In this document: positions 1 to 64,000 of the stretch, one piece after another
Layout of the letters: each line of letters starts with the position of its first letter
How positions within the stretch are numbered: position 1 is the stretch's first letter
Source of the DNA: Phycisphaerales bacterium
GTDB taxonomy: Bacteria > Planctomycetota > Phycisphaerae > Phycisphaerales > UBA1924
DNA length: 64,000 bases
Assembly: GCA_038231815.1 (NCBI GenBank)
Contig: JBBRKQ010000007.1
Coordinates: 1,683-65,682 of the forward strand
Reading direction: 5' to 3'
Translations under genes and position numbers: made by a program
The notes under the pieces: model-generated
The model's input: only the letters and a program-made list of their open reading frames with translations
Told to the model about the DNA's origin: nothing
Database searches by the model: none

Positions 1-174
1 GGTGGTGGCGTTCAGCTCAACGCCACCACCGGCTCGACCGTGATCCGCAACCACCTTTTAAACGGCGTTTTCGCCGTCACCGGAACTGCCCTCAGCTCAA
101 ACATCATCGGCCCCGCCGCGGGCAACGGCAACCCTACCGCCAACACCAACCCCCACGCCAACTTCGTCAACTGA
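1..174 (+). CDS. 3' fragment of a parallel beta-helix repeat protein (5' end lies outside the window)
   Basis: Frame 1 is open from nt 1 to TGA at 172-174. It translates to GGGVQLNATTGSTVIRNHLLNGVFAVTGTALSSNIIGPAAGNGNPTANTNPHANFVN. This parallels the C-terminus of the next gene (..GNTAAGALGSTDPNANFSY). A strong terminator follows. Confidence 0.6.
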   Translation, partial: GGGVQLNATTGSTVIRNHLLNGVFAVTGTALSSNIIGPAAGNGNPTANTNPHANFVN

Positions 175-240
175 GTGTTTCTCCGCCCGCTCTCAGTTGA
201 GCCGGAAACCCCGTTCGCAGGCCGCAAGCACCATCCCGCA

Positions 241-275
241 CCCGCCGACATGCCCCCATGTCGGCGGGTTTTTGC
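241..275 (+). terminator. Rho-independent terminator after the partial beta-helix gene
   Basis: 12-bp perfect stem cccgccgacatg (241-252) / catgtcggcggg (257-268), loop cccc, followed by TTTTT. Confidence 0.7.
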
Positions 276-750
276 TTTGCCGATCTCGTTATTTGCTCCA
301 AACATCGCTTCCGTTACTCCAAACATCGCTTGGTTTGCTGGGAAAACAGCGATCTTTGCTCCCGCGCGCGCCGACTTGGAAGCCATATCCGCACCCGCAC
401 TGGCGACAAGGCCTGTCGGGCCAACGTGGTTCGCGGCCGCCGGGAAGCAGACGGCTGAGCCACCCACAATGCGCTGACACGAAGCGGCAGCGTGAACCGA
501 GTCGATGCCGATAGTGCCAGTGACGATGACTGCCATACCAGGCGAGAGAGCGCGACGGCGCGGTGGAAGCGGCGGATGCGGTCAGAGGTGCGATGCGGCG
601 TGCGGTGGGCGAAGTGTCCGAAGATGTTTATGCCAAGTTTTTTAGCCGCATCGGGAACAGCTGTCGCACTGCTCCTGCCGGCAACTTGATTCGCGAGAGT
701 TTACGAAGCTGCCGAATCTTGTACGACTCACTTTTTCTGAGAGACTTTCG

Positions 751-1953
751 ATGAACAAACCCATGCACTGTTTCGCTCGCATCGCGTTCTTGACGGCCTT
801 CGTTGCCTTTGCTGGTACGGCGCTCGCTGGTCCGCTTACCCCACCCGCGGGCCCGGTTGCCTCCAGCGGCAAGACGCTCACCGAAGTTGAGCCCCGCATC
901 GCGATCAACTTCGCCAACACGCCGGGCGACAATGACACATCGCCCAGCACGTTTAAGATCACCCAGCCCGGCTCGTATTACCTGACTGGCAACATTCTCG
1001 GCTTCGCGGGCAAGCACGGCATCGAGATCACGGCCAGCGGCGTCACGCTCGACCTGAATGGTTTCGAACTCATCGGCTTCCCCGCCATGGGCGACTTTGA
1101 TGCCGTCTCGACCACGGCGCCCAACCTTACCAACATTGCCGTCCGAAATGGGTCGGCTCGAAGCTGGGGCGGCCAGGGAATAAACCTGCGAAATGCCTCT
1201 AACTCTGCTGTTAACGACATCCGCGTCAGCAGCAACGCTGGCTACGGCATCTGGACCAACAACAACTGCTCAATCACCAACTGTTCAGCGTCGAGCAATG
1301 TCGGCTACGGGATCCAATCTGGCAGCAACTGCACAATCACAAATTGCACAGCCAACAACAATACCATCGATGGCATCTCGACTGGCAACGGCAGCACTAT
1401 CTCTGCGTGCTCTGCACGTGCAAACACGTCCGACGGCATCTCTGCAGGCAGCAACTGCGCAATCTCAGCATGCGCCGCGTTTGAGAACGGGACTTCGGGC
1501 ATCGCATCGGGCAATGCATCCACCATCACAGGGTGTTCGGCATCTGGCAACAGCAGCGGGATTGTGGCATCATCTGGTAGCACTATCAACAACTGCAGCG
1601 CGGCAACCAATGGCATCGATGGCATTCGTGTAGCAGGCCAGTGCTTTGTGCTCGCCAACTCGTGTACCAACAACAGCCTCAGCTCGACTGTCGGTGCCGG
1701 TATCCGCACCACCGGCATCAACAACCGCATCGAGGGCAACAATTGCACAGCAGCCGATCGGGGGATTTACGTCGACGCTGCGGGAAACATCATCATCAAA
1801 AACACGTGCCGCGGTAACACGGTGAACTGGTTCATTGTCGCAGGGAATGCCTATGGGCCCATCGTCGCCACGCCGGCCGGAGCCGCTGTCAACGGCAACA
1901 CCGCGGCGGGTGCGCTCGGATCGACCGATCCCAACGCGAACTTTTCGTATTAA
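751..1953 (+). CDS. Secreted right-handed parallel beta-helix repeat protein (PbH1/NosD-like) with a Cys ladder
   Basis: 400-aa ORF with an N-terminal signal-like segment (FLTAFVAFAGTALAGP). It has about 10 consecutive ~22-aa units of the type SNCTITNCTANNNTIDGIS. It is a paralog of the fragment at 1-174. Confidence 0.85.
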   Translation: MNKPMHCFARIAFLTAFVAFAGTALAGPLTPPAGPVASSGKTLTEVEPRIAINFANTPGDNDTSPSTFKITQPGSYYLTGNILGFAGKHGIEITASGVTLDLNGFELIGFPAMGDFDAVSTTAPNLTNIAVRNGSARSWGGQGINLRNASNSAVNDIRVSSNAGYGIWTNNNCSITNCSASSNVGYGIQSGSNCTITNCTANNNTIDGISTGNGSTISACSARANTSDGISAGSNCAISACAAFENGTSGIASGNASTITGCSASGNSSGIVASSGSTINNCSAATNGIDGIRVAGQCFVLANSCTNNSLSSTVGAGIRTTGINNRIEGNNCTAADRGIYVDAAGNIIIKNTCRGNTVNWFIVAGNAYGPIVATPAGAAVNGNTAAGALGSTDPNANFSY

Positions 1954-2533
1954 GCCCGCCGGCGAACGCAAGACCGCTCACCACCGATGAACCGATACAG
2001 GGCACGCTCCTACGGGAGTGCCCTGCTGCTTTGAGCCCGCGGCCAGTTGCACTGTGCGGCCGTGTAATGTTGAAGGAACTCCTGCATCACGATCTGCCGT
2101 GCGCAAAGCAGATCGTTGCGAAGCATCCGAACTAAGCGCGCTCCCAAAACTACTCGTTCGTCGCAAATAGTAGCTCGTTCAACGCGGCGCAATGATCTTG
2201 AGTTCGTCCGAATCTTTCTGTTTTTCGGTACACCGTACGACTTCGTTCACTCGTGGCAACACTCGGCGACGCTCGCGTCGGCCAAAGCAAACGAAGCAAA
2301 TGAACCGGATGTGGGTGAGTTGGGCAGCAGATAATCCCGGTGGTCTGAGGGGGCCGATCGACCGCAACAGGACAGGTCCTAACATTGTTTCGCTTTTTCC
2401 GAATCCCACGCCGATTGTCGCCGCTCACTTGAACCACTCGCACCCCGGCATCTCGACCCACCCCGCCAACCCCGACAACCCGCTGAACGGGCGGGCTGTC
2501 GCCGAGGCAGCGAGGCCATCTGCCAAACGGCCG

Positions 2534-3082
2534 ATGCCGCGGCTGAAGCGGTTTGGTCTCATGGCTGTTGGTGTTGCCCTCGCCTTCTTTATCTCCTCGC
2601 TGCTTCAACCCACCATGCTGCAACCTGGCACCATCGCGCCCGCATTCACCGCACCGGCTGTCTCTGCGGAGACGCCTGATGGGCAAGCCATCTCGCTCGA
2701 TTCATTCAAGGGCAAATGGCTTGCGCTGTGCTTTTATCCGGCAGACTTCACGCCCGCGTGCACCAAGCAGGCGTGCAGCCTGCGTGACAATTACGCGGAA
2801 CTTGCGGCACTGGGTGTTACGGTGCTGGGCATTTCATCAGACACCGCCGCGGAGCATCGCAAGTTTGTTGAGAAATACACGCTGCCCTACACGCTGGTGA
2901 CCGATGATGGCTCGATACGCAAGGCGTACAGCGTGCCGCGGAGTTTTCTTGGCCTGATGCCCGGCCGCGTCACCTACGTGGTTGACCCTGCCGGCATGAT
3001 TAAAGGGGCGTTTGATTCGCAGTTGAATATTGGCGGGCACATCAAGGCGATCCGACGAATGGTGACCGGCGCTGAGCAGTGA
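2534..3082 (+). CDS. bcp: Membrane-anchored peroxiredoxin (Bcp / AhpC-TSA family thiol peroxidase)
   Basis: Motif FKGKWLALCFYPADFTPACTKQACSLRD, followed by GVTVLGISSDTAAEHRKFVEKYTLPY. I chose the internal ATG at 2534 (MPRLKRFGLMAVGVALAFF, a TM/signal segment) over the ORF-track start at 2192. Confidence 0.85.
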   Translation: MPRLKRFGLMAVGVALAFFISSLLQPTMLQPGTIAPAFTAPAVSAETPDGQAISLDSFKGKWLALCFYPADFTPACTKQACSLRDNYAELAALGVTVLGISSDTAAEHRKFVEKYTLPYTLVTDDGSIRKAYSVPRSFLGLMPGRVTYVVDPAGMIKGAFDSQLNIGGHIKAIRRMVTGAEQ

Positions 3083-3148
3083 CAGCGAGGCGGGTGGCAG
3101 TTGTTTCGCAATTTCGGCCGGACAGCGTTGCTACAACTGGGCCCAACC

Positions 3149-4036
3149 ATGCCAAAGCCCGCCAAAACCGCCCAACCCGTCAAACTCGCCAAACCCGCCA
3201 AACCCGCTAGTGAGCCCGCGACAACTTCCGAAACCAAAGCCGATGTTTACGCCGACCCGCTGGTGTATGACGTTCTTCATGCAGAGGACACAGCCCGCGA
3301 TGCCCGCATCGTTGAGAGACTTACGCGGCAGTACGTGCCCGGTGCCAGCGACGGCGGATTGCGACTGTTGGAGCCGGCCAGCGGCAGCGGGCGGTATCAG
3401 ATAGCGCTTGCCCGCCGCGGGCATCACACCACGGGGATCGATCTTGATTCGGGCATGCTGGCGTTTGCACGGCAACGGGCAGAAGAGCACGAGGTGGCGC
3501 ACCTCGTCGCGCACATTACCGCAGACATGCGCACATTTGCGCCCCCGAAGCCGCGCTGCCACGCGGCGTTTAACCTGATCAACTCAATCCGGCACCTGCT
3601 CAGCGATGCGGCCATGGCCAAGCACATGGTTGCGGTGGGCAGGGCATTGGTGCCGGGGGGCGTGTACATTGTTGGTATTGAACTGATCGACCGCGACACC
3701 ACAGAGGCGACCGAGGACATCTGGACGGGTCGTCGCGGCAGCATGGCGGTGCAACAACTCATCAGCTACTTGCCACCGGATTTGCACGGCGGGCCGAAGC
3801 GCCGCGAGCAGGTTGTATCAAGCGTGACGGTGCGAAACACACGGACTGATGCGAGCCGACAGATTGACAGTGCGTACTGGCTGCGCACGTACACGCCTGT
3901 GGAATGGACATCGCTGGTGTATCGATGCGGGTGGGAAGTGATTGGCCAGCACACCAGCAGCGGAGCACCGCTGCCGGTGCGGCCGTATGGCTACAGGCTG
4001 TGCGTGCTGCGCCAGCGTGCGGGAACTAGCTATTGA
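3149..4036 (+). CDS. Class I SAM-dependent methyltransferase
   Basis: Motif I LLEPASGSGRYQIALARRGHHTTGIDLD, followed by AFNLINSIRHL. The start is uncertain: TTG at 3101 or ATG at 3149. Confidence 0.8.
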   Translation: MPKPAKTAQPVKLAKPAKPASEPATTSETKADVYADPLVYDVLHAEDTARDARIVERLTRQYVPGASDGGLRLLEPASGSGRYQIALARRGHHTTGIDLDSGMLAFARQRAEEHEVAHLVAHITADMRTFAPPKPRCHAAFNLINSIRHLLSDAAMAKHMVAVGRALVPGGVYIVGIELIDRDTTEATEDIWTGRRGSMAVQQLISYLPPDLHGGPKRREQVVSSVTVRNTRTDASRQIDSAYWLRTYTPVEWTSLVYRCGWEVIGQHTSSGAPLPVRPYGYRLCVLRQRAGTSY

Positions 4037-4039
4037 AAA

Positions 4040-4065
4040 GCCCCGGCTGTGGGGGCAACCGGGGC
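4040..4065. terminator. Hairpin between convergent genes (possible bidirectional terminator)
   Basis: Stem gccccgg (4040-4046) / ccggggc (4059-4065). It is preceded by ttgaaaa, which gives a T-run on the minus strand. The stem is short and the loop is 12 nt. Confidence 0.3.
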
Positions 4066-4180
4066 GGCTGAATTGCGTTCGTTCATCACTGACATCGGCC
4101 GGATTTATGCGCGGGTCTACCGGGTTTGGCTTGCCAGTAGTGTCGCTGGTTTGATCTGGTGGTCTGGCAGCCGCGATAAT

Positions 4181-5308
4181 TTAGCAGCCTGCGGAGAACG
4201 CGTTGATGAACACGATAAAGTCGGTGCCATCGACGATTCCGTCTGAATCGAGACCATCCGGACCGCCGCCAGCGATGTCGGCTAATGAGTCGATTGACTC
4301 ATCACCCACGGCGAAACTGTTGATGAACGCGATAAAGTCCGCTCCATCGAGGATGCCGTCAAAGCGCAGTCCGTTGGGTCCGCCGCCAGCAACGTCTGCG
4401 ATAGAGCAGCGGCGCTCATCGTTTGTGGGTTCCGTACCCTCATTGCCGATTCCGGTGCGAAGGTTTGCTAAGAATACCGCGCTATCTAAGACATGATCGT
4501 TGACGTCGCCCACCTCAAAGATCAGCACATGCTCACCCGCGGTGAGCAATGCACTGGTAGTTGTGAGGTGATGGATCACGGCGTGCAGCGCTGCGAACGC
4601 TGTGTTGTGATCAGCCGTTGTTTCGAGTCCGGCGAACGAGGCACCCACCTGCACAGGCCGGTTCAGGGCATCGTGTGTGATCTGGTCGGCCGGAGCGGTA
4701 CCGTCGAGGAACACCAGGAACGCATCGGTAAATGAACTGGTGTAAATCGGATACTCCACGGTTCCGAAGATGAAATCAAACTTAATCTGTGCATCAGCGC
4801 TGAGGGTAAAGTGCACCTCGACAGCCGCGACATCGAACGAGCCGCTGAAGTTTTCAATGTTGCCCGGTGTGTTGCCGAACGCATCGAACTCAGCGGTACT
4901 GCCGGAGTCGGGGTCGGGCGCCATCTGAGAGCTCACCACTGCCGGGGGCGAGGCGGGGTCATACGCCGGATCGAGTACTTCCGGCAGCGGGCCGAGGCTG
5001 GTGACATCGCCGCTGGAAAGCACGATGCCGTCAGAGATTGACACTGGCGCGAGGTTGAAGTTGCTGTAGGTTCCGATCTGCCCCGGCATGCCGTTGCGGA
5101 TCACGATGGAGGCGATGGCCAGGCCGGCGGGCTTGAGCGCAGCGCGCAGGGTCTGGGCATCGGTCGTCACAACTGTTGAAAGCTGCCCATATGCTGATCC
5201 GGCCATGGCCAGCATCGCCACCAGACATACCCACCGACGCTGCGACTTGACCTTGAGGCTTGATGAACCTGCAATGCAGGAGACTTTGATAGATTGTGTA
5301 CCAGACAT
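4181..5308 (-). CDS. Secreted choice-of-anchor-L-like protein with a C-terminal GC-ending dockerin-like module
   Basis: ATG at 5308 is preceded by AAAGGAG. The signal peptide is WVCLVAMLAMAGSAYGQ. The passenger domain shows GIVLSSGDV ... FDVAAVEVHFTLSADAQIKFDFIFGTVEYPIYTSSFTDAFLVFLDG. The C-terminus is CSIADVAGGGPNGLRFDGILDGADFIAFINSFAVGDESIDSLADIAGGGPDGLDSDGIVDGTDFIVFINAFSAGC-stop. Confidence 0.85.
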   Translation of the reverse strand: MSGTQSIKVSCIAGSSSLKVKSQRRWVCLVAMLAMAGSAYGQLSTVVTTDAQTLRAALKPAGLAIASIVIRNGMPGQIGTYSNFNLAPVSISDGIVLSSGDVTSLGPLPEVLDPAYDPASPPAVVSSQMAPDPDSGSTAEFDAFGNTPGNIENFSGSFDVAAVEVHFTLSADAQIKFDFIFGTVEYPIYTSSFTDAFLVFLDGTAPADQITHDALNRPVQVGASFAGLETTADHNTAFAALHAVIHHLTTTSALLTAGEHVLIFEVGDVNDHVLDSAVFLANLRTGIGNEGTEPTNDERRCSIADVAGGGPNGLRFDGILDGADFIAFINSFAVGDESIDSLADIAGGGPDGLDSDGIVDGTDFIVFINAFSAGC

Positions 5309-5473
5309 GTTGACTCCTTTGACAACGTTGATCCCAGATTTGACCGGCGACGCTGACGGCCAACTGTGAAAGCGAATGCTGGTGCCGCCCACGCCGCATA
5401 CTCGGAGCCGAGGCCCATACGGCTCCGACCACGTGGTCGCGACGGCACAGCATTCTCTCTTCACATACACATA

Positions 5474-5501
5474 GTCATATCACATAGTTTTGATTGTGCA
5501 A
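5474..5501 (-). promoter_or_regulatory. Candidate sigma70-type promoter for the 4181-5308 gene
   Basis: The minus strand reads TTGCAC - 16 nt - TATGAC inside a locally AT-rich patch, about 165 nt upstream of the ATG. This is a motif match only. Confidence 0.25.
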
Positions 5502-5882
5502 GTGGTGCCAAACCGGTAGCGGATTGGTCGAACTTGCGGTGCCGGGGAAAGCCTGCCCCGCGGCATATTTTTCCCGGCAGCAGATGGGAAAGTGCCCCGC
5601 CACGATCGTGACGCGTCGCGGTTACTGCGGTAATATCAAGGGTGTTCCGGGCCGAGTGCGGGCGCTGAAGGCTGCAGAAGATACTTTGTCTCAATTGCAG
5701 TATTTCTCGATTTTGTACTGCTGGCACCCGCGTGCTCGATGCGATGGCGCCAGAATGCACCAGCGACCGATCAAGCTGGGAGTTCCGCGCGGGTAATTGC
5801 AGTGGGCCGAGAGCACGACGATTGCACCCGCATGTCTCACACGCGGGTGCACCTCCGAAGCCTGTACTATTTTATAATCCGT

Positions 5883-6809
5883 TCAGGGCCGCGTGAAAAG
5901 CCCGCGCAGATAGGGACGTGGCGTCTCGCCAGCATCCCAGAATGGCTCGATATTTCCGCGAGGTTCAAGGCCGCATTGTGTGAGCAGCTTGGTCAGTTCG
6001 CAATCCGTCATCGGGAACGGCGGACCCTCAATGTACTTGGCCGCGACGGAGGATTCATCTTCATCTGCTGGTTGCCCAGTTGCACTGGTGGGTTCTGCCG
6101 GCGCTTTGGCTCTGCACATGACCAGTGCTACGCCGCGCGGGGCGAGCAGTCGGGCGATTCCTTTGGCCGCGATTGGCTGAAGATCAGGCTCCACGGCGTC
6201 GAGCGTGTCAATTTCGATGACCAGATCAAACCTTGAAAGGAAGCGACCGGGGGGATTCATCAAATCCGCGTGAATCAGCCGGTCGGCAATCGCCGGGTGA
6301 CGGCGCGCGGCCCATTTGATTGCTGTTGGTGAGATATCAAACCCGACCACGTCATACCCGCGGCGGAAGAGTTCGACAACATCATCACCCAGTCCGCACC
6401 CCACCACCACCGCGCGGGCTCCGGGGCGCACGATGCAGCAGGCTTCCCGGTTCAACCAACTGACCAGCTGCGGGTTGGAGCGACCCACAGTCCAAGGCAC
6501 GCGCTCGGAGTCATCCTCGGCGTTGCAGTACATTGTCTCGTACCGCACCGCGGGGGTGCAGTGGTCGATCACTGATTCGGCAAATTCGCGGGCGTATCCG
6601 AGCCGGTCGGCACCAAGGATTTGTTCGGTGAGCGGCTCGCTAAGCCTGTTTGGCATGCTCTGCATGTTTGGCTCGGCAAGCACATCGGCGTGTAGCGAAC
6701 CGTCCTGCGCTGCTGTGCCGGACGAAACACCGAGCGCATCAATTGCGTCCATTGAACTGGCGTGTAGCCGCGGCTGGTCGTCAGAGATCATGGCCGATAC
6801 TCCGCGCAA
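5883..6809 (-). CDS. Class I SAM-dependent methyltransferase (TPMT-like)
   Basis: Motif I RAVVVGCGLGDDVVELFRRGYDVVGFDISPTAI, followed by FDLVIEIDTL. Confidence 0.8.
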   Translation of the reverse strand: MRGVSAMISDDQPRLHASSMDAIDALGVSSGTAAQDGSLHADVLAEPNMQSMPNRLSEPLTEQILGADRLGYAREFAESVIDHCTPAVRYETMYCNAEDDSERVPWTVGRSNPQLVSWLNREACCIVRPGARAVVVGCGLGDDVVELFRRGYDVVGFDISPTAIKWAARRHPAIADRLIHADLMNPPGRFLSRFDLVIEIDTLDAVEPDLQPIAAKGIARLLAPRGVALVMCRAKAPAEPTSATGQPADEDESSVAAKYIEGPPFPMTDCELTKLLTQCGLEPRGNIEPFWDAGETPRPYLRGLFTRP

Positions 6810-7137
6810 CGCAAGAACAGTTCGAACCCATACACAAACGCATCGGTTCTGATCGAGCTAAGACGGCAAGACTGCGGCGGATCAGAGACGAGGCGACGAG
6901 CTGACGTGGCGGCGTTGCGTTGCCACGTCCGGGGCCGAACTCTCGCAGGTCTCCAATATTGAAGTTACCTCCAAATCCGGACTATGCAAGGCTATGCGAT
7001 AGGAAATAAGCATAAACCCTTATCGCAGGCTCCACCCTATTTTTTAACCGTGGTGGGAGAGCGGTGGACAGGCGGATGATTCAGCGTCGATTAGCCCGTC
7101 CCGGGCTTTGGATGGGGCGCTTCTTCGAATCACACGT

Positions 7138-7851
7138 TCACTCGATGATGACGGCCACGCCGTGCTCATCAAGCAGGCCCAGTTCCTGCAGCGCCTTCAT
7201 GGCGGCGAGTTGCTCGGCAGATTTTTTACTCTGGCCGGTCATGGGGGCGAAACGGCGTTCGCCCATAGCCACGCAGATTTCAAAGGTCTTGCTGTGGTCC
7301 GGGCCGGATTGTGACAGCACGACGTACGCAGGCTGGCTGAGCCCATTCTGCTGGGCGTGCTGCTGGACCAGTGACTTGTAGTTTTCCTGGTGCCCGCTGA
7401 CGTGGGCCGCGGTGATCCGTGGCAGCAGCAGCGGGGTTAGAAAGGTTTTGACCGGTTCTAGGCCACCATCGATGAAAATGGCCCCGATCACGCTCTCAAG
7501 AATCGCCGCGGCGAGGCTCACGGGCAGATGGGAACTGGTTCGCATGCCCTTGCCAAGCTCAAGGTACTGAACCAAATTGATTTGCTTGGCAATGGAGGCG
7601 CAAGACTGGCGGGAGACGACGGCGGATTTGACTTTGGTCATTTCGCCTTCGAGAAGGTCCGGATAAGTCCGGAACACGAGATCGCAGGTCAGCATGCCCA
7701 GGACCGCATCGCCCAAAAACTCCAAACGTTCATTTGAGTGGACACGGGCATCCGCCACTGAGGAGTGACGAAGGGCAAGGGCCAGCAAATCCGGAGCTCG
7801 GAAGCTGTAGCCAAGAACCATTTCTACCGCGTGCCTTGCTTCGAAGGTCAT
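7138..7851 (-). CDS. rnc: Ribonuclease III
   Basis: Signature NERLEFLGDAVLG. A C-terminal dsRBD is present (GPDHSKTFEICVAMGERRFAPMTGQSKKSAEQLAAMKAL). I chose the internal Met (MTFEARHAVEMVLGYSF) as the start. Confidence 0.9.
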   Translation of the reverse strand: MTFEARHAVEMVLGYSFRAPDLLALALRHSSVADARVHSNERLEFLGDAVLGMLTCDLVFRTYPDLLEGEMTKVKSAVVSRQSCASIAKQINLVQYLELGKGMRTSSHLPVSLAAAILESVIGAIFIDGGLEPVKTFLTPLLLPRITAAHVSGHQENYKSLVQQHAQQNGLSQPAYVVLSQSGPDHSKTFEICVAMGERRFAPMTGQSKKSAEQLAAMKALQELGLLDEHGVAVIIE

Positions 7852-8173
7852 AAGAACTACACAAGTTCGGAAGCCCGGAAGCGGCCTGTGGGCGAACCGA
7901 TCGCCCAGGGGCCGAGCCCGGAAAGTTCCGATAGGGAGCCACGGTGAGCATCGGTTTGATGCTGGTACGTACTTTCCCGACAATCCGAGGCTAGGCAGGC
8001 AAGATGTACGGCGTTGTGGGCTTTGACTGGCCCCGGCTCGGTTTGGGGGGTATCATCTCGACCCACCTTTGGCCTCCGGAGGGCGGGGCAGAGCTTGTTC
8101 TCGCACCAGCAGCCGCCGCCAATTGCCGGTATCCCCGGTTTGGCTTGATTTTGGCGGGTTTTTAGGATCGACC

Positions 8174-8326
8174 ATGCATTATCCACACCGCGTCAGCCGC
8201 ATCAAGCGTAAACGTTCCATCGGCTTCCGAGCCCGCATGAAGACCCGTCACGGACGGGCCCTCATGAACCGCAAGCGTGCGGCTGGTCGCTCGCTGAACG
8301 TTGCCGATAAGAAGCGTGGGTATTAA
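8174..8326 (+). CDS. rpmH: 50S ribosomal protein L34
   Basis: MHYPHRVSRIKRKRSIGFRARMKTRHGRALMNRKRAAGRSLNV matches the L34 pattern (..RKRxxGFRxRMxTxxGRxxxxRRRxKGR..). The ATG is at 8174. Confidence 0.9.
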   Translation: MHYPHRVSRIKRKRSIGFRARMKTRHGRALMNRKRAAGRSLNVADKKRGY

Positions 8327-8500
8327 GCCGCCTTTGGGGCATCGCTCGGGCGGATTGGACGGGATGGCCCGTGCTTCGCTCGTCGCTGGCTGATCTTCAG
8401 CGGCTGCCCCATTGTTTCGCTGCGGCGAGCAGGTTCGGCGGCAGAGTTCGTCGGTAGCGATGCCTGCTCAAAAACATCGCTGGCACATTTGTTTCTTTCA

Positions 8501-8540
8501 AAGACCGCTCCGGTGATTCGGGGCGGTCTTTTCGTGTTTG
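8501..8540 (+). terminator. Rho-independent terminator about 175 nt downstream of rpmH
   Basis: Stem aagaccgc (8501-8508) / gcggtctt (8523-8530), followed by tttcgtgtttg. Confidence 0.5.
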
Positions 8541-8699
8541 TGATGGCTTGCGGCGTGATGATGAACCGGTGATGAACTCTGGAAGCGGCGAGGTTCGTAC
8601 CAAGGGTGCCGCGGGGTGCAAAGACTCTGGGGTGCTTCGCAGATATTGCCGAGGCACGCGGTGCGCGTGTGAGGCGGCCTCCATTTTTTAGTTCGATCA

Positions 8700-10508
8700 C
8701 TACTTCAGGATCGTCTTGACACGCTCAAGTCTTACGGTGGGTGTCATTCGCTGACCAGTTGCATCCACCGCGGCGAGTAGTTTTACGGTCATGACTGGAT
8801 CAGCCGCATCCGCGGTGCTCCAGCCTACACGTGCCACCGTGACTGTACCGAGAGGCAACTGCTCTGCCGGTTTGAGTGACAGTGCGGCGAGACGGAGGGG
8901 CTTTGAACTTTCGAACTCAATCTTGGCAGCGCCGGATTTGAGGTGTGCGGAATTGGCATCACGCGCATCGAAGTTCTGTGTGATAAGCGATTGACCGTAA
9001 CCAAGGGCCAACCCGAGTGAAGTACCGTCGTACTTTAATGCTTCGGCGAAGGCAAGACTGTTGCCCGACCCGACGGAGACCACGCGGACCGCTTTCCCTC
9101 GGCCAATGATCTCAATTTGATAGCCCGCTAGGGGCGTTTGATCGGTGTCGATGATGACATCAAACTGAACTTGAGTCGATGACGGGTCATCTGCAACTGG
9201 GGCCACGGCGGGTACCTTCACCAATTGGCGAAGGATCGCATCAACATCGGTTTGATTGACGACGCCATCGGCATCGATATCCCTTCGCGCGGAGGCAATC
9301 CACGATGGGCCAATCGGCGCATCATTTGATGAACGCTTTGCGGCAGCCGCCTCGGCATTGACAATCCAAGCCAACCGAAACGCATCCACTACATCAAGGG
9401 CGGGCGCTTTGGCCGCTGCTTTTTCATCAGCCCCACCTGAGCCGGGTTTGGCCACAGCCTCATCCTGGCGATTGGCCGGAGGGACCGGAACGTTTTGGGC
9501 GCCGGGCGGCAAGGCTGCGCCCGTTGTGCCACCCGATCCACCGGCGGCGGGAGCATTTGCCGAAGTGCCACCGGTCGATGCGGGCCCGGCTAACCGGCCG
9601 GCTGGCGCGGCAGCAGTGGGCGCCTGTTGGGGCGACGCGGCATCACCTGCTTCGCTCCGAGAAAGCTGTTGGGTTGCAGGCTGGGTTTGTGTCGTTACTG
9701 GTGCCGGAGGTGTCTGAGGGCTGGCCCCGGAGGGTGCTTGAGAAGGCCCCTGAGAGGGCCCCTGAGAAGGCCCCTGAGAAGGCCCCTGAGAGGAGACAGC
9801 TTGGTCGACTGGGGCGGGCGGCGGTTCGGATGATGCTGAAAACCCTTTGGTGTTCGCCGCGGCATCGGACATTGCTGGGGTGCCGGCAGGAGCAGACCCA
9901 AGCCCCGGCACTGACGGCTGACCGAATCGCGGATTTTCAATATTGCCTGAGAGTTTGCTTGGCCCACCGGCGGTGTCGGCATCTGCCGCGGGCATCCCGT
10001 CTGCGGCACTTTCCTCTTGGCTCTGCTTGCGAGAAGCGCCACCGGGGGATGAACGCCCTCGCCCGAAGGTAGTCGCATCGGTTGGTGAGGCCTTGCCGAT
10101 GAGCACTGTCCGGTCTTTGGCTGCGCCAGACTCCGCTGTAACACCAGTGACCGCTAGCCCGCCAAGGCCACCGGTTGTAGACAGGAGTATCCACGCGCTC
10201 ACCACGAGCGCCAGGCTAGCAGCCAACCCCGCAGCGAGCGGGAGACGAACGCGGCGATGCTGCCGCGTGGTTGATGCTCGCGACGCTGAGGCTGCCTGGC
10301 CTGCGGCGGCCATGACCGAAGCTGCCGCGGAGAGTACCTGACGGTCATAGTCGGCGGGAACCAGGGGAGCTTTGCCGTAGATGTCCTGTAATTCGAGCTG
10401 CACATGGGCGGGCAAGGCTTCCAGCGCGATCGGTTGCTCCCCGGCATCGGAGGGCAATTTAGACCCTTTGGAGGTGCCGTTGTTCGGAATGGGCGACGGT
10501 TCAGCCAT
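8700..10508 (-). CDS. Single-pass membrane protein with a long Pro/Ala/Gly/Ser-rich stalk, a dockerin-like loop and a cohesin-like C-terminal beta domain
   Basis: 602-aa ORF. The TM segment is LPLAAGLAASLALVVSAWILL, near residue 100. It has a (GPSQ)n repeat. It has DIDADGVVNQTDVDAILRQLV. The C-terminal ~165 aa begin VQFDVIIDTDQTPLAGYQIEIIGRGKAVRVVSVGSGNSL. Confidence 0.75.
   Translation of the reverse strand: MAEPSPIPNNGTSKGSKLPSDAGEQPIALEALPAHVQLELQDIYGKAPLVPADYDRQVLSAAASVMAAAGQAASASRASTTRQHRRVRLPLAAGLAASLALVVSAWILLSTTGGLGGLAVTGVTAESGAAKDRTVLIGKASPTDATTFGRGRSSPGGASRKQSQEESAADGMPAADADTAGGPSKLSGNIENPRFGQPSVPGLGSAPAGTPAMSDAAANTKGFSASSEPPPAPVDQAVSSQGPSQGPSQGPSQGPSQAPSGASPQTPPAPVTTQTQPATQQLSRSEAGDAASPQQAPTAAAPAGRLAGPASTGGTSANAPAAGGSGGTTGAALPPGAQNVPVPPANRQDEAVAKPGSGGADEKAAAKAPALDVVDAFRLAWIVNAEAAAAKRSSNDAPIGPSWIASARRDIDADGVVNQTDVDAILRQLVKVPAVAPVADDPSSTQVQFDVIIDTDQTPLAGYQIEIIGRGKAVRVVSVGSGNSLAFAEALKYDGTSLGLALGYGQSLITQNFDARDANSAHLKSGAAKIEFESSKPLRLAALSLKPAEQLPLGTVTVARVGWSTADAADPVMTVKLLAAVDATGQRMTPTVRLERVKTILK
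9738..9793. repeat. In-frame 12-nt tandem repeat (about 4.5 units) encoding (GPSQ)n
   Basis: The plus strand reads gagaaggcccct / gagagggcccct / gagaaggcccct / gagaaggcccct. The minus-strand translation is SQGPSQGPSQGPSQGPSQAPS. Confidence 0.8.
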
Positions 10509-11142
10509 GAGCGATGCCGAATAAGCAGGACGGGCCAGGTGAGAAGGGCCTGACGATAGAGTGTACTGCCCCTGATCAAAGTTCAGCCAACTTTTTGGCT
10601 TTCAGCGATTGGGGGCTGGCGTTTCTTGGGCTGCTGCTCGGTGGTTTGGCGATTACTTGCCAGAACTGTCGGATTCAAACAACACTCGGCGATGGTTGGC
10701 TGCTTGGTTGGGCAGTCGCGGCGAATGCAAAGGAAACGGTCAATCTCTGTAAAAGGAGACTTCCGGCAGCGGACGCGGGGGGATAAGCAGTCCTTGACTT
10801 CGCTAAGCAGGGCATTCTCGGCGGGTATCCAGCGGCAGGATTTATGCAAGCGAGGGTTGGTGCTGCTCGTTCCTGCGAACACCAAAAATCGGATTGCGCT
10901 GCGCTGTCTCAAGAGTTTGAACGGAACAAAGAACCAGCGCACCTCATTCGGGGGGATCCTAAACAATCCAGTTCTTTCGAGGGGTTTTTACTGGTTCATT
11001 CACCGTGTTTTTTGGTATTTCAGGACGCTCAATGCAACGCACTGCGAGACCGAGGCATACGACTGAATGCCACGCAAACTTGCCCAGTTGCGTGCCCCCA
11101 TCGTGCTTGGGCCGCTGATACCGCCAAAAGGAGTTAGAGATC

Positions 11143-12897
11143 ATGAAACGTATATTCGCACTTCTAGCAGTTGCTGGCATTGCCATGGCAGCCCAGGCCC
11201 AAACGGGTCGGCTGTTTGTGGGTGAGTACGGCTACGACGCAGCCAACTTGCCGACATGCTTTGAGACTGACCTGTCGCCAGGCTTCCCCGGGACGGTGTC
11301 GTGGGCGGCAACGTTTCCGTTTGCGGTGCAAGGCGCCGCATGCACACCGGGAAATGTGATTTACCTGAGCACGGGGACGTTTACCACGGATTTGTACACG
11401 ACGTTTCCGGGGCGGACCCCGACGCGTGTGGCACAGACTTCCGAAACGATCTTTGACATGGGGTACGTGGGCGGGAAGCTGTACGGATGGGCTGAGTACG
11501 CCACACCGTCGGGCATTTACGAGATCAACACCACGACCGGGCAGTGCACGCTTGCGGTAGCATCCACCAGTGAGTTGTTCTTTGCGCTCGATGGCAACCC
11601 GGCCAACGGTCTTCTGTACGGCTACAGCGAGTACGGCAATTCGGGCCTGTACTCGATCAACCCGGTGACCGGGGCCAAGCACAAGATTGCCAACGGGCCC
11701 TATGGCCAGTTCCCCAACGCCTACGGCATGTATCGCGGGCTGGCGGTTGGCAACAACACCGTGTACCTAACTAACGTGTGGAACGGTCGCGCACTTGATG
11801 ACCCGGACCACATTCCTTCGGACTCGTTTTATGCGTACAACTTGGGCCAGGGGGACAACGGCACCTACGTGCAATTTGAGAATCCGTATGCCAATTCAAC
11901 GCCCGTCGGTGGCGGATCGTTCTGGTACGACCCATCGGTGATTCCGGTCTTGCCAACGCCAGCCAACGACCTGTGCGCGAACGCCACGCCGATTGGTGAG
12001 GGTACTTTCGCGTTTGACACCACGTGGGCCAACACCGAAGGCAGCGCGAGCTGCGGTGCTGGCGGTGTTGGCGACGTCTTTTTCCGCTACACCCCAACGT
12101 TCACGCACTATGCGCAGTTCTCGACCGGGGCCGCCGGTTCACTCGACACGGTACTGACACTCTACACGGGCTGCGATGGCACCGAGATTGCCTGCAACGA
12201 TGACGGCGCGAGTAATGCCCCGCTCAGTGAGATCGGCTACACGGTGACAGCGGGTGTGCCCATCCTCATCCGCATTGCGGGCTATGACGAGGCGGCCCGC
12301 GGTCCCGGCACGCTGAACATTGGCCTGTGCCCCCCGGCGACTATTAGCCGCCAGCCGGACAACGCGACGATTAACAGTTGCACTGCCACGCTGCCGTCGG
12401 ACTTCAGTCAGGGGCCGTTCTTTGTTCGCTTCTTTGCCGACCTGGCCGGTGGCGACACAGTGAACTATCAGTGGGAGAAAGACGGCGTGCCGATGAGCGA
12501 CAACAACGATGGCAACATCGAGCATTACGGAATCTACAACACGCGCGGCTTTGCGCTGCTGATTGTTCGGCCCACCGTAGCGGATGCGGGCACGTACCGC
12601 TGCGTGATGAGCACCACGGCGTGCGATGAGCAGTTTAACTTCACCAGCAACAGCGCCACGATGACGTTCGTGCCGAAGTGCTCCATCGCTGATGTCGCAC
12701 CCGTGGCCAACTGCGGTGACGGCATCGTCGATGGCTCAGACTTTATCGCGTTCATCAACAGCTTTGGCGTGGGTGATGTGGCGATTGATCGGCTGGCCGA
12801 TATCGCTGGTGGCGGGACCGATGGGCTCTCTCCCGATGGCATCATCGATGGCAATGACTTTGTCGCGTTCATCAACGCGTTCTCAGCAGGGTGTTAA
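11143..12897 (+). CDS. Secreted protein with repeat/propeller-like, PPC-like and Ig-like modules and a C-terminal GC-ending dockerin-like module
   Basis: RBS aaaaGGAGttagagatcATG. The signal peptide is MKRIFALLAVAGIAMAAQAQ. A PPC-like module is present (NDLCANATPIGEGTFAFDT..DTVLTLYTGCDGTEIACNDD). An Ig-like module is present (VNYQWEKDGVPM..DAGTYRCVMS). The C-terminus is CSIADVAPVANCGDGIVDGSDFIAFINSFGVGDVAIDRLADIAGGGTDGLSPDGIIDGNDFVAFINAFSAGC-stop. Confidence 0.9.
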   Translation: MKRIFALLAVAGIAMAAQAQTGRLFVGEYGYDAANLPTCFETDLSPGFPGTVSWAATFPFAVQGAACTPGNVIYLSTGTFTTDLYTTFPGRTPTRVAQTSETIFDMGYVGGKLYGWAEYATPSGIYEINTTTGQCTLAVASTSELFFALDGNPANGLLYGYSEYGNSGLYSINPVTGAKHKIANGPYGQFPNAYGMYRGLAVGNNTVYLTNVWNGRALDDPDHIPSDSFYAYNLGQGDNGTYVQFENPYANSTPVGGGSFWYDPSVIPVLPTPANDLCANATPIGEGTFAFDTTWANTEGSASCGAGGVGDVFFRYTPTFTHYAQFSTGAAGSLDTVLTLYTGCDGTEIACNDDGASNAPLSEIGYTVTAGVPILIRIAGYDEAARGPGTLNIGLCPPATISRQPDNATINSCTATLPSDFSQGPFFVRFFADLAGGDTVNYQWEKDGVPMSDNNDGNIEHYGIYNTRGFALLIVRPTVADAGTYRCVMSTTACDEQFNFTSNSATMTFVPKCSIADVAPVANCGDGIVDGSDFIAFINSFGVGDVAIDRLADIAGGGTDGLSPDGIIDGNDFVAFINAFSAGC

Positions 12898-12957
12898 GAG
12901 AGTTTTACATGGCCAGATGACCGACACGGCCGAACGGCCGCATCAGGACAGCAGATC

Positions 12958-12994
12958 AAGGGCGGCAGCATCAATCGCTGCCGCCCTTTTGTGT
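12958..12994 (+). terminator. Rho-independent terminator
   Basis: Stem aagggcggcagc (12958-12969) / gctgccgccctt (12977-12988), followed by ttttgtgt. Confidence 0.7.
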
Positions 12995-13086
12995 GGGCGG
13001 AGATGGATGCGAAGCCTGAAACTGTCTGGCTGAGAATGGTTATCTGCCGCGTTCCCCGGGGATATGGGTCACCTAAACTTGGACCC

Positions 13087-14973
13087 ATGGCCCACACTGT
13101 GTATTTAGAGACCTTTGGCTGTCAGATGAACGAACTCGACAGCGAGCTGGTGACCAGCGCGATGCGGGGCATGGGCTATCGGTTTGTCTCCGATCCGGCG
13201 AAGGCGGAGGTGGTGCTGTACAACACCTGCTCGGTGCGTGAACATGCAGAGCAGAAGGTGTGGTCTCGTTTGGGCGAGCTGGCCATACGCAAAGCCCGCG
13301 AGCCAAGATTGGTGGTTGGCGTGATGGGATGCATGGCCGAGCGCGAGGGCGAAAAACTGCTGAAGCGCATGCCGGTGGTGGATGTACTGGTTGGGCCGGG
13401 TGAGCTTGATAAGTTACCGGGGCTGGTGGACAACGCTATCCGCACGCGGTTGTCGTTGCTAGACGAAAAAGAGACGCAGGAGTTGCTGGCCACGCCAGAA
13501 AACGAGCGGCCGGATGTCTCACTGCTGCTCTCCGCCGGGCAGGTGGCGCTGGCGGGCCAGACGAGCAGAAGATCAGCGACTTTGGCGGCGGCTCAGGACA
13601 CGCTTGAGCTGCTGGACCTGTCACGGGCGATTTCGCCTGATGACCTGGCTGCCAAGGGCGGGGCCGGTCGGGCCGCATATGTGCGCATAACGCGTGGTTG
13701 CAACAAGTTTTGCACGTACTGCGTGGTGCCGTTTACGCGCGGGGCGGAAGTGCATCGGCCGCCGCAGGCGATTGTTGATGAATGCAAAAAACTTGCCGAT
13801 GCGGGCGTGATCGAGGTGACCCTGCTTGGGCAGACGGTGAACCACTACCGCTTCGAGCACGGAGCAGCGGTGAGTGTTGGCGGCGTGATCCAGCCACAGA
13901 AGGGGCGGGCGTATGGCATCACCGGCGATGTCTCGGGCGACCCGCACCGGGGTGAGCGAGTGACGACGTTTGCGGACCTGCTGCACCTGATTCACGAGCA
14001 GGTGCCAGCCATTCAGCGACTGCGATTTGTTACTAGCTTTCCGAGATCCTTCGGTAATGATATTTTGCAGGTGATGCGCGACTCGCCCCGCATGTGCAGG
14101 TACCTGCACGTTCCGGCCCAAACCGGCAGCGACCGGCTGCTGAAGCTGATGAACCGGCAGTACAACGTCGGTGAGTATCTTGAGTTCCTGGATCGGGCTC
14201 GCAGCTTCCTGCACCAGCCTGAGATCGGCCGTCCTCTAACGCTGGCGGGGGACATTATCGTGGGCTTTGCGACTGAGACGGAAGAGGACTTTGAGGCGAC
14301 CAAGGTGCTGATGCGCAAGGCGGCGTACAAGAACTGTTATATCTTTAAGTACTCGCCACGGCCGGGGACGATTGCGATTGATAAATTTGAGGATGATGTT
14401 CCTGACATGGTCAAGCGCCGCCGTAACGCGGAACTGCTGGACCTGCAGGATGTGATCGGAAAAGAAGTGATGGCGGAGTTTGCGGGGCTGACGACCGATG
14501 TGTTTGTGACGGGCGTATCGAAGCGGCAAGGGCGATTGACCAAAGCGCGAATTGCGGGGGAGCAAGGGTTGGAGAAGGGACATGTGCATTCACACGTTCA
14601 CACGCACGGCGTCGCTGCGAGCACTGCGGAAAAGCCCGCGGGCGTGTCGCTGACGATTGGCGGCAAGAAAGTGGGAGCGGCGGAGGGCAATGAGAATGAT
14701 GACCGAGGCTGCGCAATCGATGCCACAAGCACGATTGTGGGCGTGGAACGTGAAGATGAACGCGATGCGGTTGCGAGCGGGACAGACGCAACGGGTGCAT
14801 CCCCCACTGCCGCCGGGCCGATCCAGATGAGTTCGCGGACGGATGGCGACGTGATCGCATTCTTTGACCTGCCACAGGGCATGTCACCGGATGATCTGAT
14901 CGGGACGATTGTCAAGTTCAAGGTAGAGCGGTGCGAGCCGCTGGCGCTGCATGGGCGGGTGTTGGTGCCGTAA
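13087..14973 (+). CDS. miaB: tRNA-2-methylthio-N6-dimethylallyladenosine synthase (MiaB-type radical-SAM methylthiotransferase) with large insertions
   Basis: MAHTVYLETFGCQMNELDSE..VVLYNTCSVREHAEQKV is the N-terminal MTTase domain. RGCNKFCTYCVVPFTRG is the CxxxCxxC radical-SAM site. A TRAM-like end is present (GTIVKFKVERCEPLALHGRVL). The ATG is at 13087. Confidence 0.9.
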   Translation: MAHTVYLETFGCQMNELDSELVTSAMRGMGYRFVSDPAKAEVVLYNTCSVREHAEQKVWSRLGELAIRKAREPRLVVGVMGCMAEREGEKLLKRMPVVDVLVGPGELDKLPGLVDNAIRTRLSLLDEKETQELLATPENERPDVSLLLSAGQVALAGQTSRRSATLAAAQDTLELLDLSRAISPDDLAAKGGAGRAAYVRITRGCNKFCTYCVVPFTRGAEVHRPPQAIVDECKKLADAGVIEVTLLGQTVNHYRFEHGAAVSVGGVIQPQKGRAYGITGDVSGDPHRGERVTTFADLLHLIHEQVPAIQRLRFVTSFPRSFGNDILQVMRDSPRMCRYLHVPAQTGSDRLLKLMNRQYNVGEYLEFLDRARSFLHQPEIGRPLTLAGDIIVGFATETEEDFEATKVLMRKAAYKNCYIFKYSPRPGTIAIDKFEDDVPDMVKRRRNAELLDLQDVIGKEVMAEFAGLTTDVFVTGVSKRQGRLTKARIAGEQGLEKGHVHSHVHTHGVAASTAEKPAGVSLTIGGKKVGAAEGNENDDRGCAIDATSTIVGVEREDERDAVASGTDATGASPTAAGPIQMSSRTDGDVIAFFDLPQGMSPDDLIGTIVKFKVERCEPLALHGRVLVP

Positions 14974-15105
14974 CAGTGCTCATTCCTGAGACTGCCAAGC
15001 AGAAACTCGGGAAGTAGCGAGAGCCGTCCCTCCAAAGCGTGCCCGCGGAGTCCGACTCAGGTTTATCGCTGGTTTGAACTTCCGGATCGCGAGCCCGCGC
15101 ACCGG

Positions 15106-15672
15106 CTACTTCATCGCCATCACATTGAGGCTGATCGGAACATCGTCAAACTTCAGCACCGTCGTGTCCTTAAAAAGCCCGAAGTCTGCGATCCGCCGGA
15201 TGTGCCTGAACCCTGCGGTGCTCAGCAGATCGGCGAAGATTTCTAGAGAGAAACCGACGTAGTGATAGTCGTAATCATCGACCTGCCCGCCGTAGATCAT
15301 TCGCATGATGTGGTACTTATCTTCCATGTCCTTTCGCGGATCAAGGAACAGTTTGCAGAGTGCTTCAAGGTCCGGCACGCCCGCGCGGAATAATCCGCCC
15401 GGCACCAACACACGGTGCGCTTCCTTCAGGGCTTGCGGCAGCTCGTTGTTGTAGCCCAGGTGCTCATACACATGCGAGGCGTAAATCTCGGTGACCGTGT
15501 TGTCGGCGAATTGCGAAAGGTCGTGACAGTGACCGACAAAGTCAACGCCGGGCAGGGACTGCGCGTTGAGAATCTTCCAGCCTGCTTTCACCTCCTCGCC
15601 TCCGATGTGAAGGCGCAGAGGTTCTTTCTTGTGATCGGCCCGTACGCCGGTTGCGGCTATAGAATCGCCCAT
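15106..15672 (-). CDS. Methyltransferase type-11 domain protein (SAM-dependent)
   Basis: HIGGEEVKAGWKILN...VTEIYASHVYEHLGYNNELPQALKEAHRVLVPGGLFRAGVPD. I chose the internal Met (MGDSIAATG) as the start; the ORF-track start is 15768. Confidence 0.75.
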   Translation of the reverse strand: MGDSIAATGVRADHKKEPLRLHIGGEEVKAGWKILNAQSLPGVDFVGHCHDLSQFADNTVTEIYASHVYEHLGYNNELPQALKEAHRVLVPGGLFRAGVPDLEALCKLFLDPRKDMEDKYHIMRMIYGGQVDDYDYHYVGFSLEIFADLLSTAGFRHIRRIADFGLFKDTTVLKFDDVPISLNVMAMK

Positions 15673-16013
15673 ACGCGAGAGTAGGCGCTGGCGCGGATTC
15701 CAAGTCGCCTCGCGAGCCGTGGAGTGCTGCTGCGAGGCCCGTTTGTTCCAACCCATTGATGCGGCCAATTCAGGTGGAGTGTTTCCGATTCAGGATATTG
15801 GCAGAGGCAAAGGGAACGACCACAGAATGCTGCTCCGCGCCCAGCACCGGCGAGTGGCACGCGATTGCCAGCGCTGGCCTGATCAGTTTGGCTGGCAACG
15901 CTCGGCGATTTTTTGATCCACAAACGGCAGGGCGGAGATAGCCTCTGGAACGCTCGTGCCCGCGCAAGGCCTGCTACTAGCATGTTCGCGAGTCAGTACG
16001 GCTGCTGACTCGC

Positions 16014-17165
16014 CTACTTCGCCCACCAGGCGTTCATCAATTTGTCGGTCGCGCCGAAGTAGAGTTCCTCAAGCAGCTCCCGCGGCAGCGAAAGGCCCTG
16101 CAGCCTTGGTGTCGACATGTCGTTGTACTTGCTGGGTTCCACCATCTTCAAATCCGGATCGGCAATTGGCGACGGTCCATCGTAGCTTGTTTCGAACATC
16201 AGTCGCAGGGCGTAGTAGCGAGAGCAGTACAGCTCGAACGCCTGTTCGGGCGAGCTGGCCAGTTCTGCCATCGGCGAGACGCCGGTTTTGGCAGGGGAGA
16301 GCTGGTCTTCCATTACAACAAGATCGGAACCGAACAGGATGCGGCCCTTCCATTTGAAGAGAAAGTGTACGACCTCATCGCGCGGGTGCTTGCTGAGTTC
16401 ACGGACGATCCACTTGGTTGCGGAAGTGTCGATGTAGAAATTAGGGTGGCGCTCGAGCATGCCATCGAGGAAGCTCAGATCCTCCGGCCAGCCACCCATG
16501 TGGGCACCGACCCAGGGCGCGGGGAACAGATCCAGCATGCGCTCAAGGCCCACGTACTGATGTCGCTTGGTACCGAAAATCGAACCGTCGTTATAGCGGG
16601 TAGCGAACCAGGTGTCAGGGTCGGCCACATGCACCATGTACATCATGCCAAGCTGCTGGCCGAGGCGGCAGTGCTCGCGGCGCCAGGGAGAGTCGATGTC
16701 GGCCAGATCGGTCGCACCATCAGGCACGATCTCACGCAGGCGGGGGGAGGCCCAGACTTTCATCATCCGGCAGCCAACCTGCTCGGCAAAGCCCTCGATT
16801 GTGCGCAAATAAGCATGGCGATGGGCGGCGTTTTTATCCTCGGCCCCGAAGGTGGGCATGGCAATAAAGCGGATAGTGTCTTTGCCCAGAATGTCCTGCA
16901 CCGTTTTGGCCTGGGCAAGTTGGGTCATGGAGTACGTCATGTTCACGCCAAAGAGGCGGCGGGCTTTGTCGTAAAGACGTGCGGCGGCCTCGCCGTGAAT
17001 GTGGGTGTGGCAATCGATGATTCCGGTGGCCCCAGTCGGCAATGCCGGCTGGCCCAAACGGGGGGCCTCGGCCTCATAATCAAGGCCCAGCGCGTTGGCG
17101 GCCCTGACGGGAGTGGAGACAGAGACCGGGGCGAACGACGAAATGGATGTTGCAACAGATGTCAT
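16014..17165 (-). CDS. Amidohydrolase-family metallohydrolase
   Basis: IIDCHTHIHGE is the HxH metal motif. MMYMVHVADP and GSDLVVMEDQ are also present. I chose the internal Met (MTSVATSISS) as the start. Confidence 0.8.
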   Translation of the reverse strand: MTSVATSISSFAPVSVSTPVRAANALGLDYEAEAPRLGQPALPTGATGIIDCHTHIHGEAAARLYDKARRLFGVNMTYSMTQLAQAKTVQDILGKDTIRFIAMPTFGAEDKNAAHRHAYLRTIEGFAEQVGCRMMKVWASPRLREIVPDGATDLADIDSPWRREHCRLGQQLGMMYMVHVADPDTWFATRYNDGSIFGTKRHQYVGLERMLDLFPAPWVGAHMGGWPEDLSFLDGMLERHPNFYIDTSATKWIVRELSKHPRDEVVHFLFKWKGRILFGSDLVVMEDQLSPAKTGVSPMAELASSPEQAFELYCSRYYALRLMFETSYDGPSPIADPDLKMVEPSKYNDMSTPRLQGLSLPRELLEELYFGATDKLMNAWWAK

Positions 17166-17582
17166 CGATGGACACTGTACAGGGCGAAGACGAAGGAAGA
17201 TCAGCAAGAAAAGACGAAAGGACCACCGAACCGGCTGTTTGGCCGAAGGGCGACAGCCGGTCCCGCGTATCGCGGCCGGCTCAATTTGTATTGCGACGAT
17301 CCACGGCAGCGTTGTCTGCCAACGTTCGACTCAGTTAGGTGGTGGGGCAACTGCCCAGACTCGCGAGTACCCGCGGATGCTCCGGCAGGGTGGAGAGGGC
17401 ACCGATCAAATCCATAAAACGGCATGCCACTGCGTCTATGTGGGACTGCGGAGGGAGCTAACAGCACTTCATTCAGAAGCGCAAGTGCAGTAATTTGATG
17501 CACTTAGGACCTTTGGTTCGGTTTTCCACCGCGAACCCACCAGATTCGTGCACGATTGGATGCGACAACGAATTCACGAAAG

Positions 17583-17657
17583 AAAAAGAGTGAACCGTGT
17601 GGCATTGTGTCGAAAAGTGTTGTATTATCCCATACCCGCCCATTGGAGTTGATCAAC
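17583..17657 (+). promoter_or_regulatory. Candidate mraZ promoter/operator and RBS
   Basis: Three GTGT boxes lie at exactly 10-bp spacing (17597, 17607, 17617); the third sits within gAAAGTGTtg. They directly abut TATTAT (17623-17628). GGAG (17645-17648) lies 9 nt before the GTG start. Confidence 0.35.
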
Positions 17658-18113
17658 GTGCTCTTCTTCGGTAACAGTGAGCACAACATCGACCCCAAGC
17701 TGCGGCTTGCGATTCCGGCCAAATACCGGAATCAGTGGAGTCCGGCTCGCGATGGAGAGGCGTTCATGTCGGTGGCCTGGCCGACCGGGCAGATTCGGTT
17801 GTTTACAGAGGCTCGGTTCAAAGAGCTGTACGAAGCGGCGATCAACACTCTGACGCCGACGACCAAGCAAATGCTTTCCGATGCCGCACTCTTGGGCATG
17901 GCCGAGCGGGTTGAGATGGACAGCGCCGGGCGAATTGCCCTGCCGAAGAAGCAGATTGAACGGGCCAAGCTGGGTCAAGAAGTGACTGTAGTCGGGATGG
18001 GCAAGCGACTTGAGGTGTGGGATCGGGCGAAGTGGAAGGAAGTTGAAGACGCGGCGTTCGAAGCCGCACAGAAGACGGTTGATGATGCGGAATCGGGCAC
18101 CAGCCCGGGATAA
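17658..18113 (+). CDS. mraZ: Transcriptional regulator MraZ
   Basis: VLFFGNSEHNIDPKLRLAIPAKYRNQW and DSAGRIALPKKQIERAKLGQEVTVVGMGKRLEVWD are two SpoVT/AbrB-like halves. A GTG start gives 151 aa, a typical MraZ length, and has a good RBS. The ORF-track ATG at 17556 would add 34 atypical residues. Confidence 0.85.
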   Translation: MLFFGNSEHNIDPKLRLAIPAKYRNQWSPARDGEAFMSVAWPTGQIRLFTEARFKELYEAAINTLTPTTKQMLSDAALLGMAERVEMDSAGRIALPKKQIERAKLGQEVTVVGMGKRLEVWDRAKWKEVEDAAFEAAQKTVDDAESGTSPG

Positions 18114-18203
18114 GCGACGCAGAAGTCTCGCAAGAATGGTTTGCAAGCAGGTCTTTATAAAGACATTGGCAGGATGCCAGTGAAAAACAAGTGCCGCCCT
18201 TCG

Positions 18204-18318
18204 CATGGATGCGAGGGATCCGGCAAACATTGCCGCGGGTCATGGATGAGCCGCGGCAGCTCGAACAAGCCTGCATGGATGCGGGCGAGTCTCGTGGGTG
18301 CAAGACCGGCCATGGATG
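18204..18318. repeat. Four copies of the octamer CATGGATG at 37/33/37-nt spacing
   Basis: Exact CATGGATG occurs at 18204, 18241, 18274 and 18311, in the convergent intergenic region after mraZ. Copies 1 and 3 share GCATGGATGCG. Confidence 0.5.
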
Positions 18319-18412
18319 GCAGGAATTGAGCCCAACTGCCAGCCCCATCAGGCGGCTATCCGTCGCAGGAGCCGCCTGAGGGGGTTTGGCATTTTTGGCG
18401 GAGCCGTGCAGG

Positions 18413-18919
18413 TCAGGCACCCTTTTTCGCTTCGATCGGGAACGGGTCTGCCGGGCGTGCGGGCGTGCTTTCAACCATCAGTTTAATGTACTGCTGAAAC
18501 TCATCGTGCATGAGCTTCATGCTGGGGCTGGCCATCATGGCGCGAAAACTGGGCTCTGCCGCGATGTCGCGCATGCGGTGATCCCAACTGCGGTAGTAGT
18601 CAACTGGCACCTGATCGTGCTTATAAGCGAACCAGACAATTTCGAAGACTGACAGCTGCATCAGGTTGAAGAAGTACTCGCGGATCTCGCGGTCGGTCAC
18701 GGCGTGCTCGATATCGTGGCGATAGACGCGGGCCAAAGCGGGGTCATCGACACGCATTTCGCGCAGGTGCATCTGCAGCTCGACAAGCCGGGTGAAGTTT
18801 GCCACGTGTTGGGCCCGGCGGTAATTCTTGAACTGAAAGGCTGTGTAGAGAAAACCGCCGGCAATTGCCAGCGAGCTGAGGGCCTGAAAACCGAGCTGAA
18901 ACTCCTGAACCGTGGGCAT
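18413..18919 (-). CDS. Hypothetical membrane-anchored protein
   Basis: 168-aa ORF from the internal Met (MPTVQEFQLGFQALSSLAIAGGFLYTAFQF, an N-terminal TM). I recognised no family motif. Confidence 0.6.
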   Translation of the reverse strand: MPTVQEFQLGFQALSSLAIAGGFLYTAFQFKNYRRAQHVANFTRLVELQMHLREMRVDDPALARVYRHDIEHAVTDREIREYFFNLMQLSVFEIVWFAYKHDQVPVDYYRSWDHRMRDIAAEPSFRAMMASPSMKLMHDEFQQYIKLMVESTPARPADPFPIEAKKGA

Positions 18920-19171
18920 AGGCGAGGGTAGCCGATCACGGCATTGCCGCACCGAGCCGGTGTATCGAGCCCGAGCGACTTGGTTCTACTGGCCAAGGTT
19001 TGACAGATTCGCACCGGAGGGACGGGGCGGATCGGCGCATGGTGAAAAGAGACTGCACGCATATTGGCGGAGCAGCCTCAGATTTATTTGGGCGATCGGA
19101 ATCAAAATGGCCTTCCACACCACCCGACACCGGCGGAGGGCCGCGATGGGTGATCGCTTAACCTTGCACCA

Positions 19172-20350
19172 ATGGCGAAGCGCATTTCAAAGCAAGCGAT
19201 TCCCGCAGAAGTGGACCCAGCGGGTGAGAGGCAAGCTACGACCACTCCGCCGCAGCAACAAGGGCGGCCGAGAAAAGCTTCGACACAGGCTGCTGGCGGT
19301 GTCGGGGCTCATACTCCTCCGGTTCCCCCATCAGCCAATGCGATGGGCCGGAGCGATGCGGAGGTGCGTTTGTCCAGCGCTGCAGTGGGCCCCCCGCTGC
19401 TGCCGGATTTTAAGGCCGACAGCCCGGACACGCGGGTGTACGTGGGAGATTGCCGTGATCTGCTGCCACGGATTCCTGAAGTTCGTGACGGCAAAGTCGA
19501 TCTGATCTTTGCCGACCCACCGTTTAACTGGAACCGTGGCTACGACAAATGGGATGACCAGATGCCCGATGCGGAGTATCTGGGCTTCACCTATACGTGG
19601 ATTGATCTGTGCATTGCCTCACTGCGACCGAGTGGCTCGATGTGGATCAATATTCCGGACGATTGGGCAGCGGAGATTGTGGTGCATTGCAAGGCACGGG
19701 GACTCAAGATGGTGAACTGGTGCGTGTGGCACTATCGCTTTGGTCAGAACACCAAGAAGAAGTTCATCAGCTCAAAGGTGCACGCGCTGTACTTTGTGAA
19801 GTCTCCTTTTGAAAAGACCTGGAACCCAATGGAAGTGCTGGAGGCAACGGACCGGGCGACGACGTACTTTGACCCGCGGACGAACGACAAGGCCGACGGG
19901 ATGCCACCGGGTAAGCGTGTGCCGCTTGATGTGTGGTACGGCCCCGGGTTCAGCCGCATTCAGGGCAACAACAAGGAGCGCCGGCCGGGGCATGACAACC
20001 AGTTGCCCGAGGCGTATCTGGAGCGGGTGATTCGCGCGTGCAGCAACACGGGTGACTTGGTGATGGATCCGTTTAACGGCTCGGGTACCACTGGCACAGT
20101 CGCGCGGGCGCTGGGCCGGCGGTTTATTGGTACAGAATACTCGCAGGACCTAGCCGCGGCCGCATTTGCTCGCATCACCGAACTCGGCCCGGTCTCATCG
20201 CTCAGCGGCGAGGTGATCAGCAGTGCGATTTTTAAGCCGCGTCAGGCGAGTGCCAAGGCGATTTCAAACACGATGAAGTCGCTGGGGGCCGCCGCGGCAG
20301 CTATCGGCGAGCAGTCCGCTGAGGGACTTTTTAGCCTGGGCAGCACATGA
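19172..20350 (+). CDS. Beta-class DNA methyltransferase (probably N6-adenine), apparently an orphan
   Basis: Motif IV DLIFADPPFN comes before motif I DPFNGSGTTGTVARALGRRFIGTEYS; this order defines the beta class. There is a ~90-aa low-complexity N-terminal extension. Confidence 0.85.
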   Translation: MAKRISKQAIPAEVDPAGERQATTTPPQQQGRPRKASTQAAGGVGAHTPPVPPSANAMGRSDAEVRLSSAAVGPPLLPDFKADSPDTRVYVGDCRDLLPRIPEVRDGKVDLIFADPPFNWNRGYDKWDDQMPDAEYLGFTYTWIDLCIASLRPSGSMWINIPDDWAAEIVVHCKARGLKMVNWCVWHYRFGQNTKKKFISSKVHALYFVKSPFEKTWNPMEVLEATDRATTYFDPRTNDKADGMPPGKRVPLDVWYGPGFSRIQGNNKERRPGHDNQLPEAYLERVIRACSNTGDLVMDPFNGSGTTGTVARALGRRFIGTEYSQDLAAAAFARITELGPVSSLSGEVISSAIFKPRQASAKAISNTMKSLGAAAAAIGEQSAEGLFSLGST

Positions 20351-20556
20351 TGCCCGCTTGCTAGAATGAACTTCCGAAGCGGCGCGGTGGTGTTTGTGCG
20401 CCGCCAGGTGCCGCTTGTTTGTTGCGAGCCGAAATGCTGTCACTCCTGCACTCTTGCTACTCCGTTGCCTCACATGCGATCGCTTCTACCGGAGAGATTG
20501 CCAATCTGGCTATAAGCCAGAACACACCGGCCCCGGTTGTGCCAAACCCGCACAGC

Positions 20557-21141
20557 ATGGAAAACAACCCGTTTGCTGTGTTCACGTTCCTGGTCGCCCC
20601 GGCGATTCTCACCAACGCGTGCACCGTACTGGCACTTGGAACCTCCAACAGGCTGGCCCGTGCCGTTGACCGGACACGGGCGATAGCAAACGTGCTGGTT
20701 GCTTTGCCGGAGGATGCCGCATCTGTCGCGACGGCAACGATACCGCATGAACTGGCCTCGGCGCAGTTCTGCGCGGCGGGCAAGCGGTGCCGCGTACTCA
20801 TTCGAGCGCTGCGATACTTCTACCTCGCCGTGGGCTGCTTTGCCGGTGGCACCTGCGTGGCGATGCTCGGGGCGACTTTGGGCTACTTTGGTAATCAGCA
20901 GGCGGCGACCGTGGCGGTTGTGGGCATGTTGGTATTTGCCGGGGTCGGTGTGATGTCACTGATCATCGGCTCGGCCTGCCTAGTCCGCGAAAGCACGCTG
21001 ACACTCTCGCTGTTAGTTGATGAGCAATCGGCACTCAGCTCTTTGGAAAAACAGATTCGCCAAGGCAGGGGACGCCCCCCCGGCGTGCCGCTGCCAATCG
21101 CTCGCGAGCCAACGCACGGCTCCGGCGGACCGATTCCGTAA
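20557..21141 (+). CDS. DUF2721-like membrane protein
   Basis: MENNPFAVFTFLVAPAILTNACTVLALGTSNRLARAVDRTRAI, plus two further TM segments. I chose the internal Met at 20557 as the start. Confidence 0.65.
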   Translation: MENNPFAVFTFLVAPAILTNACTVLALGTSNRLARAVDRTRAIANVLVALPEDAASVATATIPHELASAQFCAAGKRCRVLIRALRYFYLAVGCFAGGTCVAMLGATLGYFGNQQAATVAVVGMLVFAGVGVMSLIIGSACLVRESTLTLSLLVDEQSALSSLEKQIRQGRGRPPGVPLPIAREPTHGSGGPIP

Positions 21142-21226
21142 GCCTGCCGGCACACAGACCGACGAATCAAAAAAATCAAGTCAGCGAAGGCCACTGGCCT
21201 GCGTGACTGAAGGAATTTTGCTTAGT

Positions 21227-22411
21227 TCAGTTGGCGGGCGCCGTTGCGGCGGGAATGGGCACCGGTGGGCTGGAGGGCTTTGGGCCCTTGGCCGGACCGA
21301 TGAGTTTTCGAAGTGCTTCGGCGAGTGGGGCACTCAACCCTGCAGCCTCGGCCTCACGCAGCTGCCGGTCGGCCCGGGCTAGCTCGCCTGTGTGACCGTA
21401 CAGCAGCGCCGATGCGAATCGTAAAGACGCCGACGCCTGACCACCCGCGCTCCGGCGGGCCTTGGAGGGCAACTCATCGGCGATCGTCTGCCAGTTGTCG
21501 GACCGGAGAGCTTTGACCCAGACCGGGGGCGACACAAACACCGCTGTTGCATCCAAAGTGGCGGCGGCGAGTAAGTCCGCCGCACCAAGCTCATGCTGCT
21601 TCATTGAGAGTCTGAGATACCCGCGAAAGGTGTGCAAAAGAGCCTGGCTGTACAGTCCGGCATCGGCAGCGATGGCATCAGTCAGAGCCGCAACCGCTTC
21701 GACTTCCCGCTGCTGGGACACGAAAAACTCAACTTGCTTTGGCAGTGGCAGCCCCGCGATTACCTGCGGCGTGAGCGGCGTGACAGAGCCCGGGGTTGGG
21801 CCTGCTGGCTGGCCCACCGGAGGAGGAGGCACCTGCAGGTTCGGATCGATCTGAAACGATGAGCTTCCAGGATCGTTGCGAACCAGCACGGTCATTTGAT
21901 CGAGATCTAGATTCCAATAGTTTGATCCCATTCGGCCCTGAATCGGCTGGTTATCCCAAAACAGGTTGCCGAAGGAGCCATGGAAAAATGGATAGCCCTG
22001 CTCTCGGGTGAGTCTCCAAAGCTCTGCCCGGCGGACATGACTGCCCCAGTACCAATCGCGGAAGTGACGTTGAAAGTCACTGCTCCGGCTGCCGAACATG
22101 ACCACCGTGCCACCCCAGTACCCACCGGAGGCACCGGTGACCAAATACGGCTGGCCGGGTTCAAACCCGGGAAAGCGGATCGGGTAACTGGGGACGACTG
22201 GTGCCGGGGGCGGACGGACGGTGGAATGCTCGCCGTACGGGGGCGAACTGACTTGGGTTACCGACGGACTTAGGGATGCAGGTGAGGGTTGAATCGTGGG
22301 CCCAGAGGGCTCCGCCGCAAGCGCCGAACCGGCCAAACCTACAACCAACGCAAAGACTCGGCTACAAGGGATGCAGTGAGCTGTTTTGGAATGATTACCG
22401 TTGCCGCGCAT
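21227..22411 (-). CDS. Hypothetical secreted protein with a helical (TPR-like) C-terminal region
   Basis: The signal peptide is RVFALVVGLAGSALAAEP, after the internal Met (MRGNGNH). I recognised no catalytic motif. Confidence 0.65.
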   Translation of the reverse strand: MRGNGNHSKTAHCIPCSRVFALVVGLAGSALAAEPSGPTIQPSPASLSPSVTQVSSPPYGEHSTVRPPPAPVVPSYPIRFPGFEPGQPYLVTGASGGYWGGTVVMFGSRSSDFQRHFRDWYWGSHVRRAELWRLTREQGYPFFHGSFGNLFWDNQPIQGRMGSNYWNLDLDQMTVLVRNDPGSSSFQIDPNLQVPPPPVGQPAGPTPGSVTPLTPQVIAGLPLPKQVEFFVSQQREVEAVAALTDAIAADAGLYSQALLHTFRGYLRLSMKQHELGAADLLAAATLDATAVFVSPPVWVKALRSDNWQTIADELPSKARRSAGGQASASLRFASALLYGHTGELARADRQLREAEAAGLSAPLAEALRKLIGPAKGPKPSSPPVPIPAATAPAN

Positions 22412-22693
22412 GACGTACTCCCGGAAGCGGCCGATTCGACGAAAACCCAAACCCGGTTCGTCTATTCCCGCCAGACGAAGAAGGGTAGCCGAAAAAAACT
22501 CGCCCTCGCGAACCGGCTGCCCCCGCGGCCAGATCAATCAACTTTTCTAGGATGTGTCTCAATCGGTGAGATCAGACGCCAGCTGCAATTGCAAGCTTTG
22601 AAGAAACGCGGAGACCACGCTGCGCTCTCCCGTCCGAATAATTTGAAGTGTTTGACGCTTCCGCACCACCGTGTCGCGACCTACAACCGCCCC

Positions 22694-23626
22694 ATGCGAA
22701 TCCTGGTCACCGGAACAACGGGCTTTATCGGCGGCCGCATCGCCGCACATTTGCAGAGGGCGGGGCACAGTGTGACAGGTACGCACAGACCGGCTGAGGC
22801 TGGTGGATCAGTGACGGCTTCGCCTTTGCTCGATGGCGTTGCAAGCGTGCCGTTGGATCTCGGCAAGCCAATTCACATCAGCGACGCTTTGCGGGTGTCC
22901 GACTTCGATGCGGTTGTCCACGGGGCGGCGATGGCCGGCCTCGGCCAGTGTGAACTCGCACCGGAGGCCGCGCTTGCGGCAAACAGCACGGCAACAGCAG
23001 CGATCGCCATCGCGTGCGGCGAAGCCGGCATCCGATTCATCGCACTCTCGACCGACCAAGTTTTTGCTGGGGGTCCACCGGCGCTGCGCAGCACCGTCCC
23101 ACCGAGGGGGTACAGGGAGGACGATGCGACTGAGCCGGTTAACTACTACGGGATCACGAAGCAGATGGCCGAGAGAACTTTGCTGAACATGAATGCACCC
23201 GGCGTTACGATAGTTCGTCTGGCCCTGGTCGTTGGACGGTCGCTGCGGGGTGGGCGGTCGAGCTCCGAGCAGCTCATCGCGCAGGTGATGCGAGGGCAAG
23301 TGCCGAGCCTGTACCGCGACGAGTTTCGCACTCCGGTTTGCGTGGCGGATGTGTGCAGCGCGATCGAGGAGCTGCTGCCAATGAACGGCGTGAGGCTGCT
23401 GCACCTTGGTGGACCGCAACGGATGAGCCGGGTCGAACTCGGCCAGCGGATTCTGCGGCTGGCGGGGATGAGCGATTCGTGCAACGCCGTGGATGTGCCG
23501 GAGCCAACGGTTGGCCAAGGGCAGCGACCGAGGGACGTTGCATTGGATTCGTCGATGGCGGAAAAGCTCCTGAAGCGGCCGCCGCGGCAGATTGAGCGCT
23601 TCACCGATGAGTTTGCATGCGGCTAA
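22694..23626 (+). CDS. NAD(P)-dependent sugar-nucleotide epimerase/reductase (extended SDR, RmlD-like)
   Basis: MRILVTGTTGFIGGRIAAHL is the Rossmann GxxGxxG motif. YYGITKQMAE is the YxxxK motif. The ATG is at 22694. Confidence 0.8.
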   Translation: MRILVTGTTGFIGGRIAAHLQRAGHSVTGTHRPAEAGGSVTASPLLDGVASVPLDLGKPIHISDALRVSDFDAVVHGAAMAGLGQCELAPEAALAANSTATAAIAIACGEAGIRFIALSTDQVFAGGPPALRSTVPPRGYREDDATEPVNYYGITKQMAERTLLNMNAPGVTIVRLALVVGRSLRGGRSSSEQLIAQVMRGQVPSLYRDEFRTPVCVADVCSAIEELLPMNGVRLLHLGGPQRMSRVELGQRILRLAGMSDSCNAVDVPEPTVGQGQRPRDVALDSSMAEKLLKRPPRQIERFTDEFACG

Positions 23627-23638
23627 GACTTGGATGGC

Positions 23639-24379
23639 TCAGTTGGCGGGCGGCAGGAGATCTGGCCGCCGGGCCTGCGTTCGGGCGATGCGCTGGTTCA
23701 ATCGCCACTTGGCGATTTCAAGATGATTGCCCGAGAGCAGTACATCCGGGACGGTGCGCCCGTCCCACTCGCGTGGCTTGGTGAAGTGCGGGCAATCCAG
23801 CAGTCGCTCGGCGGGTGGTTTGAGCTTGCCGACGGGCTCGACGGTACCGAAAGAATCCTGATGAGCCGAGAGCGCATCGCCGAGTACGCCGGGCAGAAGG
23901 CGGGTGACGGCATCGATGAGGATCATGGCACCGAGTTCACCACCGGACAGAACATAGTCGCCAACTGAGATTTCCAGCGGGGCGAGTTTGTTGATCACGC
24001 GTTCATCGATTCCTTCATAGTGACCGGCGATAAGCAACAGGCGGGGCAGCGTGGCAAGGTGCTCGACTAATTTCTGGGTCAGCGGCACGCCCTGCGGTGT
24101 CAGCAGTATTCGCGTGGCCGGGCGAGGGTCTTGCGCCTCAACAGCGATGACTGCATCAAACAGGGGTTGGCACATCATCACCATGCCCGGCCCACCACCA
24201 AAGGGGCGGTCATCCGTCTTTTGATGCTTGTCGGTGGCAAACTCGCGGATGTTGCGGGCGTGCCACTCCACAGCGCCCGCAGATCGGGCTCGGCCCGGAA
24301 TTGAAACGTTGAGCGCACAACCCGGTTCCGGGCCAAACATCTCGGGAAAGGTGGTCAGGATGTCGATACGCAGCGCCAT
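23639..24379 (-). CDS. trmD: tRNA (guanine37-N1)-methyltransferase
   Basis: MALRIDILTTFPEMF...DDRPFGGGPGMVMM...LIAGHYEGIDERV...GDYVLSGGELGAMILIDAVTRLLPGVLG. Confidence 0.92.
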   Translation of the reverse strand: MALRIDILTTFPEMFGPEPGCALNVSIPGRARSAGAVEWHARNIREFATDKHQKTDDRPFGGGPGMVMMCQPLFDAVIAVEAQDPRPATRILLTPQGVPLTQKLVEHLATLPRLLLIAGHYEGIDERVINKLAPLEISVGDYVLSGGELGAMILIDAVTRLLPGVLGDALSAHQDSFGTVEPVGKLKPPAERLLDCPHFTKPREWDGRTVPDVLLSGNHLEIAKWRLNQRIARTQARRPDLLPPAN

Positions 24380-24423
24380 GCCGACGACTCTAGCGGTAAC
24401 GAAGTTCGCGCCGCCGCTGAGGA

Positions 24424-24466
24424 ATAAAAAAAAGCCCGAACCAAAGGCTCGGGCTTTTTAAAAAAT
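24424..24466 (-). terminator. Hairpin flanked by A/T runs between rpsP and trmD (terminator or attenuator)
   Basis: aaaaaaaa-agcccga-accaaaggc-tcgggct-ttttaaaaaa. A T-run follows the stem on both strands. Confidence 0.6.
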
Positions 24467-24490
24467 TCTTTTTCAACCTGAGTAAAGAAC

Positions 24491-24841
24491 TTACTTCTTC
24501 TTCTCATCCTTCTTGGGGGTACCGGCGGCGGCGCGGTTGATCACGCCCTGCTTCTTGGCCTCGATGCGCCATGCGTGGCGCTTCTTCCACTCGGTCCCAT
24601 CAACCACTGCGGTGCGGACGAGCATGTCCATGATCGTCTCGCTGGGCTGGGCGCCCTTGGCAAGCCAGAACTTGACCCGCTCAACATTGAGTTCGTGCTG
24701 CTTTGCATCGCTGGAGCAGGGATCGTACCAGCCCAAGTTTTCAATCACATCGCCATCGCGCTTCACGCGAGAATCAACCACATTAATGCGGTAGAACGGA
24801 CGGTGCGGACGACCCATGCGCTTCATGCGAATCTTAACCAC
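24491..24841 (-). CDS. rpsP: 30S ribosomal protein S16 with a Lys-rich C-terminal extension
   Basis: VVKIRMKRMGRPHRPFYRINVVDSRVKRDGDVIENLGWYDP. GTG start at 24841 with GGAG 9 nt upstream. The ORF-track start at 25201 is a spurious extension. Confidence 0.9.
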   Translation of the reverse strand: MVKIRMKRMGRPHRPFYRINVVDSRVKRDGDVIENLGWYDPCSSDAKQHELNVERVKFWLAKGAQPSETIMDMLVRTAVVDGTEWKKRHAWRIEAKKQGVINRAAAGTPKKDEKKK

Positions 24842-25437
24842 GTGCGAAATCTCCAATGAACCAGCAAATGCTGGGTCGGGATGATAGCCGCCTGCCGCGG
24901 CTTTGCCTAGCGATTGCCAGACTTGTGTGCGACCCAGCGGGACAAATGCATATACTTCGCACCATGCATGCACATGCTGACGCGGGGAGGATGATACCCG
25001 GCTGCCGCATGCCAGCCACAACCTGGGCCACAACTTGGGCCAAAAGTTGGGGTTGGGTTTGTTTGCGTTTAACGAGGCACCCGCCGGAGAACGACTGACG
25101 AGGCCCCAACGGGGGGCGATAGCGGAGGACAACTGCCGCGGCGAGAAGAGTTGTCGCACAACTTGGTGGAACAGGTCAAGACCTACTCGATTCACACCCA
25201 CTTGCCCGCTAACCTTGTCCCCTGCCCAAATTGGCCTTCAAAGGGGTGCGGAACCGAACAGGTTCCGATTCATCACCCGGCCGGTATTTCGCGGAAAACA
25301 GGCCGCGCCAGAAGCGGCCTGTTGCAGTTGACAGTATCGCCTCGACGTGTTCTGGTATCTTTAGTAGTTTCGGGCAGCCGCCGCACCCAAATGTGATGCC
25401 GCTGCGTTTTACAAGTCTCTTGCCAAGGAAAGTTACC

Positions 25438-27012
<1,575 letters not shown>

Positions 27013-27091
27013 TTTGGGCGCTCAGCGAGTCGCTCAGCACGGCCCTTTGGCCAAGTGTTGACACGCTGAAGACTAATTAAGCAACTTTTTC

Positions 27092-27128
27092 AAAGGCCGC
27101 CGCGTGATTCGCGGCGGCCTTTTTTTAC
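27092..27128 (+). terminator. Strong rho-independent terminator after atpA
   Basis: Stem ggccgccgcg (27095-27104) / cgcggcggcc (27110-27119), followed by eight T. Confidence 0.85.
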
Positions 27129-27375
27129 GCGTCAGCGATTCGTAACGGATCACCGGCTGCACCGGCGATTCTGTTTTCGGACCTAAAGAACTTGTGTTTT
27201 GGCAGTCGGGTCGAAATGACCCTTCACAGAGTTTCCCTGTTTAGTGTGCGTGTCCAGCCCACCTGCGTTCCCGGCGGCGGCGTCAACGCTGATGCGGATG
27301 CTGATGCTGACCAACTTGCAGGCCAGAGCGCAGGGAACCTCCCGGTGAACGGTCATCCACTGGTGCGGATCGTCG

Positions 27376-28177
27376 GTGCTGAGCCAGACGGCGCTGGTGA
27401 CACTAGGCGGTGGGTTGACGATATCGCAGCAGCCACTGCCAGTCGCGGTTTGCCGCGGAGCGCCGGAGACGCTGAGCGTTGCCACTTCGCTCGCGGGGAG
27501 CACCTCCCGATGGCGTTGCGGGACAGTGAATCTGCTCGACGGTTGGATCATCAGCGGTGCTGGCACTGCCACGCTAATGATCATCAGTGTGACCCAAGGT
27601 GATGGGGCGGCGGGCTACAACAGCGTGATCACCAACAATTGTGACAGCGTCACGAGCAGCAACGCTGCGGTAACTGGGACGCCGGGCGTGACGATCACGA
27701 TGAATCCCAACAACGCGAGCGTGTGCCAGGGTCAGGACGCAGGCTTTCGCGTGAGCACCGCCGGCGCGGGCACGCCGCGCTACCGGTGGCGGCTCAAGAG
27801 CACGCTGATCAACGCTTAGCTGGCTCGGCAACGCTGAGCCTGACCGGCGTGACGACGGTCGATGCGGGGAGTTACGACTGCATGGTCACAGGAACCTGCG
27901 GCAGCGTGACCAGCACCACGGCAATACTGGCAGTGAAGTCCTACCGCGCATGCTCGCTGGCGGACATCGTCGGAGGCGGAAGCGACGGTAGCCGACCTGA
28001 CGGCATCGTTGATGGGAATGAAGTTGTCGCATCTGTCAACAGCTTCAGCGTTGGCGATACCACCATTGATGCTCTGCCGGGGATAGCTGGGAGCGGGGCG
28101 GATGTACTCAGCGGTGATGGCATCATCGATGGCAAGACTTCATCGCGTTCATCAACGCGTTCGCCGCGGGCTGCTAA
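27376..28177 (+). pseudogene. Decayed member of the GC-ending dockerin-like family (Ig-like modules plus a degraded dockerin-like tail)
   Basis: There is no signal peptide or start. Frame 1 has Ig-like modules that end at TAG 27817-27819 (..TPRYRWRLKSTLINA*). The homologous reading continues in another frame (LAGSATLSLTGVTTVDAGSYDCMVTGTCGS..CSLADIVGGGSDG..). A 1-nt deletion near 28135 (aag-ac-ttc instead of aag gac ttc) breaks the terminal DFIAFINAFAAGC-taa, which is still readable at 28136-28177. Confidence 0.7.
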
Positions 28178-28784
28178 GTTTCTGTTGGCGGACATGCACG
28201 GTTCTCTATTATCAAACTTTGATGTGCACAACGGAAGCCGAGCGAGACAGCGTGTGACGCGAATTGTCTGAGCGAAAGACGTGGGATAAACAACATCGCA
28301 CGCTCAACCGTCCCGGAACATGGTTGCAAAGCTTGCATCTGCGGTCAGAACGGTTTTCGATCTCCGCTCATGGCCACAAGTTGCCCGAACTGGATGTTTT
28401 TATGCCTCCTTCTGCAAGGTTTTCTGACTTTGTGGCAAGTCACAGCAGAAAGCCACCTTAACTCATCCAGGCCACGCCATGAACCACTGCCAGATTCCCA
28501 CGAGCATCCCGACTGCACGAATGACTGGTGAATCCAGTGATCCTTCCAAGAGCCGTCAGCCCTTGCCGACGCTCGTTCAGCCACCGATCGCTGTTACCAC
28601 AAACGGCACCGGATTACCGCCCCGCTTCGCTAGCATTATCGGACTGCTCTTGTCGCAAACTCGAGAGCTTGCGCAGCATCTCGTCCTTCGCGGGTCCCAA
28701 GCTGTTCGATTGGAGGTACTGCGACGCCAGATGATCATTTCTAAGCAGTTGGCAATATCACCTCTATGGGGTATGTTGTACAGC

Positions 28785-31676
28785 ATGAAGACGCACGCCA
28801 GAATGGCTTGTCCGGCTCCATCCGCCTTTCCGATCAGGATATTGGGCAGGGTGCGAAGCACTCTAAGTCTAACGCTCGGAGCGATCGCGGCGCTCGGGAC
28901 AGTGGTAGGGGTCGCTTCTGCACAGACGATTATTCCGATCGCACCGATAGCCGGAGGCTCAATTTCCCGGGCGGCGGCGGTGAACGCCACCGGCACGGCG
29001 GCGGCTGGCTACTCCGACAACGTATCCAGCGCGGACCGTGCCATCCGTTGGCAGTTTCCTGCTTCAACGACGAACATGGGACTGGTGCCGGGCGGCGTGT
29101 TTGGCTCCTACGCCGTGGCCATCGATTCCACGGGGCAGATCCTGGCCGGGTACGGCGACTCGGGCAGCTCTCGCGCGTTTCGCTGGGTCAATGGAAGTGG
29201 ATACCAGCTCCTGCCCCTCGTAACGGGCACGGGCAGCTACAGCCAAGCGTTTGGCATCAGCCAGAGCGGCGCTGTGGTGGTTGGCACCAGTGGGTTCGGC
29301 CCGGCGGCGCGTGCGTTCTATTGGATCTCAAGCACACCGGGCAGCTCGCTGAACCTTGGTGTGCTGGCGGGGCAGACGACTTCTGGGGCCGCGGCGGTCA
29401 GCGGCGACGGCACGGCGGTTGTGGGCTCGAGCGGGACGCGGGCCTTTCACTGGACCAGCGGTGGAGGCATGACCGACCTTGGCTCACTGCCCGGTCAAGT
29501 GAGGGCCTTGGGCGAAGCGGTGAACACCAACGGAACCGTCATCACCGGGCGTTACAACAACGGGAGCGAGTTCGGCTATCGTTGGACACAAGCCACCGGC
29601 ATGGTGGCCCTGCCGCAGACGCCAAACGGCTGCACAGCGCTGCGGCCACGGGCGATCAACGGCGATGGCTCGCTGATTATCGGCCAAGTGGTGGACAACG
29701 TCGCGGGCTTTACCGCCTTCGTATGGACGCCGGCCATGGGGTCCCAACTACTGGCCAATCACCTGCAGGCCCGCGGCGTGAACCTGACGGGCTGGCAGAT
29801 CAGCGATGCGACGGGCATCAGCGCCGACGGTTCGGCGATGTGCGGCAACGGGCTGTACAACGGCAGCCCCGTGGGTTGGGTGGTTCGCGGGCTGAGGTGC
29901 CCGACAAACTTTAGTGAAATCATCCCGTTCGCTGGATGGGCCTGCATCGGCAGCGACGGCACGATCGCGACTAGCTTCGTGACGTCACCTGGGGTATCGG
30001 TCCGCTGGTGGCGGAACGGGGTACTGCTCGCGAACGGACTGCAGCCCTCGGGCTCGACCATCAGCGGCGCGACGGCGACCGCGCTGCAAATCACGAACAT
30101 GCAGCTGGGGGATGCCGGGAACTATCAGGTTGGAATCAGCGATCAGGGGGCGTGTGAGACGATCACTTCGACGTACTTCTCCGGGCCCACCAGCGCGCCC
30201 AGCATCGTCTCACAACCCTCTGCGAACACCGCGTGTCAGGGTCAGAATCCGAGTTTGTTTTGTGCCGCCACCGCGGCCACGGGCACCGTGACGTACGGCT
30301 GGCAGAAGTTTGTCGGCCCGCCCACCAACGCGTTTGTAGACCTCGCCGACGGTGCCACAGGCAACGGCAGCACGTATGCCGGCACCGGCACCACGACGTT
30401 CTCGATCATCAGCGCGCAGCCCGCCGATAGCGGTACGTACCGCTGCATGCTGGGCAACAGGCACTGCTTTGGGGTGCCGCAGGCATACTCAAATGCCGTG
30501 CCCTTTACGATCACTCCTACGGCTCTTGCCGTCACTGGGCCGAGCGAGTCGTATCAGTGCACCGGCGACAACGATGCGTTCATTTCCGTGTCTGTTGTTC
30601 CGGCTACCGGCTGCACCTACAAGTGGCAGAAGTTCGGCGGGCCATTTGTCGTCCCGTATTTCGATATCAACGACGGTCCGACTGGCAACGGCGGGTTTTT
30701 CGGTCAGACCAACACGGCCACGCTGGGCGTATATTCGTTTAACCCTGGCGAGTTTAACTTCTATCGCTGCCGCGTAACCGGACCGTGCGGACAGGTTGTT
30801 TTCAGCAATCCGATCTATCTTGGCGGAGTCGGTCCTGTGGCGATTGTCACGAATCCGAGCAATGTTTCGATCTGCCCCGGCGATGACGATATCTCGTTTT
30901 CCGTCACGGCCACGCCGGGAGCCACGTTTCAGTGGCAGAAGTTCTACGGCGCGCCAACCAACGCCTGGTTCAACATCTCCAACGGACCCACAGGTAACGG
31001 CGGCAACTACGGCCAGACCAACACCGCCACCATGGGCATCTACGGCATCGGCACCGGCGACTACGGCCAGTACCGCTGTGTCGTCAGCGAGCCGTGCTTC
31101 TTCTCTACCGCCATCAGCCTGCCAGCGAGCCTTCTGCCCCCGGGCCCACCGCCCGTTACATCACAGCCAACCGGCGGCCCTGTGAACATCGGCGCTACCA
31201 AAGTTCTGACGGTTGTTGCGACGGGTGTAACGACTTACCAGTGGTGGAGGTACGTGCCCGCGTTCCCAATTTATGCACAAGTCGGCAACGGGTCGTTGCC
31301 GAGCGGCGCAATCGTGACTGGCGCGACAGGGCCCACACTGACAATCTCCAACTTCCAAGCCCAGGATGCGGGCCAGTACTACTGCAAGCTCATCAGCGAG
31401 TGTAACTTCGGCTTCTCGGCGGTTGTTACGCTGACCGTGGGCATCGCGTGCTCAATCGCGGACATCGCTGGTGGCGGGCCCAACGGCGATCAGCCCGATG
31501 GAATCCTTGACGGATCGGATTTTGTTGCGTTCATAAACTCGTTTTCCACAGGCGATGTGAATGTCGATCCGCGGGCAGACATCGTTGGCGGTGGCCCGAA
31601 CGGCTTGGACCCGGACGGGATCATCGATGGCTCCGACTTCATCGCGTTCATCAACGCATTCGCCGCGGGTTGCTGA
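28785..31676 (+). CDS. Secreted HAF-repeat protein with five Ig-like modules and a C-terminal GC-ending dockerin-like module (tandem copy 1)
   Basis: The signal peptide starts at the internal Met (MKTHARM..LTLGAIAALGTVVGVASAQ). HAF-type repeats are present (RAFRW, RAFYW, RAFHWTSGGGMTDLGSLPG). Five W-x-K/R...Y-x-C Ig-like units follow. The C-terminus is CSIADIAGGGPNGDQPDGILDGSDFVAFINSFSTGDVNVDPRADIVGGGPNGLDPDGIIDGSDFIAFINAFAAGC-stop. Confidence 0.9.
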   Translation: MKTHARMACPAPSAFPIRILGRVRSTLSLTLGAIAALGTVVGVASAQTIIPIAPIAGGSISRAAAVNATGTAAAGYSDNVSSADRAIRWQFPASTTNMGLVPGGVFGSYAVAIDSTGQILAGYGDSGSSRAFRWVNGSGYQLLPLVTGTGSYSQAFGISQSGAVVVGTSGFGPAARAFYWISSTPGSSLNLGVLAGQTTSGAAAVSGDGTAVVGSSGTRAFHWTSGGGMTDLGSLPGQVRALGEAVNTNGTVITGRYNNGSEFGYRWTQATGMVALPQTPNGCTALRPRAINGDGSLIIGQVVDNVAGFTAFVWTPAMGSQLLANHLQARGVNLTGWQISDATGISADGSAMCGNGLYNGSPVGWVVRGLRCPTNFSEIIPFAGWACIGSDGTIATSFVTSPGVSVRWWRNGVLLANGLQPSGSTISGATATALQITNMQLGDAGNYQVGISDQGACETITSTYFSGPTSAPSIVSQPSANTACQGQNPSLFCAATAATGTVTYGWQKFVGPPTNAFVDLADGATGNGSTYAGTGTTTFSIISAQPADSGTYRCMLGNRHCFGVPQAYSNAVPFTITPTALAVTGPSESYQCTGDNDAFISVSVVPATGCTYKWQKFGGPFVVPYFDINDGPTGNGGFFGQTNTATLGVYSFNPGEFNFYRCRVTGPCGQVVFSNPIYLGGVGPVAIVTNPSNVSICPGDDDISFSVTATPGATFQWQKFYGAPTNAWFNISNGPTGNGGNYGQTNTATMGIYGIGTGDYGQYRCVVSEPCFFSTAISLPASLLPPGPPPVTSQPTGGPVNIGATKVLTVVATGVTTYQWWRYVPAFPIYAQVGNGSLPSGAIVTGATGPTLTISNFQAQDAGQYYCKLISECNFGFSAVVTLTVGIACSIADIAGGGPNGDQPDGILDGSDFVAFINSFSTGDVNVDPRADIVGGGPNGLDPDGIIDGSDFIAFINAFAAGC

Positions 31677-32276
31677 GTTTGCCTTCGGCGGGCCTGCGGT
31701 GTTGTCCGCTATCAAACTCGGAAGTGCGCTGTTACGTCCAAGCGAAACAAAATGCCGCATGCGGTCTCCGAGCTGAATGCCTGGGATACACAGACCGGCA
31801 CGATCAAACCTTCTGGCGCTGCGTTTCAAGGTTGGCAAACATGGTCCGTACGGAATCCGATCGCCGCCGCGCTCACAATTGAGTTGAGGTGAAACTTTTG
31901 GTCCGCCTGCAAGGTTTTGAAACTTGGTGGCAAGTCGCAGAAGAAAGCGACTTTTACTCCGCAAGGCCACACCATGAACAACTGCCAAACCCCGATGAGC
32001 ATTCCGTGCGAGCGTCCGAAGGCTGAGGCCTGTGGCTTAGGCCCAAACCGCCAGACGACGCTGGCGGCTGGACACCCCCACTCCGTTGCACCAAATGGCA
32101 CCGGTGCGTCGCCCCATCCCGCTGAAGTTATCAGACCTTTAGCTTCCATACTGGGCTGGTTGTCTCGGCAACCTGCTCGGCAGGATTCGCAACCCATGTG
32201 TGCGACGACCGACCAATTCCCGGCCAACATCACGATACCGGTGGCAATATCTCCGCTTTGGAGTATCTTGAACACC

Positions 32277-35177
32277 ATGAAAGCTCAGCGCACCTCCGGC
32301 AACTTCACATTGAAAACTTTTATCCCGCGGCGGCTGTCCGGCGTGCGCGGGATGATCGGGCTGGTCTGCGGCGTTGCAGCGTTTGCGGCAAACCCCACGT
32401 CTGCACAAACAATTACTGTTGTGCCTGCCTTCCCCGGCGGCAGCAGCTCAGTGGTTTACGCGGTTAACTCCACTGGCACCGCCGCGGCGGGGTACTCAAA
32501 CAATGCGGGCGGTACCGACACTGGCCTTCGCTGGTTTACGCCCGGTGGCGGGTCGGGGAACATGGGGTTCCTGCCAGGTGGCGGGCTTAACTCTTACGCG
32601 CAGGCGATGGATGCATCGGGCACGGCGCTGGCGGGGTATGGCGATTCATTTGGCAACACACGCGCGTTCCGCGCGACGACGAGCTTTGGCTTTGAGGTGC
32701 TGCCGCTGGTTCCCGGCACTGGCAACTTTGCGACGGCCTCGGGCATCAGCGCTGCGGGCACGCGGGTTGTGGGCACGGGCGGCGTTGGGTCGCTCGCAAG
32801 AGCATTTCTGTGGGATCTGTCAAACCCGACGGTGAGCTTAAATCTTGGCGTAATTTCTGGACAGACCACCTCCGGCGCGAGGGCGATCAGCGGAGATGGC
32901 ACGGTGGTGGTTGGCTCCAGCGGCCCGCTGGCGTTTCGGTGGACATCGGCCGGTGGCATGCAGAGCTTGGGCACACCGCTGCCCGGGCAGGTTTGGGCCC
33001 TTGGCGAAGCGGCCAACACAAACGGATCGGTAATTACGGGGCGCTACAGCAACGGTAATGAACTGGGGTATCGCTGGACCGCGGCAACGGGCATGGTCGC
33101 GCTGCCGCAATCTCCGGGCGGTTCGGCTGCACTGCGGCCGCGGGCGGTAAACGGCGACGGCACCGTCATCATCGGCCAGGTGGTGGACAATGTCGCGGGG
33201 TTCACTGCATTCGTATGGACACCGTCGCTGGGGACGCAACTCCTGCCGGCCCACCTTTCAGCCCGCGGCGTGAACATGACCGGCTGGCAGATCACCGATG
33301 CAACGGGCATCAGTGCTGACGGCACGGCGATGTGTGGCAACGGATTTTTTAACGGCCTGCCGCGGGGCTGGGTGGTGCGTGGGCTGCCCTGTGCAGCGGT
33401 TGCAGGAATCGGCTGGGGCAACCCCACCGGTTGCCTCGGCTCGGGCGCGAGTTTTGGCTCTAACACAAGCTTTGTGGTCGGAGCGGTATACCGCTGGGCC
33501 CGCAACGGTGTGATTCTCAATGATGGAGTCCAGCCGTCGGGTTCGGTGCTGAGCGGCGCGACAACAACGCAGATGACCATGACCAACATGCAGCCGGGGG
33601 ATGCGGGCAACTACACGTTCTCGATGAGCAGCCAAGGCGCGTGTGAGTCGACCATTTCAACTTTCTTCCCCGGGCCGACGAACGCGGCCAACATTGTGGT
33701 GCAGCCAACACCAAACACGGCGTGCCAAGGGCAAAACCCGGCGCTGTTTTGTGCGGCCAACACTCCGAATGGCAGTGTGACGTATCGCTGGCAGAAGTTT
33801 GTCGGCCCCGGGCTTGGAACCTATGCGAACATCGTTGATGGCCCAAGCGGCAACGGCAGTTCATACGTGGGCACAGGCACATCCACGTTCTCGATTCTAA
33901 ACGCCCAGACGGCTGACTCCACACTCTACCGCTGCGCGGTCGGCCACGCTTTCTGTGGTCCAACACCACAGGTCTATTCGGTAGCGGTTCAGTTTACCAT
34001 CACGCCAGCAGCACCCACGGTGACTGGCCCAGGTAACTCGTATCAGTGCGGCGGTGACAACGATGCGTTTATGGGCGTGACAACGGTGCCCGCCGCGGGC
34101 TGCACGTATCGCTGGCAGAAGTACATCGGCCCGGGCATCAACTCATACGCCGATATCTTCGATGGCCCGACCGGCAACGGGGGCTTCTTCGGTCAGACCA
34201 ATAGCGCGGTTCTTGGTGTCTACAGCTTTTCCGCGGCAGAGGCGAACAATTACCGCTGCCGCGTCACGGGCCCGTGCGGCGGGGTGACGATCAGTAGTTC
34301 GGGGTACCTTGGCGTGATCCCGCCTGCGGCGATCATCACCAACCCAAGCAATGCTGCGATTTGCCCGGGAGACAACGACATCAATTTCAGCGTTACGGCG
34401 ACGCCCGGGGTGAGCTATCGGTGGCAGAAGTATGTCGGTCGGCCGGTGTTTAACTTTGTAAACATCTTTGATGGCCCCACGGGCAACGGGGGCAATTACG
34501 GGCAAACCGGAACCGCGGTGATGGGGATCTACGGCGTGTATGCCGGTGACTACACCCAGTATCGCTGCGTGGTGACAGACCCCTGCTATTTGGCTGTAGC
34601 CACCAGCGCACCGGCAACTCTGGTCACACTGAACGCACCGGTTGTAGCGACCCAGCCGGTGGGCGGAGCGGTCGGCATCGGCGGAACCAAGGTGCTGACA
34701 TTTACGCTTGTGCCCAGTGGCAACGGCAATATCACGTACCAGTGGTGGAGGTATGTTGCGGCTTTCCCGATCTACGTACCGCTGGGCAACGGCGTGCTCC
34801 CGAGCGGCGCGGTGATCAACGGTGCGCAGAGCCCAACGCTGACGATCAGCAACTTCCAGTCGCAGGATGCGGGTCAGTACTACTGCATGATCATCGGTGA
34901 CTGCAACAGCGGGCCGACTGCGGTAGCAACGCTCACTGCCGGGGTCGCATGTTCAATCGCGGATATCTCCGGCGGCGGACCCAACGGCGATCAGCCGGAT
35001 GGAATCCTGGATGGCTCGGACTTCATCGCGTTTATTAACTCATTCTCGACCGGTGATGTGAATGTTGATCCGCGGGCCGACATCGTTGGCGGTGGTCCGA
35101 ACGGCCTGGACCCGGATGGGATCATCGATGGCTCAGACTTCATCGCGTTCATTAACGCGTTCTCGGCTGGCTGCTAA
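32277..35177 (+). CDS. Secreted HAF-repeat protein with Ig-like modules and a C-terminal GC-ending dockerin-like module (tandem copy 2)
   Basis: It is collinear with 28785-31676. The signal peptide starts at MKAQRTS..GLVCGVAAFAANPTSAQ. It has the same HAF and Ig-like architecture. The C-terminus is CSIADISGGGPNGDQPDGILDGSDFIAFINSFSTGDVNVDPRADIVGGGPNGLDPDGIIDGSDFIAFINAFSAGC-stop. Confidence 0.9.
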   Translation: MKAQRTSGNFTLKTFIPRRLSGVRGMIGLVCGVAAFAANPTSAQTITVVPAFPGGSSSVVYAVNSTGTAAAGYSNNAGGTDTGLRWFTPGGGSGNMGFLPGGGLNSYAQAMDASGTALAGYGDSFGNTRAFRATTSFGFEVLPLVPGTGNFATASGISAAGTRVVGTGGVGSLARAFLWDLSNPTVSLNLGVISGQTTSGARAISGDGTVVVGSSGPLAFRWTSAGGMQSLGTPLPGQVWALGEAANTNGSVITGRYSNGNELGYRWTAATGMVALPQSPGGSAALRPRAVNGDGTVIIGQVVDNVAGFTAFVWTPSLGTQLLPAHLSARGVNMTGWQITDATGISADGTAMCGNGFFNGLPRGWVVRGLPCAAVAGIGWGNPTGCLGSGASFGSNTSFVVGAVYRWARNGVILNDGVQPSGSVLSGATTTQMTMTNMQPGDAGNYTFSMSSQGACESTISTFFPGPTNAANIVVQPTPNTACQGQNPALFCAANTPNGSVTYRWQKFVGPGLGTYANIVDGPSGNGSSYVGTGTSTFSILNAQTADSTLYRCAVGHAFCGPTPQVYSVAVQFTITPAAPTVTGPGNSYQCGGDNDAFMGVTTVPAAGCTYRWQKYIGPGINSYADIFDGPTGNGGFFGQTNSAVLGVYSFSAAEANNYRCRVTGPCGGVTISSSGYLGVIPPAAIITNPSNAAICPGDNDINFSVTATPGVSYRWQKYVGRPVFNFVNIFDGPTGNGGNYGQTGTAVMGIYGVYAGDYTQYRCVVTDPCYLAVATSAPATLVTLNAPVVATQPVGGAVGIGGTKVLTFTLVPSGNGNITYQWWRYVAAFPIYVPLGNGVLPSGAVINGAQSPTLTISNFQSQDAGQYYCMIIGDCNSGPTAVATLTAGVACSIADISGGGPNGDQPDGILDGSDFIAFINSFSTGDVNVDPRADIVGGGPNGLDPDGIIDGSDFIAFINAFSAGC

Positions 35178-35222
35178 ATTCTTGCTCGACTTCAATTCAA
35201 GTGACACCGCTTGGGTTGATCC

Positions 35223-35258
35223 AGAGCGGCTCCGCAATTGCGGAGCCGCTCTTTTTTA
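35223..35258 (+). terminator. Strong rho-independent terminator ending the tandem array
   Basis: Stem agagcggctccgc / gcggagccgctct with loop aatt, followed by TTTTTT. Confidence 0.85.
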
Positions 35259-35623
35259 TCCTGGTTACACGTCACCTTGGCGGGTAGAGTGGCGGTAGTT
35301 TGTGTTGCGAAGATTGCCCTGCCGAGAACGAAAAAACCGCCAAAGCTCTGGCATTTTCGGATTATTGCGTCGGCTACCAATTCCTAGGTCGTCACTCCAA
35401 TATATCAACCGGCTCCGCCAAGTTCGCCCGCACGCTAGCCTCATACGGACTTTGATCGATCAAATGCGGCTGGCTTTTTCGACCGAGCTAGCGAAGGAAA
35501 TGTGTCTCTGCCCAAAGCGACATGCGGACGACTTGGGCTGCTCGCCATCAGACCCAGCGGTGCCTCGCTTGTTTGCTTCTCGCTCACAATGAAGTGCGAC
35601 TATTGGTACGAAGGAGATTCCCG

Positions 35624-36952
35624 ATGCCCCTTGTCCACCCCCGCGATGCGTGCTCATTACTTGTTCTCGCGCTGGCCATCACCGGCACGGCGCTGCCCGC
35701 CCTGGCCGATCCGGTGGGTCATGACTGCGTGCTCTGGCTCAAAGCCGATGCGGGCGTGACAACCGACGGTGGCGGCCGGGTCACCGCGGCGACCGACTTT
35801 TCTGGCACTGGCAATCACGCGAGCGTTGGGGTGGGCTCTGGACCACTGCTTGTACCAGCCGCGCTTAATGGATTGCCGGTGATGCGCTTCGATGGAAACT
35901 GGCTAAACCTGGCTGGGCAGGTGCTTTCAAGCCAGCAGTTCACCATCGTCGCCGTCGTCAATGACACCCGGCGCGAGGGCTCCTTTCATGAGGTCTTCTC
36001 AAACTGGACCTTTGGTAACACCCTCTCATCAGTTTTCTTTGGCACGACGGCGTTAGATCCCGGCGGGCCAGACACCACCCGTGCGCGGCTGACCGATGAT
36101 GTGGGCGGAGCGAACCAAGGCCAGACCGGAGTAGGAGTCGTCACCAACCGCTCCTCGCACTTTATCTTCTCGGGCATCAGCCGCACAAACAACGCTGAGG
36201 TGTTCCAGAATCGAACACTGATCGCAAGTTCCGCCGCACCGATTAGTACAAGAAATCTTGCCCCGCCATACGTAATAGGCCGTCAAGGACCGATCAGTGA
36301 ATTCTGGACTGGGGACATCGCGGAAATTTTGATTTACAATACCGCTCTCTCACGGTGCGAGCTTGATACTGTGTACGACTACTTCAACGGCCGCTACGGG
36401 CTTGCCAACTGCCTGCCCGTCCTGACCTCGCAGCCGACCGACCAAATCGCTTGCCAGCGCGGCACAGTGCGGCTTGCAGTAACGGCCGCTGGTGGGCTGT
36501 GCAATAGCAACTTTACGTACCGTTGGTCAAAGGGTGGCATGCCGCTAAATGATGGGAACATGGGCACAAGCACAATCAGCGGCGCTGTAACCCGGGAGCT
36601 ACTGATCACCAATTTCTCGGGAGCGGCCGCGGGGTCATACCGCTGCGCGGTGGCAAACAGTTGCGGTACCGTCACCAGCAACCCGGCCACGATTGCGCTC
36701 GGGGCAAGCTGCTCGCTGGCGGACATCGTCGGCACAGTCAGCGGCTCACCAACAGGACCACTGCTTTGCCCGGACGGCCTGGTAGACGGAGCAGATTTTA
36801 TCGCGTTCATCAACAGCTTCAGCGTTGGGGACCCGGCAATTGATGCCCTCGCGGATGTCGCCGGTGGTGGCCCTGATGGACTCTGGCCAGATGGAATCAT
36901 CGACGGCGCTGATTTCATTGCGTTTATCAACGCCTTCTCGGCTGGCTGCTGA
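35624..36952 (+). CDS. Secreted LamG-like / Ig-like protein with a variant C-terminal GC-ending dockerin-like module
   Basis: RBS gaAGGAGattcccgATG. The signal peptide is LLVLALAITGTALPALADP. The LamG-like region runs LWLKADAGV..LNGLPVMRFDG..GDIAEILIYNTALS. An Ig-like module is present (FTYRWSKGGMPL..AAGSYRCAVANSCG). The C-terminus is CSLADIVGTVSGSPTGPLLCPDGLVDGADFIAFINSFSVGDPAIDALADVAGGGPDGLWPDGIIDGADFIAFINAFSAGC-stop. Confidence 0.9.
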   Translation: MPLVHPRDACSLLVLALAITGTALPALADPVGHDCVLWLKADAGVTTDGGGRVTAATDFSGTGNHASVGVGSGPLLVPAALNGLPVMRFDGNWLNLAGQVLSSQQFTIVAVVNDTRREGSFHEVFSNWTFGNTLSSVFFGTTALDPGGPDTTRARLTDDVGGANQGQTGVGVVTNRSSHFIFSGISRTNNAEVFQNRTLIASSAAPISTRNLAPPYVIGRQGPISEFWTGDIAEILIYNTALSRCELDTVYDYFNGRYGLANCLPVLTSQPTDQIACQRGTVRLAVTAAGGLCNSNFTYRWSKGGMPLNDGNMGTSTISGAVTRELLITNFSGAAAGSYRCAVANSCGTVTSNPATIALGASCSLADIVGTVSGSPTGPLLCPDGLVDGADFIAFINSFSVGDPAIDALADVAGGGPDGLWPDGIIDGADFIAFINAFSAGC

Positions 36953-36977
36953 AAACGTGAGACACGCATCACTGGCA

Positions 36978-38411
36978 TCATCTCTTCTCGGCAGGCGGCT
37001 TCGAGGCGGCCGCACCCTTTAGCCCGAGCGACAGCGACAAAAACTCGCCGTTGTCAAAGCTCATCCCCTCGCGGTTGTTCTCGGCAAAGCGCACGATCAC
37101 CATGTCTTCCTGAGGCAGCACGTACAGCCGCTGCTTACCCAGTCCCGCGGCCATGTAAATTTCCCACGGTGTGCCATCGGGGCGCTTTATTGCTACTGCT
37201 GCTTCACGGCTGAGTAGCTTCATGCGCAGGTTGGCGCGAATGTCATCGGCACTACCGCCGCCACCATCGGCCACGGCGCCCGCTCCGGAACCCTCACGCA
37301 GCAACCACCAAGTGAGGCCGTAGGCCGCGTTTGCTTTGCTGGGCTTAAAGCACTCCGCCAGCAGGTCAGGCCGCACAATCTGCGTGCTTGCGCCATCTGG
37401 CTTTTTCCAACTTCCGCTTTGCAGCACAAGCTGGCCAAACTTGGCCCATTGCTGGGCCGTGAGAAAGCAGCCCCCAGGCAAGTTGGGGTTGCCCGCGAGA
37501 TCTTTGCCGAAGTACCCAACGGCCAAACCGATCGGATCAAACAGCTTGGCTTTCATGTACCCCAACACAGTCTTCTGTGACTCGGGCAGCGTCTTGCTGG
37601 CTGTCAGCTTGCGCTGCAAGAACTCTCCGAAGGCCATGTAATGGCTCGGTCCGTACTCAAAGCGGGCGCCCGGCTTGGCCACGCTCTTGGCTGTTACGGC
37701 GGCCTTGAACTTGTCAGGCACCGCGTTTGCGCCACGCTGGGCATCTTTCTTTGATCCGGTGCCCGGCCCCATGATTTTCTGACCGTTCCGCCCCGGCGTC
37801 GCGCCGCCGCCCAGCGTGTCATCTGATGGGTCAAGCCCGGACGAGAGCGTGAGCAAATGGCGCACCGTGATAAGCTTCTTGTCCGGATCGGTCGCCCACT
37901 CGGTAATCGTGTCGCACACCAGTTCATCCCACCCGGTAATGAGCCCATCACCGATGGCGATCGCCGCGGTGACACCGGTAAATGACTTGGTCCCGCTGGC
38001 CAGAGGATGCGGTTTGCTTGCCGACCAACCGTTGTCATAACGCTCAAAGATGACCTTGCCGTGCTGCATCACCAGCACGGCCCGACCGGACTTACCGGCG
38101 GAGTAATCCGCCGCGGCGGCAAAATCTGCATCGCGGCCTTCCAGCGGCGATCCCTTGGGTGTGGCAGCCTCGGCAGAAAGGTTGGCAGGCGCTGGTGACC
38201 CGCGCTTCGGACTGTCTGCGAGCCCAGTACTTCCTGCCGCGAGTATGACCACAGCGCCAAGAAACGTGCGCAGAATCAAACCGCCGCACCAGCTAGGGCC
38301 AGAGGTAGGGCCAGAGGTAGGGCCAGAGGTAGGGCCAGAGGGCCGACCCGTGGGAGCATTCGCGGGCAATAGTGAACCGGGGTTGTGGCTGCTGAAGCGC
38401 AAGATTGGCAT
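36978..38411 (-). CDS. Beta-lactamase-fold serine hydrolase (class C / esterase family), membrane-anchored
   Basis: The SxxK motif is in HPLASGTKSFTGV. The N-terminus has (GPTS)n, then the TM segment LILRTFLGAVVILAAGS. Confidence 0.85.
   Translation of the reverse strand: MPILRFSSHNPGSLLPANAPTGRPSGPTSGPTSGPTSGPSWCGGLILRTFLGAVVILAAGSTGLADSPKRGSPAPANLSAEAATPKGSPLEGRDADFAAAADYSAGKSGRAVLVMQHGKVIFERYDNGWSASKPHPLASGTKSFTGVTAAIAIGDGLITGWDELVCDTITEWATDPDKKLITVRHLLTLSSGLDPSDDTLGGGATPGRNGQKIMGPGTGSKKDAQRGANAVPDKFKAAVTAKSVAKPGARFEYGPSHYMAFGEFLQRKLTASKTLPESQKTVLGYMKAKLFDPIGLAVGYFGKDLAGNPNLPGGCFLTAQQWAKFGQLVLQSGSWKKPDGASTQIVRPDLLAECFKPSKANAAYGLTWWLLREGSGAGAVADGGGGSADDIRANLRMKLLSREAAVAIKRPDGTPWEIYMAAGLGKQRLYVLPQEDMVIVRFAENNREGMSFDNGEFLSLSLGLKGAAASKPPAEKR
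38296..38343. repeat. In-frame 12-nt tandem repeat (about 4 units) encoding (GPTS)n
   Basis: The plus strand reads gggccagaggta x3, then gggccagagggc. The minus-strand translation is GPTSGPTSGPTSGPS. Confidence 0.8.
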
Positions 38412-38710
38412 AGGTCACTCCAAAAAAGGCAGGATCACGACTGAAGCAAACGAAGCCAGACTCCATCTGACCGGGCTGGCAACGGCACGCCCGGACGAAG
38501 GAAACGGTCGCCTCGGGCATCCGAATGAACCAACGTGGCATTCGGCCCGATGTTGCGGTCCGAGCCGCGTTATTCGGCCCTTGCTGCTATCTTCCGTACT
38601 CTGTGCCGGGCGAATCGTACCGATGGACCGCCCTGACAGGTTGTTTTTCGCGGATATGACTCTGTTTGTCGGATCATCCTCTGACCATCGTTTGACTGGG
38701 CGAACGCATT

Positions 38711-39991
38711 ATGGGCCTTTACGACCGAGATTACGTGAAGACATCGAACCCTGCATCCTTGGGCAATCCGGCGGGGGGTGGCGGTGGCCGTTTTGGCCGA
38801 GGCGGGAGGTTTGGTGGCGGCGGCGGGGGTGGCAACTTCTTCCAGCGAGTACGCGAATGGTCATTTAACACCTGGCTGATTGTGGTCAACATCGCCGTGT
38901 TCATGTTCTTTGGCATTTTCTTTTACAATCAAAACAACGATGTGACCATCAGTTGGGGTCGTGAGTATTTTAAGGACGTCGCGCCGGCAGTGATCGAGCG
39001 AGGAGTGATTGTGCCCGGACCGCGCGAACGGCACCCGACGCTGGCGAATGTAACTTACAATCGAATTGTCGATCCGCAAGATGTACTCAAGACCGATTCC
39101 GGAGTCTTGGTGCTCGATCCAAAGACCGGCCAACCGATCCGGCGAACCATCGGCCGTCAACGGTTCATGACCGAACGGGTTGATCAGGCATTCGGGCACT
39201 TTTCAACCGGCAAAGGCTTCATGGAGTTTGAAGTCTGGCGTGTGCTGACTTTTCAGTTCCTGCATGCCAACATGACCCATCTTCTGTTCAACATGCTCGG
39301 GCTGTTCATGTTTGGAGGGCTAGTCGAGCAAGCGCTCGGTAAGAAGCGTTACGCGGCGTTTTATCTTGTGTGTGGTATCGCCGGCGCTTTGATGTACCTG
39401 CTCCTGAACTTCACCGGCAATCTGCTGCTGCTGACGGGCATGAAATTTCCGGGCCTGCTCTTTGACGATCTCTACACGCCGTTGGTCGGCGCTTCTGCGG
39501 GTATCTTTGGTGTGCTGCTGGCGGCGGCGTTTTTGGCACCCAACGAGATCGTTATGGTCTTCTTTGTCCTGCCGATGAAACTCAAGCACGCGGTCTACGC
39601 GTTCGTAGCCATTGCACTGGGCAGCCTGATCTGGGGAACCAACAACGCCGGCGGCGAGGCCGCCCACATCGGCGGGGCGATGGCCGGAGCGTTCTTCATT
39701 CGGCGGACGTACTTGCTACGGGACTTCTTTGATGTGCTTGGCCCCCGAAAGCCCGGGGGCAAACCAAGACCGCCGCGGGGTTACAACCCGAAGCTAACGT
39801 ACGTTGCGGGGGCAGATACGCTGGCAGGTTCTGACGCAACGGCATCGGTAGCCACGCCGACGGCGGAAGCGGCCGAAGTAGACAGAATCCTTCAGAAGCT
39901 AAGCACCGAGGGCCGCGCCGGACTGACCGAAACGGAGTTGGCCACGCTGGAATCGCACCGCGCGCGATTGCAGGCCCAGGAAAAGCGTTAG
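38711..39991 (+). CDS. Rhomboid-family intramembrane serine protease with a Gly/Arg-rich N-terminus
   Basis: FQFLHANMTHLLFNMLGLFMFG, the active-site GASAGIFGVLLAA, and HIGGAMAGAFF. Confidence 0.88.
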   Translation: MGLYDRDYVKTSNPASLGNPAGGGGGRFGRGGRFGGGGGGGNFFQRVREWSFNTWLIVVNIAVFMFFGIFFYNQNNDVTISWGREYFKDVAPAVIERGVIVPGPRERHPTLANVTYNRIVDPQDVLKTDSGVLVLDPKTGQPIRRTIGRQRFMTERVDQAFGHFSTGKGFMEFEVWRVLTFQFLHANMTHLLFNMLGLFMFGGLVEQALGKKRYAAFYLVCGIAGALMYLLLNFTGNLLLLTGMKFPGLLFDDLYTPLVGASAGIFGVLLAAAFLAPNEIVMVFFVLPMKLKHAVYAFVAIALGSLIWGTNNAGGEAAHIGGAMAGAFFIRRTYLLRDFFDVLGPRKPGGKPRPPRGYNPKLTYVAGADTLAGSDATASVATPTAEAAEVDRILQKLSTEGRAGLTETELATLESHRARLQAQEKR

Positions 39992-40104
39992 CAAGGAGCA
40001 AGTTGCCGCGGTCTGAGCCCGCTGCCAAGCCCGGCCCGGTGCCAAGTCCAGTCCGGTACCAAGTCCAGTCCGGTCCAAGCTCATTTTCAAGGCCACATCC
40101 GGTG

Positions 40105-41037
40105 TCACTTTCCGGGCGCAAAGAGTTCAGCCGGTGGCTGCACCGGCGTGTAAGGCATGATAAAAACGCCTCGAACTGGCTTGGTATTAACCTCGGCTTT
40201 GGCGTTCTTTGCTGTTCCACCGGCGACACGGTTCATCCGCAGGCCCATCACCGGTATGCCGACGGTGCAGGGGCCGAAGCTTGGCAGCGATCCGGCGATG
40301 ATCGGTGTGCAAACCAGTCGAGCCGTGTCATCAGCCGGAAAGTTTGGATCGTAAAGCATGACATCAAAGCCGCCAGCGCGTGGCTTGATGGCTGTGGCGA
40401 CAACCTGATGGTTGTCTGTAAGCTGGCCCCGACTATAAGAGCCGGAACCGGATGTGCCGACATACACCAGCCCCAGCATCGATATGTTGCCAGCGGCGAG
40501 TGTGCGCACAACTCGGGCCATCTCCGCGGCGGTCATCGCCCGCGTACCCATGGGGCCGTTGTCGCGGGCGCTCATCCATGCCGCAAATCGCAGGGCTTGG
40601 GGCAAGCCAGCGCTTAGCCCGCCGAGCGAATCCAACTGGCGGCGGTGCAAATATTCTCGCAGCGGTGTGCCGGCTTGGGGCTGAGCAGCGGAGCCCGCCA
40701 CTGTTGCAGCCGCGGCGGGCACGGCCCGGTGCGCGAGAAAAAAATCCGCAGCAGCGAACGACATGCCGCCACACAGACCATAGCTGCTCTGCTGAATAAG
40801 CCCACCCAGCACGCCGAAGGACTTGGGCAGCACACTGCCACTGAAGTGGTTGACAAATACGAAGCCGTGCTTTGAAGGCAAAAAACCTGAACGAGCCGGG
40901 ATGGAAGATGTGGGTACCGCGGGACCCGAATTGGCACCGATGGCCAAGCCAGTCAGAATCGCCGCGACGGTGAGCACTGCGGCGAGAATCCCAAGCGACG
41001 CGATTCGAGACGCGTGCGGCCCGCTGGTGTGCCTCAT
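40105..41037 (-). CDS. Membrane-anchored hypothetical protein, possibly a papain-like cysteine peptidase fold
   Basis: The N-terminal TM is IASLGILAAVLTVAAILTGLAI. A candidate Cys-His-Asp arrangement is SYGLCGGMSFAA ... DNHQVVATAI ... VMLYDPNFP. Its start overlaps the stop of the upstream CDGSH gene. Confidence 0.7.
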   Translation of the reverse strand: MRHTSGPHASRIASLGILAAVLTVAAILTGLAIGANSGPAVPTSSIPARSGFLPSKHGFVFVNHFSGSVLPKSFGVLGGLIQQSSYGLCGGMSFAAADFFLAHRAVPAAAATVAGSAAQPQAGTPLREYLHRRQLDSLGGLSAGLPQALRFAAWMSARDNGPMGTRAMTAAEMARVVRTLAAGNISMLGLVYVGTSGSGSYSRGQLTDNHQVVATAIKPRAGGFDVMLYDPNFPADDTARLVCTPIIAGSLPSFGPCTVGIPVMGLRMNRVAGGTAKNAKAEVNTKPVRGVFIMPYTPVQPPAELFAPGK

Positions 41038-41306
41038 CAGCCTTGGCCCCCTACCACCGGCGTCGGTTGTGTGTCACCCGCGGGCGCCGTCGGATCATCG
41101 GTAACGGTGAGCACGGTGGATCCATCCTCGCTGTAGGTGTAGAGCTTGCCGGGAAGTTCCTGGCGGGCGAGTTTGTGTCCACCGTCGCAGTACGGGAACT
41201 TTTTACTGAGGCCGCAGGTGCAGATGGAGATGGCTTTGCCATCGGCCAGCAGCGAAGCATCGATGCGGAAGGGGGAGGTCATGGTGAGGCGGACGAGTCT
41301 TGCCAT
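41037..41306 (-). CDS. CDGSH-type iron-sulfur domain protein
   Basis: CTCGLSKKFPYCDGGHK matches C-x-C-x2-S/T-x3-P-x-C-D-G-x-H. I chose the internal Met (MARLVRLTM) as the start. Confidence 0.85.
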   Translation of the reverse strand: MARLVRLTMTSPFRIDASLLADGKAISICTCGLSKKFPYCDGGHKLARQELPGKLYTYSEDGSTVLTVTDDPTAPAGDTQPTPVVGGQG

Positions 41307-41516
41307 GGGTGAGGGTATCGCGGCGGAGCGGGGTTTTTGTAGCAAGACCCGGGCAAATGGGTGATTCGATGCGTTTATGGTAACTGAAAGGGGAAGGAGA
41401 GAAGATTTTGACGGCAATGTCCGTTTGCAATTCCAACTCCACGCGCGTTACCGCACCCAAGCAAGAATACGTGCCTGGTGTCACTCCCAGACGGTCTGTC
41501 ACTCCCGCGCCCAAGT

Positions 41517-44042
41517 CTACTTACCCACGGTCCATTCCAGGATTCCGGTGGACATGCCATCCGGCAGCGTGATGTTGAGGCGAAGGGCCCTCGTTTCAAT
41601 CGCGCTGAAGCGCAGCACGCTGGGGGCATTCAACGCAATTGCGCCACCGGTGGGATCGCTCACGGGGGACCATGTCTTTCCGTCGGCTGCAAGAAATTGC
41701 AGCTCAAATGCCTTCGGCAACCGGCACTGACCAACCCCGGTGTCATCAAACCACCAGATCGAAACCTCACTGAGTTTGCGTGGGTTTGTAAAGTCGTACC
41801 GCACCCATTGTCCGGTGTCTTTTCCGTCGTTCTCTCCACCTTTCTTGGGCCAGAAGGTAAACCGCGGGATGGTGCCATCGGCGGCACTTTCGGGCACAAC
41901 GCGGTCGAACATTGCCACCAGGCCCTCACCATTGCCGGTATAGGAGGCAGTTGCCGTAATACCAGCCCGGGGCTGCGGGGCGATGACTTGTGGTGTCTCC
42001 GCCAGCCACACGTTCATGGCTTGGCCGGGCTCGCGATTGGCCCACATGAAATAGGGTCGCATCGTAATCGTTTCAGGTGAGAGTACCTGGCCGGTGCGAT
42101 AAAGGCTCTCGCTCTCGTTGTCATCACCACCGGCAGCAGCGGATACAACAGAACCCGTTGCCGTCAGCACCGGTACTCCATCAACGATTTCTCCCTCACG
42201 AATCTGCGCGGAAGCTGGGAGGATGAGGCGCTGCATGTTGACCGATGTCGCCTCGGCACCTTCCAAGGCCGTGTTGTCCGCCGCTTCCACGGCATAGACC
42301 AGCGGTCCGCGCATAATCGCAGCCCGACCGAAGCTCGCCTTGACTCGCGGGTCGGAATACACGCGGCGAATCGGCAACGGAATCTTAAAAGTGTTACTGA
42401 GAGTCTGCCCCGGGTTGACGGGGAGTCGGCGATAGCCATCTGCACCCGCGGCCGGCCCGATCGCACCCATGCGACTGGTTGCGGCCTGAGCCAGCATCGC
42501 GGAAGTCTGGCGAATGGCGAGCGTGATGCGTTTGTCGCCGGTGTTTCGGACCGAGATGGTCATCTGCCCACCGTACGGATAATCGGTCTTCTGTTCAATC
42601 TCAACGGCCTTGCCCGCTGACATAAGCGTGGCTTTACTCTCGATGAACAAGTTTACATACACCGTGTCGGAAGCCTCTCCCCCGACGGCATAAATGTTTC
42701 GGCCCAGTGAAGCGAAGAATCGAAGTACATTTGGCGGGCAGCAGGCGCAGGCGAACCAATCGCTGCGAGCGTGGCCGCCGCGGCTGGCCATAGGGTTCAC
42801 GTAAAAGAACTTGGATCCATCGAGCGACACCCCGGCGAGCACAGCGTTGTAGAGCGTTTTTTCAAACTGCTCCATGTACCTGGCATCAGGTTCCAGAATA
42901 AACATCCGCTGGGCCCACTGGCATAGTGCGATCGAGGCGCACGTTTCCTGGTACGCGGAAGTTACCGGGATATCAAACGGGACAGTGAAGCCTTCGTTGT
43001 GCCCGCTCGGGCCGATGCCCCCGGTCACGAAGATTCGCCGCTGGGTGATGTCGTGCCACAAGGCCTGCAGCGCGGGCGTGTACTTTGGCTCGCCACGGGC
43101 GGCTAGATCTGTCATTGCGGCATACATGTAGCCAGCCCGCACTGCGTGACCTGCGGCCTCAGTCTGCTCGGCGGCTGGCTTGTGGTCCTGGGCGTAATCG
43201 CCCCAAGGTGCAATCGTCTGGCCATCCAGCGTGCGATGAGGGCGGCCACGCATCTCGATAAATGCCGATGCGAGGTTGCGGTACTTAAACTGGCTCGTGG
43301 CATCGGCAAGACGCACAAGGGCGAGTTCAATTTCCTGATGGCCCGAGGGCGTGCTGAGTTTGCCGGGGGCGTAAACGTCTTCCAGAAGATCCGCGGCCTT
43401 GATCGCCACATCGAGCAGCGTGCGTTTGCCTGTGCATTCAAAGTGGGCCACACCCGCCTCAATCAGGTGGCCAAGACAGTAGGTTTCGTGATCGTTGATG
43501 TCGTTGGAGAATCGTTTGTCAACACCAACCTTCAGCGTGTAATAGGTGTTGATGTAACCATCGGGGTACTGCGCCGCGGCAACTTTGGCGATGAGGGCAT
43601 CAAGGTCTTTATCAAGTTGGCCTTTGACGATCGGGTCAGACTCCGTCGCAATGAGGTACGCCCAGCCTTCCATCATTTTGTAGACATCTGAATCGTTGAA
43701 GAGCAAGCCTTGAAACTCTGCTGGCTGGTCACCCGCAACCGCGGGCTCGTTCTTGATTTTCTTGGCAGCGTTTTCAAAGTTGGCGATGCGGCCGGTGCTG
43801 TCACACTGGTGGCGATTGGCCGCGAGGGTGCCGGCTCGCACGGCGGCAATTCGCGGCCCCCAGAAACTGCCGCCAATTGAGACCGCGTTCACAGCTGCGG
43901 GGGTGATGCGAGGGAGGGAGTAGGCAGGCGGTGCAAGCTGCACGATATTCGCTACTGGCGCGGGTGCATCTGCTGGCTGGGTTGCCAAGCATGCCGCGGC
44001 CAGCAGAGGAAACGCGAGTTGCAGCGAACTGAAGTTGTACAT
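41517..44042 (-). CDS. Glycoside hydrolase family 127 (beta-L-arabinofuranosidase-like, DUF1680) with a C-terminal discoidin (F5/8 type C)-like domain
   Basis: The signal peptide is MYNFSSLQLAFPLLAAACLA. GH127-like stretches are DSDVYKMMEGWAYLI, HETYCLGHLIEAGVAHF, GHQEIELALVRL and CCPPNVLRF. The C-terminus has QWVRYDFTNPRKLSEVSIWWFDD. Confidence 0.88.
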   Translation of the reverse strand: MYNFSSLQLAFPLLAAACLATQPADAPAPVANIVQLAPPAYSLPRITPAAVNAVSIGGSFWGPRIAAVRAGTLAANRHQCDSTGRIANFENAAKKIKNEPAVAGDQPAEFQGLLFNDSDVYKMMEGWAYLIATESDPIVKGQLDKDLDALIAKVAAAQYPDGYINTYYTLKVGVDKRFSNDINDHETYCLGHLIEAGVAHFECTGKRTLLDVAIKAADLLEDVYAPGKLSTPSGHQEIELALVRLADATSQFKYRNLASAFIEMRGRPHRTLDGQTIAPWGDYAQDHKPAAEQTEAAGHAVRAGYMYAAMTDLAARGEPKYTPALQALWHDITQRRIFVTGGIGPSGHNEGFTVPFDIPVTSAYQETCASIALCQWAQRMFILEPDARYMEQFEKTLYNAVLAGVSLDGSKFFYVNPMASRGGHARSDWFACACCPPNVLRFFASLGRNIYAVGGEASDTVYVNLFIESKATLMSAGKAVEIEQKTDYPYGGQMTISVRNTGDKRITLAIRQTSAMLAQAATSRMGAIGPAAGADGYRRLPVNPGQTLSNTFKIPLPIRRVYSDPRVKASFGRAAIMRGPLVYAVEAADNTALEGAEATSVNMQRLILPASAQIREGEIVDGVPVLTATGSVVSAAAGGDDNESESLYRTGQVLSPETITMRPYFMWANREPGQAMNVWLAETPQVIAPQPRAGITATASYTGNGEGLVAMFDRVVPESAADGTIPRFTFWPKKGGENDGKDTGQWVRYDFTNPRKLSEVSIWWFDDTGVGQCRLPKAFELQFLAADGKTWSPVSDPTGGAIALNAPSVLRFSAIETRALRLNITLPDGMSTGILEWTVGK

Positions 44043-44126
44043 GAGACCTCCGAGTGCCGAGGGCGGGAACAGGCTGAAAGATATACAAGCATACCAGCCC
44101 GGTTGCCCCTCTCATTGCGAACGTCA

Positions 44127-45305
44127 TCACCCCACAGGCGCCGGCTCCGCAGCGAGCGTGGACATCGCCCGACGGTACAGCTTCCAGACCATCGCGGTCC
44201 CCAGAATCGCCAGAATCCACCACACGATCCCGCCGACGACTACCCGAATCAGGAACGCTGTCGTATCAGCCAGTGCGTGCAGTGCGGAACTCCACGCGCT
44301 CTCGATGCTGGTGAGGAAGTACTCACTGATGCCTTCGGCCTTCTCAACTACAGGCTTGGGCCCATCGGCGGCCCGAATGGTCACCAGCACCGTGGCCAGC
44401 GAAACCAGACGGCCAATTCGCTCACGCTGCCCGCTGAGCGACTCGATCAGACCGCGAACCGCGGCCAGTTGCGCACGAATTTCCATGAGATCCTTCAGGG
44501 GTGCATCAGGCCGCTTGTCGACCAGCGCCAGCAACTCGCGCTCAATGCGCTGCTCGTTGCGGATGCGTGCCTCTAGGTCCACCACCGCATCGGTCACGTC
44601 CTGACCGGAGGCAGCTTCGGCAGTAACAGTACCCAGCAGTCTTAGTTGATTCAGTACCTCACTGAGCCGAGATGAGGTGACCCGGAGCGTGATCGTTGCC
44701 GCAGCGGTGGAACCCTCGCCAGTCAGCGACGAAGTCTCGATGTACTCACCCAGCGCCTCGTTTATTGCCATGCCGGCCTTAGAGAATGTGGACCGAACCT
44801 GCCCGCTGGTTAAATCCAGCGTGGCTTTGCGGATGACAAAACGGTCAGGAGAAATCGCCGCCGGTGGTGCGGTGGCATCGCCCTTGTTTTCTGGCAAGCC
44901 GGCAAGAAGTCCTGCAGCAGTGCCCTGCCGGTTCAGGGAGCGTCCTTCGGCCCCTCGCCATACATCCGAAGGGGCTAGCGCTGCAGGTGCTGCAGATTCA
45001 GCGACTCCCCGAGCCACCGAACTGCGGGAAGAAGCTCTGGCCTTGCCCATCGCAGGCAGCAATGCCACCGTGATAAGCATCACGATGAACAGGCTGGCCG
45101 CGACGAAAACCCACGATGGCCCGACTCTTCGCTGCCAGAACGGCGCAGAATTCGCTGTAGCGGGTGCGACTTGCTCGAGAGCCATGCGCCAGAGTCCGGC
45201 AGCAGCCTGGGGGCTATTGCTCGACTTGTTCCAATCGGTGATCGCCGCCAGGCCGCGTTCTACATCTGCGGCGTTGTCAATCGTGTTCATGTTGTCACTC
45301 TTCAT
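44127..45305 (-). CDS. DUF4349-domain membrane protein (probable anti-sigma partner)
   Basis: FVIRKATLDLTSGQVRSTF...ITLRVTSSRLSEVLNQLRLLGTV...VDLEARIRNEQRIERELLAL, plus a C-terminal TM. It overlaps the upstream ECF sigma gene by 4 nt. Confidence 0.85.
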   Translation of the reverse strand: MKSDNMNTIDNAADVERGLAAITDWNKSSNSPQAAAGLWRMALEQVAPATANSAPFWQRRVGPSWVFVAASLFIVMLITVALLPAMGKARASSRSSVARGVAESAAPAALAPSDVWRGAEGRSLNRQGTAAGLLAGLPENKGDATAPPAAISPDRFVIRKATLDLTSGQVRSTFSKAGMAINEALGEYIETSSLTGEGSTAAATITLRVTSSRLSEVLNQLRLLGTVTAEAASGQDVTDAVVDLEARIRNEQRIERELLALVDKRPDAPLKDLMEIRAQLAAVRGLIESLSGQRERIGRLVSLATVLVTIRAADGPKPVVEKAEGISEYFLTSIESAWSSALHALADTTAFLIRVVVGGIVWWILAILGTAMVWKLYRRAMSTLAAEPAPVG

Positions 45306-45919
45306 ACCGTCCCCACTTTCCTACCTGCGTTAATGGCCTGGGTGCTTTGCAGGGCGGTACGTAACTCGGCCAGCGCTGCTGCCAATCGCGACTTCAGCGT
45401 GCCGACGGGAATACCCATCACATCCGCAGCCTGCAGATGGGTGAGGCCCCGGTGATAGCACAACAGCAAGAGCAGCCGCGTGTGCGGGGCGAGGGCCTGA
45501 ACGGCCGTGCGCACATCATCGTCATTGTCAGCGCTGGTCACCAGTCGCAGCGGTGATTCCGATCCCGCGGCCGTCGAAACAGGCGCGACTACGGGCGGCC
45601 ATTTCAACTCTGGTGATGCATCCCGCAGGTCGCGACATCGGTTGATGACGATGCGGTACATCCAAGTGCGAAAACTGCTGCGTCCGGCGAAAGCACCGGC
45701 GTGTTTTATCACACGGAGCCAGGATTCCTGCACGGCATCCTGCGCTAACTGATGGTGCCCACTGAGCAGCCCCGCGGCAAGCCCCAGCAAGTTGAGCTCA
45801 TATCGCTCGGCGAGTTCGCCCAGCGCGGCGGTGTCTCCGCGCGCAAACCGGGCGATGAGCTGTTCATCGGCCGCTAACACGGGCGTACGGGGCGGAGGTT
45901 GGCTGGCGGTTTCGGGCAT
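45302..45919 (-). CDS. ECF-type RNA polymerase sigma-70 factor
   Basis: Region 2 is DAVQESWLRVIKHAGAFAGRSSFRTWMYRIVINRCRDL. Region 4 is LTHLQAADVMGIPVGTLKSRL. Confidence 0.9.
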   Translation of the reverse strand: MPETASQPPPRTPVLAADEQLIARFARGDTAALGELAERYELNLLGLAAGLLSGHHQLAQDAVQESWLRVIKHAGAFAGRSSFRTWMYRIVINRCRDLRDASPELKWPPVVAPVSTAAGSESPLRLVTSADNDDDVRTAVQALAPHTRLLLLLCYHRGLTHLQAADVMGIPVGTLKSRLAAALAELRTALQSTQAINAGRKVGTV

Positions 45920-45940
45920 GTGGGTACGGTCTCCAAGTAT

Positions 45941-45970
45941 TTAGACCGGAGGGGTGGGGTGTTGGTTCGG
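45941..45970 (-). promoter_or_regulatory. Candidate ECF-type autoregulated promoter
   Basis: The minus strand reads GAACC - N17/18 - GTCTAA about 25 nt upstream of the sigma ATG. GGAG lies 11 nt before the ATG. Confidence 0.35.
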
Positions 45971-46128
45971 CAAAGTCGAGAGATTTGCAAGATCGCGTGC
46001 GGGGTCGGCGAACTGGCGAGATTTCAGCGATGGTGCTGGTTAGGCGGTGGGGTTGGATGGCGGCCGCTGGCCGGCTAGCCCTACCAACTGCATGGTGCCG
46101 CATGCCGCGAGGCCAACGATGCCGACGG

Positions 46129-46326
46129 TCAAGAGCAGGGTCCCGGGCTGGAGAGCGCGCGCCACGAACGTAAAGAACCAGAGTGCTTGGCCAAGGTCTG
46201 GGAGACCTTCTCCGGGCTGAAAAGACCTGCGAACAAGCCGAGGCCGAGAGCTCCGATTACGGAAACTATGAGCAGAGCAAGCCCGAAGGTAGCGAGTATT
46301 GCAAATATTCTGAGCTCATCGCGCAC
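46129..46326 (-). CDS. Possible small membrane protein (weakly supported)
   Basis: 65-aa ORF with one clear hydrophobic span (IFAILATFGLALLIVSVIGALGLGLFAGLF). There is no convincing RBS, and third-position GC is lower than in neighbouring genes. Confidence 0.25.
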   Translation of the reverse strand: MRDELRIFAILATFGLALLIVSVIGALGLGLFAGLFSPEKVSQTLAKHSGSLRSWRALSSPGPCS

Positions 46327-46510
46327 TTACAAAAAGCCGAGATGATTTACGTGGCAGAACTCAAATCCAGCCACGTCTTTGCATGGGGGAACGATCAACC
46401 GTCCCAATCCGGCAGAGAGTCTGGCGTACTATTTCTTGAATCGCAAGGCGACCGGCGCCTAGGGCGAGAGCGTCAGGTGCTTTCATTCTTCCTGCTTCAG
46501 GACACTGCCC

Positions 46511-47557
46511 ATGCAACCTCGTCTTCTCCTTCTCGCCGCGGCTTTGGCTTTGCCTGTCTTTGGCGTCATGGTGCTGGCGGCTCAGCCTGCTACCTCCCCT
46601 ACCACTGCCTCCCCCACCACTGCCGCACCTGCTGCTGGAACGCCTGCGGGGGCTGCGACGGCTGCAACCGCAAAGGCCAAGATTTACGATGAGTCGGCAG
46701 ATGCCAAAGTTCAGATTGACGCCGCCAAGGCCAGAGCCAAGAAGGAGAACAAACGGGTCCTCATTCAGTGGGGTGGCAACTGGTGCCCGTGGTGCATTCG
46801 GCTGCATGAACTGTGCAAGAGCAACCGCGAGATTGCGCACGAATTGAGTTATGAGTATGAAGTGGTAATGGTGGATGCGGGCAAGCCGGTGGGCAAGAAC
46901 ATAGAACTGGCAAAATCGTTCGGGGCGGATTTGGAAAAGTCCGGCTTCCCCTACCTCACCATACTTGATGCCGACGGCAAGGTGCTTGCCAACCAAGAGA
47001 CCGAAGCGCTCGAGGTTAAGAGTGCGGATGGTAAATCAAGCGGTGTCAAGGCCGGGCACGACCCCGCGGCCATGCTGAAGTTCTTGAAAGACCACAAGGC
47101 CACTTATCTGCCAGCCAAGGATGTGCTCGCCGCGGGTTTGGCCGAGGCCAAAGCCGGCGGCAAACGCGTGTTCCTGCACTTTGGTGCCCCGTGGTGCGGG
47201 TGGTGCCACCGGCTTGAGGGATGGATGGCCAAGCCAGAAATCGCGGCACTACTGAGTAAGGAGTTTGTGGATGTAAAAGTTGACACCGACCGCACCGTTG
47301 GCGGGCAAGCGATGCTGGATGCAATGAGCGGCGGTAAAAGCGGCGGAATCCCTTGGTTCGTGCTACTGGATGAAACCGGCAAAGAAATCATCAACAGCAG
47401 CGGACCGAAGGGAAATACCGGCTTTCCCAGCGAGCCGGCGGAGGTTGACTACTTTGAGCTGATGCTAAAGAAGGCGGCAAAGAACCTAAAGGCCGAAGAG
47501 ATTGCTGCAATTGTTGGTTCGCTGCGGGAGAAGCCCAAGGCGGCGGCAGCAAAGTAA
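46511..47557 (+). CDS. Secreted protein with two thioredoxin-fold domains
   Basis: The signal peptide is MQPRLLLLAAALALPVFGVMVLAAQP. The two CxxC sites are GGNWCPWCIRL and GAPWCGWCHRL. Confidence 0.85.
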   Translation: MQPRLLLLAAALALPVFGVMVLAAQPATSPTTASPTTAAPAAGTPAGAATAATAKAKIYDESADAKVQIDAAKARAKKENKRVLIQWGGNWCPWCIRLHELCKSNREIAHELSYEYEVVMVDAGKPVGKNIELAKSFGADLEKSGFPYLTILDADGKVLANQETEALEVKSADGKSSGVKAGHDPAAMLKFLKDHKATYLPAKDVLAAGLAEAKAGGKRVFLHFGAPWCGWCHRLEGWMAKPEIAALLSKEFVDVKVDTDRTVGGQAMLDAMSGGKSGGIPWFVLLDETGKEIINSSGPKGNTGFPSEPAEVDYFELMLKKAAKNLKAEEIAAIVGSLREKPKAAAAK

Positions 47558-47581
47558 CTCCCGGTCGGCCTCGTTGAGCGA

Positions 47582-47620
47582 CCCCGATTCATAACCACCC
47601 CGATTCATAACCATTGGTTA
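47582..47620. repeat. 16-nt direct tandem duplication overlapping a 7-bp-arm palindrome
   Basis: ccccgattcataacca occurs twice (47582-47597 and 47598-47613). It is followed by ataacca-t-tggttat. The site lies between convergent genes. Confidence 0.6.
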
Positions 47621-47663
47621 TTCGTGGGCTATCGCGATGTCATCTCAGTGCACGAACAAGCAC

Positions 47664-48182
47664 TCACTCTGCGTGCAATACCCGTACTACACCTTCGTGG
47701 TGCCTCACCTCCGGCTCGCCCGGTTCCGGAAAATCTATCCCCACGACATCAATCCTTCTGGGCTGGCCTTGCCAGTTGTTGGCCTTGGTTAAATAGGAAA
47801 GCATCGAGCGTAGCTTTGCGCGTTTTTCGGCATCCACCTGCGCCTCAGGTCTGGGCTGGCCCGGCATGGGCACGCGGGCTTTGACTTCAACAATCACAAT
47901 CGTCTTGCCGTCCGGGTCACGGGCGATGATGTCAAGTTCACCCATCGGCAGTACCACGCTCCGCCACAACACGACGTAGCCCTTGTTTTGCAGGTATCGT
48001 GCGGCTAGCGCTTCGCCACGCCGGCCAAGCTTGTTGTGCGCGCCAGCCCGCCTCCCGCGACCCTGAACAAACTGGACAAAGCTTTGAGCCGCCTGACCAA
48101 GCGCCTTGCGAAACGAAACGGCCTGTGTACCCGATCGCATCATGCGCTGTTCTGCCTGAAACATCTGGAACCGACGCCGCAA
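47664..48182 (-). CDS. yraN: YraN-family (UPF0102) endonuclease-like protein
   Basis: GRRGEALAARYLQNKGYVVLWRSVVLPMGELDIIARDPDGKTIVIVEVKAR. Confidence 0.85.
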   Translation of the reverse strand: MRRRFQMFQAEQRMMRSGTQAVSFRKALGQAAQSFVQFVQGRGRRAGAHNKLGRRGEALAARYLQNKGYVVLWRSVVLPMGELDIIARDPDGKTIVIVEVKARVPMPGQPRPEAQVDAEKRAKLRSMLSYLTKANNWQGQPRRIDVVGIDFPEPGEPEVRHHEGVVRVLHAE

Positions 48183-48206
48183 CGGGCAGGGATCATCGCA
48201 ACCACA

Positions 48207-49727
48207 TCACTGACCGTCAGGTTTCGTTGGCGCGGCGGGAGCGGAATGAGTGGCCGGGGCAACAGCCGGAACGGGGTTGGAACCGGGCACGGTTGCAGCG
48301 GCCGGGCCGGAAGGCGCTGCACCACTGGGAACCAAGCCGGGTGCCGGTGCCGGTGCTGGTGCCGGTCGAGCGGTATTGATCTTCGCTGAATATCGGTCCG
48401 CTGCAATCAGCAGCAGCCGCTCATTCATCAGCGCCAGGTCTGTCTTGCTGCCACGCTCAATCAGGCGATTGATGAATCGGCTGGTTTCTTCACCAAACTT
48501 CTTCTCACGAAGTGATGAAGAAATTTCAAGTTGCACCTCGGCAAGGTCTCGCGCCGGGGCATTATCAATGCTCTCCATAAACACCCAGATCAAACGATTG
48601 CCACTCTCAATCGGCCCGGCAAACTCTCCGGCCCGAAGCGCGATGGCCTTTTCATTGACCTTGGGGTCTTCCACCAATTTGGCATCTGGCTTTGAGGAGT
48701 CAAAGGTCTTGCTCGCCAGGAAGCCACCCTCACCCGCATTAAAATCGTTCAGCGTGCGGTCTTTGGCGAGTTCGGCAAACTTCTCTCCAGCCGCAAGCTT
48801 GGCGGCAACATCAGTAGCGCGTGCTGTGAGCTTGGCCACCACCTCCGGCGTCCGTCCGGTTTCCTTCTTGGGTACCCAAATCATGCGCAGCGTGGCGGTT
48901 GGCGCCGGGTTGTAGGTGTCGTAGTTGCGGGCGTACTCGCGCTGCACATCACGCCATGAAATGTTCACGCGTGGCGAGATGTACCTCGACACCAGCGTGC
49001 GGATCAGGATCTTGTCGCGTTCATCGGTTGCCTTCTCCTCCAGCGTCTTGCCTTCTTCGGCCAGCAGCCGCTCATTGGCAAGCTCTTGAGAGCCTTCGGT
49101 CGTCGTCGTCAGGTTCTCGCGGAGCTTTGACACCAAATTCACTAGGCCAGCTCGCTCTTCTTTCGTCAGCGTCGCGCGGGCCTCGGCCAGAAACAGTTCA
49201 TCCTGCAACTGGGTCATCAAAGCGGTTCCCGTGATCCGCTTGGCCTCGGCAACCCACTCCCGTCCGTTTTTAGACGAGGCTGCCTTTGCAGCCAAGTTCT
49301 TATCCAGCGGTTTTAGAAACTCACCCGCAAAGACCGGCTTGCCGTTGATCTGCCCAACCAGCGACTCGACGATGATCGGATCGCCAACCTTCACTGCCTC
49401 GGAACTCACTCGAGCGATCGGTGCCATCGCCACTGCGGCAGTTGGCAGCGTTGCACCCACCATCGCCGGTGTGGCCACCGGCACTGTGCGCACGGACGGC
49501 GCCGGTGCCCGTCCCACCCCTTCGGCATCTAGCGCAGCCGCTGGCGGGGTTACCGCTACGCTGTCGCTACCTTGGCCTGCCCTTTTGAATTCCCCAACCG
49601 TGACCACACCAGCGGCGGGGTCATCCTTCTCCGAGGCGCACGCGGCCAGTGTGCCGCTGACAGCCAGCAGAACCGACACTCGCAGAGCCTGCACGGTAAT
49701 TTGTGTACTCATGAAATCGTGGGCCAT
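48207..49727 (-). CDS. Parvulin-type peptidyl-prolyl isomerase (SurA/PpiD-like), probable lipoprotein
   Basis: The lipobox-like signal is VLLAVSGTLAAC. The rotamase region is LRMIWVPKKE..GEKFAELAKDRTLNDFNAGEGGFL..GEFAGPIESGNRLIWVFMESI. It has a Pro/Ala-rich tail. The start is at 49727 or 49712. Confidence 0.8.
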   Translation of the reverse strand: MAHDFMSTQITVQALRVSVLLAVSGTLAACASEKDDPAAGVVTVGEFKRAGQGSDSVAVTPPAAALDAEGVGRAPAPSVRTVPVATPAMVGATLPTAAVAMAPIARVSSEAVKVGDPIIVESLVGQINGKPVFAGEFLKPLDKNLAAKAASSKNGREWVAEAKRITGTALMTQLQDELFLAEARATLTKEERAGLVNLVSKLRENLTTTTEGSQELANERLLAEEGKTLEEKATDERDKILIRTLVSRYISPRVNISWRDVQREYARNYDTYNPAPTATLRMIWVPKKETGRTPEVVAKLTARATDVAAKLAAGEKFAELAKDRTLNDFNAGEGGFLASKTFDSSKPDAKLVEDPKVNEKAIALRAGEFAGPIESGNRLIWVFMESIDNAPARDLAEVQLEISSSLREKKFGEETSRFINRLIERGSKTDLALMNERLLLIAADRYSAKINTARPAPAPAPAPGLVPSGAAPSGPAAATVPGSNPVPAVAPATHSAPAAPTKPDGQ

Positions 49728-49985
49728 GCTCGCATCCTTGCGCTGAGTCCGAAAACCGGAAAACTTCGGAAGCCGATGCGCCTGCAGCGCAGCGTCACCG
49801 AAACGAGGCAAACCGATGCCTTGAGCGTACGCCGCGGAGTGCAGAAAACCGAATTTGCCCGCAATCAACCCGGAACAGGCAGGGCCGAGCCGGGCCGCGG
49901 TTGTATACTGGTGCCGTTCGAAGCACCAGACTCCCACGCCACCACGCCGGCCAGAACCAAACCGGCCCAATACCGAGACACACCA

Positions 49986-50579
49986 ATGGCCGACGGCCCC
50001 AAACTCATTCTTGACGACGATTGGAAGAAAAAGCCCGAGCAGCCCGCGGCCGCCGCGAGCTCGCCCGGGCCATCCGGCATGCAGGTTGATTCAGACTGGA
50101 AGTCTCAGGCCAGCGCCGAACGCGACCGGCTTGCCGCAGAAGAAGAAAAGAAAAAGGCCGCCGGCGGCGCCGGTGGCCGCCCGGGCCAAGGCCCACAGCA
50201 AATGCCTGCTGCGGAGTTTCTCGAGCTTGTTCGTATGCTCACGACGCAGGCGCTCATGTATCTTGGCGCCTTCCCCGACCCTGAGTCGGGCCGGCCAATC
50301 CTGGCTCCGGAAATGGCAAAGTTCCAGATTGACATGCTGGGCATGTTGGAAGCCAAAACCAAGGGCAACCTGACTCCGGAAGAAAAGGAAGAGCTTGAAG
50401 GCGTCATCCGGGAGCTTCGCTTGCAGTTTGCGCAGGTCATGAAGGCCGTTGAAAAGATGATGGCTGAGCGCGCCGCCAAGGGCTTGCCCTTGACCGGACC
50501 AATCACCATCGGCGGGCCTGCACCTTCCGGCGGGGCCGGCGGAGCCGGACCAGGCCTGAAGTTATCCGGACTTGACTGA
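49986..50579 (+). CDS. DUF1844-domain protein
   Basis: AEFLELVRMLTTQALMYLGAFPDPESGRPILAPEMAKFQIDMLGMLEAKTKGNLTPEEKE. I chose the internal Met (MADGPKLIL) as the start. Confidence 0.8.
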   Translation: MADGPKLILDDDWKKKPEQPAAAASSPGPSGMQVDSDWKSQASAERDRLAAEEEKKKAAGGAGGRPGQGPQQMPAAEFLELVRMLTTQALMYLGAFPDPESGRPILAPEMAKFQIDMLGMLEAKTKGNLTPEEKEELEGVIRELRLQFAQVMKAVEKMMAERAAKGLPLTGPITIGGPAPSGGAGGAGPGLKLSGLD

Positions 50580-50788
50580 CCAGAAGATATGAATCTCAAG
50601 CGATCGTTACCGACGAAACACCTTTTGAATCGGCCTTCACCGTGACCTATTCTCAGAATAACTGCCAAACCGCAATTGATATCTTTCTACGGTAAGACCA
50701 CCCTGTTTTCTCACTCAAATCGCGGTTTCCGTCTCCGTCCAGTTCCACGATACCACTGTTTTAAGATACTCCCGTCAAGGACCATCTC

Positions 50789-51664
50789 GTGACAACCGTC
50801 CAAGCATCAGCCGCCGTGACCGCCCCCGGCTTTTTGGAGAGGCACTCGTTCCTGATTCGAAGGTTGCACTCGCTTTCGGGCATCGTTCCCATCGGGGTGT
50901 TTCTCATTGCCCACCTCACCACGAATTCGTCGATGGCTTGGGGCAAGTTTGGCCTGCGGGGAGAGCACCCCGAACTAGGCGTTCAGGGCGGCGGCGCGTT
51001 TTACTTTCAGAAAGAAGTCGCGTGGATCAACAACGAAGTGCCCCACCTGGCACTCATTGAGATTGTGCTTTGGAGTGCGATCGCATTTCACAGTATCTTC
51101 GGTGTCATGTACGCCATGCAGGGCAAGAACAATCTCTCCCGATACAGCTATCAGGGCAACTGGCGGTACGCTTTGCAGCGGCTGAGCGGGTACATCGGTA
51201 TCTTTTTTATCTTCTACCACATCGCCACCCTGCGCTGGGGTTGGAACTTCCTCGTCCCCGGTGGCACCATCTGGTCGCACAATTTCTCTGTCAGTACACT
51301 GACTATGGCTCTGCGTGGTGGAGATAATTTCACTGCCTGGGGCGTTGCCGTGTCTTTGTTTTACTTCGTAGGCATCACCATGCTGGTCTATCACTTCGCC
51401 AACGGCCTGTGGACCGCCGCGATCACCTGGGGCATCACCATCTCCGCCAAGAGCCAAAAGCGCTGGGGCGTGGTGTGTCTTGCTTTGGGTGCCGGGCTGA
51501 TGCTGGCGGCGTGGTCGTCGCTGTTTGCGGCACTTGCCATTGATCCCGCTGAGTCACGCAAGGTCGAAGAACTTTACCAACAGGGCAAAGCAGGCGCGAT
51601 GACCCAGCCGATGGGCTCCGCAGAAACGGCCTCCGGCGTTCTCGCCCTACATAACGCCCGATAA
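50789..51664 (+). CDS. sdhC: Succinate dehydrogenase / fumarate reductase cytochrome b subunit (b558 family)
   Basis: FLERHSFLIRRLHSLSGIVPIGVFLIAHL, with five predicted TM helices. GTG start. It sits directly upstream of sdhA and sdhB. Confidence 0.88.
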   Translation: MTTVQASAAVTAPGFLERHSFLIRRLHSLSGIVPIGVFLIAHLTTNSSMAWGKFGLRGEHPELGVQGGGAFYFQKEVAWINNEVPHLALIEIVLWSAIAFHSIFGVMYAMQGKNNLSRYSYQGNWRYALQRLSGYIGIFFIFYHIATLRWGWNFLVPGGTIWSHNFSVSTLTMALRGGDNFTAWGVAVSLFYFVGITMLVYHFANGLWTAAITWGITISAKSQKRWGVVCLALGAGLMLAAWSSLFAALAIDPAESRKVEELYQQGKAGAMTQPMGSAETASGVLALHNAR

Positions 51665-51865
51665 CAATTGATTTTCTTGCCTTACAATAATTTTTCCGAT
51701 TTAGCCTGATTCGACGAACGATTTGAACGTTTTATCCGAATAAACTCAGTGCGGCAGTCATTTCGCAACAACCGTTGTCGCAGCACTGAAACCCGATCTG
51801 TTCTGACCGCATCTGATCCCATTGATGGTCTCTGTTGATTTGGACCATCGCACCAGGAGACTTCC

Positions 51866-53890
51866 ATGGCCACCACAGCTTCGACCGACCGGCGAGTCAT
51901 TGTAATCGGAGGTGGCCTTGCCGGCCTCGCCGCGACGGTTCGACTTGCTGAGGCAGGCATTCCGGTGGACTTGTTCTCGATCGTTCCGGTTAAGCGTTCC
52001 CACTCCGTGTGCGCGCAAGGTGGTATCAACGCCTGCAACGAGGTTGCCCGCCAGCAAGGCTACAGCGAGTACGAGCACTTCGATGAAACCGTCTACGGCG
52101 GCGACTTCCTGGCCGATCAGTCACCGGTCCTAGAAATGGCCAACTGGGCGCCCCGGGTGATCGACCTGCTGGACCGCATGGGCGTTCCGTTCAATCGCAC
52201 TGATGAGGGCAACCGCGATTTGCGACTGTTCGGCGGCTCGCTGTTCAAACGCACCCACTTCTCTGGTGCCACCACCGGCCAGCAGCTGATTTATGCTCTG
52301 GATGAGCAAGTCCGCCGGTACGAGTCCGAGGGCTTGGTCAAAAAGTACGAGTTCTGGGAGTTCCTCTGGCCGATTCTTACTGACGGCGAGTCCGCGGAGC
52401 GTTGTGTGGGCATTGTGGCTCAGGACATGCGCACAATGCAAATACGTTCCTTCCGCTCAGAAGCCATGATCATGGCCACCGGCGGCTGCGGACTCGTGTT
52501 CGGCAAGAGCACCAACTCGGTCATGTGCACCGGTGCCGCGGCGGCGCGATGCTTCAAGGCCGGAGTGTTTTATGGCAACCCGGAGATGATTCAGGTTCAC
52601 CCAACTGCGATCCCGGGTGCTGATAAGCTCCGCCTGATGAGTGAATCTGCCCGTGGCGAGGGCGGCCGCATCTGGGTACCGGCGATGAAGAACTCTGACG
52701 GCACGTGGGGCCCACACCCCCGCAGCGGTGATGACCCCAAGACCATTCCGACAAGCGAGCGGTACTACTTCTTGGAAGAAAAGTACCCGGCGTACGGCAA
52801 CATCGTGCCCCGCGATATCGCAACGCGGGAAATCTTTGACATCTGCGTGAACCACGGGATGGGTGTGGCAAATGCCAATCAGGTGTATCTTGACCTGACC
52901 CACCGCGATCCGGATTACCTGACCAAGAAGCTTGAGGGTATTTTGGAGATCTATGAGAAGTTCGTTGGTGATGATCCACGCTTCACGCCGATGCGTATTT
53001 TCCCCGCAGTGCACTACTCGATGGGTGGCCTGTACACCACGTTTACCAAAGGCCGCTACGAGCCCGCAACGCCTTTGGCAAAGCATAAATCAGGCTCGCG
53101 TGCGCCACTGGGCAGTGAAATTGGCCTTGGCATGCACCCGGGTGCCATCAACAACATGATGACCAACATCGAGGGCCTTTACGCCTTCGGTGAAGTGAAC
53201 TTCGCGTATCACGGCGCAAACCGCCTCGGCGCCAACGCACTGCTTTCGTGCATCTTTGACGGTCTGTTCTGCGGTGTCTCGGTCGCCAATTACCTCAGAG
53301 ATGGGATGCCCTCGAAACGACCGAGCAAAGATCTCGCCGCCAGCATCTACGACGGCATGGTCGCGCAGGAAGAGGCCAAGCAGGCCAAACTGCTTTCAAC
53401 GGTGAAGACGGCCGCGACAGCGGAAACAAACCCGTACACCATCGGCAAAGAACTTGGAGATGAGATGACCGCCGCGTGCACAGTGGTGCGCGAAGCGACG
53501 CGCCTGCAGGCGTGCATGGGCAAGCTCAACGAGTTGAAAGACCGTTACTCTCGATTGCACCTTGCCGATGCCGCAGCTTGGACAAACCAGTCGCTGTCAT
53601 ACACCCGCTCAGTAGGTGACATGCTGGCACTGGCGGAGGCCATGGTGCAGGGCGCAACGGCGCGCCGCGAAAGCCGAGGGGCCCACTATCGCTCAGACTT
53701 CACCCAGCGTAACGATGCAGAGTTCATGAAGACCACGCTGACGAAGTACGATGCCGCCACCAACAGTGTTAAGGTTGAGATGATTCCCTTGGATGCATCC
53801 CTGATCGCACCGGCCGTTCGCAACTACGGCAAGAAGGATGAAGGCTCACCCAAAGCGGCGCCACCAAAGCCCGCACTCGTTGGTGTGTAA
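51866..53890 (+). CDS. sdhA: Succinate dehydrogenase / fumarate reductase flavoprotein subunit
   Basis: VIVIGGGLAGLAA is the FAD-binding motif. HSVCAQGGINA contains the covalent-FAD histidine. RESRGAHYRSDF is also present. RBS AGGAG. Confidence 0.95.
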   Translation: MATTASTDRRVIVIGGGLAGLAATVRLAEAGIPVDLFSIVPVKRSHSVCAQGGINACNEVARQQGYSEYEHFDETVYGGDFLADQSPVLEMANWAPRVIDLLDRMGVPFNRTDEGNRDLRLFGGSLFKRTHFSGATTGQQLIYALDEQVRRYESEGLVKKYEFWEFLWPILTDGESAERCVGIVAQDMRTMQIRSFRSEAMIMATGGCGLVFGKSTNSVMCTGAAAARCFKAGVFYGNPEMIQVHPTAIPGADKLRLMSESARGEGGRIWVPAMKNSDGTWGPHPRSGDDPKTIPTSERYYFLEEKYPAYGNIVPRDIATREIFDICVNHGMGVANANQVYLDLTHRDPDYLTKKLEGILEIYEKFVGDDPRFTPMRIFPAVHYSMGGLYTTFTKGRYEPATPLAKHKSGSRAPLGSEIGLGMHPGAINNMMTNIEGLYAFGEVNFAYHGANRLGANALLSCIFDGLFCGVSVANYLRDGMPSKRPSKDLAASIYDGMVAQEEAKQAKLLSTVKTAATAETNPYTIGKELGDEMTAACTVVREATRLQACMGKLNELKDRYSRLHLADAAAWTNQSLSYTRSVGDMLALAEAMVQGATARRESRGAHYRSDFTQRNDAEFMKTTLTKYDAATNSVKVEMIPLDASLIAPAVRNYGKKDEGSPKAAPPKPALVGV

Positions 53891-54000
53891 TTTTTTTCGG
53901 TTCATCCAAGATTTTTCCCCGTCCCACAGTTCGCATCCTTCGCTTTTCAATCTGGCCCTTCGGCAGTTTAATAAGTTTGGTACTTTGGCCCCCCTCTCCC

Positions 54001-54846
54001 ATGAGCACCCACACCAAGAACGATCCAGCAGCCGCCCAGCGCTTGGCCAACCGCAAGTCCGCCGTGGCCAACCGCGCAGTCACGTTTCGAATTAAGCGTT
54101 GCGACGGACCGGGCAAGCCCGAGTACTGGCAGGACTTTAAAGTCCAGGTCCCCAGCAATGCCAATGTGATCTCGTGCCTCCAGCAAATTGCCGCCAACCC
54201 CGTCACGACCGATGGCAAGACCAGCACCCCTGTGGTTTGGGACTCAGGCTGTCTTGAAGAAGTGTGCGGCAGCTGCACCATGGTCATAAACGGCAGTGTC
54301 CGTCAGTCCTGCTCCTGCCTGATTGATGATTACGCCCCACGAGAAGGCGATGTACTCACCCTAGAGCCGATGAGTAAGTTTCCGGTTGTGCGTGACCTCT
54401 GGGTTGACCGCAGCCGCATGTTCCACAACCTCCAGCGCGTCAAGGCCTGGGTGCCCATCGATGGCACATACGCATCCGGTGCAGGCCCCAAGGAGGCTCC
54501 GGAGGAGCAGGAAACCCGGTACGTGCTCTCAACGTGCATGACCTGCGGGTGCTGCCTTGAAGCGTGCCCCCAGTTTAATGTTGAGCCCGAACCGGCGAAT
54601 TGGGACACAGCGTTTGTGGGCGCCCAAGTCATTAGCCAAGCCCGCCTCTTTAACATGCACGCAACCGGCGAGCGGCTGGCCAGTGATCGCCTCGAAGTCA
54701 TGGCCGGCCCCGGCGGCGTGAGCGAGTGCGGCAACAGCCAGAACTGCGTGAAAGTGTGCCCCAAGAACATCCCGCTGACCGAGTCCATCGCGGCCATGGG
54801 TCGTGCGGTGGTGTTCCACAAGATCAAGCAGTTTTTCCGAGGCTAA
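54001..54846 (+). CDS. sdhB: Succinate dehydrogenase / fumarate reductase iron-sulfur subunit
   Basis: Cys clusters CLEEVCGSCTMVINGS, CMTCGCCLEACP and CGNSQNCVKVCP. Confidence 0.92.
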   Translation: MSTHTKNDPAAAQRLANRKSAVANRAVTFRIKRCDGPGKPEYWQDFKVQVPSNANVISCLQQIAANPVTTDGKTSTPVVWDSGCLEEVCGSCTMVINGSVRQSCSCLIDDYAPREGDVLTLEPMSKFPVVRDLWVDRSRMFHNLQRVKAWVPIDGTYASGAGPKEAPEEQETRYVLSTCMTCGCCLEACPQFNVEPEPANWDTAFVGAQVISQARLFNMHATGERLASDRLEVMAGPGGVSECGNSQNCVKVCPKNIPLTESIAAMGRAVVFHKIKQFFRG

Positions 54847-54885
54847 GCGGCAGCACGTCCGGCCTTGCGGCCGTCACCCCGACCG

Positions 54886-55704
54886 CTATGGCAGAGTCCT
54901 CAGCTGCTGCACGAACACGACAGCTGCATGCCCCAGCCGCTCAAGGGCTGGTTTAATTTGCCATACCTGTTTGGCCCGGTCACCAGTGGTGTTGGAAATC
55001 ACGCGAAGTTCAGCAAATCGCGCTACCACGCTATTAGAGTTACTCCGAGCCGTTGCCCTGAGTGCGACGGCATGCCCAACGGCCGCACCCTCCATAGCTT
55101 CGGCGATGGCCCCGGTTCGCAGTGCCACGGCGCTTGCCAGTGCATCCGTGCCAGAGCAGGTGGAAACCGTCGCAACAGGACCGGATCTGGCGGCCCAGTC
55201 GGCGGCCCGCAATCGTGGCAGCAGGGCTGCTCCATCGGCGTCACCTGCAACGCCATCCGCCGTGAACGGCCCCAGCGCAAAGCCCATCTCCCAGCAGTTG
55301 AAAAAGCGTTCGGGGGTTTGTATCCCCTCATCCCCATAGCACGAACGGTTGGCAAGAATCACATCCAACAAGCGTGCGCCGCCACTGGCTACAGGCACTT
55401 CAGGAGCCAGCCCATCCGGTCGCGGCAGCGCCCCGGCAATGCCGATGCTCACCAGCAGCGGGGCTTGAAACCCGGCCGCTCCGGCCGCCTTGGCCTGCCA
55501 ATCATCTAAGATCCGGGTTGCCGCGATGGCGGCGTTGACCTTGCCGACACCGGTGCATGTCAGTCCGACGTTGGGGGCAACCTGAAGGCGGTCAGCCGCA
55601 CCCGCAGGGCCCTGAACGACTGGCTTCTGGCCAAATGCCGCGGCAATCGCCAAAAACTCGGGGTACGCTGCGGCCAATAACTCGATCGAACTGATGTTTT
55701 GCAT
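54886..55704 (-). CDS. mqnB: Futalosine hydrolase-like nucleosidase (PNP/UDP_1 family)
   Basis: GLTCTGVGKVNAAIAATRIL, LLVSIGIAGALP and AIAEAMEGAAVGHA. I kept only the 3' 272 codons of the 495-codon ORF; the rest overlaps the divergent adaptor gene. Confidence 0.75.
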   Translation of the reverse strand: MQNISSIELLAAAYPEFLAIAAAFGQKPVVQGPAGAADRLQVAPNVGLTCTGVGKVNAAIAATRILDDWQAKAAGAAGFQAPLLVSIGIAGALPRPDGLAPEVPVASGGARLLDVILANRSCYGDEGIQTPERFFNCWEMGFALGPFTADGVAGDADGAALLPRLRAADWAARSGPVATVSTCSGTDALASAVALRTGAIAEAMEGAAVGHAVALRATARSNSNSVVARFAELRVISNTTGDRAKQVWQIKPALERLGHAAVVFVQQLRTLP

Positions 55705-55915
55705 CTCATGGCATCGTTGGCGACGAATCGACGGATATGCAGCCCCAGCTCGCTTCTTTGGGCCAGAAAGTCTGCAACTTGTTCGGTCCGGACCCTTACG
55801 ATAGAAGTAGGCAAAAACGGTGATTTCACCGGTTTGCCGCGATCTGGGGGCCAAGCTGGCTTGGCTTCGGTCGCAATGCAGGATGTCTCGGTTCGCGGTC
55901 GCCGCGGAAAGTTTT

Positions 55916-57814
55916 ATGAACACAGAATCAGTACAAAACAAGCGGATCCTTCGCCGACCGGCGATCACCGCCATCTCTCTGGTGGCCTGCGGCGGCCTGT
56001 GCATCGCGCTCGTCGGCATGAGCATGGGCGCGGGTGCGCCCAAGGCGCCAGCCTCACAACCGGCTGCCGCACCGGTGGCCAACCCAAACAACCGGCCCCT
56101 AAGCCCGGAGGAGATCGACCTCGCGGCGGCGAGCCTGCAGAGCTTTGATGTGACCACCTCGGCAACGGGCGAACTTGAGGCTCGCAAGCAGATCGACATC
56201 CGCAACCAGCTTGAGCAGCCGACAACGATCGTGGAAATTGTCAAGGAGGGTGTGCAGGTCAAGGCCGGAGATATTCTGGTCAAGCTCAACAGCGACAGCA
56301 TCCAGACACAGGTGGATGAAGACTCGCTGAAAGTTGAGTCATCCCGTGCTGAGCTTGTAGTTGCCGAGAACAACTACACGATTCAGGAGACGCAGAACGC
56401 CAGTGATTTGCGCAAGTGCCAGCTTGATATTGATGTTGCGGAGCTAGAGCTGCGCAAGTGGCAGGAGGGCGAGGTCAAGAGCAAGAAGCAGGCCAATCAG
56501 CTGGCGCTCGAGAAGGCGACCCGCGAACTTGAACGGCTCAAAGAAAAATACGAACGCTCGATCGAGCTAGAGAAGAAGGGCTTTCTGGCTCGCGACGAGC
56601 TCAAACGAGATGAGGTCGCGTATCTCGAAGCTCAGGCGGCAATGAAGACGGCTGAACTGAACATCGTGGTATACGACCAGTTCGAGTTCATCAGAGACGA
56701 AAAAGTCAAAAGCTCAACCGTTGCGCAAGCCAAAGCCGAATTGAGCAAGGTCATCCAGAAAGCCAACAGCGAATTGGCCAAGGCGGATGCCGACCGCAAG
56801 AACAAACGCGAGCAGATGCGACTGCGTCAGCAAAAGCTGGACAAACTGCGTGAACAGGTCGAGCTGGCAACCCTGCGTGCACCATCAGACGGCCTTGTGG
56901 TCTATGCCACTAGCCTCAATCGTGACCGCTGGGGCAACAACTCCGACGGTGCGATGGACATCGGGCGGCAGGTGAAGCGTAACGAGCAGCTTATTGTGCT
57001 GCCCGACACCTCCGAAATGGTCGCATCCGTACGCGTGCACGAATCCATGACCGGCCGCATGCGGCCCGGACAGCAGGCAACAATCAAGGTCGATGCCCTT
57101 GGCGGACGCTCAATCCCCGGCACCGTCGATTCCATAGGTGTCATCGCCGAATCCGGCGGCTGGCGAGATCCCAACCTTCGCGAGTACACCGTCAAGGTGC
57201 GCCTCGACCTCACAGGCATTGAAGTACCGCTGAAACCATCGATGCGAGCCGAGGCCTCAATCTTGCTCGACAAGGTGGAGCAGGCACTGACCATTCCAAT
57301 TCAGGCCGTGTTCTCAGAGGGTCTGGTGAGGTACGTGCTCATCCCTGGCAAGAACGGCCGGTTTGAAAAACATCCCGTCAAAGTTGGCCGCCGGTCAGAC
57401 CGCTTTGCGGAAATCACCGTCGGTATTGCCGAAGGCGACCGGGTGCTGATCCGCGATGCCCAGCCCAGTGAAATCATCGACCAACCTTGGAACAAGAAGG
57501 AACTCGCCGCTGTTGGTCTAAACGTACTACCCGATGGCCGGATCATGCCCACAGGCGGACCCGGCGGCGGGCCCGGCGGCGGACGCCCGCCTGCAACAAT
57601 GCAGGGTGCACCCGCCGGACCCGGCACCACGGCGGCAGGACCGACAGCAGCTTCCCCAGCTGGCTCCCCAGCAGGACCTGCAGCCGCACCCCGGGGCAGA
57701 CCCACCGGCACAGCAGAGCCGACCGGTCCGGTCTCAGCAATCCCAGCAACCGAACCCAAGGTTTCACCAGTTGCAGTACCAGCGGCGACACCAGCGGCCG
57801 GTGCGGGCAAGTAA
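55916..57814 (+). CDS. HlyD/MacA-type efflux periplasmic adaptor subunit with a Pro/Gly/Ala-rich tail
   Basis: The N-terminal TM is ITAISLVACGGLCIALVG. The lipoyl-like region is IVEIVKEGVQVKAGDILVKL. A long coiled coil follows, then LRAPSDGLVVYA. The start is at 55916 or 55883. Confidence 0.85.
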   Translation: MNTESVQNKRILRRPAITAISLVACGGLCIALVGMSMGAGAPKAPASQPAAAPVANPNNRPLSPEEIDLAAASLQSFDVTTSATGELEARKQIDIRNQLEQPTTIVEIVKEGVQVKAGDILVKLNSDSIQTQVDEDSLKVESSRAELVVAENNYTIQETQNASDLRKCQLDIDVAELELRKWQEGEVKSKKQANQLALEKATRELERLKEKYERSIELEKKGFLARDELKRDEVAYLEAQAAMKTAELNIVVYDQFEFIRDEKVKSSTVAQAKAELSKVIQKANSELAKADADRKNKREQMRLRQQKLDKLREQVELATLRAPSDGLVVYATSLNRDRWGNNSDGAMDIGRQVKRNEQLIVLPDTSEMVASVRVHESMTGRMRPGQQATIKVDALGGRSIPGTVDSIGVIAESGGWRDPNLREYTVKVRLDLTGIEVPLKPSMRAEASILLDKVEQALTIPIQAVFSEGLVRYVLIPGKNGRFEKHPVKVGRRSDRFAEITVGIAEGDRVLIRDAQPSEIIDQPWNKKELAAVGLNVLPDGRIMPTGGPGGGPGGGRPPATMQGAPAGPGTTAAGPTAASPAGSPAGPAAAPRGRPTGTAEPTGPVSAIPATEPKVSPVAVPAATPAAGAGK

Positions 57815-57988
57815 CCTGCGCCAACTCCAAGCAACGCAGTGCCGGGACTGTTGCGGGCCGACATTTGCGCCGCACCACCGACGCCGATTCTCAGAACGTG
57901 CTTTTCGAGTCATGAATAGTATTTGAGGCTGAGATGTCAACTCAGGATCGAGCTATTCATGTCCGATTGCTAATCTCTGGGGCGTGCC

Positions 57989-59044
57989 ATGCCAAACGGT
58001 GGAAGCGACTGCTGCGGGACGTGCTGGTTCAATCGCAAAAACGAGGGAAAGCCAGGCTACAGCGATCAAGAGAAGCCCGAGATGCCGCACTGCACAATCA
58101 GGCATCTCGATGTCCCAAATCCGTTCTACACATACTGCGCCAACCACCCGCACAAGAACCCCCAGCGGCTTGAGATTCCCATCGGTCCGGTGTATGCGGG
58201 GGACTCAATGGGTAACCGAGAGGTCATCCATCCCTTGGCAGACACAGAGGAACACCGCCTCGGTCATATCCAGCTTCTCGCGCAAATTCCCGAGCAGCCT
58301 TCGCAGGAGTATCCGGCGGGAATGAGCCTTGATTTATCGGTGATATTGCAACTGCTTGAATGGAAAGAGCAGCGAGCCCTTCCCGGGCTGGATCGCATTG
58401 CAGCGTTCAATCCGACCGCCGCGGCCGCGGCGATTGAAGCATCTCCATTTGTTCGCGATCAGCGGAAGCTGATCCGCGTTGCGCATGTCGCGATGGCTTC
58501 GCTCCGCGGAGAACCAATTCCTGAAGACCTCACCGAAGCGGTTGGACTTTGCCTGTTTTGCAGTGCACGGGTCAAAGTTGCACCCCCGGTTAAAGGGCAC
58601 CTTGTCGAGTGCGATCAGTGCCACGGCGTGCTGGTTGCGGGGCACGGCTGCGTGCTGGGCGGCTTTGAATCGCAGTACCGAGAGCAGTTTGGACCATCGT
58701 TGCAGTACCCGACGCAGCCGCCGCCCTGCGTCTTGCCGGGACTAGAGCCCGGCAAGGTCGGCCGCAAGCAGATTCCGTTCCAGTGCATCTTCTGCAAGGT
58801 AAACCTGCTGGATCCTGTACCTGGCGTTGTTCGCCGGGTAATGTGTCCTGGGTGCGACCAGTGGCTGTCTCCGGAAGAAACTCGCATGCTTACGCCGGGA
58901 TACTGGCGACAATCTAAGCCAATGACCCCGAGAGGGCAAAAGACTCCGATAGGGCTAGTCGGGTTTCTCATCGGAATCGCGATCGTGATCGTCATCTTCA
59001 CAGTCACGCTGATCATCGCAACAATTTACTACGGGCGGCCGTAA
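57989..59044 (+). CDS. Cys-rich (multiple zinc-ribbon-like) tail-anchored membrane protein, hypothetical
   Basis: SDCCGTCWF..HCTIRH..YCANHPH at the N-terminus. The CxxC pairs are CLFCSARV/CDQCHG and CIFCKVNL/CPGCDQW. The C-terminal TM is IGLVGFLIGIAIVIVIFTVTLIIATIYY. Confidence 0.7.
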   Translation: MPNGGSDCCGTCWFNRKNEGKPGYSDQEKPEMPHCTIRHLDVPNPFYTYCANHPHKNPQRLEIPIGPVYAGDSMGNREVIHPLADTEEHRLGHIQLLAQIPEQPSQEYPAGMSLDLSVILQLLEWKEQRALPGLDRIAAFNPTAAAAAIEASPFVRDQRKLIRVAHVAMASLRGEPIPEDLTEAVGLCLFCSARVKVAPPVKGHLVECDQCHGVLVAGHGCVLGGFESQYREQFGPSLQYPTQPPPCVLPGLEPGKVGRKQIPFQCIFCKVNLLDPVPGVVRRVMCPGCDQWLSPEETRMLTPGYWRQSKPMTPRGQKTPIGLVGFLIGIAIVIVIFTVTLIIATIYYGRP

Positions 59045-59101
59045 CACCGCTTCGCTTCACGAACCGCCGCCCGCTGCCGCCAGAATCCCAGATCACAGTG
59101 G

Positions 59102-60505
59102 TTGCCCAGATTTGGTCCGAGCCAGCGCAGCGTAGCAACTGCACCGATCCGAACTGAATCCTCCGGCAGGACGGGATGCATCAGAAACCAAAAACGCAGG
59201 GCGGCTCTTTTTCTGCTCCTGCAGTGCCCACTGCTTCACCGCTCTCTTGCCTGCCGTCTCGGCTGCCACCAACTTACTACACTCACTAACCATTCTGGCG
59301 TTCTGCTGGGGTGTTGTAAACCGCCACCCGTGCCAAACTCTGGAACCATCCCGGTCATCATCGCCACCGGCAAGCCGCCCCGGCTGGCTGTGTTTTTGCC
59401 CAGTTGGCTCGGCGATACGGTGATGGCCACCCCAACACTGCGCCTGCTGCGTGAGCACCTGCCCACATCAACCATCGTCGGCCTCACACGCCCCGGGATG
59501 GATGAACTTCTGGCGGGGCTTGAATGGCTTGATGATGTCATCGTCGCAGACCGTACCGCTCTGCTCGGCCCGGCAAAGACCGCCTCCCGGCTCACCACGT
59601 TCAAGTTTGATGCAGCGCTGCTGATGCCGAACAGCTTTTCATCGGCGATGACCGCACGGCTAGCCGGTATTCCAACCCGCATCGGATACGACCGCGACGG
59701 CCGCGGCATGCTGCTGACGCACAAGCTTCTGGCCCCAATCCGGCCGCCCCCGCAAAACGGTTGGGCACCAGTCTCCGCCGTTGACTATTACTTTGCCCTA
59801 GGCCAGAAAATGCTGGCAACCTTGGGTGTCGCCCTTCAGCCGGGTTCGGCATCACCCGGCCCGCTTGAGCTTGCCTGCACGCCCAGTCAGGCCGCAGCGG
59901 GTGAAGAAGTTCTGACCCGCGCTGGCGTTGCACCGCAAACCCCATTCTGCATCCTAAACCCCGGTGGCAACAACCCCGCCAAGCGCTGGCCGGTTGAGCG
60001 GTTTGTGGCGCTTGCACACCACTTGGTGACGATACATCGCATGCGGGTGCTCATCAACGGCTCGCCCGCAGAAGCGCCACTGGCCGGACTGATTCGCCAC
60101 GTCATCGCGCTCAACCACCCCGGCGATGAGTTGATGGTCGCCTGCCTGCCCGAACTTGGAATCAAGATCGGCTCACTCAAGCGCGTCGTGCAACGGTCCC
60201 GACTGTTAGTCACCAACGATACCGGACCCCGCCACATCGCCGCGGCGTTCGGAGTGCCGTGTATAACGATGTACGGGCCGACAGACCCGCGCTGGACCAC
60301 CCTGCCCATGCGTGATGGTCAGCCCGCAGAAGTAACGCTTGTTGCCGACCCCGACTTGCCGCCAGACCTAGTCGCCGATGAATACCCGGACCGATGCCGG
60401 ATCGATCGCATCAGCACCGAGACCGTGCTGAGTGCTGTTGACACCGCACTAGCCGGTGCGCAGGTCGCAAGCCGCCAGTCGGCAGTCGCCAGTCAAGGGC
60501 AGTAG
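59102..60505 (+). CDS. Glycosyltransferase family 9 (LPS heptosyltransferase-like)
   Basis: LPSWLGDTVMATPTLRLL, LLMPNSFSSAMTARLAGIPTRIGY, NPGGNNPAKRWP and LVTNDTGPRHIAAAFGVPCITMYGPTDP. The true start is probably later, for example GTG at 59330. Confidence 0.85.
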   Translation: MPRFGPSQRSVATAPIRTESSGRTGCIRNQKRRAALFLLLQCPLLHRSLACRLGCHQLTTLTNHSGVLLGCCKPPPVPNSGTIPVIIATGKPPRLAVFLPSWLGDTVMATPTLRLLREHLPTSTIVGLTRPGMDELLAGLEWLDDVIVADRTALLGPAKTASRLTTFKFDAALLMPNSFSSAMTARLAGIPTRIGYDRDGRGMLLTHKLLAPIRPPPQNGWAPVSAVDYYFALGQKMLATLGVALQPGSASPGPLELACTPSQAAAGEEVLTRAGVAPQTPFCILNPGGNNPAKRWPVERFVALAHHLVTIHRMRVLINGSPAEAPLAGLIRHVIALNHPGDELMVACLPELGIKIGSLKRVVQRSRLLVTNDTGPRHIAAAFGVPCITMYGPTDPRWTTLPMRDGQPAEVTLVADPDLPPDLVADEYPDRCRIDRISTETVLSAVDTALAGAQVASRQSAVASQGQ

Positions 60506-60612
60506 TCGGAAGTCCAGTACCGTACATAACTCCCGCAGCGTGCGCACACCCGCTGCCCCTATGCCGCTATGACTTCTTGCGTAACCACTCGCGGCTGCGT
60601 CCGTGCGACTCC

Positions 60613-61764
60613 TTACGCCTTCCCGCCGTCCATCGCAATAGTCGTGGGATAGGCGAACGAAATACCCGATTCTGCAAACCGCTCCAACAACTCAAGGTTA
60701 AGTGCCTCTTGCGCGACCACATGCGTGCGAAAATCTGGCGTCTTGACGAAGTACACCACCTCGTAAACCACCGCCCAATCCCCCAATGTGCGCAGGTTGC
60801 AGCGTTCAAATCGCACCAGCGTGTGTGGCAGCAATGCCGCCTGCACGATCGCGGGAATCTGCCGCAATTTTTCCGGCGGCGTCGAATAGCGGATATTCAG
60901 GTTAAACGCCACCCGCCGCTCATCCATCCGCTTGAAGTTCTGCAGCACGCCCTTGAGCAGGTCGTTGTTGGCAAACACAAGCTGCTCGCCGCCCGTTGCC
61001 CGAACGCGAGTCGTCTTGATACCAATTCGCTCCACCGTACCCGCCTGCGTGCCCACCTGGATGTTGTCCCCAACGACAAAGGGCTTGTCCAGCAAAATGG
61101 CTAGTGACGCCAGCAAGTCACCCAGCACATTCTGCACCGCCAAGGCCACGGCGATACCGCCGATAACAAGCCCAGTCAGCAGCGGCGTGACCGCGATGCC
61201 CATGTTGTCCAGTGCCAAAATCAGCACCACCGCACCGATGACGATCATCCCCACAAACCGCAGCACACCGAGCGAACTTGCCACACTCGGATCTGGCTTG
61301 CCGTCGGGCCCCAGTGATCGCCGGATCAGCATCTGAAGCGCAAAGTCAATCACCAGCCGCGATGAGATGAGCAGTTGCAGGCCTATGGCAACAACAGTCG
61401 CAATCGTGACGATTTTGTCTGCTTGTGTCGGCAGGCTCAAAAATCGGGTGCCGATCACCACTGCCAAAATCGACAGCAGCGGCAAACGAAGATCGCCGAT
61501 CAGTTCGGCCAGCAGATCGTCAAGCTGTGTTGTCGTGCGCTGGGCCAGCGCCCGCAGCCGCGCCGCCAGCATGGACTTGACCAGCCACGCAATCACCAGC
61601 ACGCCCAGCGTAACCGCCCCGGCAATCGTCCACGCCTGCAGCGTGCTGCCCAAATACAAATCCTTGTCCCAGATTCGTTCGGCGGTTGCTACCAGTCCCG
61701 AACCAGTTGGCAGGGCAGAGGTATTGAGCGAAGCGGCGGCGGACTTTACGGCAGGAGTAGACAT
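60613..61764 (-). CDS. MscS-family mechanosensitive channel
   Basis: LLTGLVIGGIAVALAVQNVLGDLLASLAILLDKPFVVGDNIQVGTQAGTVERIGIKTTRVR. I chose the internal Met (MSTPAVKS) as the start. Confidence 0.88.
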   Translation of the reverse strand: MSTPAVKSAAASLNTSALPTGSGLVATAERIWDKDLYLGSTLQAWTIAGAVTLGVLVIAWLVKSMLAARLRALAQRTTTQLDDLLAELIGDLRLPLLSILAVVIGTRFLSLPTQADKIVTIATVVAIGLQLLISSRLVIDFALQMLIRRSLGPDGKPDPSVASSLGVLRFVGMIVIGAVVLILALDNMGIAVTPLLTGLVIGGIAVALAVQNVLGDLLASLAILLDKPFVVGDNIQVGTQAGTVERIGIKTTRVRATGGEQLVFANNDLLKGVLQNFKRMDERRVAFNLNIRYSTPPEKLRQIPAIVQAALLPHTLVRFERCNLRTLGDWAVVYEVVYFVKTPDFRTHVVAQEALNLELLERFAESGISFAYPTTIAMDGGKA

Positions 61765-62067
61765 ACTGAAATTCGGAACAAGGGCCAAAAACCCGACGCG
61801 GACAGACACGATGCCACGAACCAAAAGAACGCAACAGAAGCCGCACAACACAGAAAGTGAGCCAAGAACAGGGCACGCACTGCATCTGAATCCTTGCCTA
61901 AGGCACGGGATGCCTCCGCCCCAGCTTTTCTGCCCTTTATCTTAGTAACCTAGCCCACCGCTGAATTGATTGAAATAACCCCGCCCCCCCCGTTGGAAAC
62001 CGACCCGGCGAACTCAGGTTATTGCCCCTGCGACCGGATGCGTTCTGGGCTGTAGAATTACCCACGT

Positions 62068-63264
62068 ATGTCTCGCGCCGCTTCTCTCCAGCCATTCCTG
62101 TTTTCCGCCACCCGCCAAACCGGGGGGCGATTGTTCGGCCTTCGGGATGCCCGCAGCAAAGCCGCCTTGGCTGATGCGCTCCGACGCGAGAAGCTCACGC
62201 TCGCGTCCGCCTATGCCTTGCCCAAAGCCTTGGCTCGCAGTGGCAAAATCAAGCCCTCAGACAACCTTGTGCTTAACGAACAGCTCGCCCAGCTCCTCTC
62301 CCGTGGCGTGCCGCTGGTCGAGGCCTTGGAGGTTGTCGCTGAAACGGTAACGCCAGGTGCGCGGGCAACTGTCATTAAAATGCGTGAGATGGTGGCCGCC
62401 GGCACCAGCTTCTCTGATTGCTGCCGCGAGATGGGTGCGTTTGATACCGTCACCGTGGCCGTATACAAAGCCGCTGAGCGCTCAGGCGACTTGGCCGGCG
62501 CTGCCAAACAAATCGCCATTACCACACGCCGCACGCTCACCGTCGCCGGCCGTGCAGTCACGCTGATGGTGTATCCCATCATCGTCATGACTATCTCGGT
62601 CATCGTGGCCTTCGGCATGCTCACGCTGGTAGTGCCCAAGCTCGGCCCCGCACTCAAAGAGATGAACGCGGAACTGCCTTGGTTCAGCCTCGCGGTCATC
62701 AACCTTGGCACGTTCATGGCTGGCAATATTCTGGTCATCCTCACCCTCGTGTTCTGCGGGGTGTGCGCACTGATCTACTTCCGAAAGCAAATCGGTCGCG
62801 GCGTCATCATCACCGCCCGCCGCACCCCCCTGCTGCGAGATGTCCTGACCACGCAAGAGGCGGTGCGGTTCTTCAGCGTGATGGCCGCCATGAGCCGCAG
62901 CGGTGTGCCACTGGCCGATGCCATGGGCACCGCCAACCAAACCATCACCCACCCGGCGATGCGCAAACAAATGGAGCGGCTCCGAACTCGCCTGATCGAG
63001 GGTGGCCAGTGGCGAACGCTGGTCGAAGAGGTGAGCACCCTGCCCGTAGCCACCCGCAAACTGCTCATCGCCGCGGAACGCTCCGGCGACTTGGAAGCCG
63101 CCTTTAACTCGCTTGCGTTGGACATGACCGAGGAACTCGATCGCCGCAGCAGCCGGTTCTTGGCGGTAATGCAGCCACTCATGGTTGTTATCATGTTCCT
63201 GCTCATCGGCACGCTGCTGATGGCGCTGCTGATCCCCCTGATTACCATGGGCACCGGACGCTGA
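62068..63264 (+). CDS. Type II secretion / type IV pilus platform protein (GspF/PilC family)
   Basis: Two T2SSF repeats (LNEQLAQLLSRGVPLVEALEVV and FFSVMAAMSRSGVPLADAMG) and three TM segments. Confidence 0.88.
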   Translation: MSRAASLQPFLFSATRQTGGRLFGLRDARSKAALADALRREKLTLASAYALPKALARSGKIKPSDNLVLNEQLAQLLSRGVPLVEALEVVAETVTPGARATVIKMREMVAAGTSFSDCCREMGAFDTVTVAVYKAAERSGDLAGAAKQIAITTRRTLTVAGRAVTLMVYPIIVMTISVIVAFGMLTLVVPKLGPALKEMNAELPWFSLAVINLGTFMAGNILVILTLVFCGVCALIYFRKQIGRGVIITARRTPLLRDVLTTQEAVRFFSVMAAMSRSGVPLADAMGTANQTITHPAMRKQMERLRTRLIEGGQWRTLVEEVSTLPVATRKLLIAAERSGDLEAAFNSLALDMTEELDRRSSRFLAVMQPLMVVIMFLLIGTLLMALLIPLITMGTGR

Positions 63265-63413
63265 TCGCAGCTGAGAAGCTCGCAAACTGCGTCAGCTCAA
63301 CCTTTCAAGTGGCCAGCGAGTCAAAGCAAAGAAGCCAAACACCGGCGCACAAAGATGTCGCGTTTTGGGCATTTACTGGCCTTTGGCATCCGGCAGTGGC
63401 ATACTTGCTTCCG

Positions 63414-64000
63414 ATGACCGCCCGCCCCGCCCAGATTGATACGCCCGCGACCAGCTCCATGCTGAGCACGGTGCTGCCCGCGCTCCTGCTGCTGTCCGCC
63501 ATCGCCGCCCTCCGTCTGGTCTACCTCCTCTGGTTCTCGCCATACAGCCTGGCGGAGGACGAAGCCTTTTACTGGGAGTGGGCCCAGCAACTTGCGTGGT
63601 CGTACAACACCAAAGGCCCCGGAATTGCCTGGGCTATGTGGCTTTCCACCGGCTTACTAGGCGACACGGTCTTCGCCGTGCGCACAATCGCGGTCCTCAG
63701 CTCATTCATCGGCGCTCTGGCCGTAGCCTGCCTCACAGCAGACCTCACACGCGGCAATCGCTGGGCGGCCCTCCTCGCCGCGGCGTGCTACAACCTCATG
63801 CCCGGCTTCATCGCCACCTCACTGCTTTCCACGATTGATGGCCCGTACTTGGCCTGCTGGGCCTTGGCCTGCTGGGTGGCAGCGCGAGCACTCGTCGGCG
63901 GCTCGCGACTTGCTTGGATTCTGATGGGCGTGGTGCTGGGCGTTGGCTTTCTATTTAAGTACACCATCCTGCTGCTTCCGCTGGGCTTGGCTGTTTTTGC
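63414..64000 (+). CDS. GT39/GT83 (ArnT/PMT-like) membrane glycosyltransferase, 5' part (runs off the window)
   Basis: The frame is open from ATG 63414 to the window end. It translates to ..YSLAEDEAFYWEWAQQLAWSYNTKGPGIAWAMW..AVRTIAVLSSF..DGPYLACWALA..FLFKYTILLLP. It is absent from the ORF track because there is no stop. Confidence 0.75.
   Translation, partial: MTARPAQIDTPATSSMLSTVLPALLLLSAIAALRLVYLLWFSPYSLAEDEAFYWEWAQQLAWSYNTKGPGIAWAMWLSTGLLGDTVFAVRTIAVLSSFIGALAVACLTADLTRGNRWAALLAAACYNLMPGFIATSLLSTIDGPYLACWALACWVAARALVGGSRLAWILMGVVLGVGFLFKYTILLLPLGLAVF

Follow-up and report, generated by a model that had tools for sequence, protein, structure and literature searches.

Six GC-type dockerin modules lie in the 64 kb window (the whole stretch of DNA analysed here), five of them in intact genes and one in a frameshifted pseudogene. 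An HMM built from the five intact modules and run against a six-frame translation of the whole window recovered exactly these six, the number counted in the sequence-only reading, with E-values of 1e-35 to 1e-43 for the intact copies and 2e-20 for the decayed one (HMM positions 1–62). The next-best match had E>2, so the signal lies far above chance, and no module was found at 37–64 kb. All five intact tails match the full 67-position NCBIfam model NF041540 ("dockerin_GC"; 'GC-type dockerin domain-anchored protein') at 50–60 bits, well above its curated cutoff of 29 bits, and the pseudogene copy scores 16.5 bits, below that cutoff. Also above cutoff were 79 of 79 full-length public relatives tested. 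The window tails, C-terminal and ending in Gly-Cys, are real, ordinary members of this catalogued, experimentally uncharacterised family, from which they do not differ. The family name proposed from the letters alone was right, since all five intact copies pass the model, and the accompanying remark that no experimental description was known is consistent with the literature searched, where the term 'GC-type dockerin' occurred in no publication.

Gene 1 (4181..5470, minus strand; module 4184-4408, stop 4181-4183) encodes a putatively secreted choice-of-anchor-L protein (NF038133, 69 bits) whose tail matches NF041540 with 51 bits at residues 357-429; its probable start is the Met at 5308, with the signal peptide ...VCLVAMLAMAGSAYGQ. 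The remaining intact genes are on the plus strand. Gene 2 (11143..12897; module 12679-12894, 50 bits to NF041540) encodes a putatively secreted protein of 584 residues, whose exact sequence is present in NCBI/Logan along with six nearly identical copies from metagenomes; its passenger gave weak, sub-threshold matches to Ig, GBD_T9SS_assoc (galactose-binding-like) and DUF4394, and its first loop is a variant that contains an additional, third Cys (VANCGDG). Gene 3 (28479..31676; module 31449-31673, 59 bits) combines HAF (HAF_rpt, 38 bits) and Ig_3 (87 bits) repeats and probably starts at the Met at 28785 (MKTHARM...), with a signal peptide ending in VGVASAQ. Its tandem paralog, gene 4 (31917..35177; module 34950-35174, 60 bits; probable start Met at 32277), has an Ig_3 passenger; identity between the two is 32–77% in the passengers and 87% in the final block, and their modules differ by 27 synonymous and 3 nonsynonymous codons. 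Gene 5 (35522..36952; module 36710-36949, 57 bits; probable start Met at 35624) carries Laminin_G_3 (35 bits) and Ig-like domains, and its first loop is longer, with a third Cys (LLCPDG). The passenger assignments made at first sight thus stood for genes 1, 3, 4 and 5, and the Ig-like call for gene 2 is backed weakly, by the sub-threshold match.

All five intact open reading frames end in F-I-N-A-F-[SA]-A-G-C-stop, and every intact module begins and ends with Cys, as had been claimed. Each of the five proteins also has an N-terminal basic-hydrophobic-AxA/AQ segment that, on a heuristic reading, fits a Sec signal peptide, in keeping with the view that all intact copies are exported. In four of the five, and in the pseudogene, only a few residues separate the end of an Ig-like domain from the leading Cys; gene 1 lacks this domain, and between about a fifth and a third of the relatives show the same arrangement. 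The sixth copy (27685..28177, plus strand; located with our HMM and by frame reading) is the remnant of a "seventh-type paralog". Its module (27951-28136) opens with CSLADIV and, as first described, has decayed: conserved residues are lost (DGNEVVASVNSF) and the loss of one nucleotide near 28134 changes the reading frame, although the +2 frame beyond the deletion still encodes DFIAFINAFAAGC before a stop (28136-28177). Because its upstream Ig-like fragments (27685-27789 and 27837-27935) sit in other open reading frames, this copy is a pseudogene. The window also carries genes for an LPS heptosyltransferase and T2SS F.

The module is a double loop-helix of ~75 residues at the very C-terminus. 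Each half consists of A-D, an 8-residue Gly-rich insertion and D-G-x-[IV]-D-G-x-D, followed by the helix F-I-A-F-I-N-[SA]-F; on direct reading the halves of module 3 are ~70% identical to each other, which agrees with the internal duplication proposed earlier. AlphaFold models the module with a pLDDT of 93.6, placing helices at residues 22-34 and 61-73, a loop before each and a short linker helix, and this predicted fold is the dockerin topology. Six Asp residues are invariant (D17, D21, D24, D44, D60 and D63) and two more (D5 and D56) are conserved in at least 90% of copies; the invariant residues fall at ligand positions 1, 5, 9 and 12 of EF-hands and dockerins, and we infer that the module binds Ca2+. 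The spacing between the first and fifth positions has a mode of 11, compared with 3 in type I dockerins, and the window modules have no match to Pfam Dockerin_1 (PF00404) because of the 8-residue insertion in most loops. Short-loop relatives show canonical 12-residue loops (e.g. ADVNGDGVIDGGDF), and at relaxed thresholds Dockerin_1 was matched by 16 of 25 modules (best E 1.3e-6, in short-loop relatives) and EF-hand_1 by 14 of 25. Together with the model and the invariant ligands, these matches bear out the description of the halves as EF-hand- or dockerin-like. Links to solved dockerins were not significant: the best Foldseek match of the module model in the PDB was a type II dockerin complex (E 4.2, TM 0.38), profile searches against the PDB returned only EF-hands, all sub-threshold, and hhalign against three solved dockerins set the loops in register with a probability of 1%.

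Compared with type I dockerins, such as that of C. thermocellum Xyn10B (PDB 1OHZ chain B), the GC-type module shares the tandem Ca-loop and helix ('F-hand'), the Asp ligand positions, C-terminal placement on secreted proteins, dozens to hundreds of copies per genome and near-symmetric halves. Such symmetry is the basis of the dual binding mode of dockerins. The GC-type module differs in the Gly-rich insertion inside each Ca loop of most copies, in hydrophobic helices (FIAFINAF) that lack the Ser-Thr and Lys-Arg recognition pairs, and in a Cys...Cys bracket with the protein ending exactly at Cys; moreover, its host is a diderm planctomycete relative rather than a Gram-positive anaerobe. The Ig-like domain just before the module recalls the Ig-like X module supporting type II dockerins, and the best, weak Foldseek match was likewise to a type II complex; however, this domain is not universal, and no significant structural or sequence match backed the resemblance.

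Across the family, the terminal position is kept almost without exception. Gly-Cys forms the C-terminus of 137 of the 142 top public representatives, and in one related lake MAG 99 of 106 copies end in GC-stop and three more have only 1–2 extra residues. An internal module without Gly-Cys, named beforehand as counter-evidence, occurred once among 107 copies in that related genome, inside an RHS protein; as it lacks both cysteines, it qualifies the terminal rule and does not refute it. That one MAG holds more than 100 modules. Such a number is comparable to that of dockerins in cellulosome producers. Signal-peptide-like N-termini are found in 52 of 79 relatives, against 8 of 79 in an internal control, and the cargo is diverse, with Ig-like, HAF, Kelch, LamG and choice-of-anchor domains, proteases (M12B reprolysins among them) and glycanases. 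HAF repeats and choice-of-anchor domains (L, X, C and Q) occur among passengers throughout the family and elsewhere carry interchangeable C-terminal tags, judging by NCBIfam naming, which is consistent with the earlier argument that the module is the anchoring element. The relatives of the window modules come from lake metagenomes. Andrei et al. (2019; PMC6461901) proposed non-cellulosomal cohesin/dockerin assemblies, or 'planctosomes', in uncultured lake planctomycetes (Nemodlikiaceae, freshwater Phycisphaerae), whose cargo likewise includes M12B reprolysin peptidases; their dbCAN counts gave only 0–6 dockerins and 0–1 cohesins per MAG, and the GC terminus, Cys pair and loop insertion were not described.

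Each of the helices DFIAFINSF and DFIAFINAF is found unchanged in 141 of 220 modules. Since non-tandem paralogs are only 64–76% identical in DNA, this conservation reflects selection and not recent copying, and near-identity across more than 100 paralogs and between genomes points to a single external partner that recognises the helices, and not merely to the demands of folding. The module could instead act autonomously, without a dedicated receptor, as a folding nucleus that Ca2+ triggers once the protein has been exported, through homo- or hetero-oligomerisation of cargo, or by binding envelope glycans directly. The unusually hydrophobic helices could favour self-association, the Cys-less, internal RHS copy fits such a role, and dockerin-like modules outside cellulosomes, for which no cohesin can be identified, are reportedly widespread (Peer et al., as cited in PMC6461901). 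Searches of the window and of ~0.73 Mb of the related genome turned up neither a cohesin-like partner nor a processing enzyme, and two other contexts and ten secreted candidate proteins likewise gave no cohesin or other partner; a clostridial cohesin profile found no match in ~0.8 Mb, a low-powered search covering ~15–20% of one genome. Strict C-terminal placement on unrelated secreted proteins is, however, typical of targeting or anchoring modules, and with the helix conservation it leads us to regard an autonomous role as unlikely.

Both the leading and the terminal Cys are present in 210 of 219 parsed modules. The three complete copies without the terminal Cys (P0158, L059 and L061) also lack the standard leading one, as does the internal copy L073 (joint loss, Fisher p=0.0035). 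The leading Cys lies at position -3 (or -2) relative to the first Asp of Ca loop 1. In solved dockerins the -3 to -1 segment contacts C-terminal residues in an "intramolecular clasp" that makes the Ca-bound fold and the binding of cohesin more stable, and its mutation cuts stability and binding ~10-fold (Slutzki et al. 2013; PMC3821032). No disulfide is mentioned in that paper (PMC3821032), and the clasps known so far are held together by Trp-Pro stacking, Glu-Arg or Tyr-Lys contacts without a covalent bond, whereas co-variation in the GC-type family fits a disulfide version, the two cysteines most likely being linked outside the cytoplasm. A third Cys directly before the D-G of loop 1 in 40 of 219 modules (~18%), including those of genes 2 and 5, implies an unpaired thiol or a different pairing and counts against a simple disulfide clasp. 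It would suit a covalent anchoring or sorting tag, in which the terminal Cys is a reactive handle, joined to a receptor by an intermolecular disulfide or thioether bond or modified by an enzyme, and the tail acts like the substrate end of sortase, exosortase or T9SS systems. The extreme constraint on Cys as the very last residue also speaks for such a tag, and more than 100 unrelated cargo proteins per genome resemble known sorting-signal regimes. In the related MAG, moreover, one module subclass has five paralogs of the FGE-sulfatase-like, Cys-modifying family directly upstream, and the module itself is present on one FGE-like protein. FGE-like proteins are, however, common in planctomycetes; the association is limited to ~5 of more than 100 genes, and the window has no FGE-like gene. 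The joint loss of the cysteines is what an intramolecular pair predicts, and the module lacks the signature motif, transmembrane helix and basic tail of PEP-CTERM, LPXTG and GlyGly-CTERM proteins (direct reading) and is predicted to be helical and Ca-loop based, with no T9SS-like beta-sandwich. No cognate processing enzyme was found in the window or the ~0.73 Mb of the related genome, and the nearby rhomboid was ruled out as a rhombosortase (33 bits, cutoff 84). A covalent tag therefore seems to us improbable.

The open reading frame at 8700-10508 (minus strand), divergently oriented next to gene 2, encodes one transmembrane helix (residues 89-112), a ~300-residue Pro/Ala/Ser/Gln linker, a canonical dockerin-like loop and a beta-rich C-terminal domain. 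Such an inner-membrane-anchored, long-linker protein could hold cargo in the periplasm, which is enlarged in planctomycetes and where a disulfide-containing module would be at home, and no outer-membrane export route specific to the cargo is evident; yet its C-terminal domain shows no cohesin signal (nothing in Pfam, nothing meaningful with Foldseek, AlphaFold pLDDT 48), and with no homologs in public proteins or the related MAG it cannot be the conserved receptor of a family that spans many genomes, so a periplasmic tether is very improbable.

To docking of diverse cargo on a shared receptor, through a disulfide-clasped Ca2+-dependent tail, we assign about an even chance. Sec-exported proteins would carry the double loop-helix at their C-terminus, a disulfide between leading and terminal Cys would covalently close its two ends outside the cytoplasm, and the two helices, nearly identical and conserved to an extreme degree, would offer one common binding surface. 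Adhesin-like Ig, HAF and Kelch repeat proteins, proteases and glycanases may in this way be tethered to one putative cell-envelope receptor, in a display system that would resemble a cellulosome or 'planctosome'.

The Cys-bracketed tail shared by several proteins of this window is real, was correctly interpreted in the sequence-only reading that preceded this analysis, and belongs to a family already named by curators, dockerin_GC ('GC-type dockerin domain-anchored protein', NCBIfam NF041540). The tail is a C-terminal module of ~75 residues, predicted to consist of two Ca-loop and helix repeats, with one Cys at its start and another as its last residue. A profile made from the five intact copies and run against the six-frame translation returned exactly the six sites that had been counted by eye, with E-values of 1e-35 to 1e-43 for the intact copies and 2e-20 for the copy at 27951; other window sequences appeared only at E>2, and the stretch from 37 to 64 kb is free of any copy. 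The intact ORFs, gene 1 (4181–5470, minus strand), gene 2 (11143–12897, plus), gene 3 (28479–31676, plus), gene 4 (31917–35177, plus) and gene 5 (35522–36952, plus), translate as described, and all five terminate in D-F-[IV]-A-F-I-N-A-F-[SA]-A-G-C-stop. The proposed family name is borne out by NF041540 scores of 51.3, 50.2, 59.2, 60.2 and 57.2 bits, respectively (50–60 bits overall), against a curated whole-protein cutoff of 29 bits, which was also reached by 79/79 full-length relatives tested. The term 'GC-type dockerin' has zero occurrences in ~8 million full-text papers and preprints, in keeping with the earlier statement that no experimental description was known; the family is catalogued but undescribed.

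The sixth copy is decayed, as had been supposed: its conserved residues are replaced, DGNEVVASVNSF standing where intact copies have DGxDFxAFINSF, and the loss of one base near 28134 throws the module out of frame, although the new frame still reads DFIAFINAFAAGC-stop at 28136–28177. Ig-like pieces upstream of this pseudogene fall in separate ORFs, and its NF041540 score (16.5 bits) lies under the cutoff. The passengers, meaning the portions N-terminal to the module, were assigned correctly in most cases, with choice_anch_L in gene 1 (69 bits), HAF and Ig_3 in gene 3, Ig_3 in gene 4 and Laminin_G_3 plus Ig in gene 5; the domains read in gene 2 are represented only by weak Ig, galactose-binding-like and DUF4394 matches. 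The five intact copies each have a signal-peptide-like N-terminus of basic-hydrophobic-AxA/AQ type, consistent with the signal peptides read earlier, and in genes 3, 4 and 5 an internal Met (28785, 32277 and 35624, respectively) is probably the real start. In the tandem pair formed by genes 3 and 4, the reading frame stays open for ~100 codons 5' of the probable start Met, and these two stretches resemble each other (28428–28784 and 31893–32276; …GKSQQKATLTHPGHAMNHCQIP… versus …GKSQKKATFTPQGHTMNNCQTP…), indicating that the duplication took in the 5' leader or promoter region. The background consists of ordinary housekeeping, LPS and T2SS genes, and neither strand of the 64 kb window contains an Rfam family at gathering thresholds. 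The atpA gene (25231–27012) has no ATP-synthase genes flanking it; long N-terminal extensions are present both in its longest ORF and in the S16 ORF (24491–25201).

Searched exhaustively with the profile, 1.84 billion representative proteins yielded 1874 matches at E<=1e-3 and, at the stricter E<=1e-10, 367. A word-indexed search for homologs of the bare module gave mostly short fragments. When 185,579 species, each represented by one genome, were scanned, 75 loci were returned, every one from ErkenSummer_bin-5518, a lake metagenome-assembled genome (MAG) with 106 distinct module-bearing ORFs and two or more module genes at 26/73 loci. Against species representatives, the top identity of the window modules is 77%, so the genome that the window comes from is not one of them. 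The MAG is a close relative of the window genome: SdhA and SdhB are 86% and 82% identical with gene order conserved, and the counterpart of genes 3/4 is 66–68% identical. The combination of a prepilin N-methylation motif with DUF1559 is a hallmark of Planctomycetota; the MAG has paralogs of this type, from which we infer a planctomycete source, probably of freshwater Phycisphaerae-like type. The rule that the module always ends the protein in Gly-Cys held in large part. It is kept in 5/5 window proteins, in 137/142 new representatives (the exceptions having 1–9 extra residues or, in one case, GY) and in 99 of the 106 MAG copies, and for almost every one of the 150 best representatives the match reaches the last residue; the remaining MAG copies comprise three ending in GCD or GCES, one in GG, one in IG, one cut by a contig end and one internal copy.

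The sequence-only reading had described a doubled dockerin-like loop-helix unit, and a confident AlphaFold2 model computed from a 25-sequence alignment (pLDDT 93.6, pTM 0.81) predicts the same, with helices at residues 22–34 and 61–73, a short linker helix between the repeats and, ahead of each main helix, a loop that forms small beta-bridges. Two loop-helix units joined by a linker make up the dockerin topology, which the modelled module would share. Asp residues 17, 21, 24, 44, 60 and 63 are invariant, as are F25, F28, I29, N30, F64, F67, N69 and G74, and D5 and D56 are conserved at 90% or more. Comparison with short-loop relatives such as ADVNGDGVIDGGDF places the conserved Asp residues at EF-hand/dockerin positions 1, 5, 9 and 12. 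Whereas type I dockerins have canonical 12-residue Ca loops, the window tails and most relatives carry 8 extra residues, a Gly-rich insertion (GGGPxGxxP) between loop positions 1–3 and 5; the resulting spacing of 11 occurs in 90/220 first and 143/220 second loops, and the canonical spacing of 3 in 31/220 and 15/220 (repeats 1 and 2). The helices are strikingly conserved: the strings DFIAFINSF (repeat 1) and DFIAFINAF (repeat 2) are each identical in 141/220 modules. Non-tandem window modules are only 64–76% identical as DNA, and the tandem modules 3 and 4 differ by 27 synonymous versus 3 nonsynonymous codons; this pattern reflects purifying selection rather than recent copying.

Kinship with the classical dockerins is supported transitively, through relatives of the window copies, and by the curated name; the window copies themselves have no direct significant match. 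None of the five window proteins matched Pfam Dockerin_1 (PF00404) at E<=0.01, module 3 did not do so even at E<=10, and no Pfam model reaches the window tails; their failure to match Dockerin_1 we attribute to the 8-residue loop insertion. At relaxed thresholds, 16/25 family modules match Dockerin_1 (best E 1.3e-6), 14/25 match EF-hand_1 (PF00036; best E 8.4e-5) and 12/25 match EF-hand_6 (PF13405), and one short-loop fragment, P0021, has a precomputed PF00404 annotation. Searches of the PDB by single sequence and by profile gave sub-threshold EF-hands only (for the profile, polcalcin at E 0.2) and no dockerin. For a domain this small, structural and profile comparisons have low power: the top Foldseek match in the PDB was 5K39_B, a type II dockerin complex, at a non-significant E of 4.2 and TM of 0.38, and hhalign aligned the module with three solved dockerins in register, the insertion correctly placed within the loop, at a probability of 1%. 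One MAG protein (L015, 2316–5219) has canonical dockerin-type repeats (DVNLDGSVNAADLAII, DLNGDGLVNQADRDIL) directly upstream of its own GC-type module, and so combines two dockerin flavours in one polypeptide, as adaptor scaffoldins do.

The module is attached to varied cargo. Among the 79 full-length relatives, the passengers include Ig_3/I-set domains (26), Rax2/Kelch propellers (13), delta-60 repeats (8), HAF repeats (5) and DNRLRE (3), along with choice-of-anchor X, C and Q domains and LamG; enzymes are represented by M12B reprolysins (3), S8 proteases, M1 aminopeptidases and GH16 glycanases. N-termini resembling signal peptides occur in 52/79, compared with 8/79 for an internal control. 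In 4/5 window proteins, and in between about one fifth and one third of the relatives, a few residues separate the end of an Ig-like domain from the leading Cys, an arrangement that recalls the type II dockerin X-module.

Ca loop 1 begins with Ala-Asp, and the leading Cys precedes this pair by three residues, sometimes by two; 210/219 cleanly parsed modules have both Cys. In solved dockerins, an 'intramolecular clasp' joins positions -3 to -1 with the C-terminus, the same two segments that hold the leading and terminal Cys of the GC module; breaking it lowers stability and reduces cohesin binding about ten-fold, and all of the clasps listed are non-covalent (Slutzki et al., PMC3821032). Loss of the two Cys tends to coincide. 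Complete modules at the MAG loci L059 and L061 are without both, as is the one internal copy, which sits in an RHS/YD-repeat protein (L073, 4329–5945) just upstream of the DPLGY core end and finishes in ...AFAIGD. The representative P0158, which ends in GY, has a sole, non-standard Cys at -6, and four of the six modules scored as having the terminal Cys only are anchoring artefacts caused by three repeats or very long loops. The automated 2x2 table of leading versus terminal Cys gives a Fisher p of 0.0035, a value that comes from few events. Together with the clasp precedent, this co-loss leads us to propose that the leading and terminal Cys may form a disulfide clasp, with the caveat that 40/219 modules hold a third Cys and thus an odd number. 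Secreted thiol-disulfide oxidoreductase-like proteins are encoded in the window at 46511–47557 (plus; double thioredoxin/DsbH-like) and 2192–3082 (plus; AhpC/TSA with an N-terminal extension), and an AhpC/TSA protein with a signal peptide and a (PAA)n-linker in the MAG (L023, 5512–7077, minus); they could be relevant to the disulfides of exported proteins, though they are generic.

We favour, at what we judge to be about even chances, a mechanism in which many secreted proteins would be held by a Ca2+-dependent, disulfide-clasped dockerin-like tail to a single putative envelope receptor common to them all. Searches of the 64 kb window turned up neither a cohesin nor a plausible processing enzyme, and searches of ~0.73 Mb of the MAG no cohesin; these stretches represent a fraction of either genome. 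A clostridial cohesin profile derived from three PDB CipA cohesins, which is narrow and of low power, gave nothing in ~0.8 Mb of ORFs; Pfam identified no cohesin among ten large secreted or membrane-anchored MAG proteins without the module (five had no match of any kind), and there is none around two further members of the family, whose neighbourhoods hold housekeeping and glycan genes. Beside these null results, which come from tests of low power, stands the reading that the module is a receptor-less stabilising or self-associating unit, which we consider unlikely. For lake Phycisphaerae, a 'planctosome' hypothesis has been advanced, with M12B peptidase cargo and 0–1 cohesins per MAG (PMC6461901).

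Several neighbours of the module genes were weighed as partners. Divergently adjoining gene 2 is an orphan of 602 aa (8700–10508, minus strand) with one TM helix (aa 89–112), a ~300-aa Pro/Ala/Ser/Gln-rich linker containing SQGP repeats, a conventional dockerin-type loop and helix (DIDADGVVNQTDVDAILRQL; PDB type I dockerins at E 0.016–0.04, Pfam Dockerin_1 at E 0.12) and a beta-rich C-terminal domain of ~150 aa. This last domain has no Pfam match and no homologs, its AlphaFold pLDDT is 48 and its Foldseek matches are meaningless; a role for the protein as a cohesin-bearing receptor is not supported. In the MAG, neighbour family A, the N_methyl plus DUF1559 hallmark family already mentioned, was rejected as a partner. 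Neighbour family B, absent from the window, comprises five paralogs of 415–624 aa, all on the minus strand (L019 2075–3430, L020 1213–2457, L030 230–1684, L056 1998–3869 and L065 6910–8205), that match nothing in Pfam and show no obvious signal peptide; four are divergent and just upstream of module genes, and at L065 the copy lies downstream of the module gene, ~1.8 kb away.

Alternatively, the terminal Cys could itself be a covalent anchoring tag, a reading that we regard as quite improbable. PEP-CTERM, LPXTG and GlyGly-CTERM signals combine a signature motif with a TM helix and a basic tail, and each has a cognate exosortase, sortase or rhombosortase; the GC tail has no TM segment, and in the five window tails and the model Gly-Cys ends the protein right after an amphipathic helix. 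The C-terminal domain of T9SS cargo is a beta-sandwich of ~80–100 aa, whereas the GC module is predicted to be two helices with loops, and T9SS CTD families have no match among the five window proteins. A rhomboid at 38711–39991 (plus), 1.8 kb beyond the 3' end of the last module gene, was rejected as a rhombosortase: it scores 33 bits against a cutoff of 84 and is also far below the GlpG equivalog cutoff. It is a generic rhomboid, and its position near the module genes is probably coincidental.

A related idea, for which we see a slim chance, is that the terminal Cys links covalently, by a disulfide or enzymatically, to the envelope receptor in a covalently locked dockerin-type display. Its starting point is a third Cys in 40/219 modules (~18%), including those of window genes 2 (12679–12894) and 5 (36710–36949), placed directly before [GP]-D-G of loop 1 in a variant that replaces the GGGPxG insertion; the odd Cys count in about one module in five would leave one free thiol. 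If true, this would be a previously undescribed display system with >100 cargo proteins per cell in uncultured Planctomycetota. MAG neighbour family C is FGE-sulfatase-like, a family of formylglycine-generating or Cys-modifying enzymes, and has five paralogs directly upstream of module genes (L039 975–2138, L052 78–1319, L058 2164–3408, L072 5596–6795 and L073 3117–4325). At L039, L052 and L058, the module genes belong to a subclass with the leading Cys ~9 residues before the loop (GGCxIGGNxNPADV); at L073, the gene 3' of the paralog encodes the RHS protein with the Cys-less internal module, and no module gene was resolved downstream at L072. Another FGE-like protein (L075, 93–815) itself ends in a GC tail, and the window has no FGE-like gene. 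In the covalent reading, such adjacent enzymes might possibly assist one module subclass. That the tail is a periplasmic tether we hold to be highly improbable.

In conclusion, the loop insertion, the co-variation of the Cys residues and the presence of >100 copies per genome are useful additions to a family whose category is unchanged. The window is a clean, well-populated example, with five intact copies and a pseudogene amid housekeeping genes, and makes the partner, Cys chemistry and localisation directly testable. For the engineering of designer cellulosomes and protein scaffolds, a dockerin with extended Ca loops and a natural disulfide clasp would be of interest. If the favoured tethering mechanism is correct, cohesin-dockerin-type assembly would extend to diderms and to non-cellulolytic roles such as adhesion and peptide or glycan degradation; and if the tail docks >100 secreted proteins to one receptor, it would be the main protein-display system of abundant uncultured lake planctomycetes.

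Follow-up and report, generated by a model that had tools for sequence, protein, structure and literature searches.

Adjacent HAF-repeat genes of a freshwater planctomycete end in a shared GC-type dockerin-like module, a probable genome-specific address tag

Two neighbouring genes in the genome of a freshwater member of the Phycisphaerales (Planctomycetota) encode proteins that have diverged over most of their length but end in almost the same 75 residues. This raises the question of what has kept the tail alike: constraint on a module inherited vertically since the genes were duplicated, as the original prediction held, or a history of the module that differs from that of the protein carrying it. 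We analysed both genes in the context of a 64-kb window, the whole stretch of DNA considered here, and alongside their homologs in other assemblies.

Gene A (28785–31676, forward strand; 963 aa, stop codon at 31674–31676) encodes a signal peptide (28785–28922), a HAF region with a predicted seven-bladed beta-propeller fold (28923–29900), five Ig-like domains (about 29922–31448) and a GC-type dockerin-like module (31449–31673; NF041540, 59.2 bits). Gene B (32277–35177, forward strand; 966 aa, stop codon at 35175–35177) encodes the same series: signal peptide (32277–32405), HAF propeller (about 32406–33392), five Ig-like domains (about 33408–34949) and a GC module (34950–35174) that is 96% identical to that of A at the amino acid level and 85% identical at the nucleotide level. 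A global protein alignment, in which the order of parts matches, bears out the expectation that the two genes are collinear over their whole length. Both signal peptides are long, end in ASA or TSA, and are followed by QTI. Longer reading frames start at 28479 (the NCBI choice for A) and 31974, but these starts are unlikely to be the true ones: the ATGs at 28785 and 32277, where homologs begin, are directly followed by the conserved signal peptide and the AxA-QTI motif. An identical copy of protein A occurs in an independent Logan assembly (P0001), and protein B is found in the NCBI record of a metagenome-assembled genome (MAG) as P0004, with a start codon placed further upstream (993 aa).

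The HAF region consists of seven repeat units of ~45 aa each. TIGR02913 matches A (38 bits, cutoff 22.65) and gives no match to B at E <= 0.01; the core HAF repeats of B are 70–82% identical to those of A. A structure model of the region (pLDDT 93.5) has WD40- and TolB-like matches in Foldseek, and predicts that the repeats form a closed seven-bladed propeller head carried on a five-domain Ig stalk. In both proteins the stalk matches PF13927 (Ig_3) and similar models (A, 86.8 bits; B, 62.2 bits; cutoff 30). Its five units carry the tryptophans W408, W506, W614, W717 and W820, each with a Y-x-C motif, and the W and C are invariant across 26 homologs.

A and B belong to a four-gene array on the forward strand, made up of a pseudogene (psi), A, B and a third GC protein, and the window as a whole contains six GC-type modules, five intact and one in the pseudogene. 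Psi (27298–28177) consists of decayed Ig-like units and a GC-type module spread over three reading frames: tblastn with the intact paralogs as queries matched frame 2 at 27298–27790, frame 1 at 27768–28136 and frame 3 at 28133–28174. Its C-terminal end reads DFIAFINAFAAGC, with the stop codon at 28175–28177, and conserved residues of the module are gone (DF to EV, AD to PG). The product of the fourth gene of the array (35522–36952) combines a GC module with a single Ig domain and a concanavalin-like lectin domain (Laminin_G_3). Further GC-module proteins are encoded at 11143–12897 (forward strand; Ig-containing passenger) and at 4181–5470 (reverse strand; passenger without a Pfam match). All five intact copies end in AGC followed by the stop codon.

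The A–B spacer (31677–32276) is a duplicate of the region 5′ of A (28178–28784). The two are 59% identical overall, with conserved blocks at 28412–28453 and 28750–28789 upstream of A and at 31907–31948 and 32242–32281 upstream of B. Within the window these are the only two occurrences of each block, and neither was found 5′ of the A-like gene on L017, a contig from another lineage. A sigma-70-like candidate site (TTGGCA-17-TATGTT, 28749–28777) ends 7 nt 5′ of the ATG of A. The blocks were rejected as a known RNA element: Rfam gave only a sub-threshold isrD match, located elsewhere. A strong intrinsic-terminator-like hairpin (13-bp stem with 10 G-C pairs, then a T run) lies 3′ of B at 35223–35252, and a terminator scan found nothing comparable between A and B. 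The duplicated unit, upstream spacer plus gene, measures ~3.5 kb; its homology begins directly after the preceding stop codon, with the DNA 3′ of psi matching the DNA 3′ of A at 59% of positions against a background of ~35%. We conclude that A and B are old tandem duplicates.

A codon-aware comparison of the last 75 codons (31449–31673 against 34950–35174) exactly reproduced the count that had been made by hand: 45 codons are identical, 27 differ only synonymously and three change the amino acid (A/S, V/I, A/S). Nei–Gojobori estimates (bootstrap 95% intervals in brackets) gave pS 0.545 (0.40–0.70), pN 0.018 and omega 0.018 (0–0.045) for the module, and pS 0.66 (0.62–0.71), pN 0.25 and omega 0.19 (0.14–0.24) for the passenger. 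Synonymous and nonsynonymous counts differ between module and passenger (Fisher p = 4e-7), and the module departs from neutrality at p about 1e-15. The proposal of strong purifying selection on the module is therefore upheld, omega being ~0.02 and roughly tenfold below that of the passenger, as is the claim that the passenger diverges more at the protein level (omega 0.19 against 0.018). Recent gene conversion is ruled out, as predicted, by 30 synonymous differences; the modules are not near-identical, because their nucleotide identity is 85%. The proposed saturation of third positions in the module did not hold: 44% of 4-fold sites differ, against a saturation expectation of 64% and a passenger value of 59%.

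Synonymous divergence is uneven along the module. Passenger-like in the first half-repeat, where 13 of 23 conserved codons differ synonymously, it falls from 0.52 to 0.26 at about 31554, with 9 of 32 codons differing in the second part; statistically, this signal is modest (permutation p = 0.036). In nine other paralog pairs the two module halves stand at 0.48 and 0.51, indicating that the drop is specific to A and B and does not result from codon bias. The pattern suggests that the last ~100 nt (~40 codons) were partly homogenised long ago, and some of the similarity between A and B may therefore stem from that event.

Near-invariance, as the original prediction described it for this pair, is not an intrinsic property of the module. 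Against the modules of A and B, the window's three remaining intact copies reach 71–77% identity. The modules of B and its nearest relative, P0003, are 77% identical, with a dN of 0.18 at a passenger divergence similar to that between A and B, so the interaction surface is not intrinsically invariant. A comparison with orthologs, one of the checks originally proposed, changed the interpretation, since the ortholog of A, P0002, carries a strongly different module: the passengers are 87% identical (dS 0.37), the modules just 36%. Nucleotide identity between A and P0002 is 80–91% up to about 31445–31468 and at background (~45%) beyond. The breakpoint is sharp and coincides with the first Cys of the module, within which synonymous sites are saturated. 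An assembly chimera was judged unlikely: only about 11 nt are common at the junction, A was recovered independently in P0001, and type-2 modules, the flavour of P0002, whose lineage comes from samples Ga0105045 and Ga0105046, occur on four contigs. The mosaic is the product of recombination at the passenger/module junction rather than of vertical descent. In genome annotation, dN/dS from a paralog pair alone can mislead on the history of a module.

The wider family points the same way. Passengers give the tree ((A,P0002),(P0006,(B,(P0003,P0005)))), and module identities oppose it: 0.96 for A and B, 0.88 for P0002 and P0006, and 0.36 for A and P0002. The module thus has a history decoupled from that of the passenger. 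The P0002 contig shares its metagenome sample with L017, where another lineage has a tandem HAF-Ig-GC pair, the P0006-like gene preceding the A-like one. In this pair the upstream, P0006-type gene ends in a module of that lineage's flavour; the A-like gene is cut before the module, and the close relative P0002 from the same sample carries that lineage's flavour. A second contig, L004, was rejected as a match in synteny to the A-to-B pair, since the passenger of its upstream gene is unrelated.

Module flavour tracks the genome, not the passenger. With contig or locus standing as proxy for genome rather than complete genomes, mean module identity is 0.74 for the 40 pairs that share a locus and 0.40 for the 521 pairs from different loci. 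Unrelated passengers have flavours in common, as seen for Lectin_C and Kelch proteins on L001, a non-HAF neighbour on L004 and the L016 pair. The two half-repeats of a module are 70–91% identical to each other (70–83% in A and B), as against 13–52% between flavours, and synonymous sites between the two halves of the A module are saturated. We conclude that selection keeps the two half-repeats alike.

These data bear on the model originally put forward for the locus, namely one old duplication followed by vertical inheritance under purifying selection only, with no exchange or homogenisation in A and B. Its emphasis on constraint stands, given the 27 synonymous against three nonsynonymous codon changes, and several details of the A/B comparison are as it expects: synonymous divergence in the first half-repeat (13/23) equals that of the passenger, and the pS intervals of module and passenger overlap. 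Moreover, the dS between the A and B modules (0.97) exceeds that between the passengers of A and P0002 (0.37), which places the separation of the two modules before the split between A and its ortholog; the module swap may have occurred in the other lineage. What the model does not accommodate is the synonymous drop in the second half, which is specific to A and B, the 23–29% difference among other functional modules of the same genome, the B/P0003 module dN at an A–B-like passenger divergence, or recombination at the junction, which the gene family displays. The reading of the module as a constrained surface is therefore retained in its purifying selection and given up in its intrinsic invariance and its purely vertical module history, and we regard the vertical model as a whole as unlikely.

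NF041540 (dockerin_GC) matches B (60.2 bits) and the neighbour at 35522 (57.2 bits), like A, over the full profile length and far above the cutoff of 29, the matches spanning the C-terminal 67–80 aa of the three proteins. The window modules agree with this family in being C-terminal, in ending in Gly-Cys and in having two repeats; the module of A consists of a Cys, two loop-helix half-repeats (ADI-GGGPNGxxP-DGIxDGSDFxAFINxF) and the terminal Gly-Cys. The AF2 model of the A module (pLDDT 92.4) has helices at residues 22–34 and 61–72 with a loop before each. A profile of 20 modules matched solved dockerins (6kge/6kgc, 3–4e-5; 2y3n, 6e-5; 2ccl, 0.006; 1ohz, 0.011) and EF-hand pairs (2jnx, 4e-7). 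Pfam PF00404 gave no match to three window modules even at E <= 10, and Foldseek found no match to the module model in the PDB at E <= 0.001, a search of low sensitivity because the domain is small and loop-rich. We therefore rejected membership among the classical dockerins, which leaves similarity at the profile level. The canonical 12-residue Ca2+-binding loop (D-x-[ND]-x-D-G-x-[IV]-[DN]-x-x-D) occurs in short flavours as D-x-N-x-D-G-x-I-D-x-x-D (ADFNCDGGIDGDDI), and in the window flavour the putative Ca2+ loop is interrupted by an insertion (ADI-A-GGGPNGDQP-DGILDGSDF).

The module resembles the type I dockerins of cellulosomes (PF00404) in its length (~60–75 aa), its C-terminal position on diverse secreted passengers, its twofold internal symmetry, built from a tandem pair of F-hand loop-helix repeats, and recognition flavours that vary between species. 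Cohesin–dockerin pairs are species-specific and have a dual binding mode. The window flavour differs from type I dockerins in the GGGPNGxxP insertion of 8–9 residues per loop, and the bracketing Cys...Gly-Cys is specific to the GC-type family; the module here belongs to a diderm planctomycete and is joined to domains of a binding type (propeller, Ig, lectin and Kelch), not to glycoside hydrolases. The NF041540 name, 'GC-type dockerin domain-anchored protein', is applied to homologs in Phycisphaerales MAGs. In the collection of papers searched, 'GC-type dockerin' is absent and 'HAF repeat' has one incidental mention. NF041540 is thus a known but unstudied family, an annotation model without published function, partner or structure. 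A module profile search of a 5.8-billion-protein database returned mostly short fragments and was uninformative on passengers.

The term 'anchoring' is best read as an annotation label, drawn from that name and, by analogy, from the position of sorting domains in HAF homologs. JGI names such homologs 'probable HAF family extracellular repeat protein', and most of the HAF proteins listed differ from A and B in ending in an autotransporter, PEP-CTERM or T9SS domain with no GC module. In HAF homologs of other phyla, Pfam places at this C-terminal position an autotransporter barrel, a PEP-CTERM, a T9SS tail or a classical dockerin. By analogy with the T9SS-CTD or with PEP-CTERM/exosortase, the GC module might be a C-terminal export or sorting signal for a dedicated outer-membrane machine and not a cohesin-binding anchor, in which case the terminal Cys may be a processing or covalent attachment site. 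The sorting domains at this position in HAF homologs fit such a role, as do the conserved Gly-Cys, terminal in most flavours, and the many unrelated passengers to which the module is joined; no cohesin domain was found in the 20 other proteins of the 64-kb window, and a genome-specific flavour is equally expected of a signal and its machine. However, the module folds into an EF-hand/dockerin-like domain with twofold symmetry, as is typical of binding modules, and has no transmembrane helix and no known sorting motif, and some flavours terminate in GCP, GCAF or VCGF instead of GC, which argues against strict C-terminal chemistry. We regard a sorting signal, like the vertical model, as unlikely. 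Concerted evolution of adjacent repeats by gene conversion, without any particular functional constraint on the module, would account for modules that group by genome rather than by passenger orthology and for the lower A–B synonymous divergence in the last ~100 nt, but is very improbable and already largely refuted by the omega of 0.018, with 30 synonymous against three conservative nonsynonymous changes since the common module sequence (p about 1e-15), a nucleotide identity of 85% and not about 100%, and unconstrained decay in the adjoining psi, where frameshifts have arisen and conserved residues are lost.

The explanation that we favour, and hold to be somewhat better than an even bet, is that A and B are old tandem duplicates whose tail is a genome-specific address tag, constrained in sequence and exchanged as a cassette at its junction with the passenger. 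Both proteins are predicted to be Sec-exported and consist of a propeller head, a five-Ig stalk and a 75-aa C-terminal dockerin-like module. As an address tag, the module would tether many different passengers to a single genome-specific surface partner, probably depending on Ca2+ to do so, and a cohesin-like receptor and a dedicated sorting machine are both candidates for that partner; the first and last Cys of the module probably staple it by a disulfide. With one genome-specific partner, every copy in a genome would need to stay true to the local flavour, and a passenger newly acquired or duplicated would be functional only with the resident tail. The tandem duplication itself may stem from unequal crossing-over between the GC modules of adjacent genes, in line with where the homology of the duplicated unit begins and with the match between the DNA 3′ of psi and that 3′ of A. 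As counterpoints, no partner, cohesin or otherwise, was recognised in the window, and other modules of the same genome are ~25% different from those of A and B. A single partner for modules this divergent would have to tolerate variation, and constraint alone then fails to explain 96% identity; the near-identity of A and B would reflect constraint, shared ancestry and, probably, the old homogenisation of the last ~100 nt.

More tentatively, and with somewhat less than even confidence, the GC-type modules may constitute a genome-specific addressing system of the Phycisphaerales, in which dozens of unrelated passengers share a tail that co-evolves with its receptor and recombines at the junction. 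Passengers would move between lineages, or duplicate via crossover in the tail, always keeping the resident tail. A comparable proposal is the 'planctosome' hypothesis for freshwater Phycisphaerae (Andrei et al. 2019, PMC6461901), in which cohesin–dockerin assemblies of a non-cellulosomal kind are placed on the surface of planctomycetes; it concerns the same bacterial class and habitat type. That model is based on peptidases that bear canonical cohesin and dockerin domains (PMC6461901), and does not include the GC-type module, HAF-Ig passengers, genome-specific flavours or cassette exchange.

The GC-type dockerin family is abundant in the Phycisphaerales, with six copies in 64 kb here, and its tail is the most conserved part of the protein within a genome and the most divergent part between genomes. 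If the addressing system exists, a cognate receptor or sorting machine is predicted for every genome, with a binding surface that co-varies with the flavour of the tail, and co-variation across MAGs or AlphaFold-Multimer screens would provide a handle for finding that partner. The tail would then be both a compatibility tag and a recombination hotspot, and the system would be a planctomycete equivalent of the cohesin–dockerin code that serves adhesins and binding proteins, not enzymes.

Genes A (28785-31676, + strand, 963-aa ORF) and B (32277-35177, + strand, 966-aa ORF) align collinearly from the first residue to the last in a global protein alignment, as had been proposed. In both, a signal peptide (basic-hydrophobic-AxA) directly follows the ATG and ends before a nearly invariant QTI, and the sequence favours the ATGs at 28785 and 32277 as the starts. 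In-frame ATGs also occur ~100 codons upstream, at 28479 and 31974; the frame is open in both genes, and the first 11 codons are alike (MNHCQIPTSIP versus MNNCQTPMSIP). NCBI starts A at 28479 (P0121, 1065 aa), but the resulting extension, N-terminal to the signal peptide, is probably not translated. TIGR02913 (HAF repeat, NCBIfam) matches A, and the HAF region comprises seven repeat units of ~45 aa, modelled as an all-beta domain (pLDDT 93.5, pTM 0.91). Comparison of this model with PDB structures found no close relative; its closest neighbours are seven-bladed WD40/TolB-type propellers (TM 0.55-0.6). Five Ig-like units follow, with W...Y-x-C cores invariant in 26 homologs, and Pfam places Ig-family domains in both proteins. 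Taken together with the NF041540 match at the C-terminus, these features give a predicted architecture of signal peptide, propeller head, five-Ig-domain stalk and 75-aa tail. All of the ~32 full-length homologs come from Phycisphaerales MAGs; an independent assembly holds an identical copy of A (P0001), and A and B lie together on a 69-kb NCBI MAG contig.

The tails of A and B, and that of the next gene, an intact lectin-Ig-GC gene (35522-36952), match NF041540 ('dockerin_GC', NCBIfam). Each tail module has a first Cys, two half-repeats (ADI-GGGPNGxxP-DGIxDGSDFxAFINxF) and a terminal Gly-Cys, and is modelled as two helices with a loop ahead of each (pLDDT 92.4). Solved dockerins are hit by a profile built from 20 diverse modules (6kge, 3e-5; 2y3n, 6e-5; 2ccl, 0.006; 1ohz, 0.011), and so are EF-hand pairs. 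The canonical D-x-N-x-D-G-x-I-D-x-x-D loop is present in shorter flavours (sequence types of the module), whereas the flavour of this genome carries an 8-9-residue insertion in each loop. Pfam PF00404 does not match three of the window's modules, and a Foldseek search of the tail model returned no PDB neighbour. On this balance of matches and misses, we file the tail as an NF041540 member, dockerin-like in design, rather than as a classical type I dockerin. Within any flavour the half-repeats are 70-91% alike, as against 13-52% with the corresponding halves of other flavours, and at synonymous sites the two halves of A have diverged to saturation. That the halves stay alike despite this saturation shows selection for twofold symmetry, and hence for a predicted twofold-symmetric surface. 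Dual-binding-mode dockerins present such a surface, and we liken the selected symmetry of the GC tail to theirs. A literature search for 'GC-type dockerin' found no paper; the closest proposal in print is a cohesin/dockerin 'planctosome' in freshwater Phycisphaerae (PMC6461901). The modules of A and B contain no Cys beyond the bracketing pair. Some others have a third in the first loop (for example ...PLLCPDG, ...ANCGDG, ...VTCGDG), namely 35522-36952, 11143-12897 and, on locus L001, 9695-12823; their odd Cys count could allow an intermolecular disulfide.

A codon-aware alignment of the final 75 codons of A and B reproduced exactly the hand count of the original prediction: 45 identical, 27 differing only synonymously and three changing the amino acid (A/S, V/I, A/S). 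By the Nei-Gojobori method, the module gives pS 0.545, pN 0.018 and omega 0.018 (bootstrap 0-0.045), far from 1. The passenger (everything N-terminal to the tail) gives pS 0.66, pN 0.25 and omega 0.19 (0.14-0.24), and thus does diverge more at the protein level, as claimed. Module and passenger differ significantly in their balance of synonymous and nonsynonymous changes (Fisher p = 4e-7), and neutrality of the module is rejected (p about 1e-15). The observation thus holds, well outside what chance would give, and we conclude that the tail is under strong purifying selection. Third positions, which had been taken as saturated, are not: 4-fold sites differ at 44% in the module and 59% in the passenger, against a saturation expectation of ~64%. 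Near-invariance as an intrinsic property of the module is not supported either, since other modules in the same genome are only 71-77% identical to those of A and B; any local partner thus evidently tolerates variation.

Comparison with related genomes altered the interpretation further. Passenger sequences give the tree ((A,P0002),(P0006,(B,(P0003,P0005)))), where P0002 is the ortholog of A and P0003 the nearest relative of B; the A/B duplication is therefore older than the split from the genomes of P0002, P0003, P0005 and P0006. The tails do not follow this tree. Passenger and module identities are 0.63 and 0.96 for A-B, 0.63 and 0.88 for P0002-P0006, 0.71 and 0.77 for B-P0003, and 0.87 and 0.36 for A-P0002. 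Between A and P0002, nucleotide identity is 80-91% up to ~31445-31468, at the codons of the first Cys and ADI, and at background level across the module and beyond. Fast adaptive change in the module is ruled out because its synonymous sites are saturated too (dS about 1.9, dN 0.66, as against 0.37 and 0.07 in the passenger). For the same reason we ascribe the difference to recombination at the passenger/module junction, as read from the sequences. A-B module dS (0.97) exceeds A-P0002 passenger dS, so the modules of A and B had become distinct lineages before the split between A and P0002. The junction recombination then has three candidate explanations: the other lineage's tail was replaced, the tail here derives from a third, B-like donor, or the passenger moved onto a resident tail.

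Module flavour tracks the genome. Mean module identity is 0.74 within and 0.40 between loci (12 loci, each standing in for a genome). At L001 one flavour is found on unrelated passengers (Lectin_C, Kelch and HAF-Ig); likewise, a non-HAF neighbour on L004/L015 shares the flavour of its locus, and two genes on L016 share theirs. L017 and the P0002 contig come from one metagenome sample. On L017 a P0006-type gene is directly followed by an A-type gene, so a tandem HAF-Ig-GC pair exists in the other lineage too. The other lineage's flavour is on the module of the upstream gene and on P0002, a close relative of the downstream one. These comparisons show genome-specific flavours common to unrelated passengers, and cassette exchange of tails at the junction. 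GC-module genes often cluster, three or four in a row (L007, L009, L011-L013, L016), with neighbouring modules only ~60-90% identical, making 96% for A-B unusually high. Possible tandem HAF-Ig-GC paralogs occur on L012 (3-2669 and 2539-5430) and L013 (7373-10441 and 10630-13803).

Vertical descent under constraint accounts well for half-repeat 1, which shows passenger-age divergence and only two conservative replacements, but probably not for the last ~100 nt. A change-point scan of A/B synonymous differences gave 0.52 before 31554 and 0.26 after (permutation p = 0.036); with fixed blocks, 13/23 codons differ in half 1 and 9/32 in half 2. Nine other paralog pairs lack this drop (0.48 and 0.51), which rules out codon bias and makes the drop specific to A-B. 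The last ~100 nt probably have a younger common ancestor through old partial conversion, a reading with modest support.

Including those of A and B, there are five intact GC modules in the window, the other three being 4181-5470 (- strand), 11143-12897 and 35522-36952. Just 5' of A lies a GC-module pseudogene, psi (27298-28177, + strand). Its Ig-like units and module are spread over three frames, with two or more frameshifts (near 27790 and 28135), and the module has lost conserved residues; only three of the final 42 nt of psi differ from those of A. Psi provides a built-in comparison for relaxed selection, and the locus is therefore an array of psi, A, B and the lectin-Ig-GC gene. The upstream regions of the two genes are homologous from the first base past the preceding stop (28178 aligns with 31677), so the duplicated unit is spacer plus gene, ~3.5 kb (28178-31676 versus 31677-35177) rather than the 2.9 kb first proposed. 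Its boundaries fall where the preceding GC module ends, and DNA downstream of psi is 59% identical to that downstream of A (background ~35%). This fits an unequal crossover between the GC modules of neighbouring genes as the source of the tandem duplication. Two noncoding upstream blocks (28412-28453/31907-31948 and 28750-28789/32242-32281) remain 70-82% identical while passenger synonymous sites are saturated; each occurs only twice in the window, and neither turned up ahead of the A-like gene on L017. Rfam gives no match to the distal block. The proximal one includes TTGGCA-17-TATGTT, which stops 7 nt short of the ATG at 28785, a placement that suggests a near-leaderless transcript. A strong terminator lies 3' of B. 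Just downstream of the array are genes for a beta-lactamase-fold serine hydrolase (36978-38411, - strand) and a rhomboid-family intramembrane protease (38711-39991, + strand); an ATP synthase alpha-subunit-like ORF (25231-27012, + strand) is immediately upstream. With RNase III, a radical-SAM MiaB-like protein and a succinate dehydrogenase flavoprotein also nearby, the array sits amid core housekeeping genes, with no obvious mobile island. The window also encodes an N6/N4 DNA methylase (19172-20350, + strand; PF01555, E = 2e-44) and a GH127 beta-L-arabinofuranosidase with a C-terminal F5/8 type C (discoidin) domain (41517-44042, - strand), a secreted-type glycosidase without a GC module.

We lean towards a scheme in which the selected, symmetric, genome-flavoured and exchangeable tail is a surface address tag for many binding-type passengers. 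The tail would dock, probably Ca2+-dependently, to a genome-specific cell-surface partner, with a Cys-Cys disulfide joining the two ends of the tail, and the propeller head would be displayed at the distal tip of the Ig stalk. HAF homologs in other phyla carry an autotransporter barrel, PEP-CTERM, T9SS tail or classical dockerin at the equivalent position, and this analogy supports a possible sorting or anchoring role. Functionally, the chief alternative is recognition of the tail by an export or attachment machine instead of a cohesin-like scaffold; a search within the window found no partner. The original observation thus stands, and its interpretation holds in part: selection is borne out, invariance by vertical descent less so. 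The tails of A and B are additional members of a known but unstudied family. The more interesting part is the match between flavour and genome together with exchange at a precise junction, which gives the search for a cognate partner a directly testable form.
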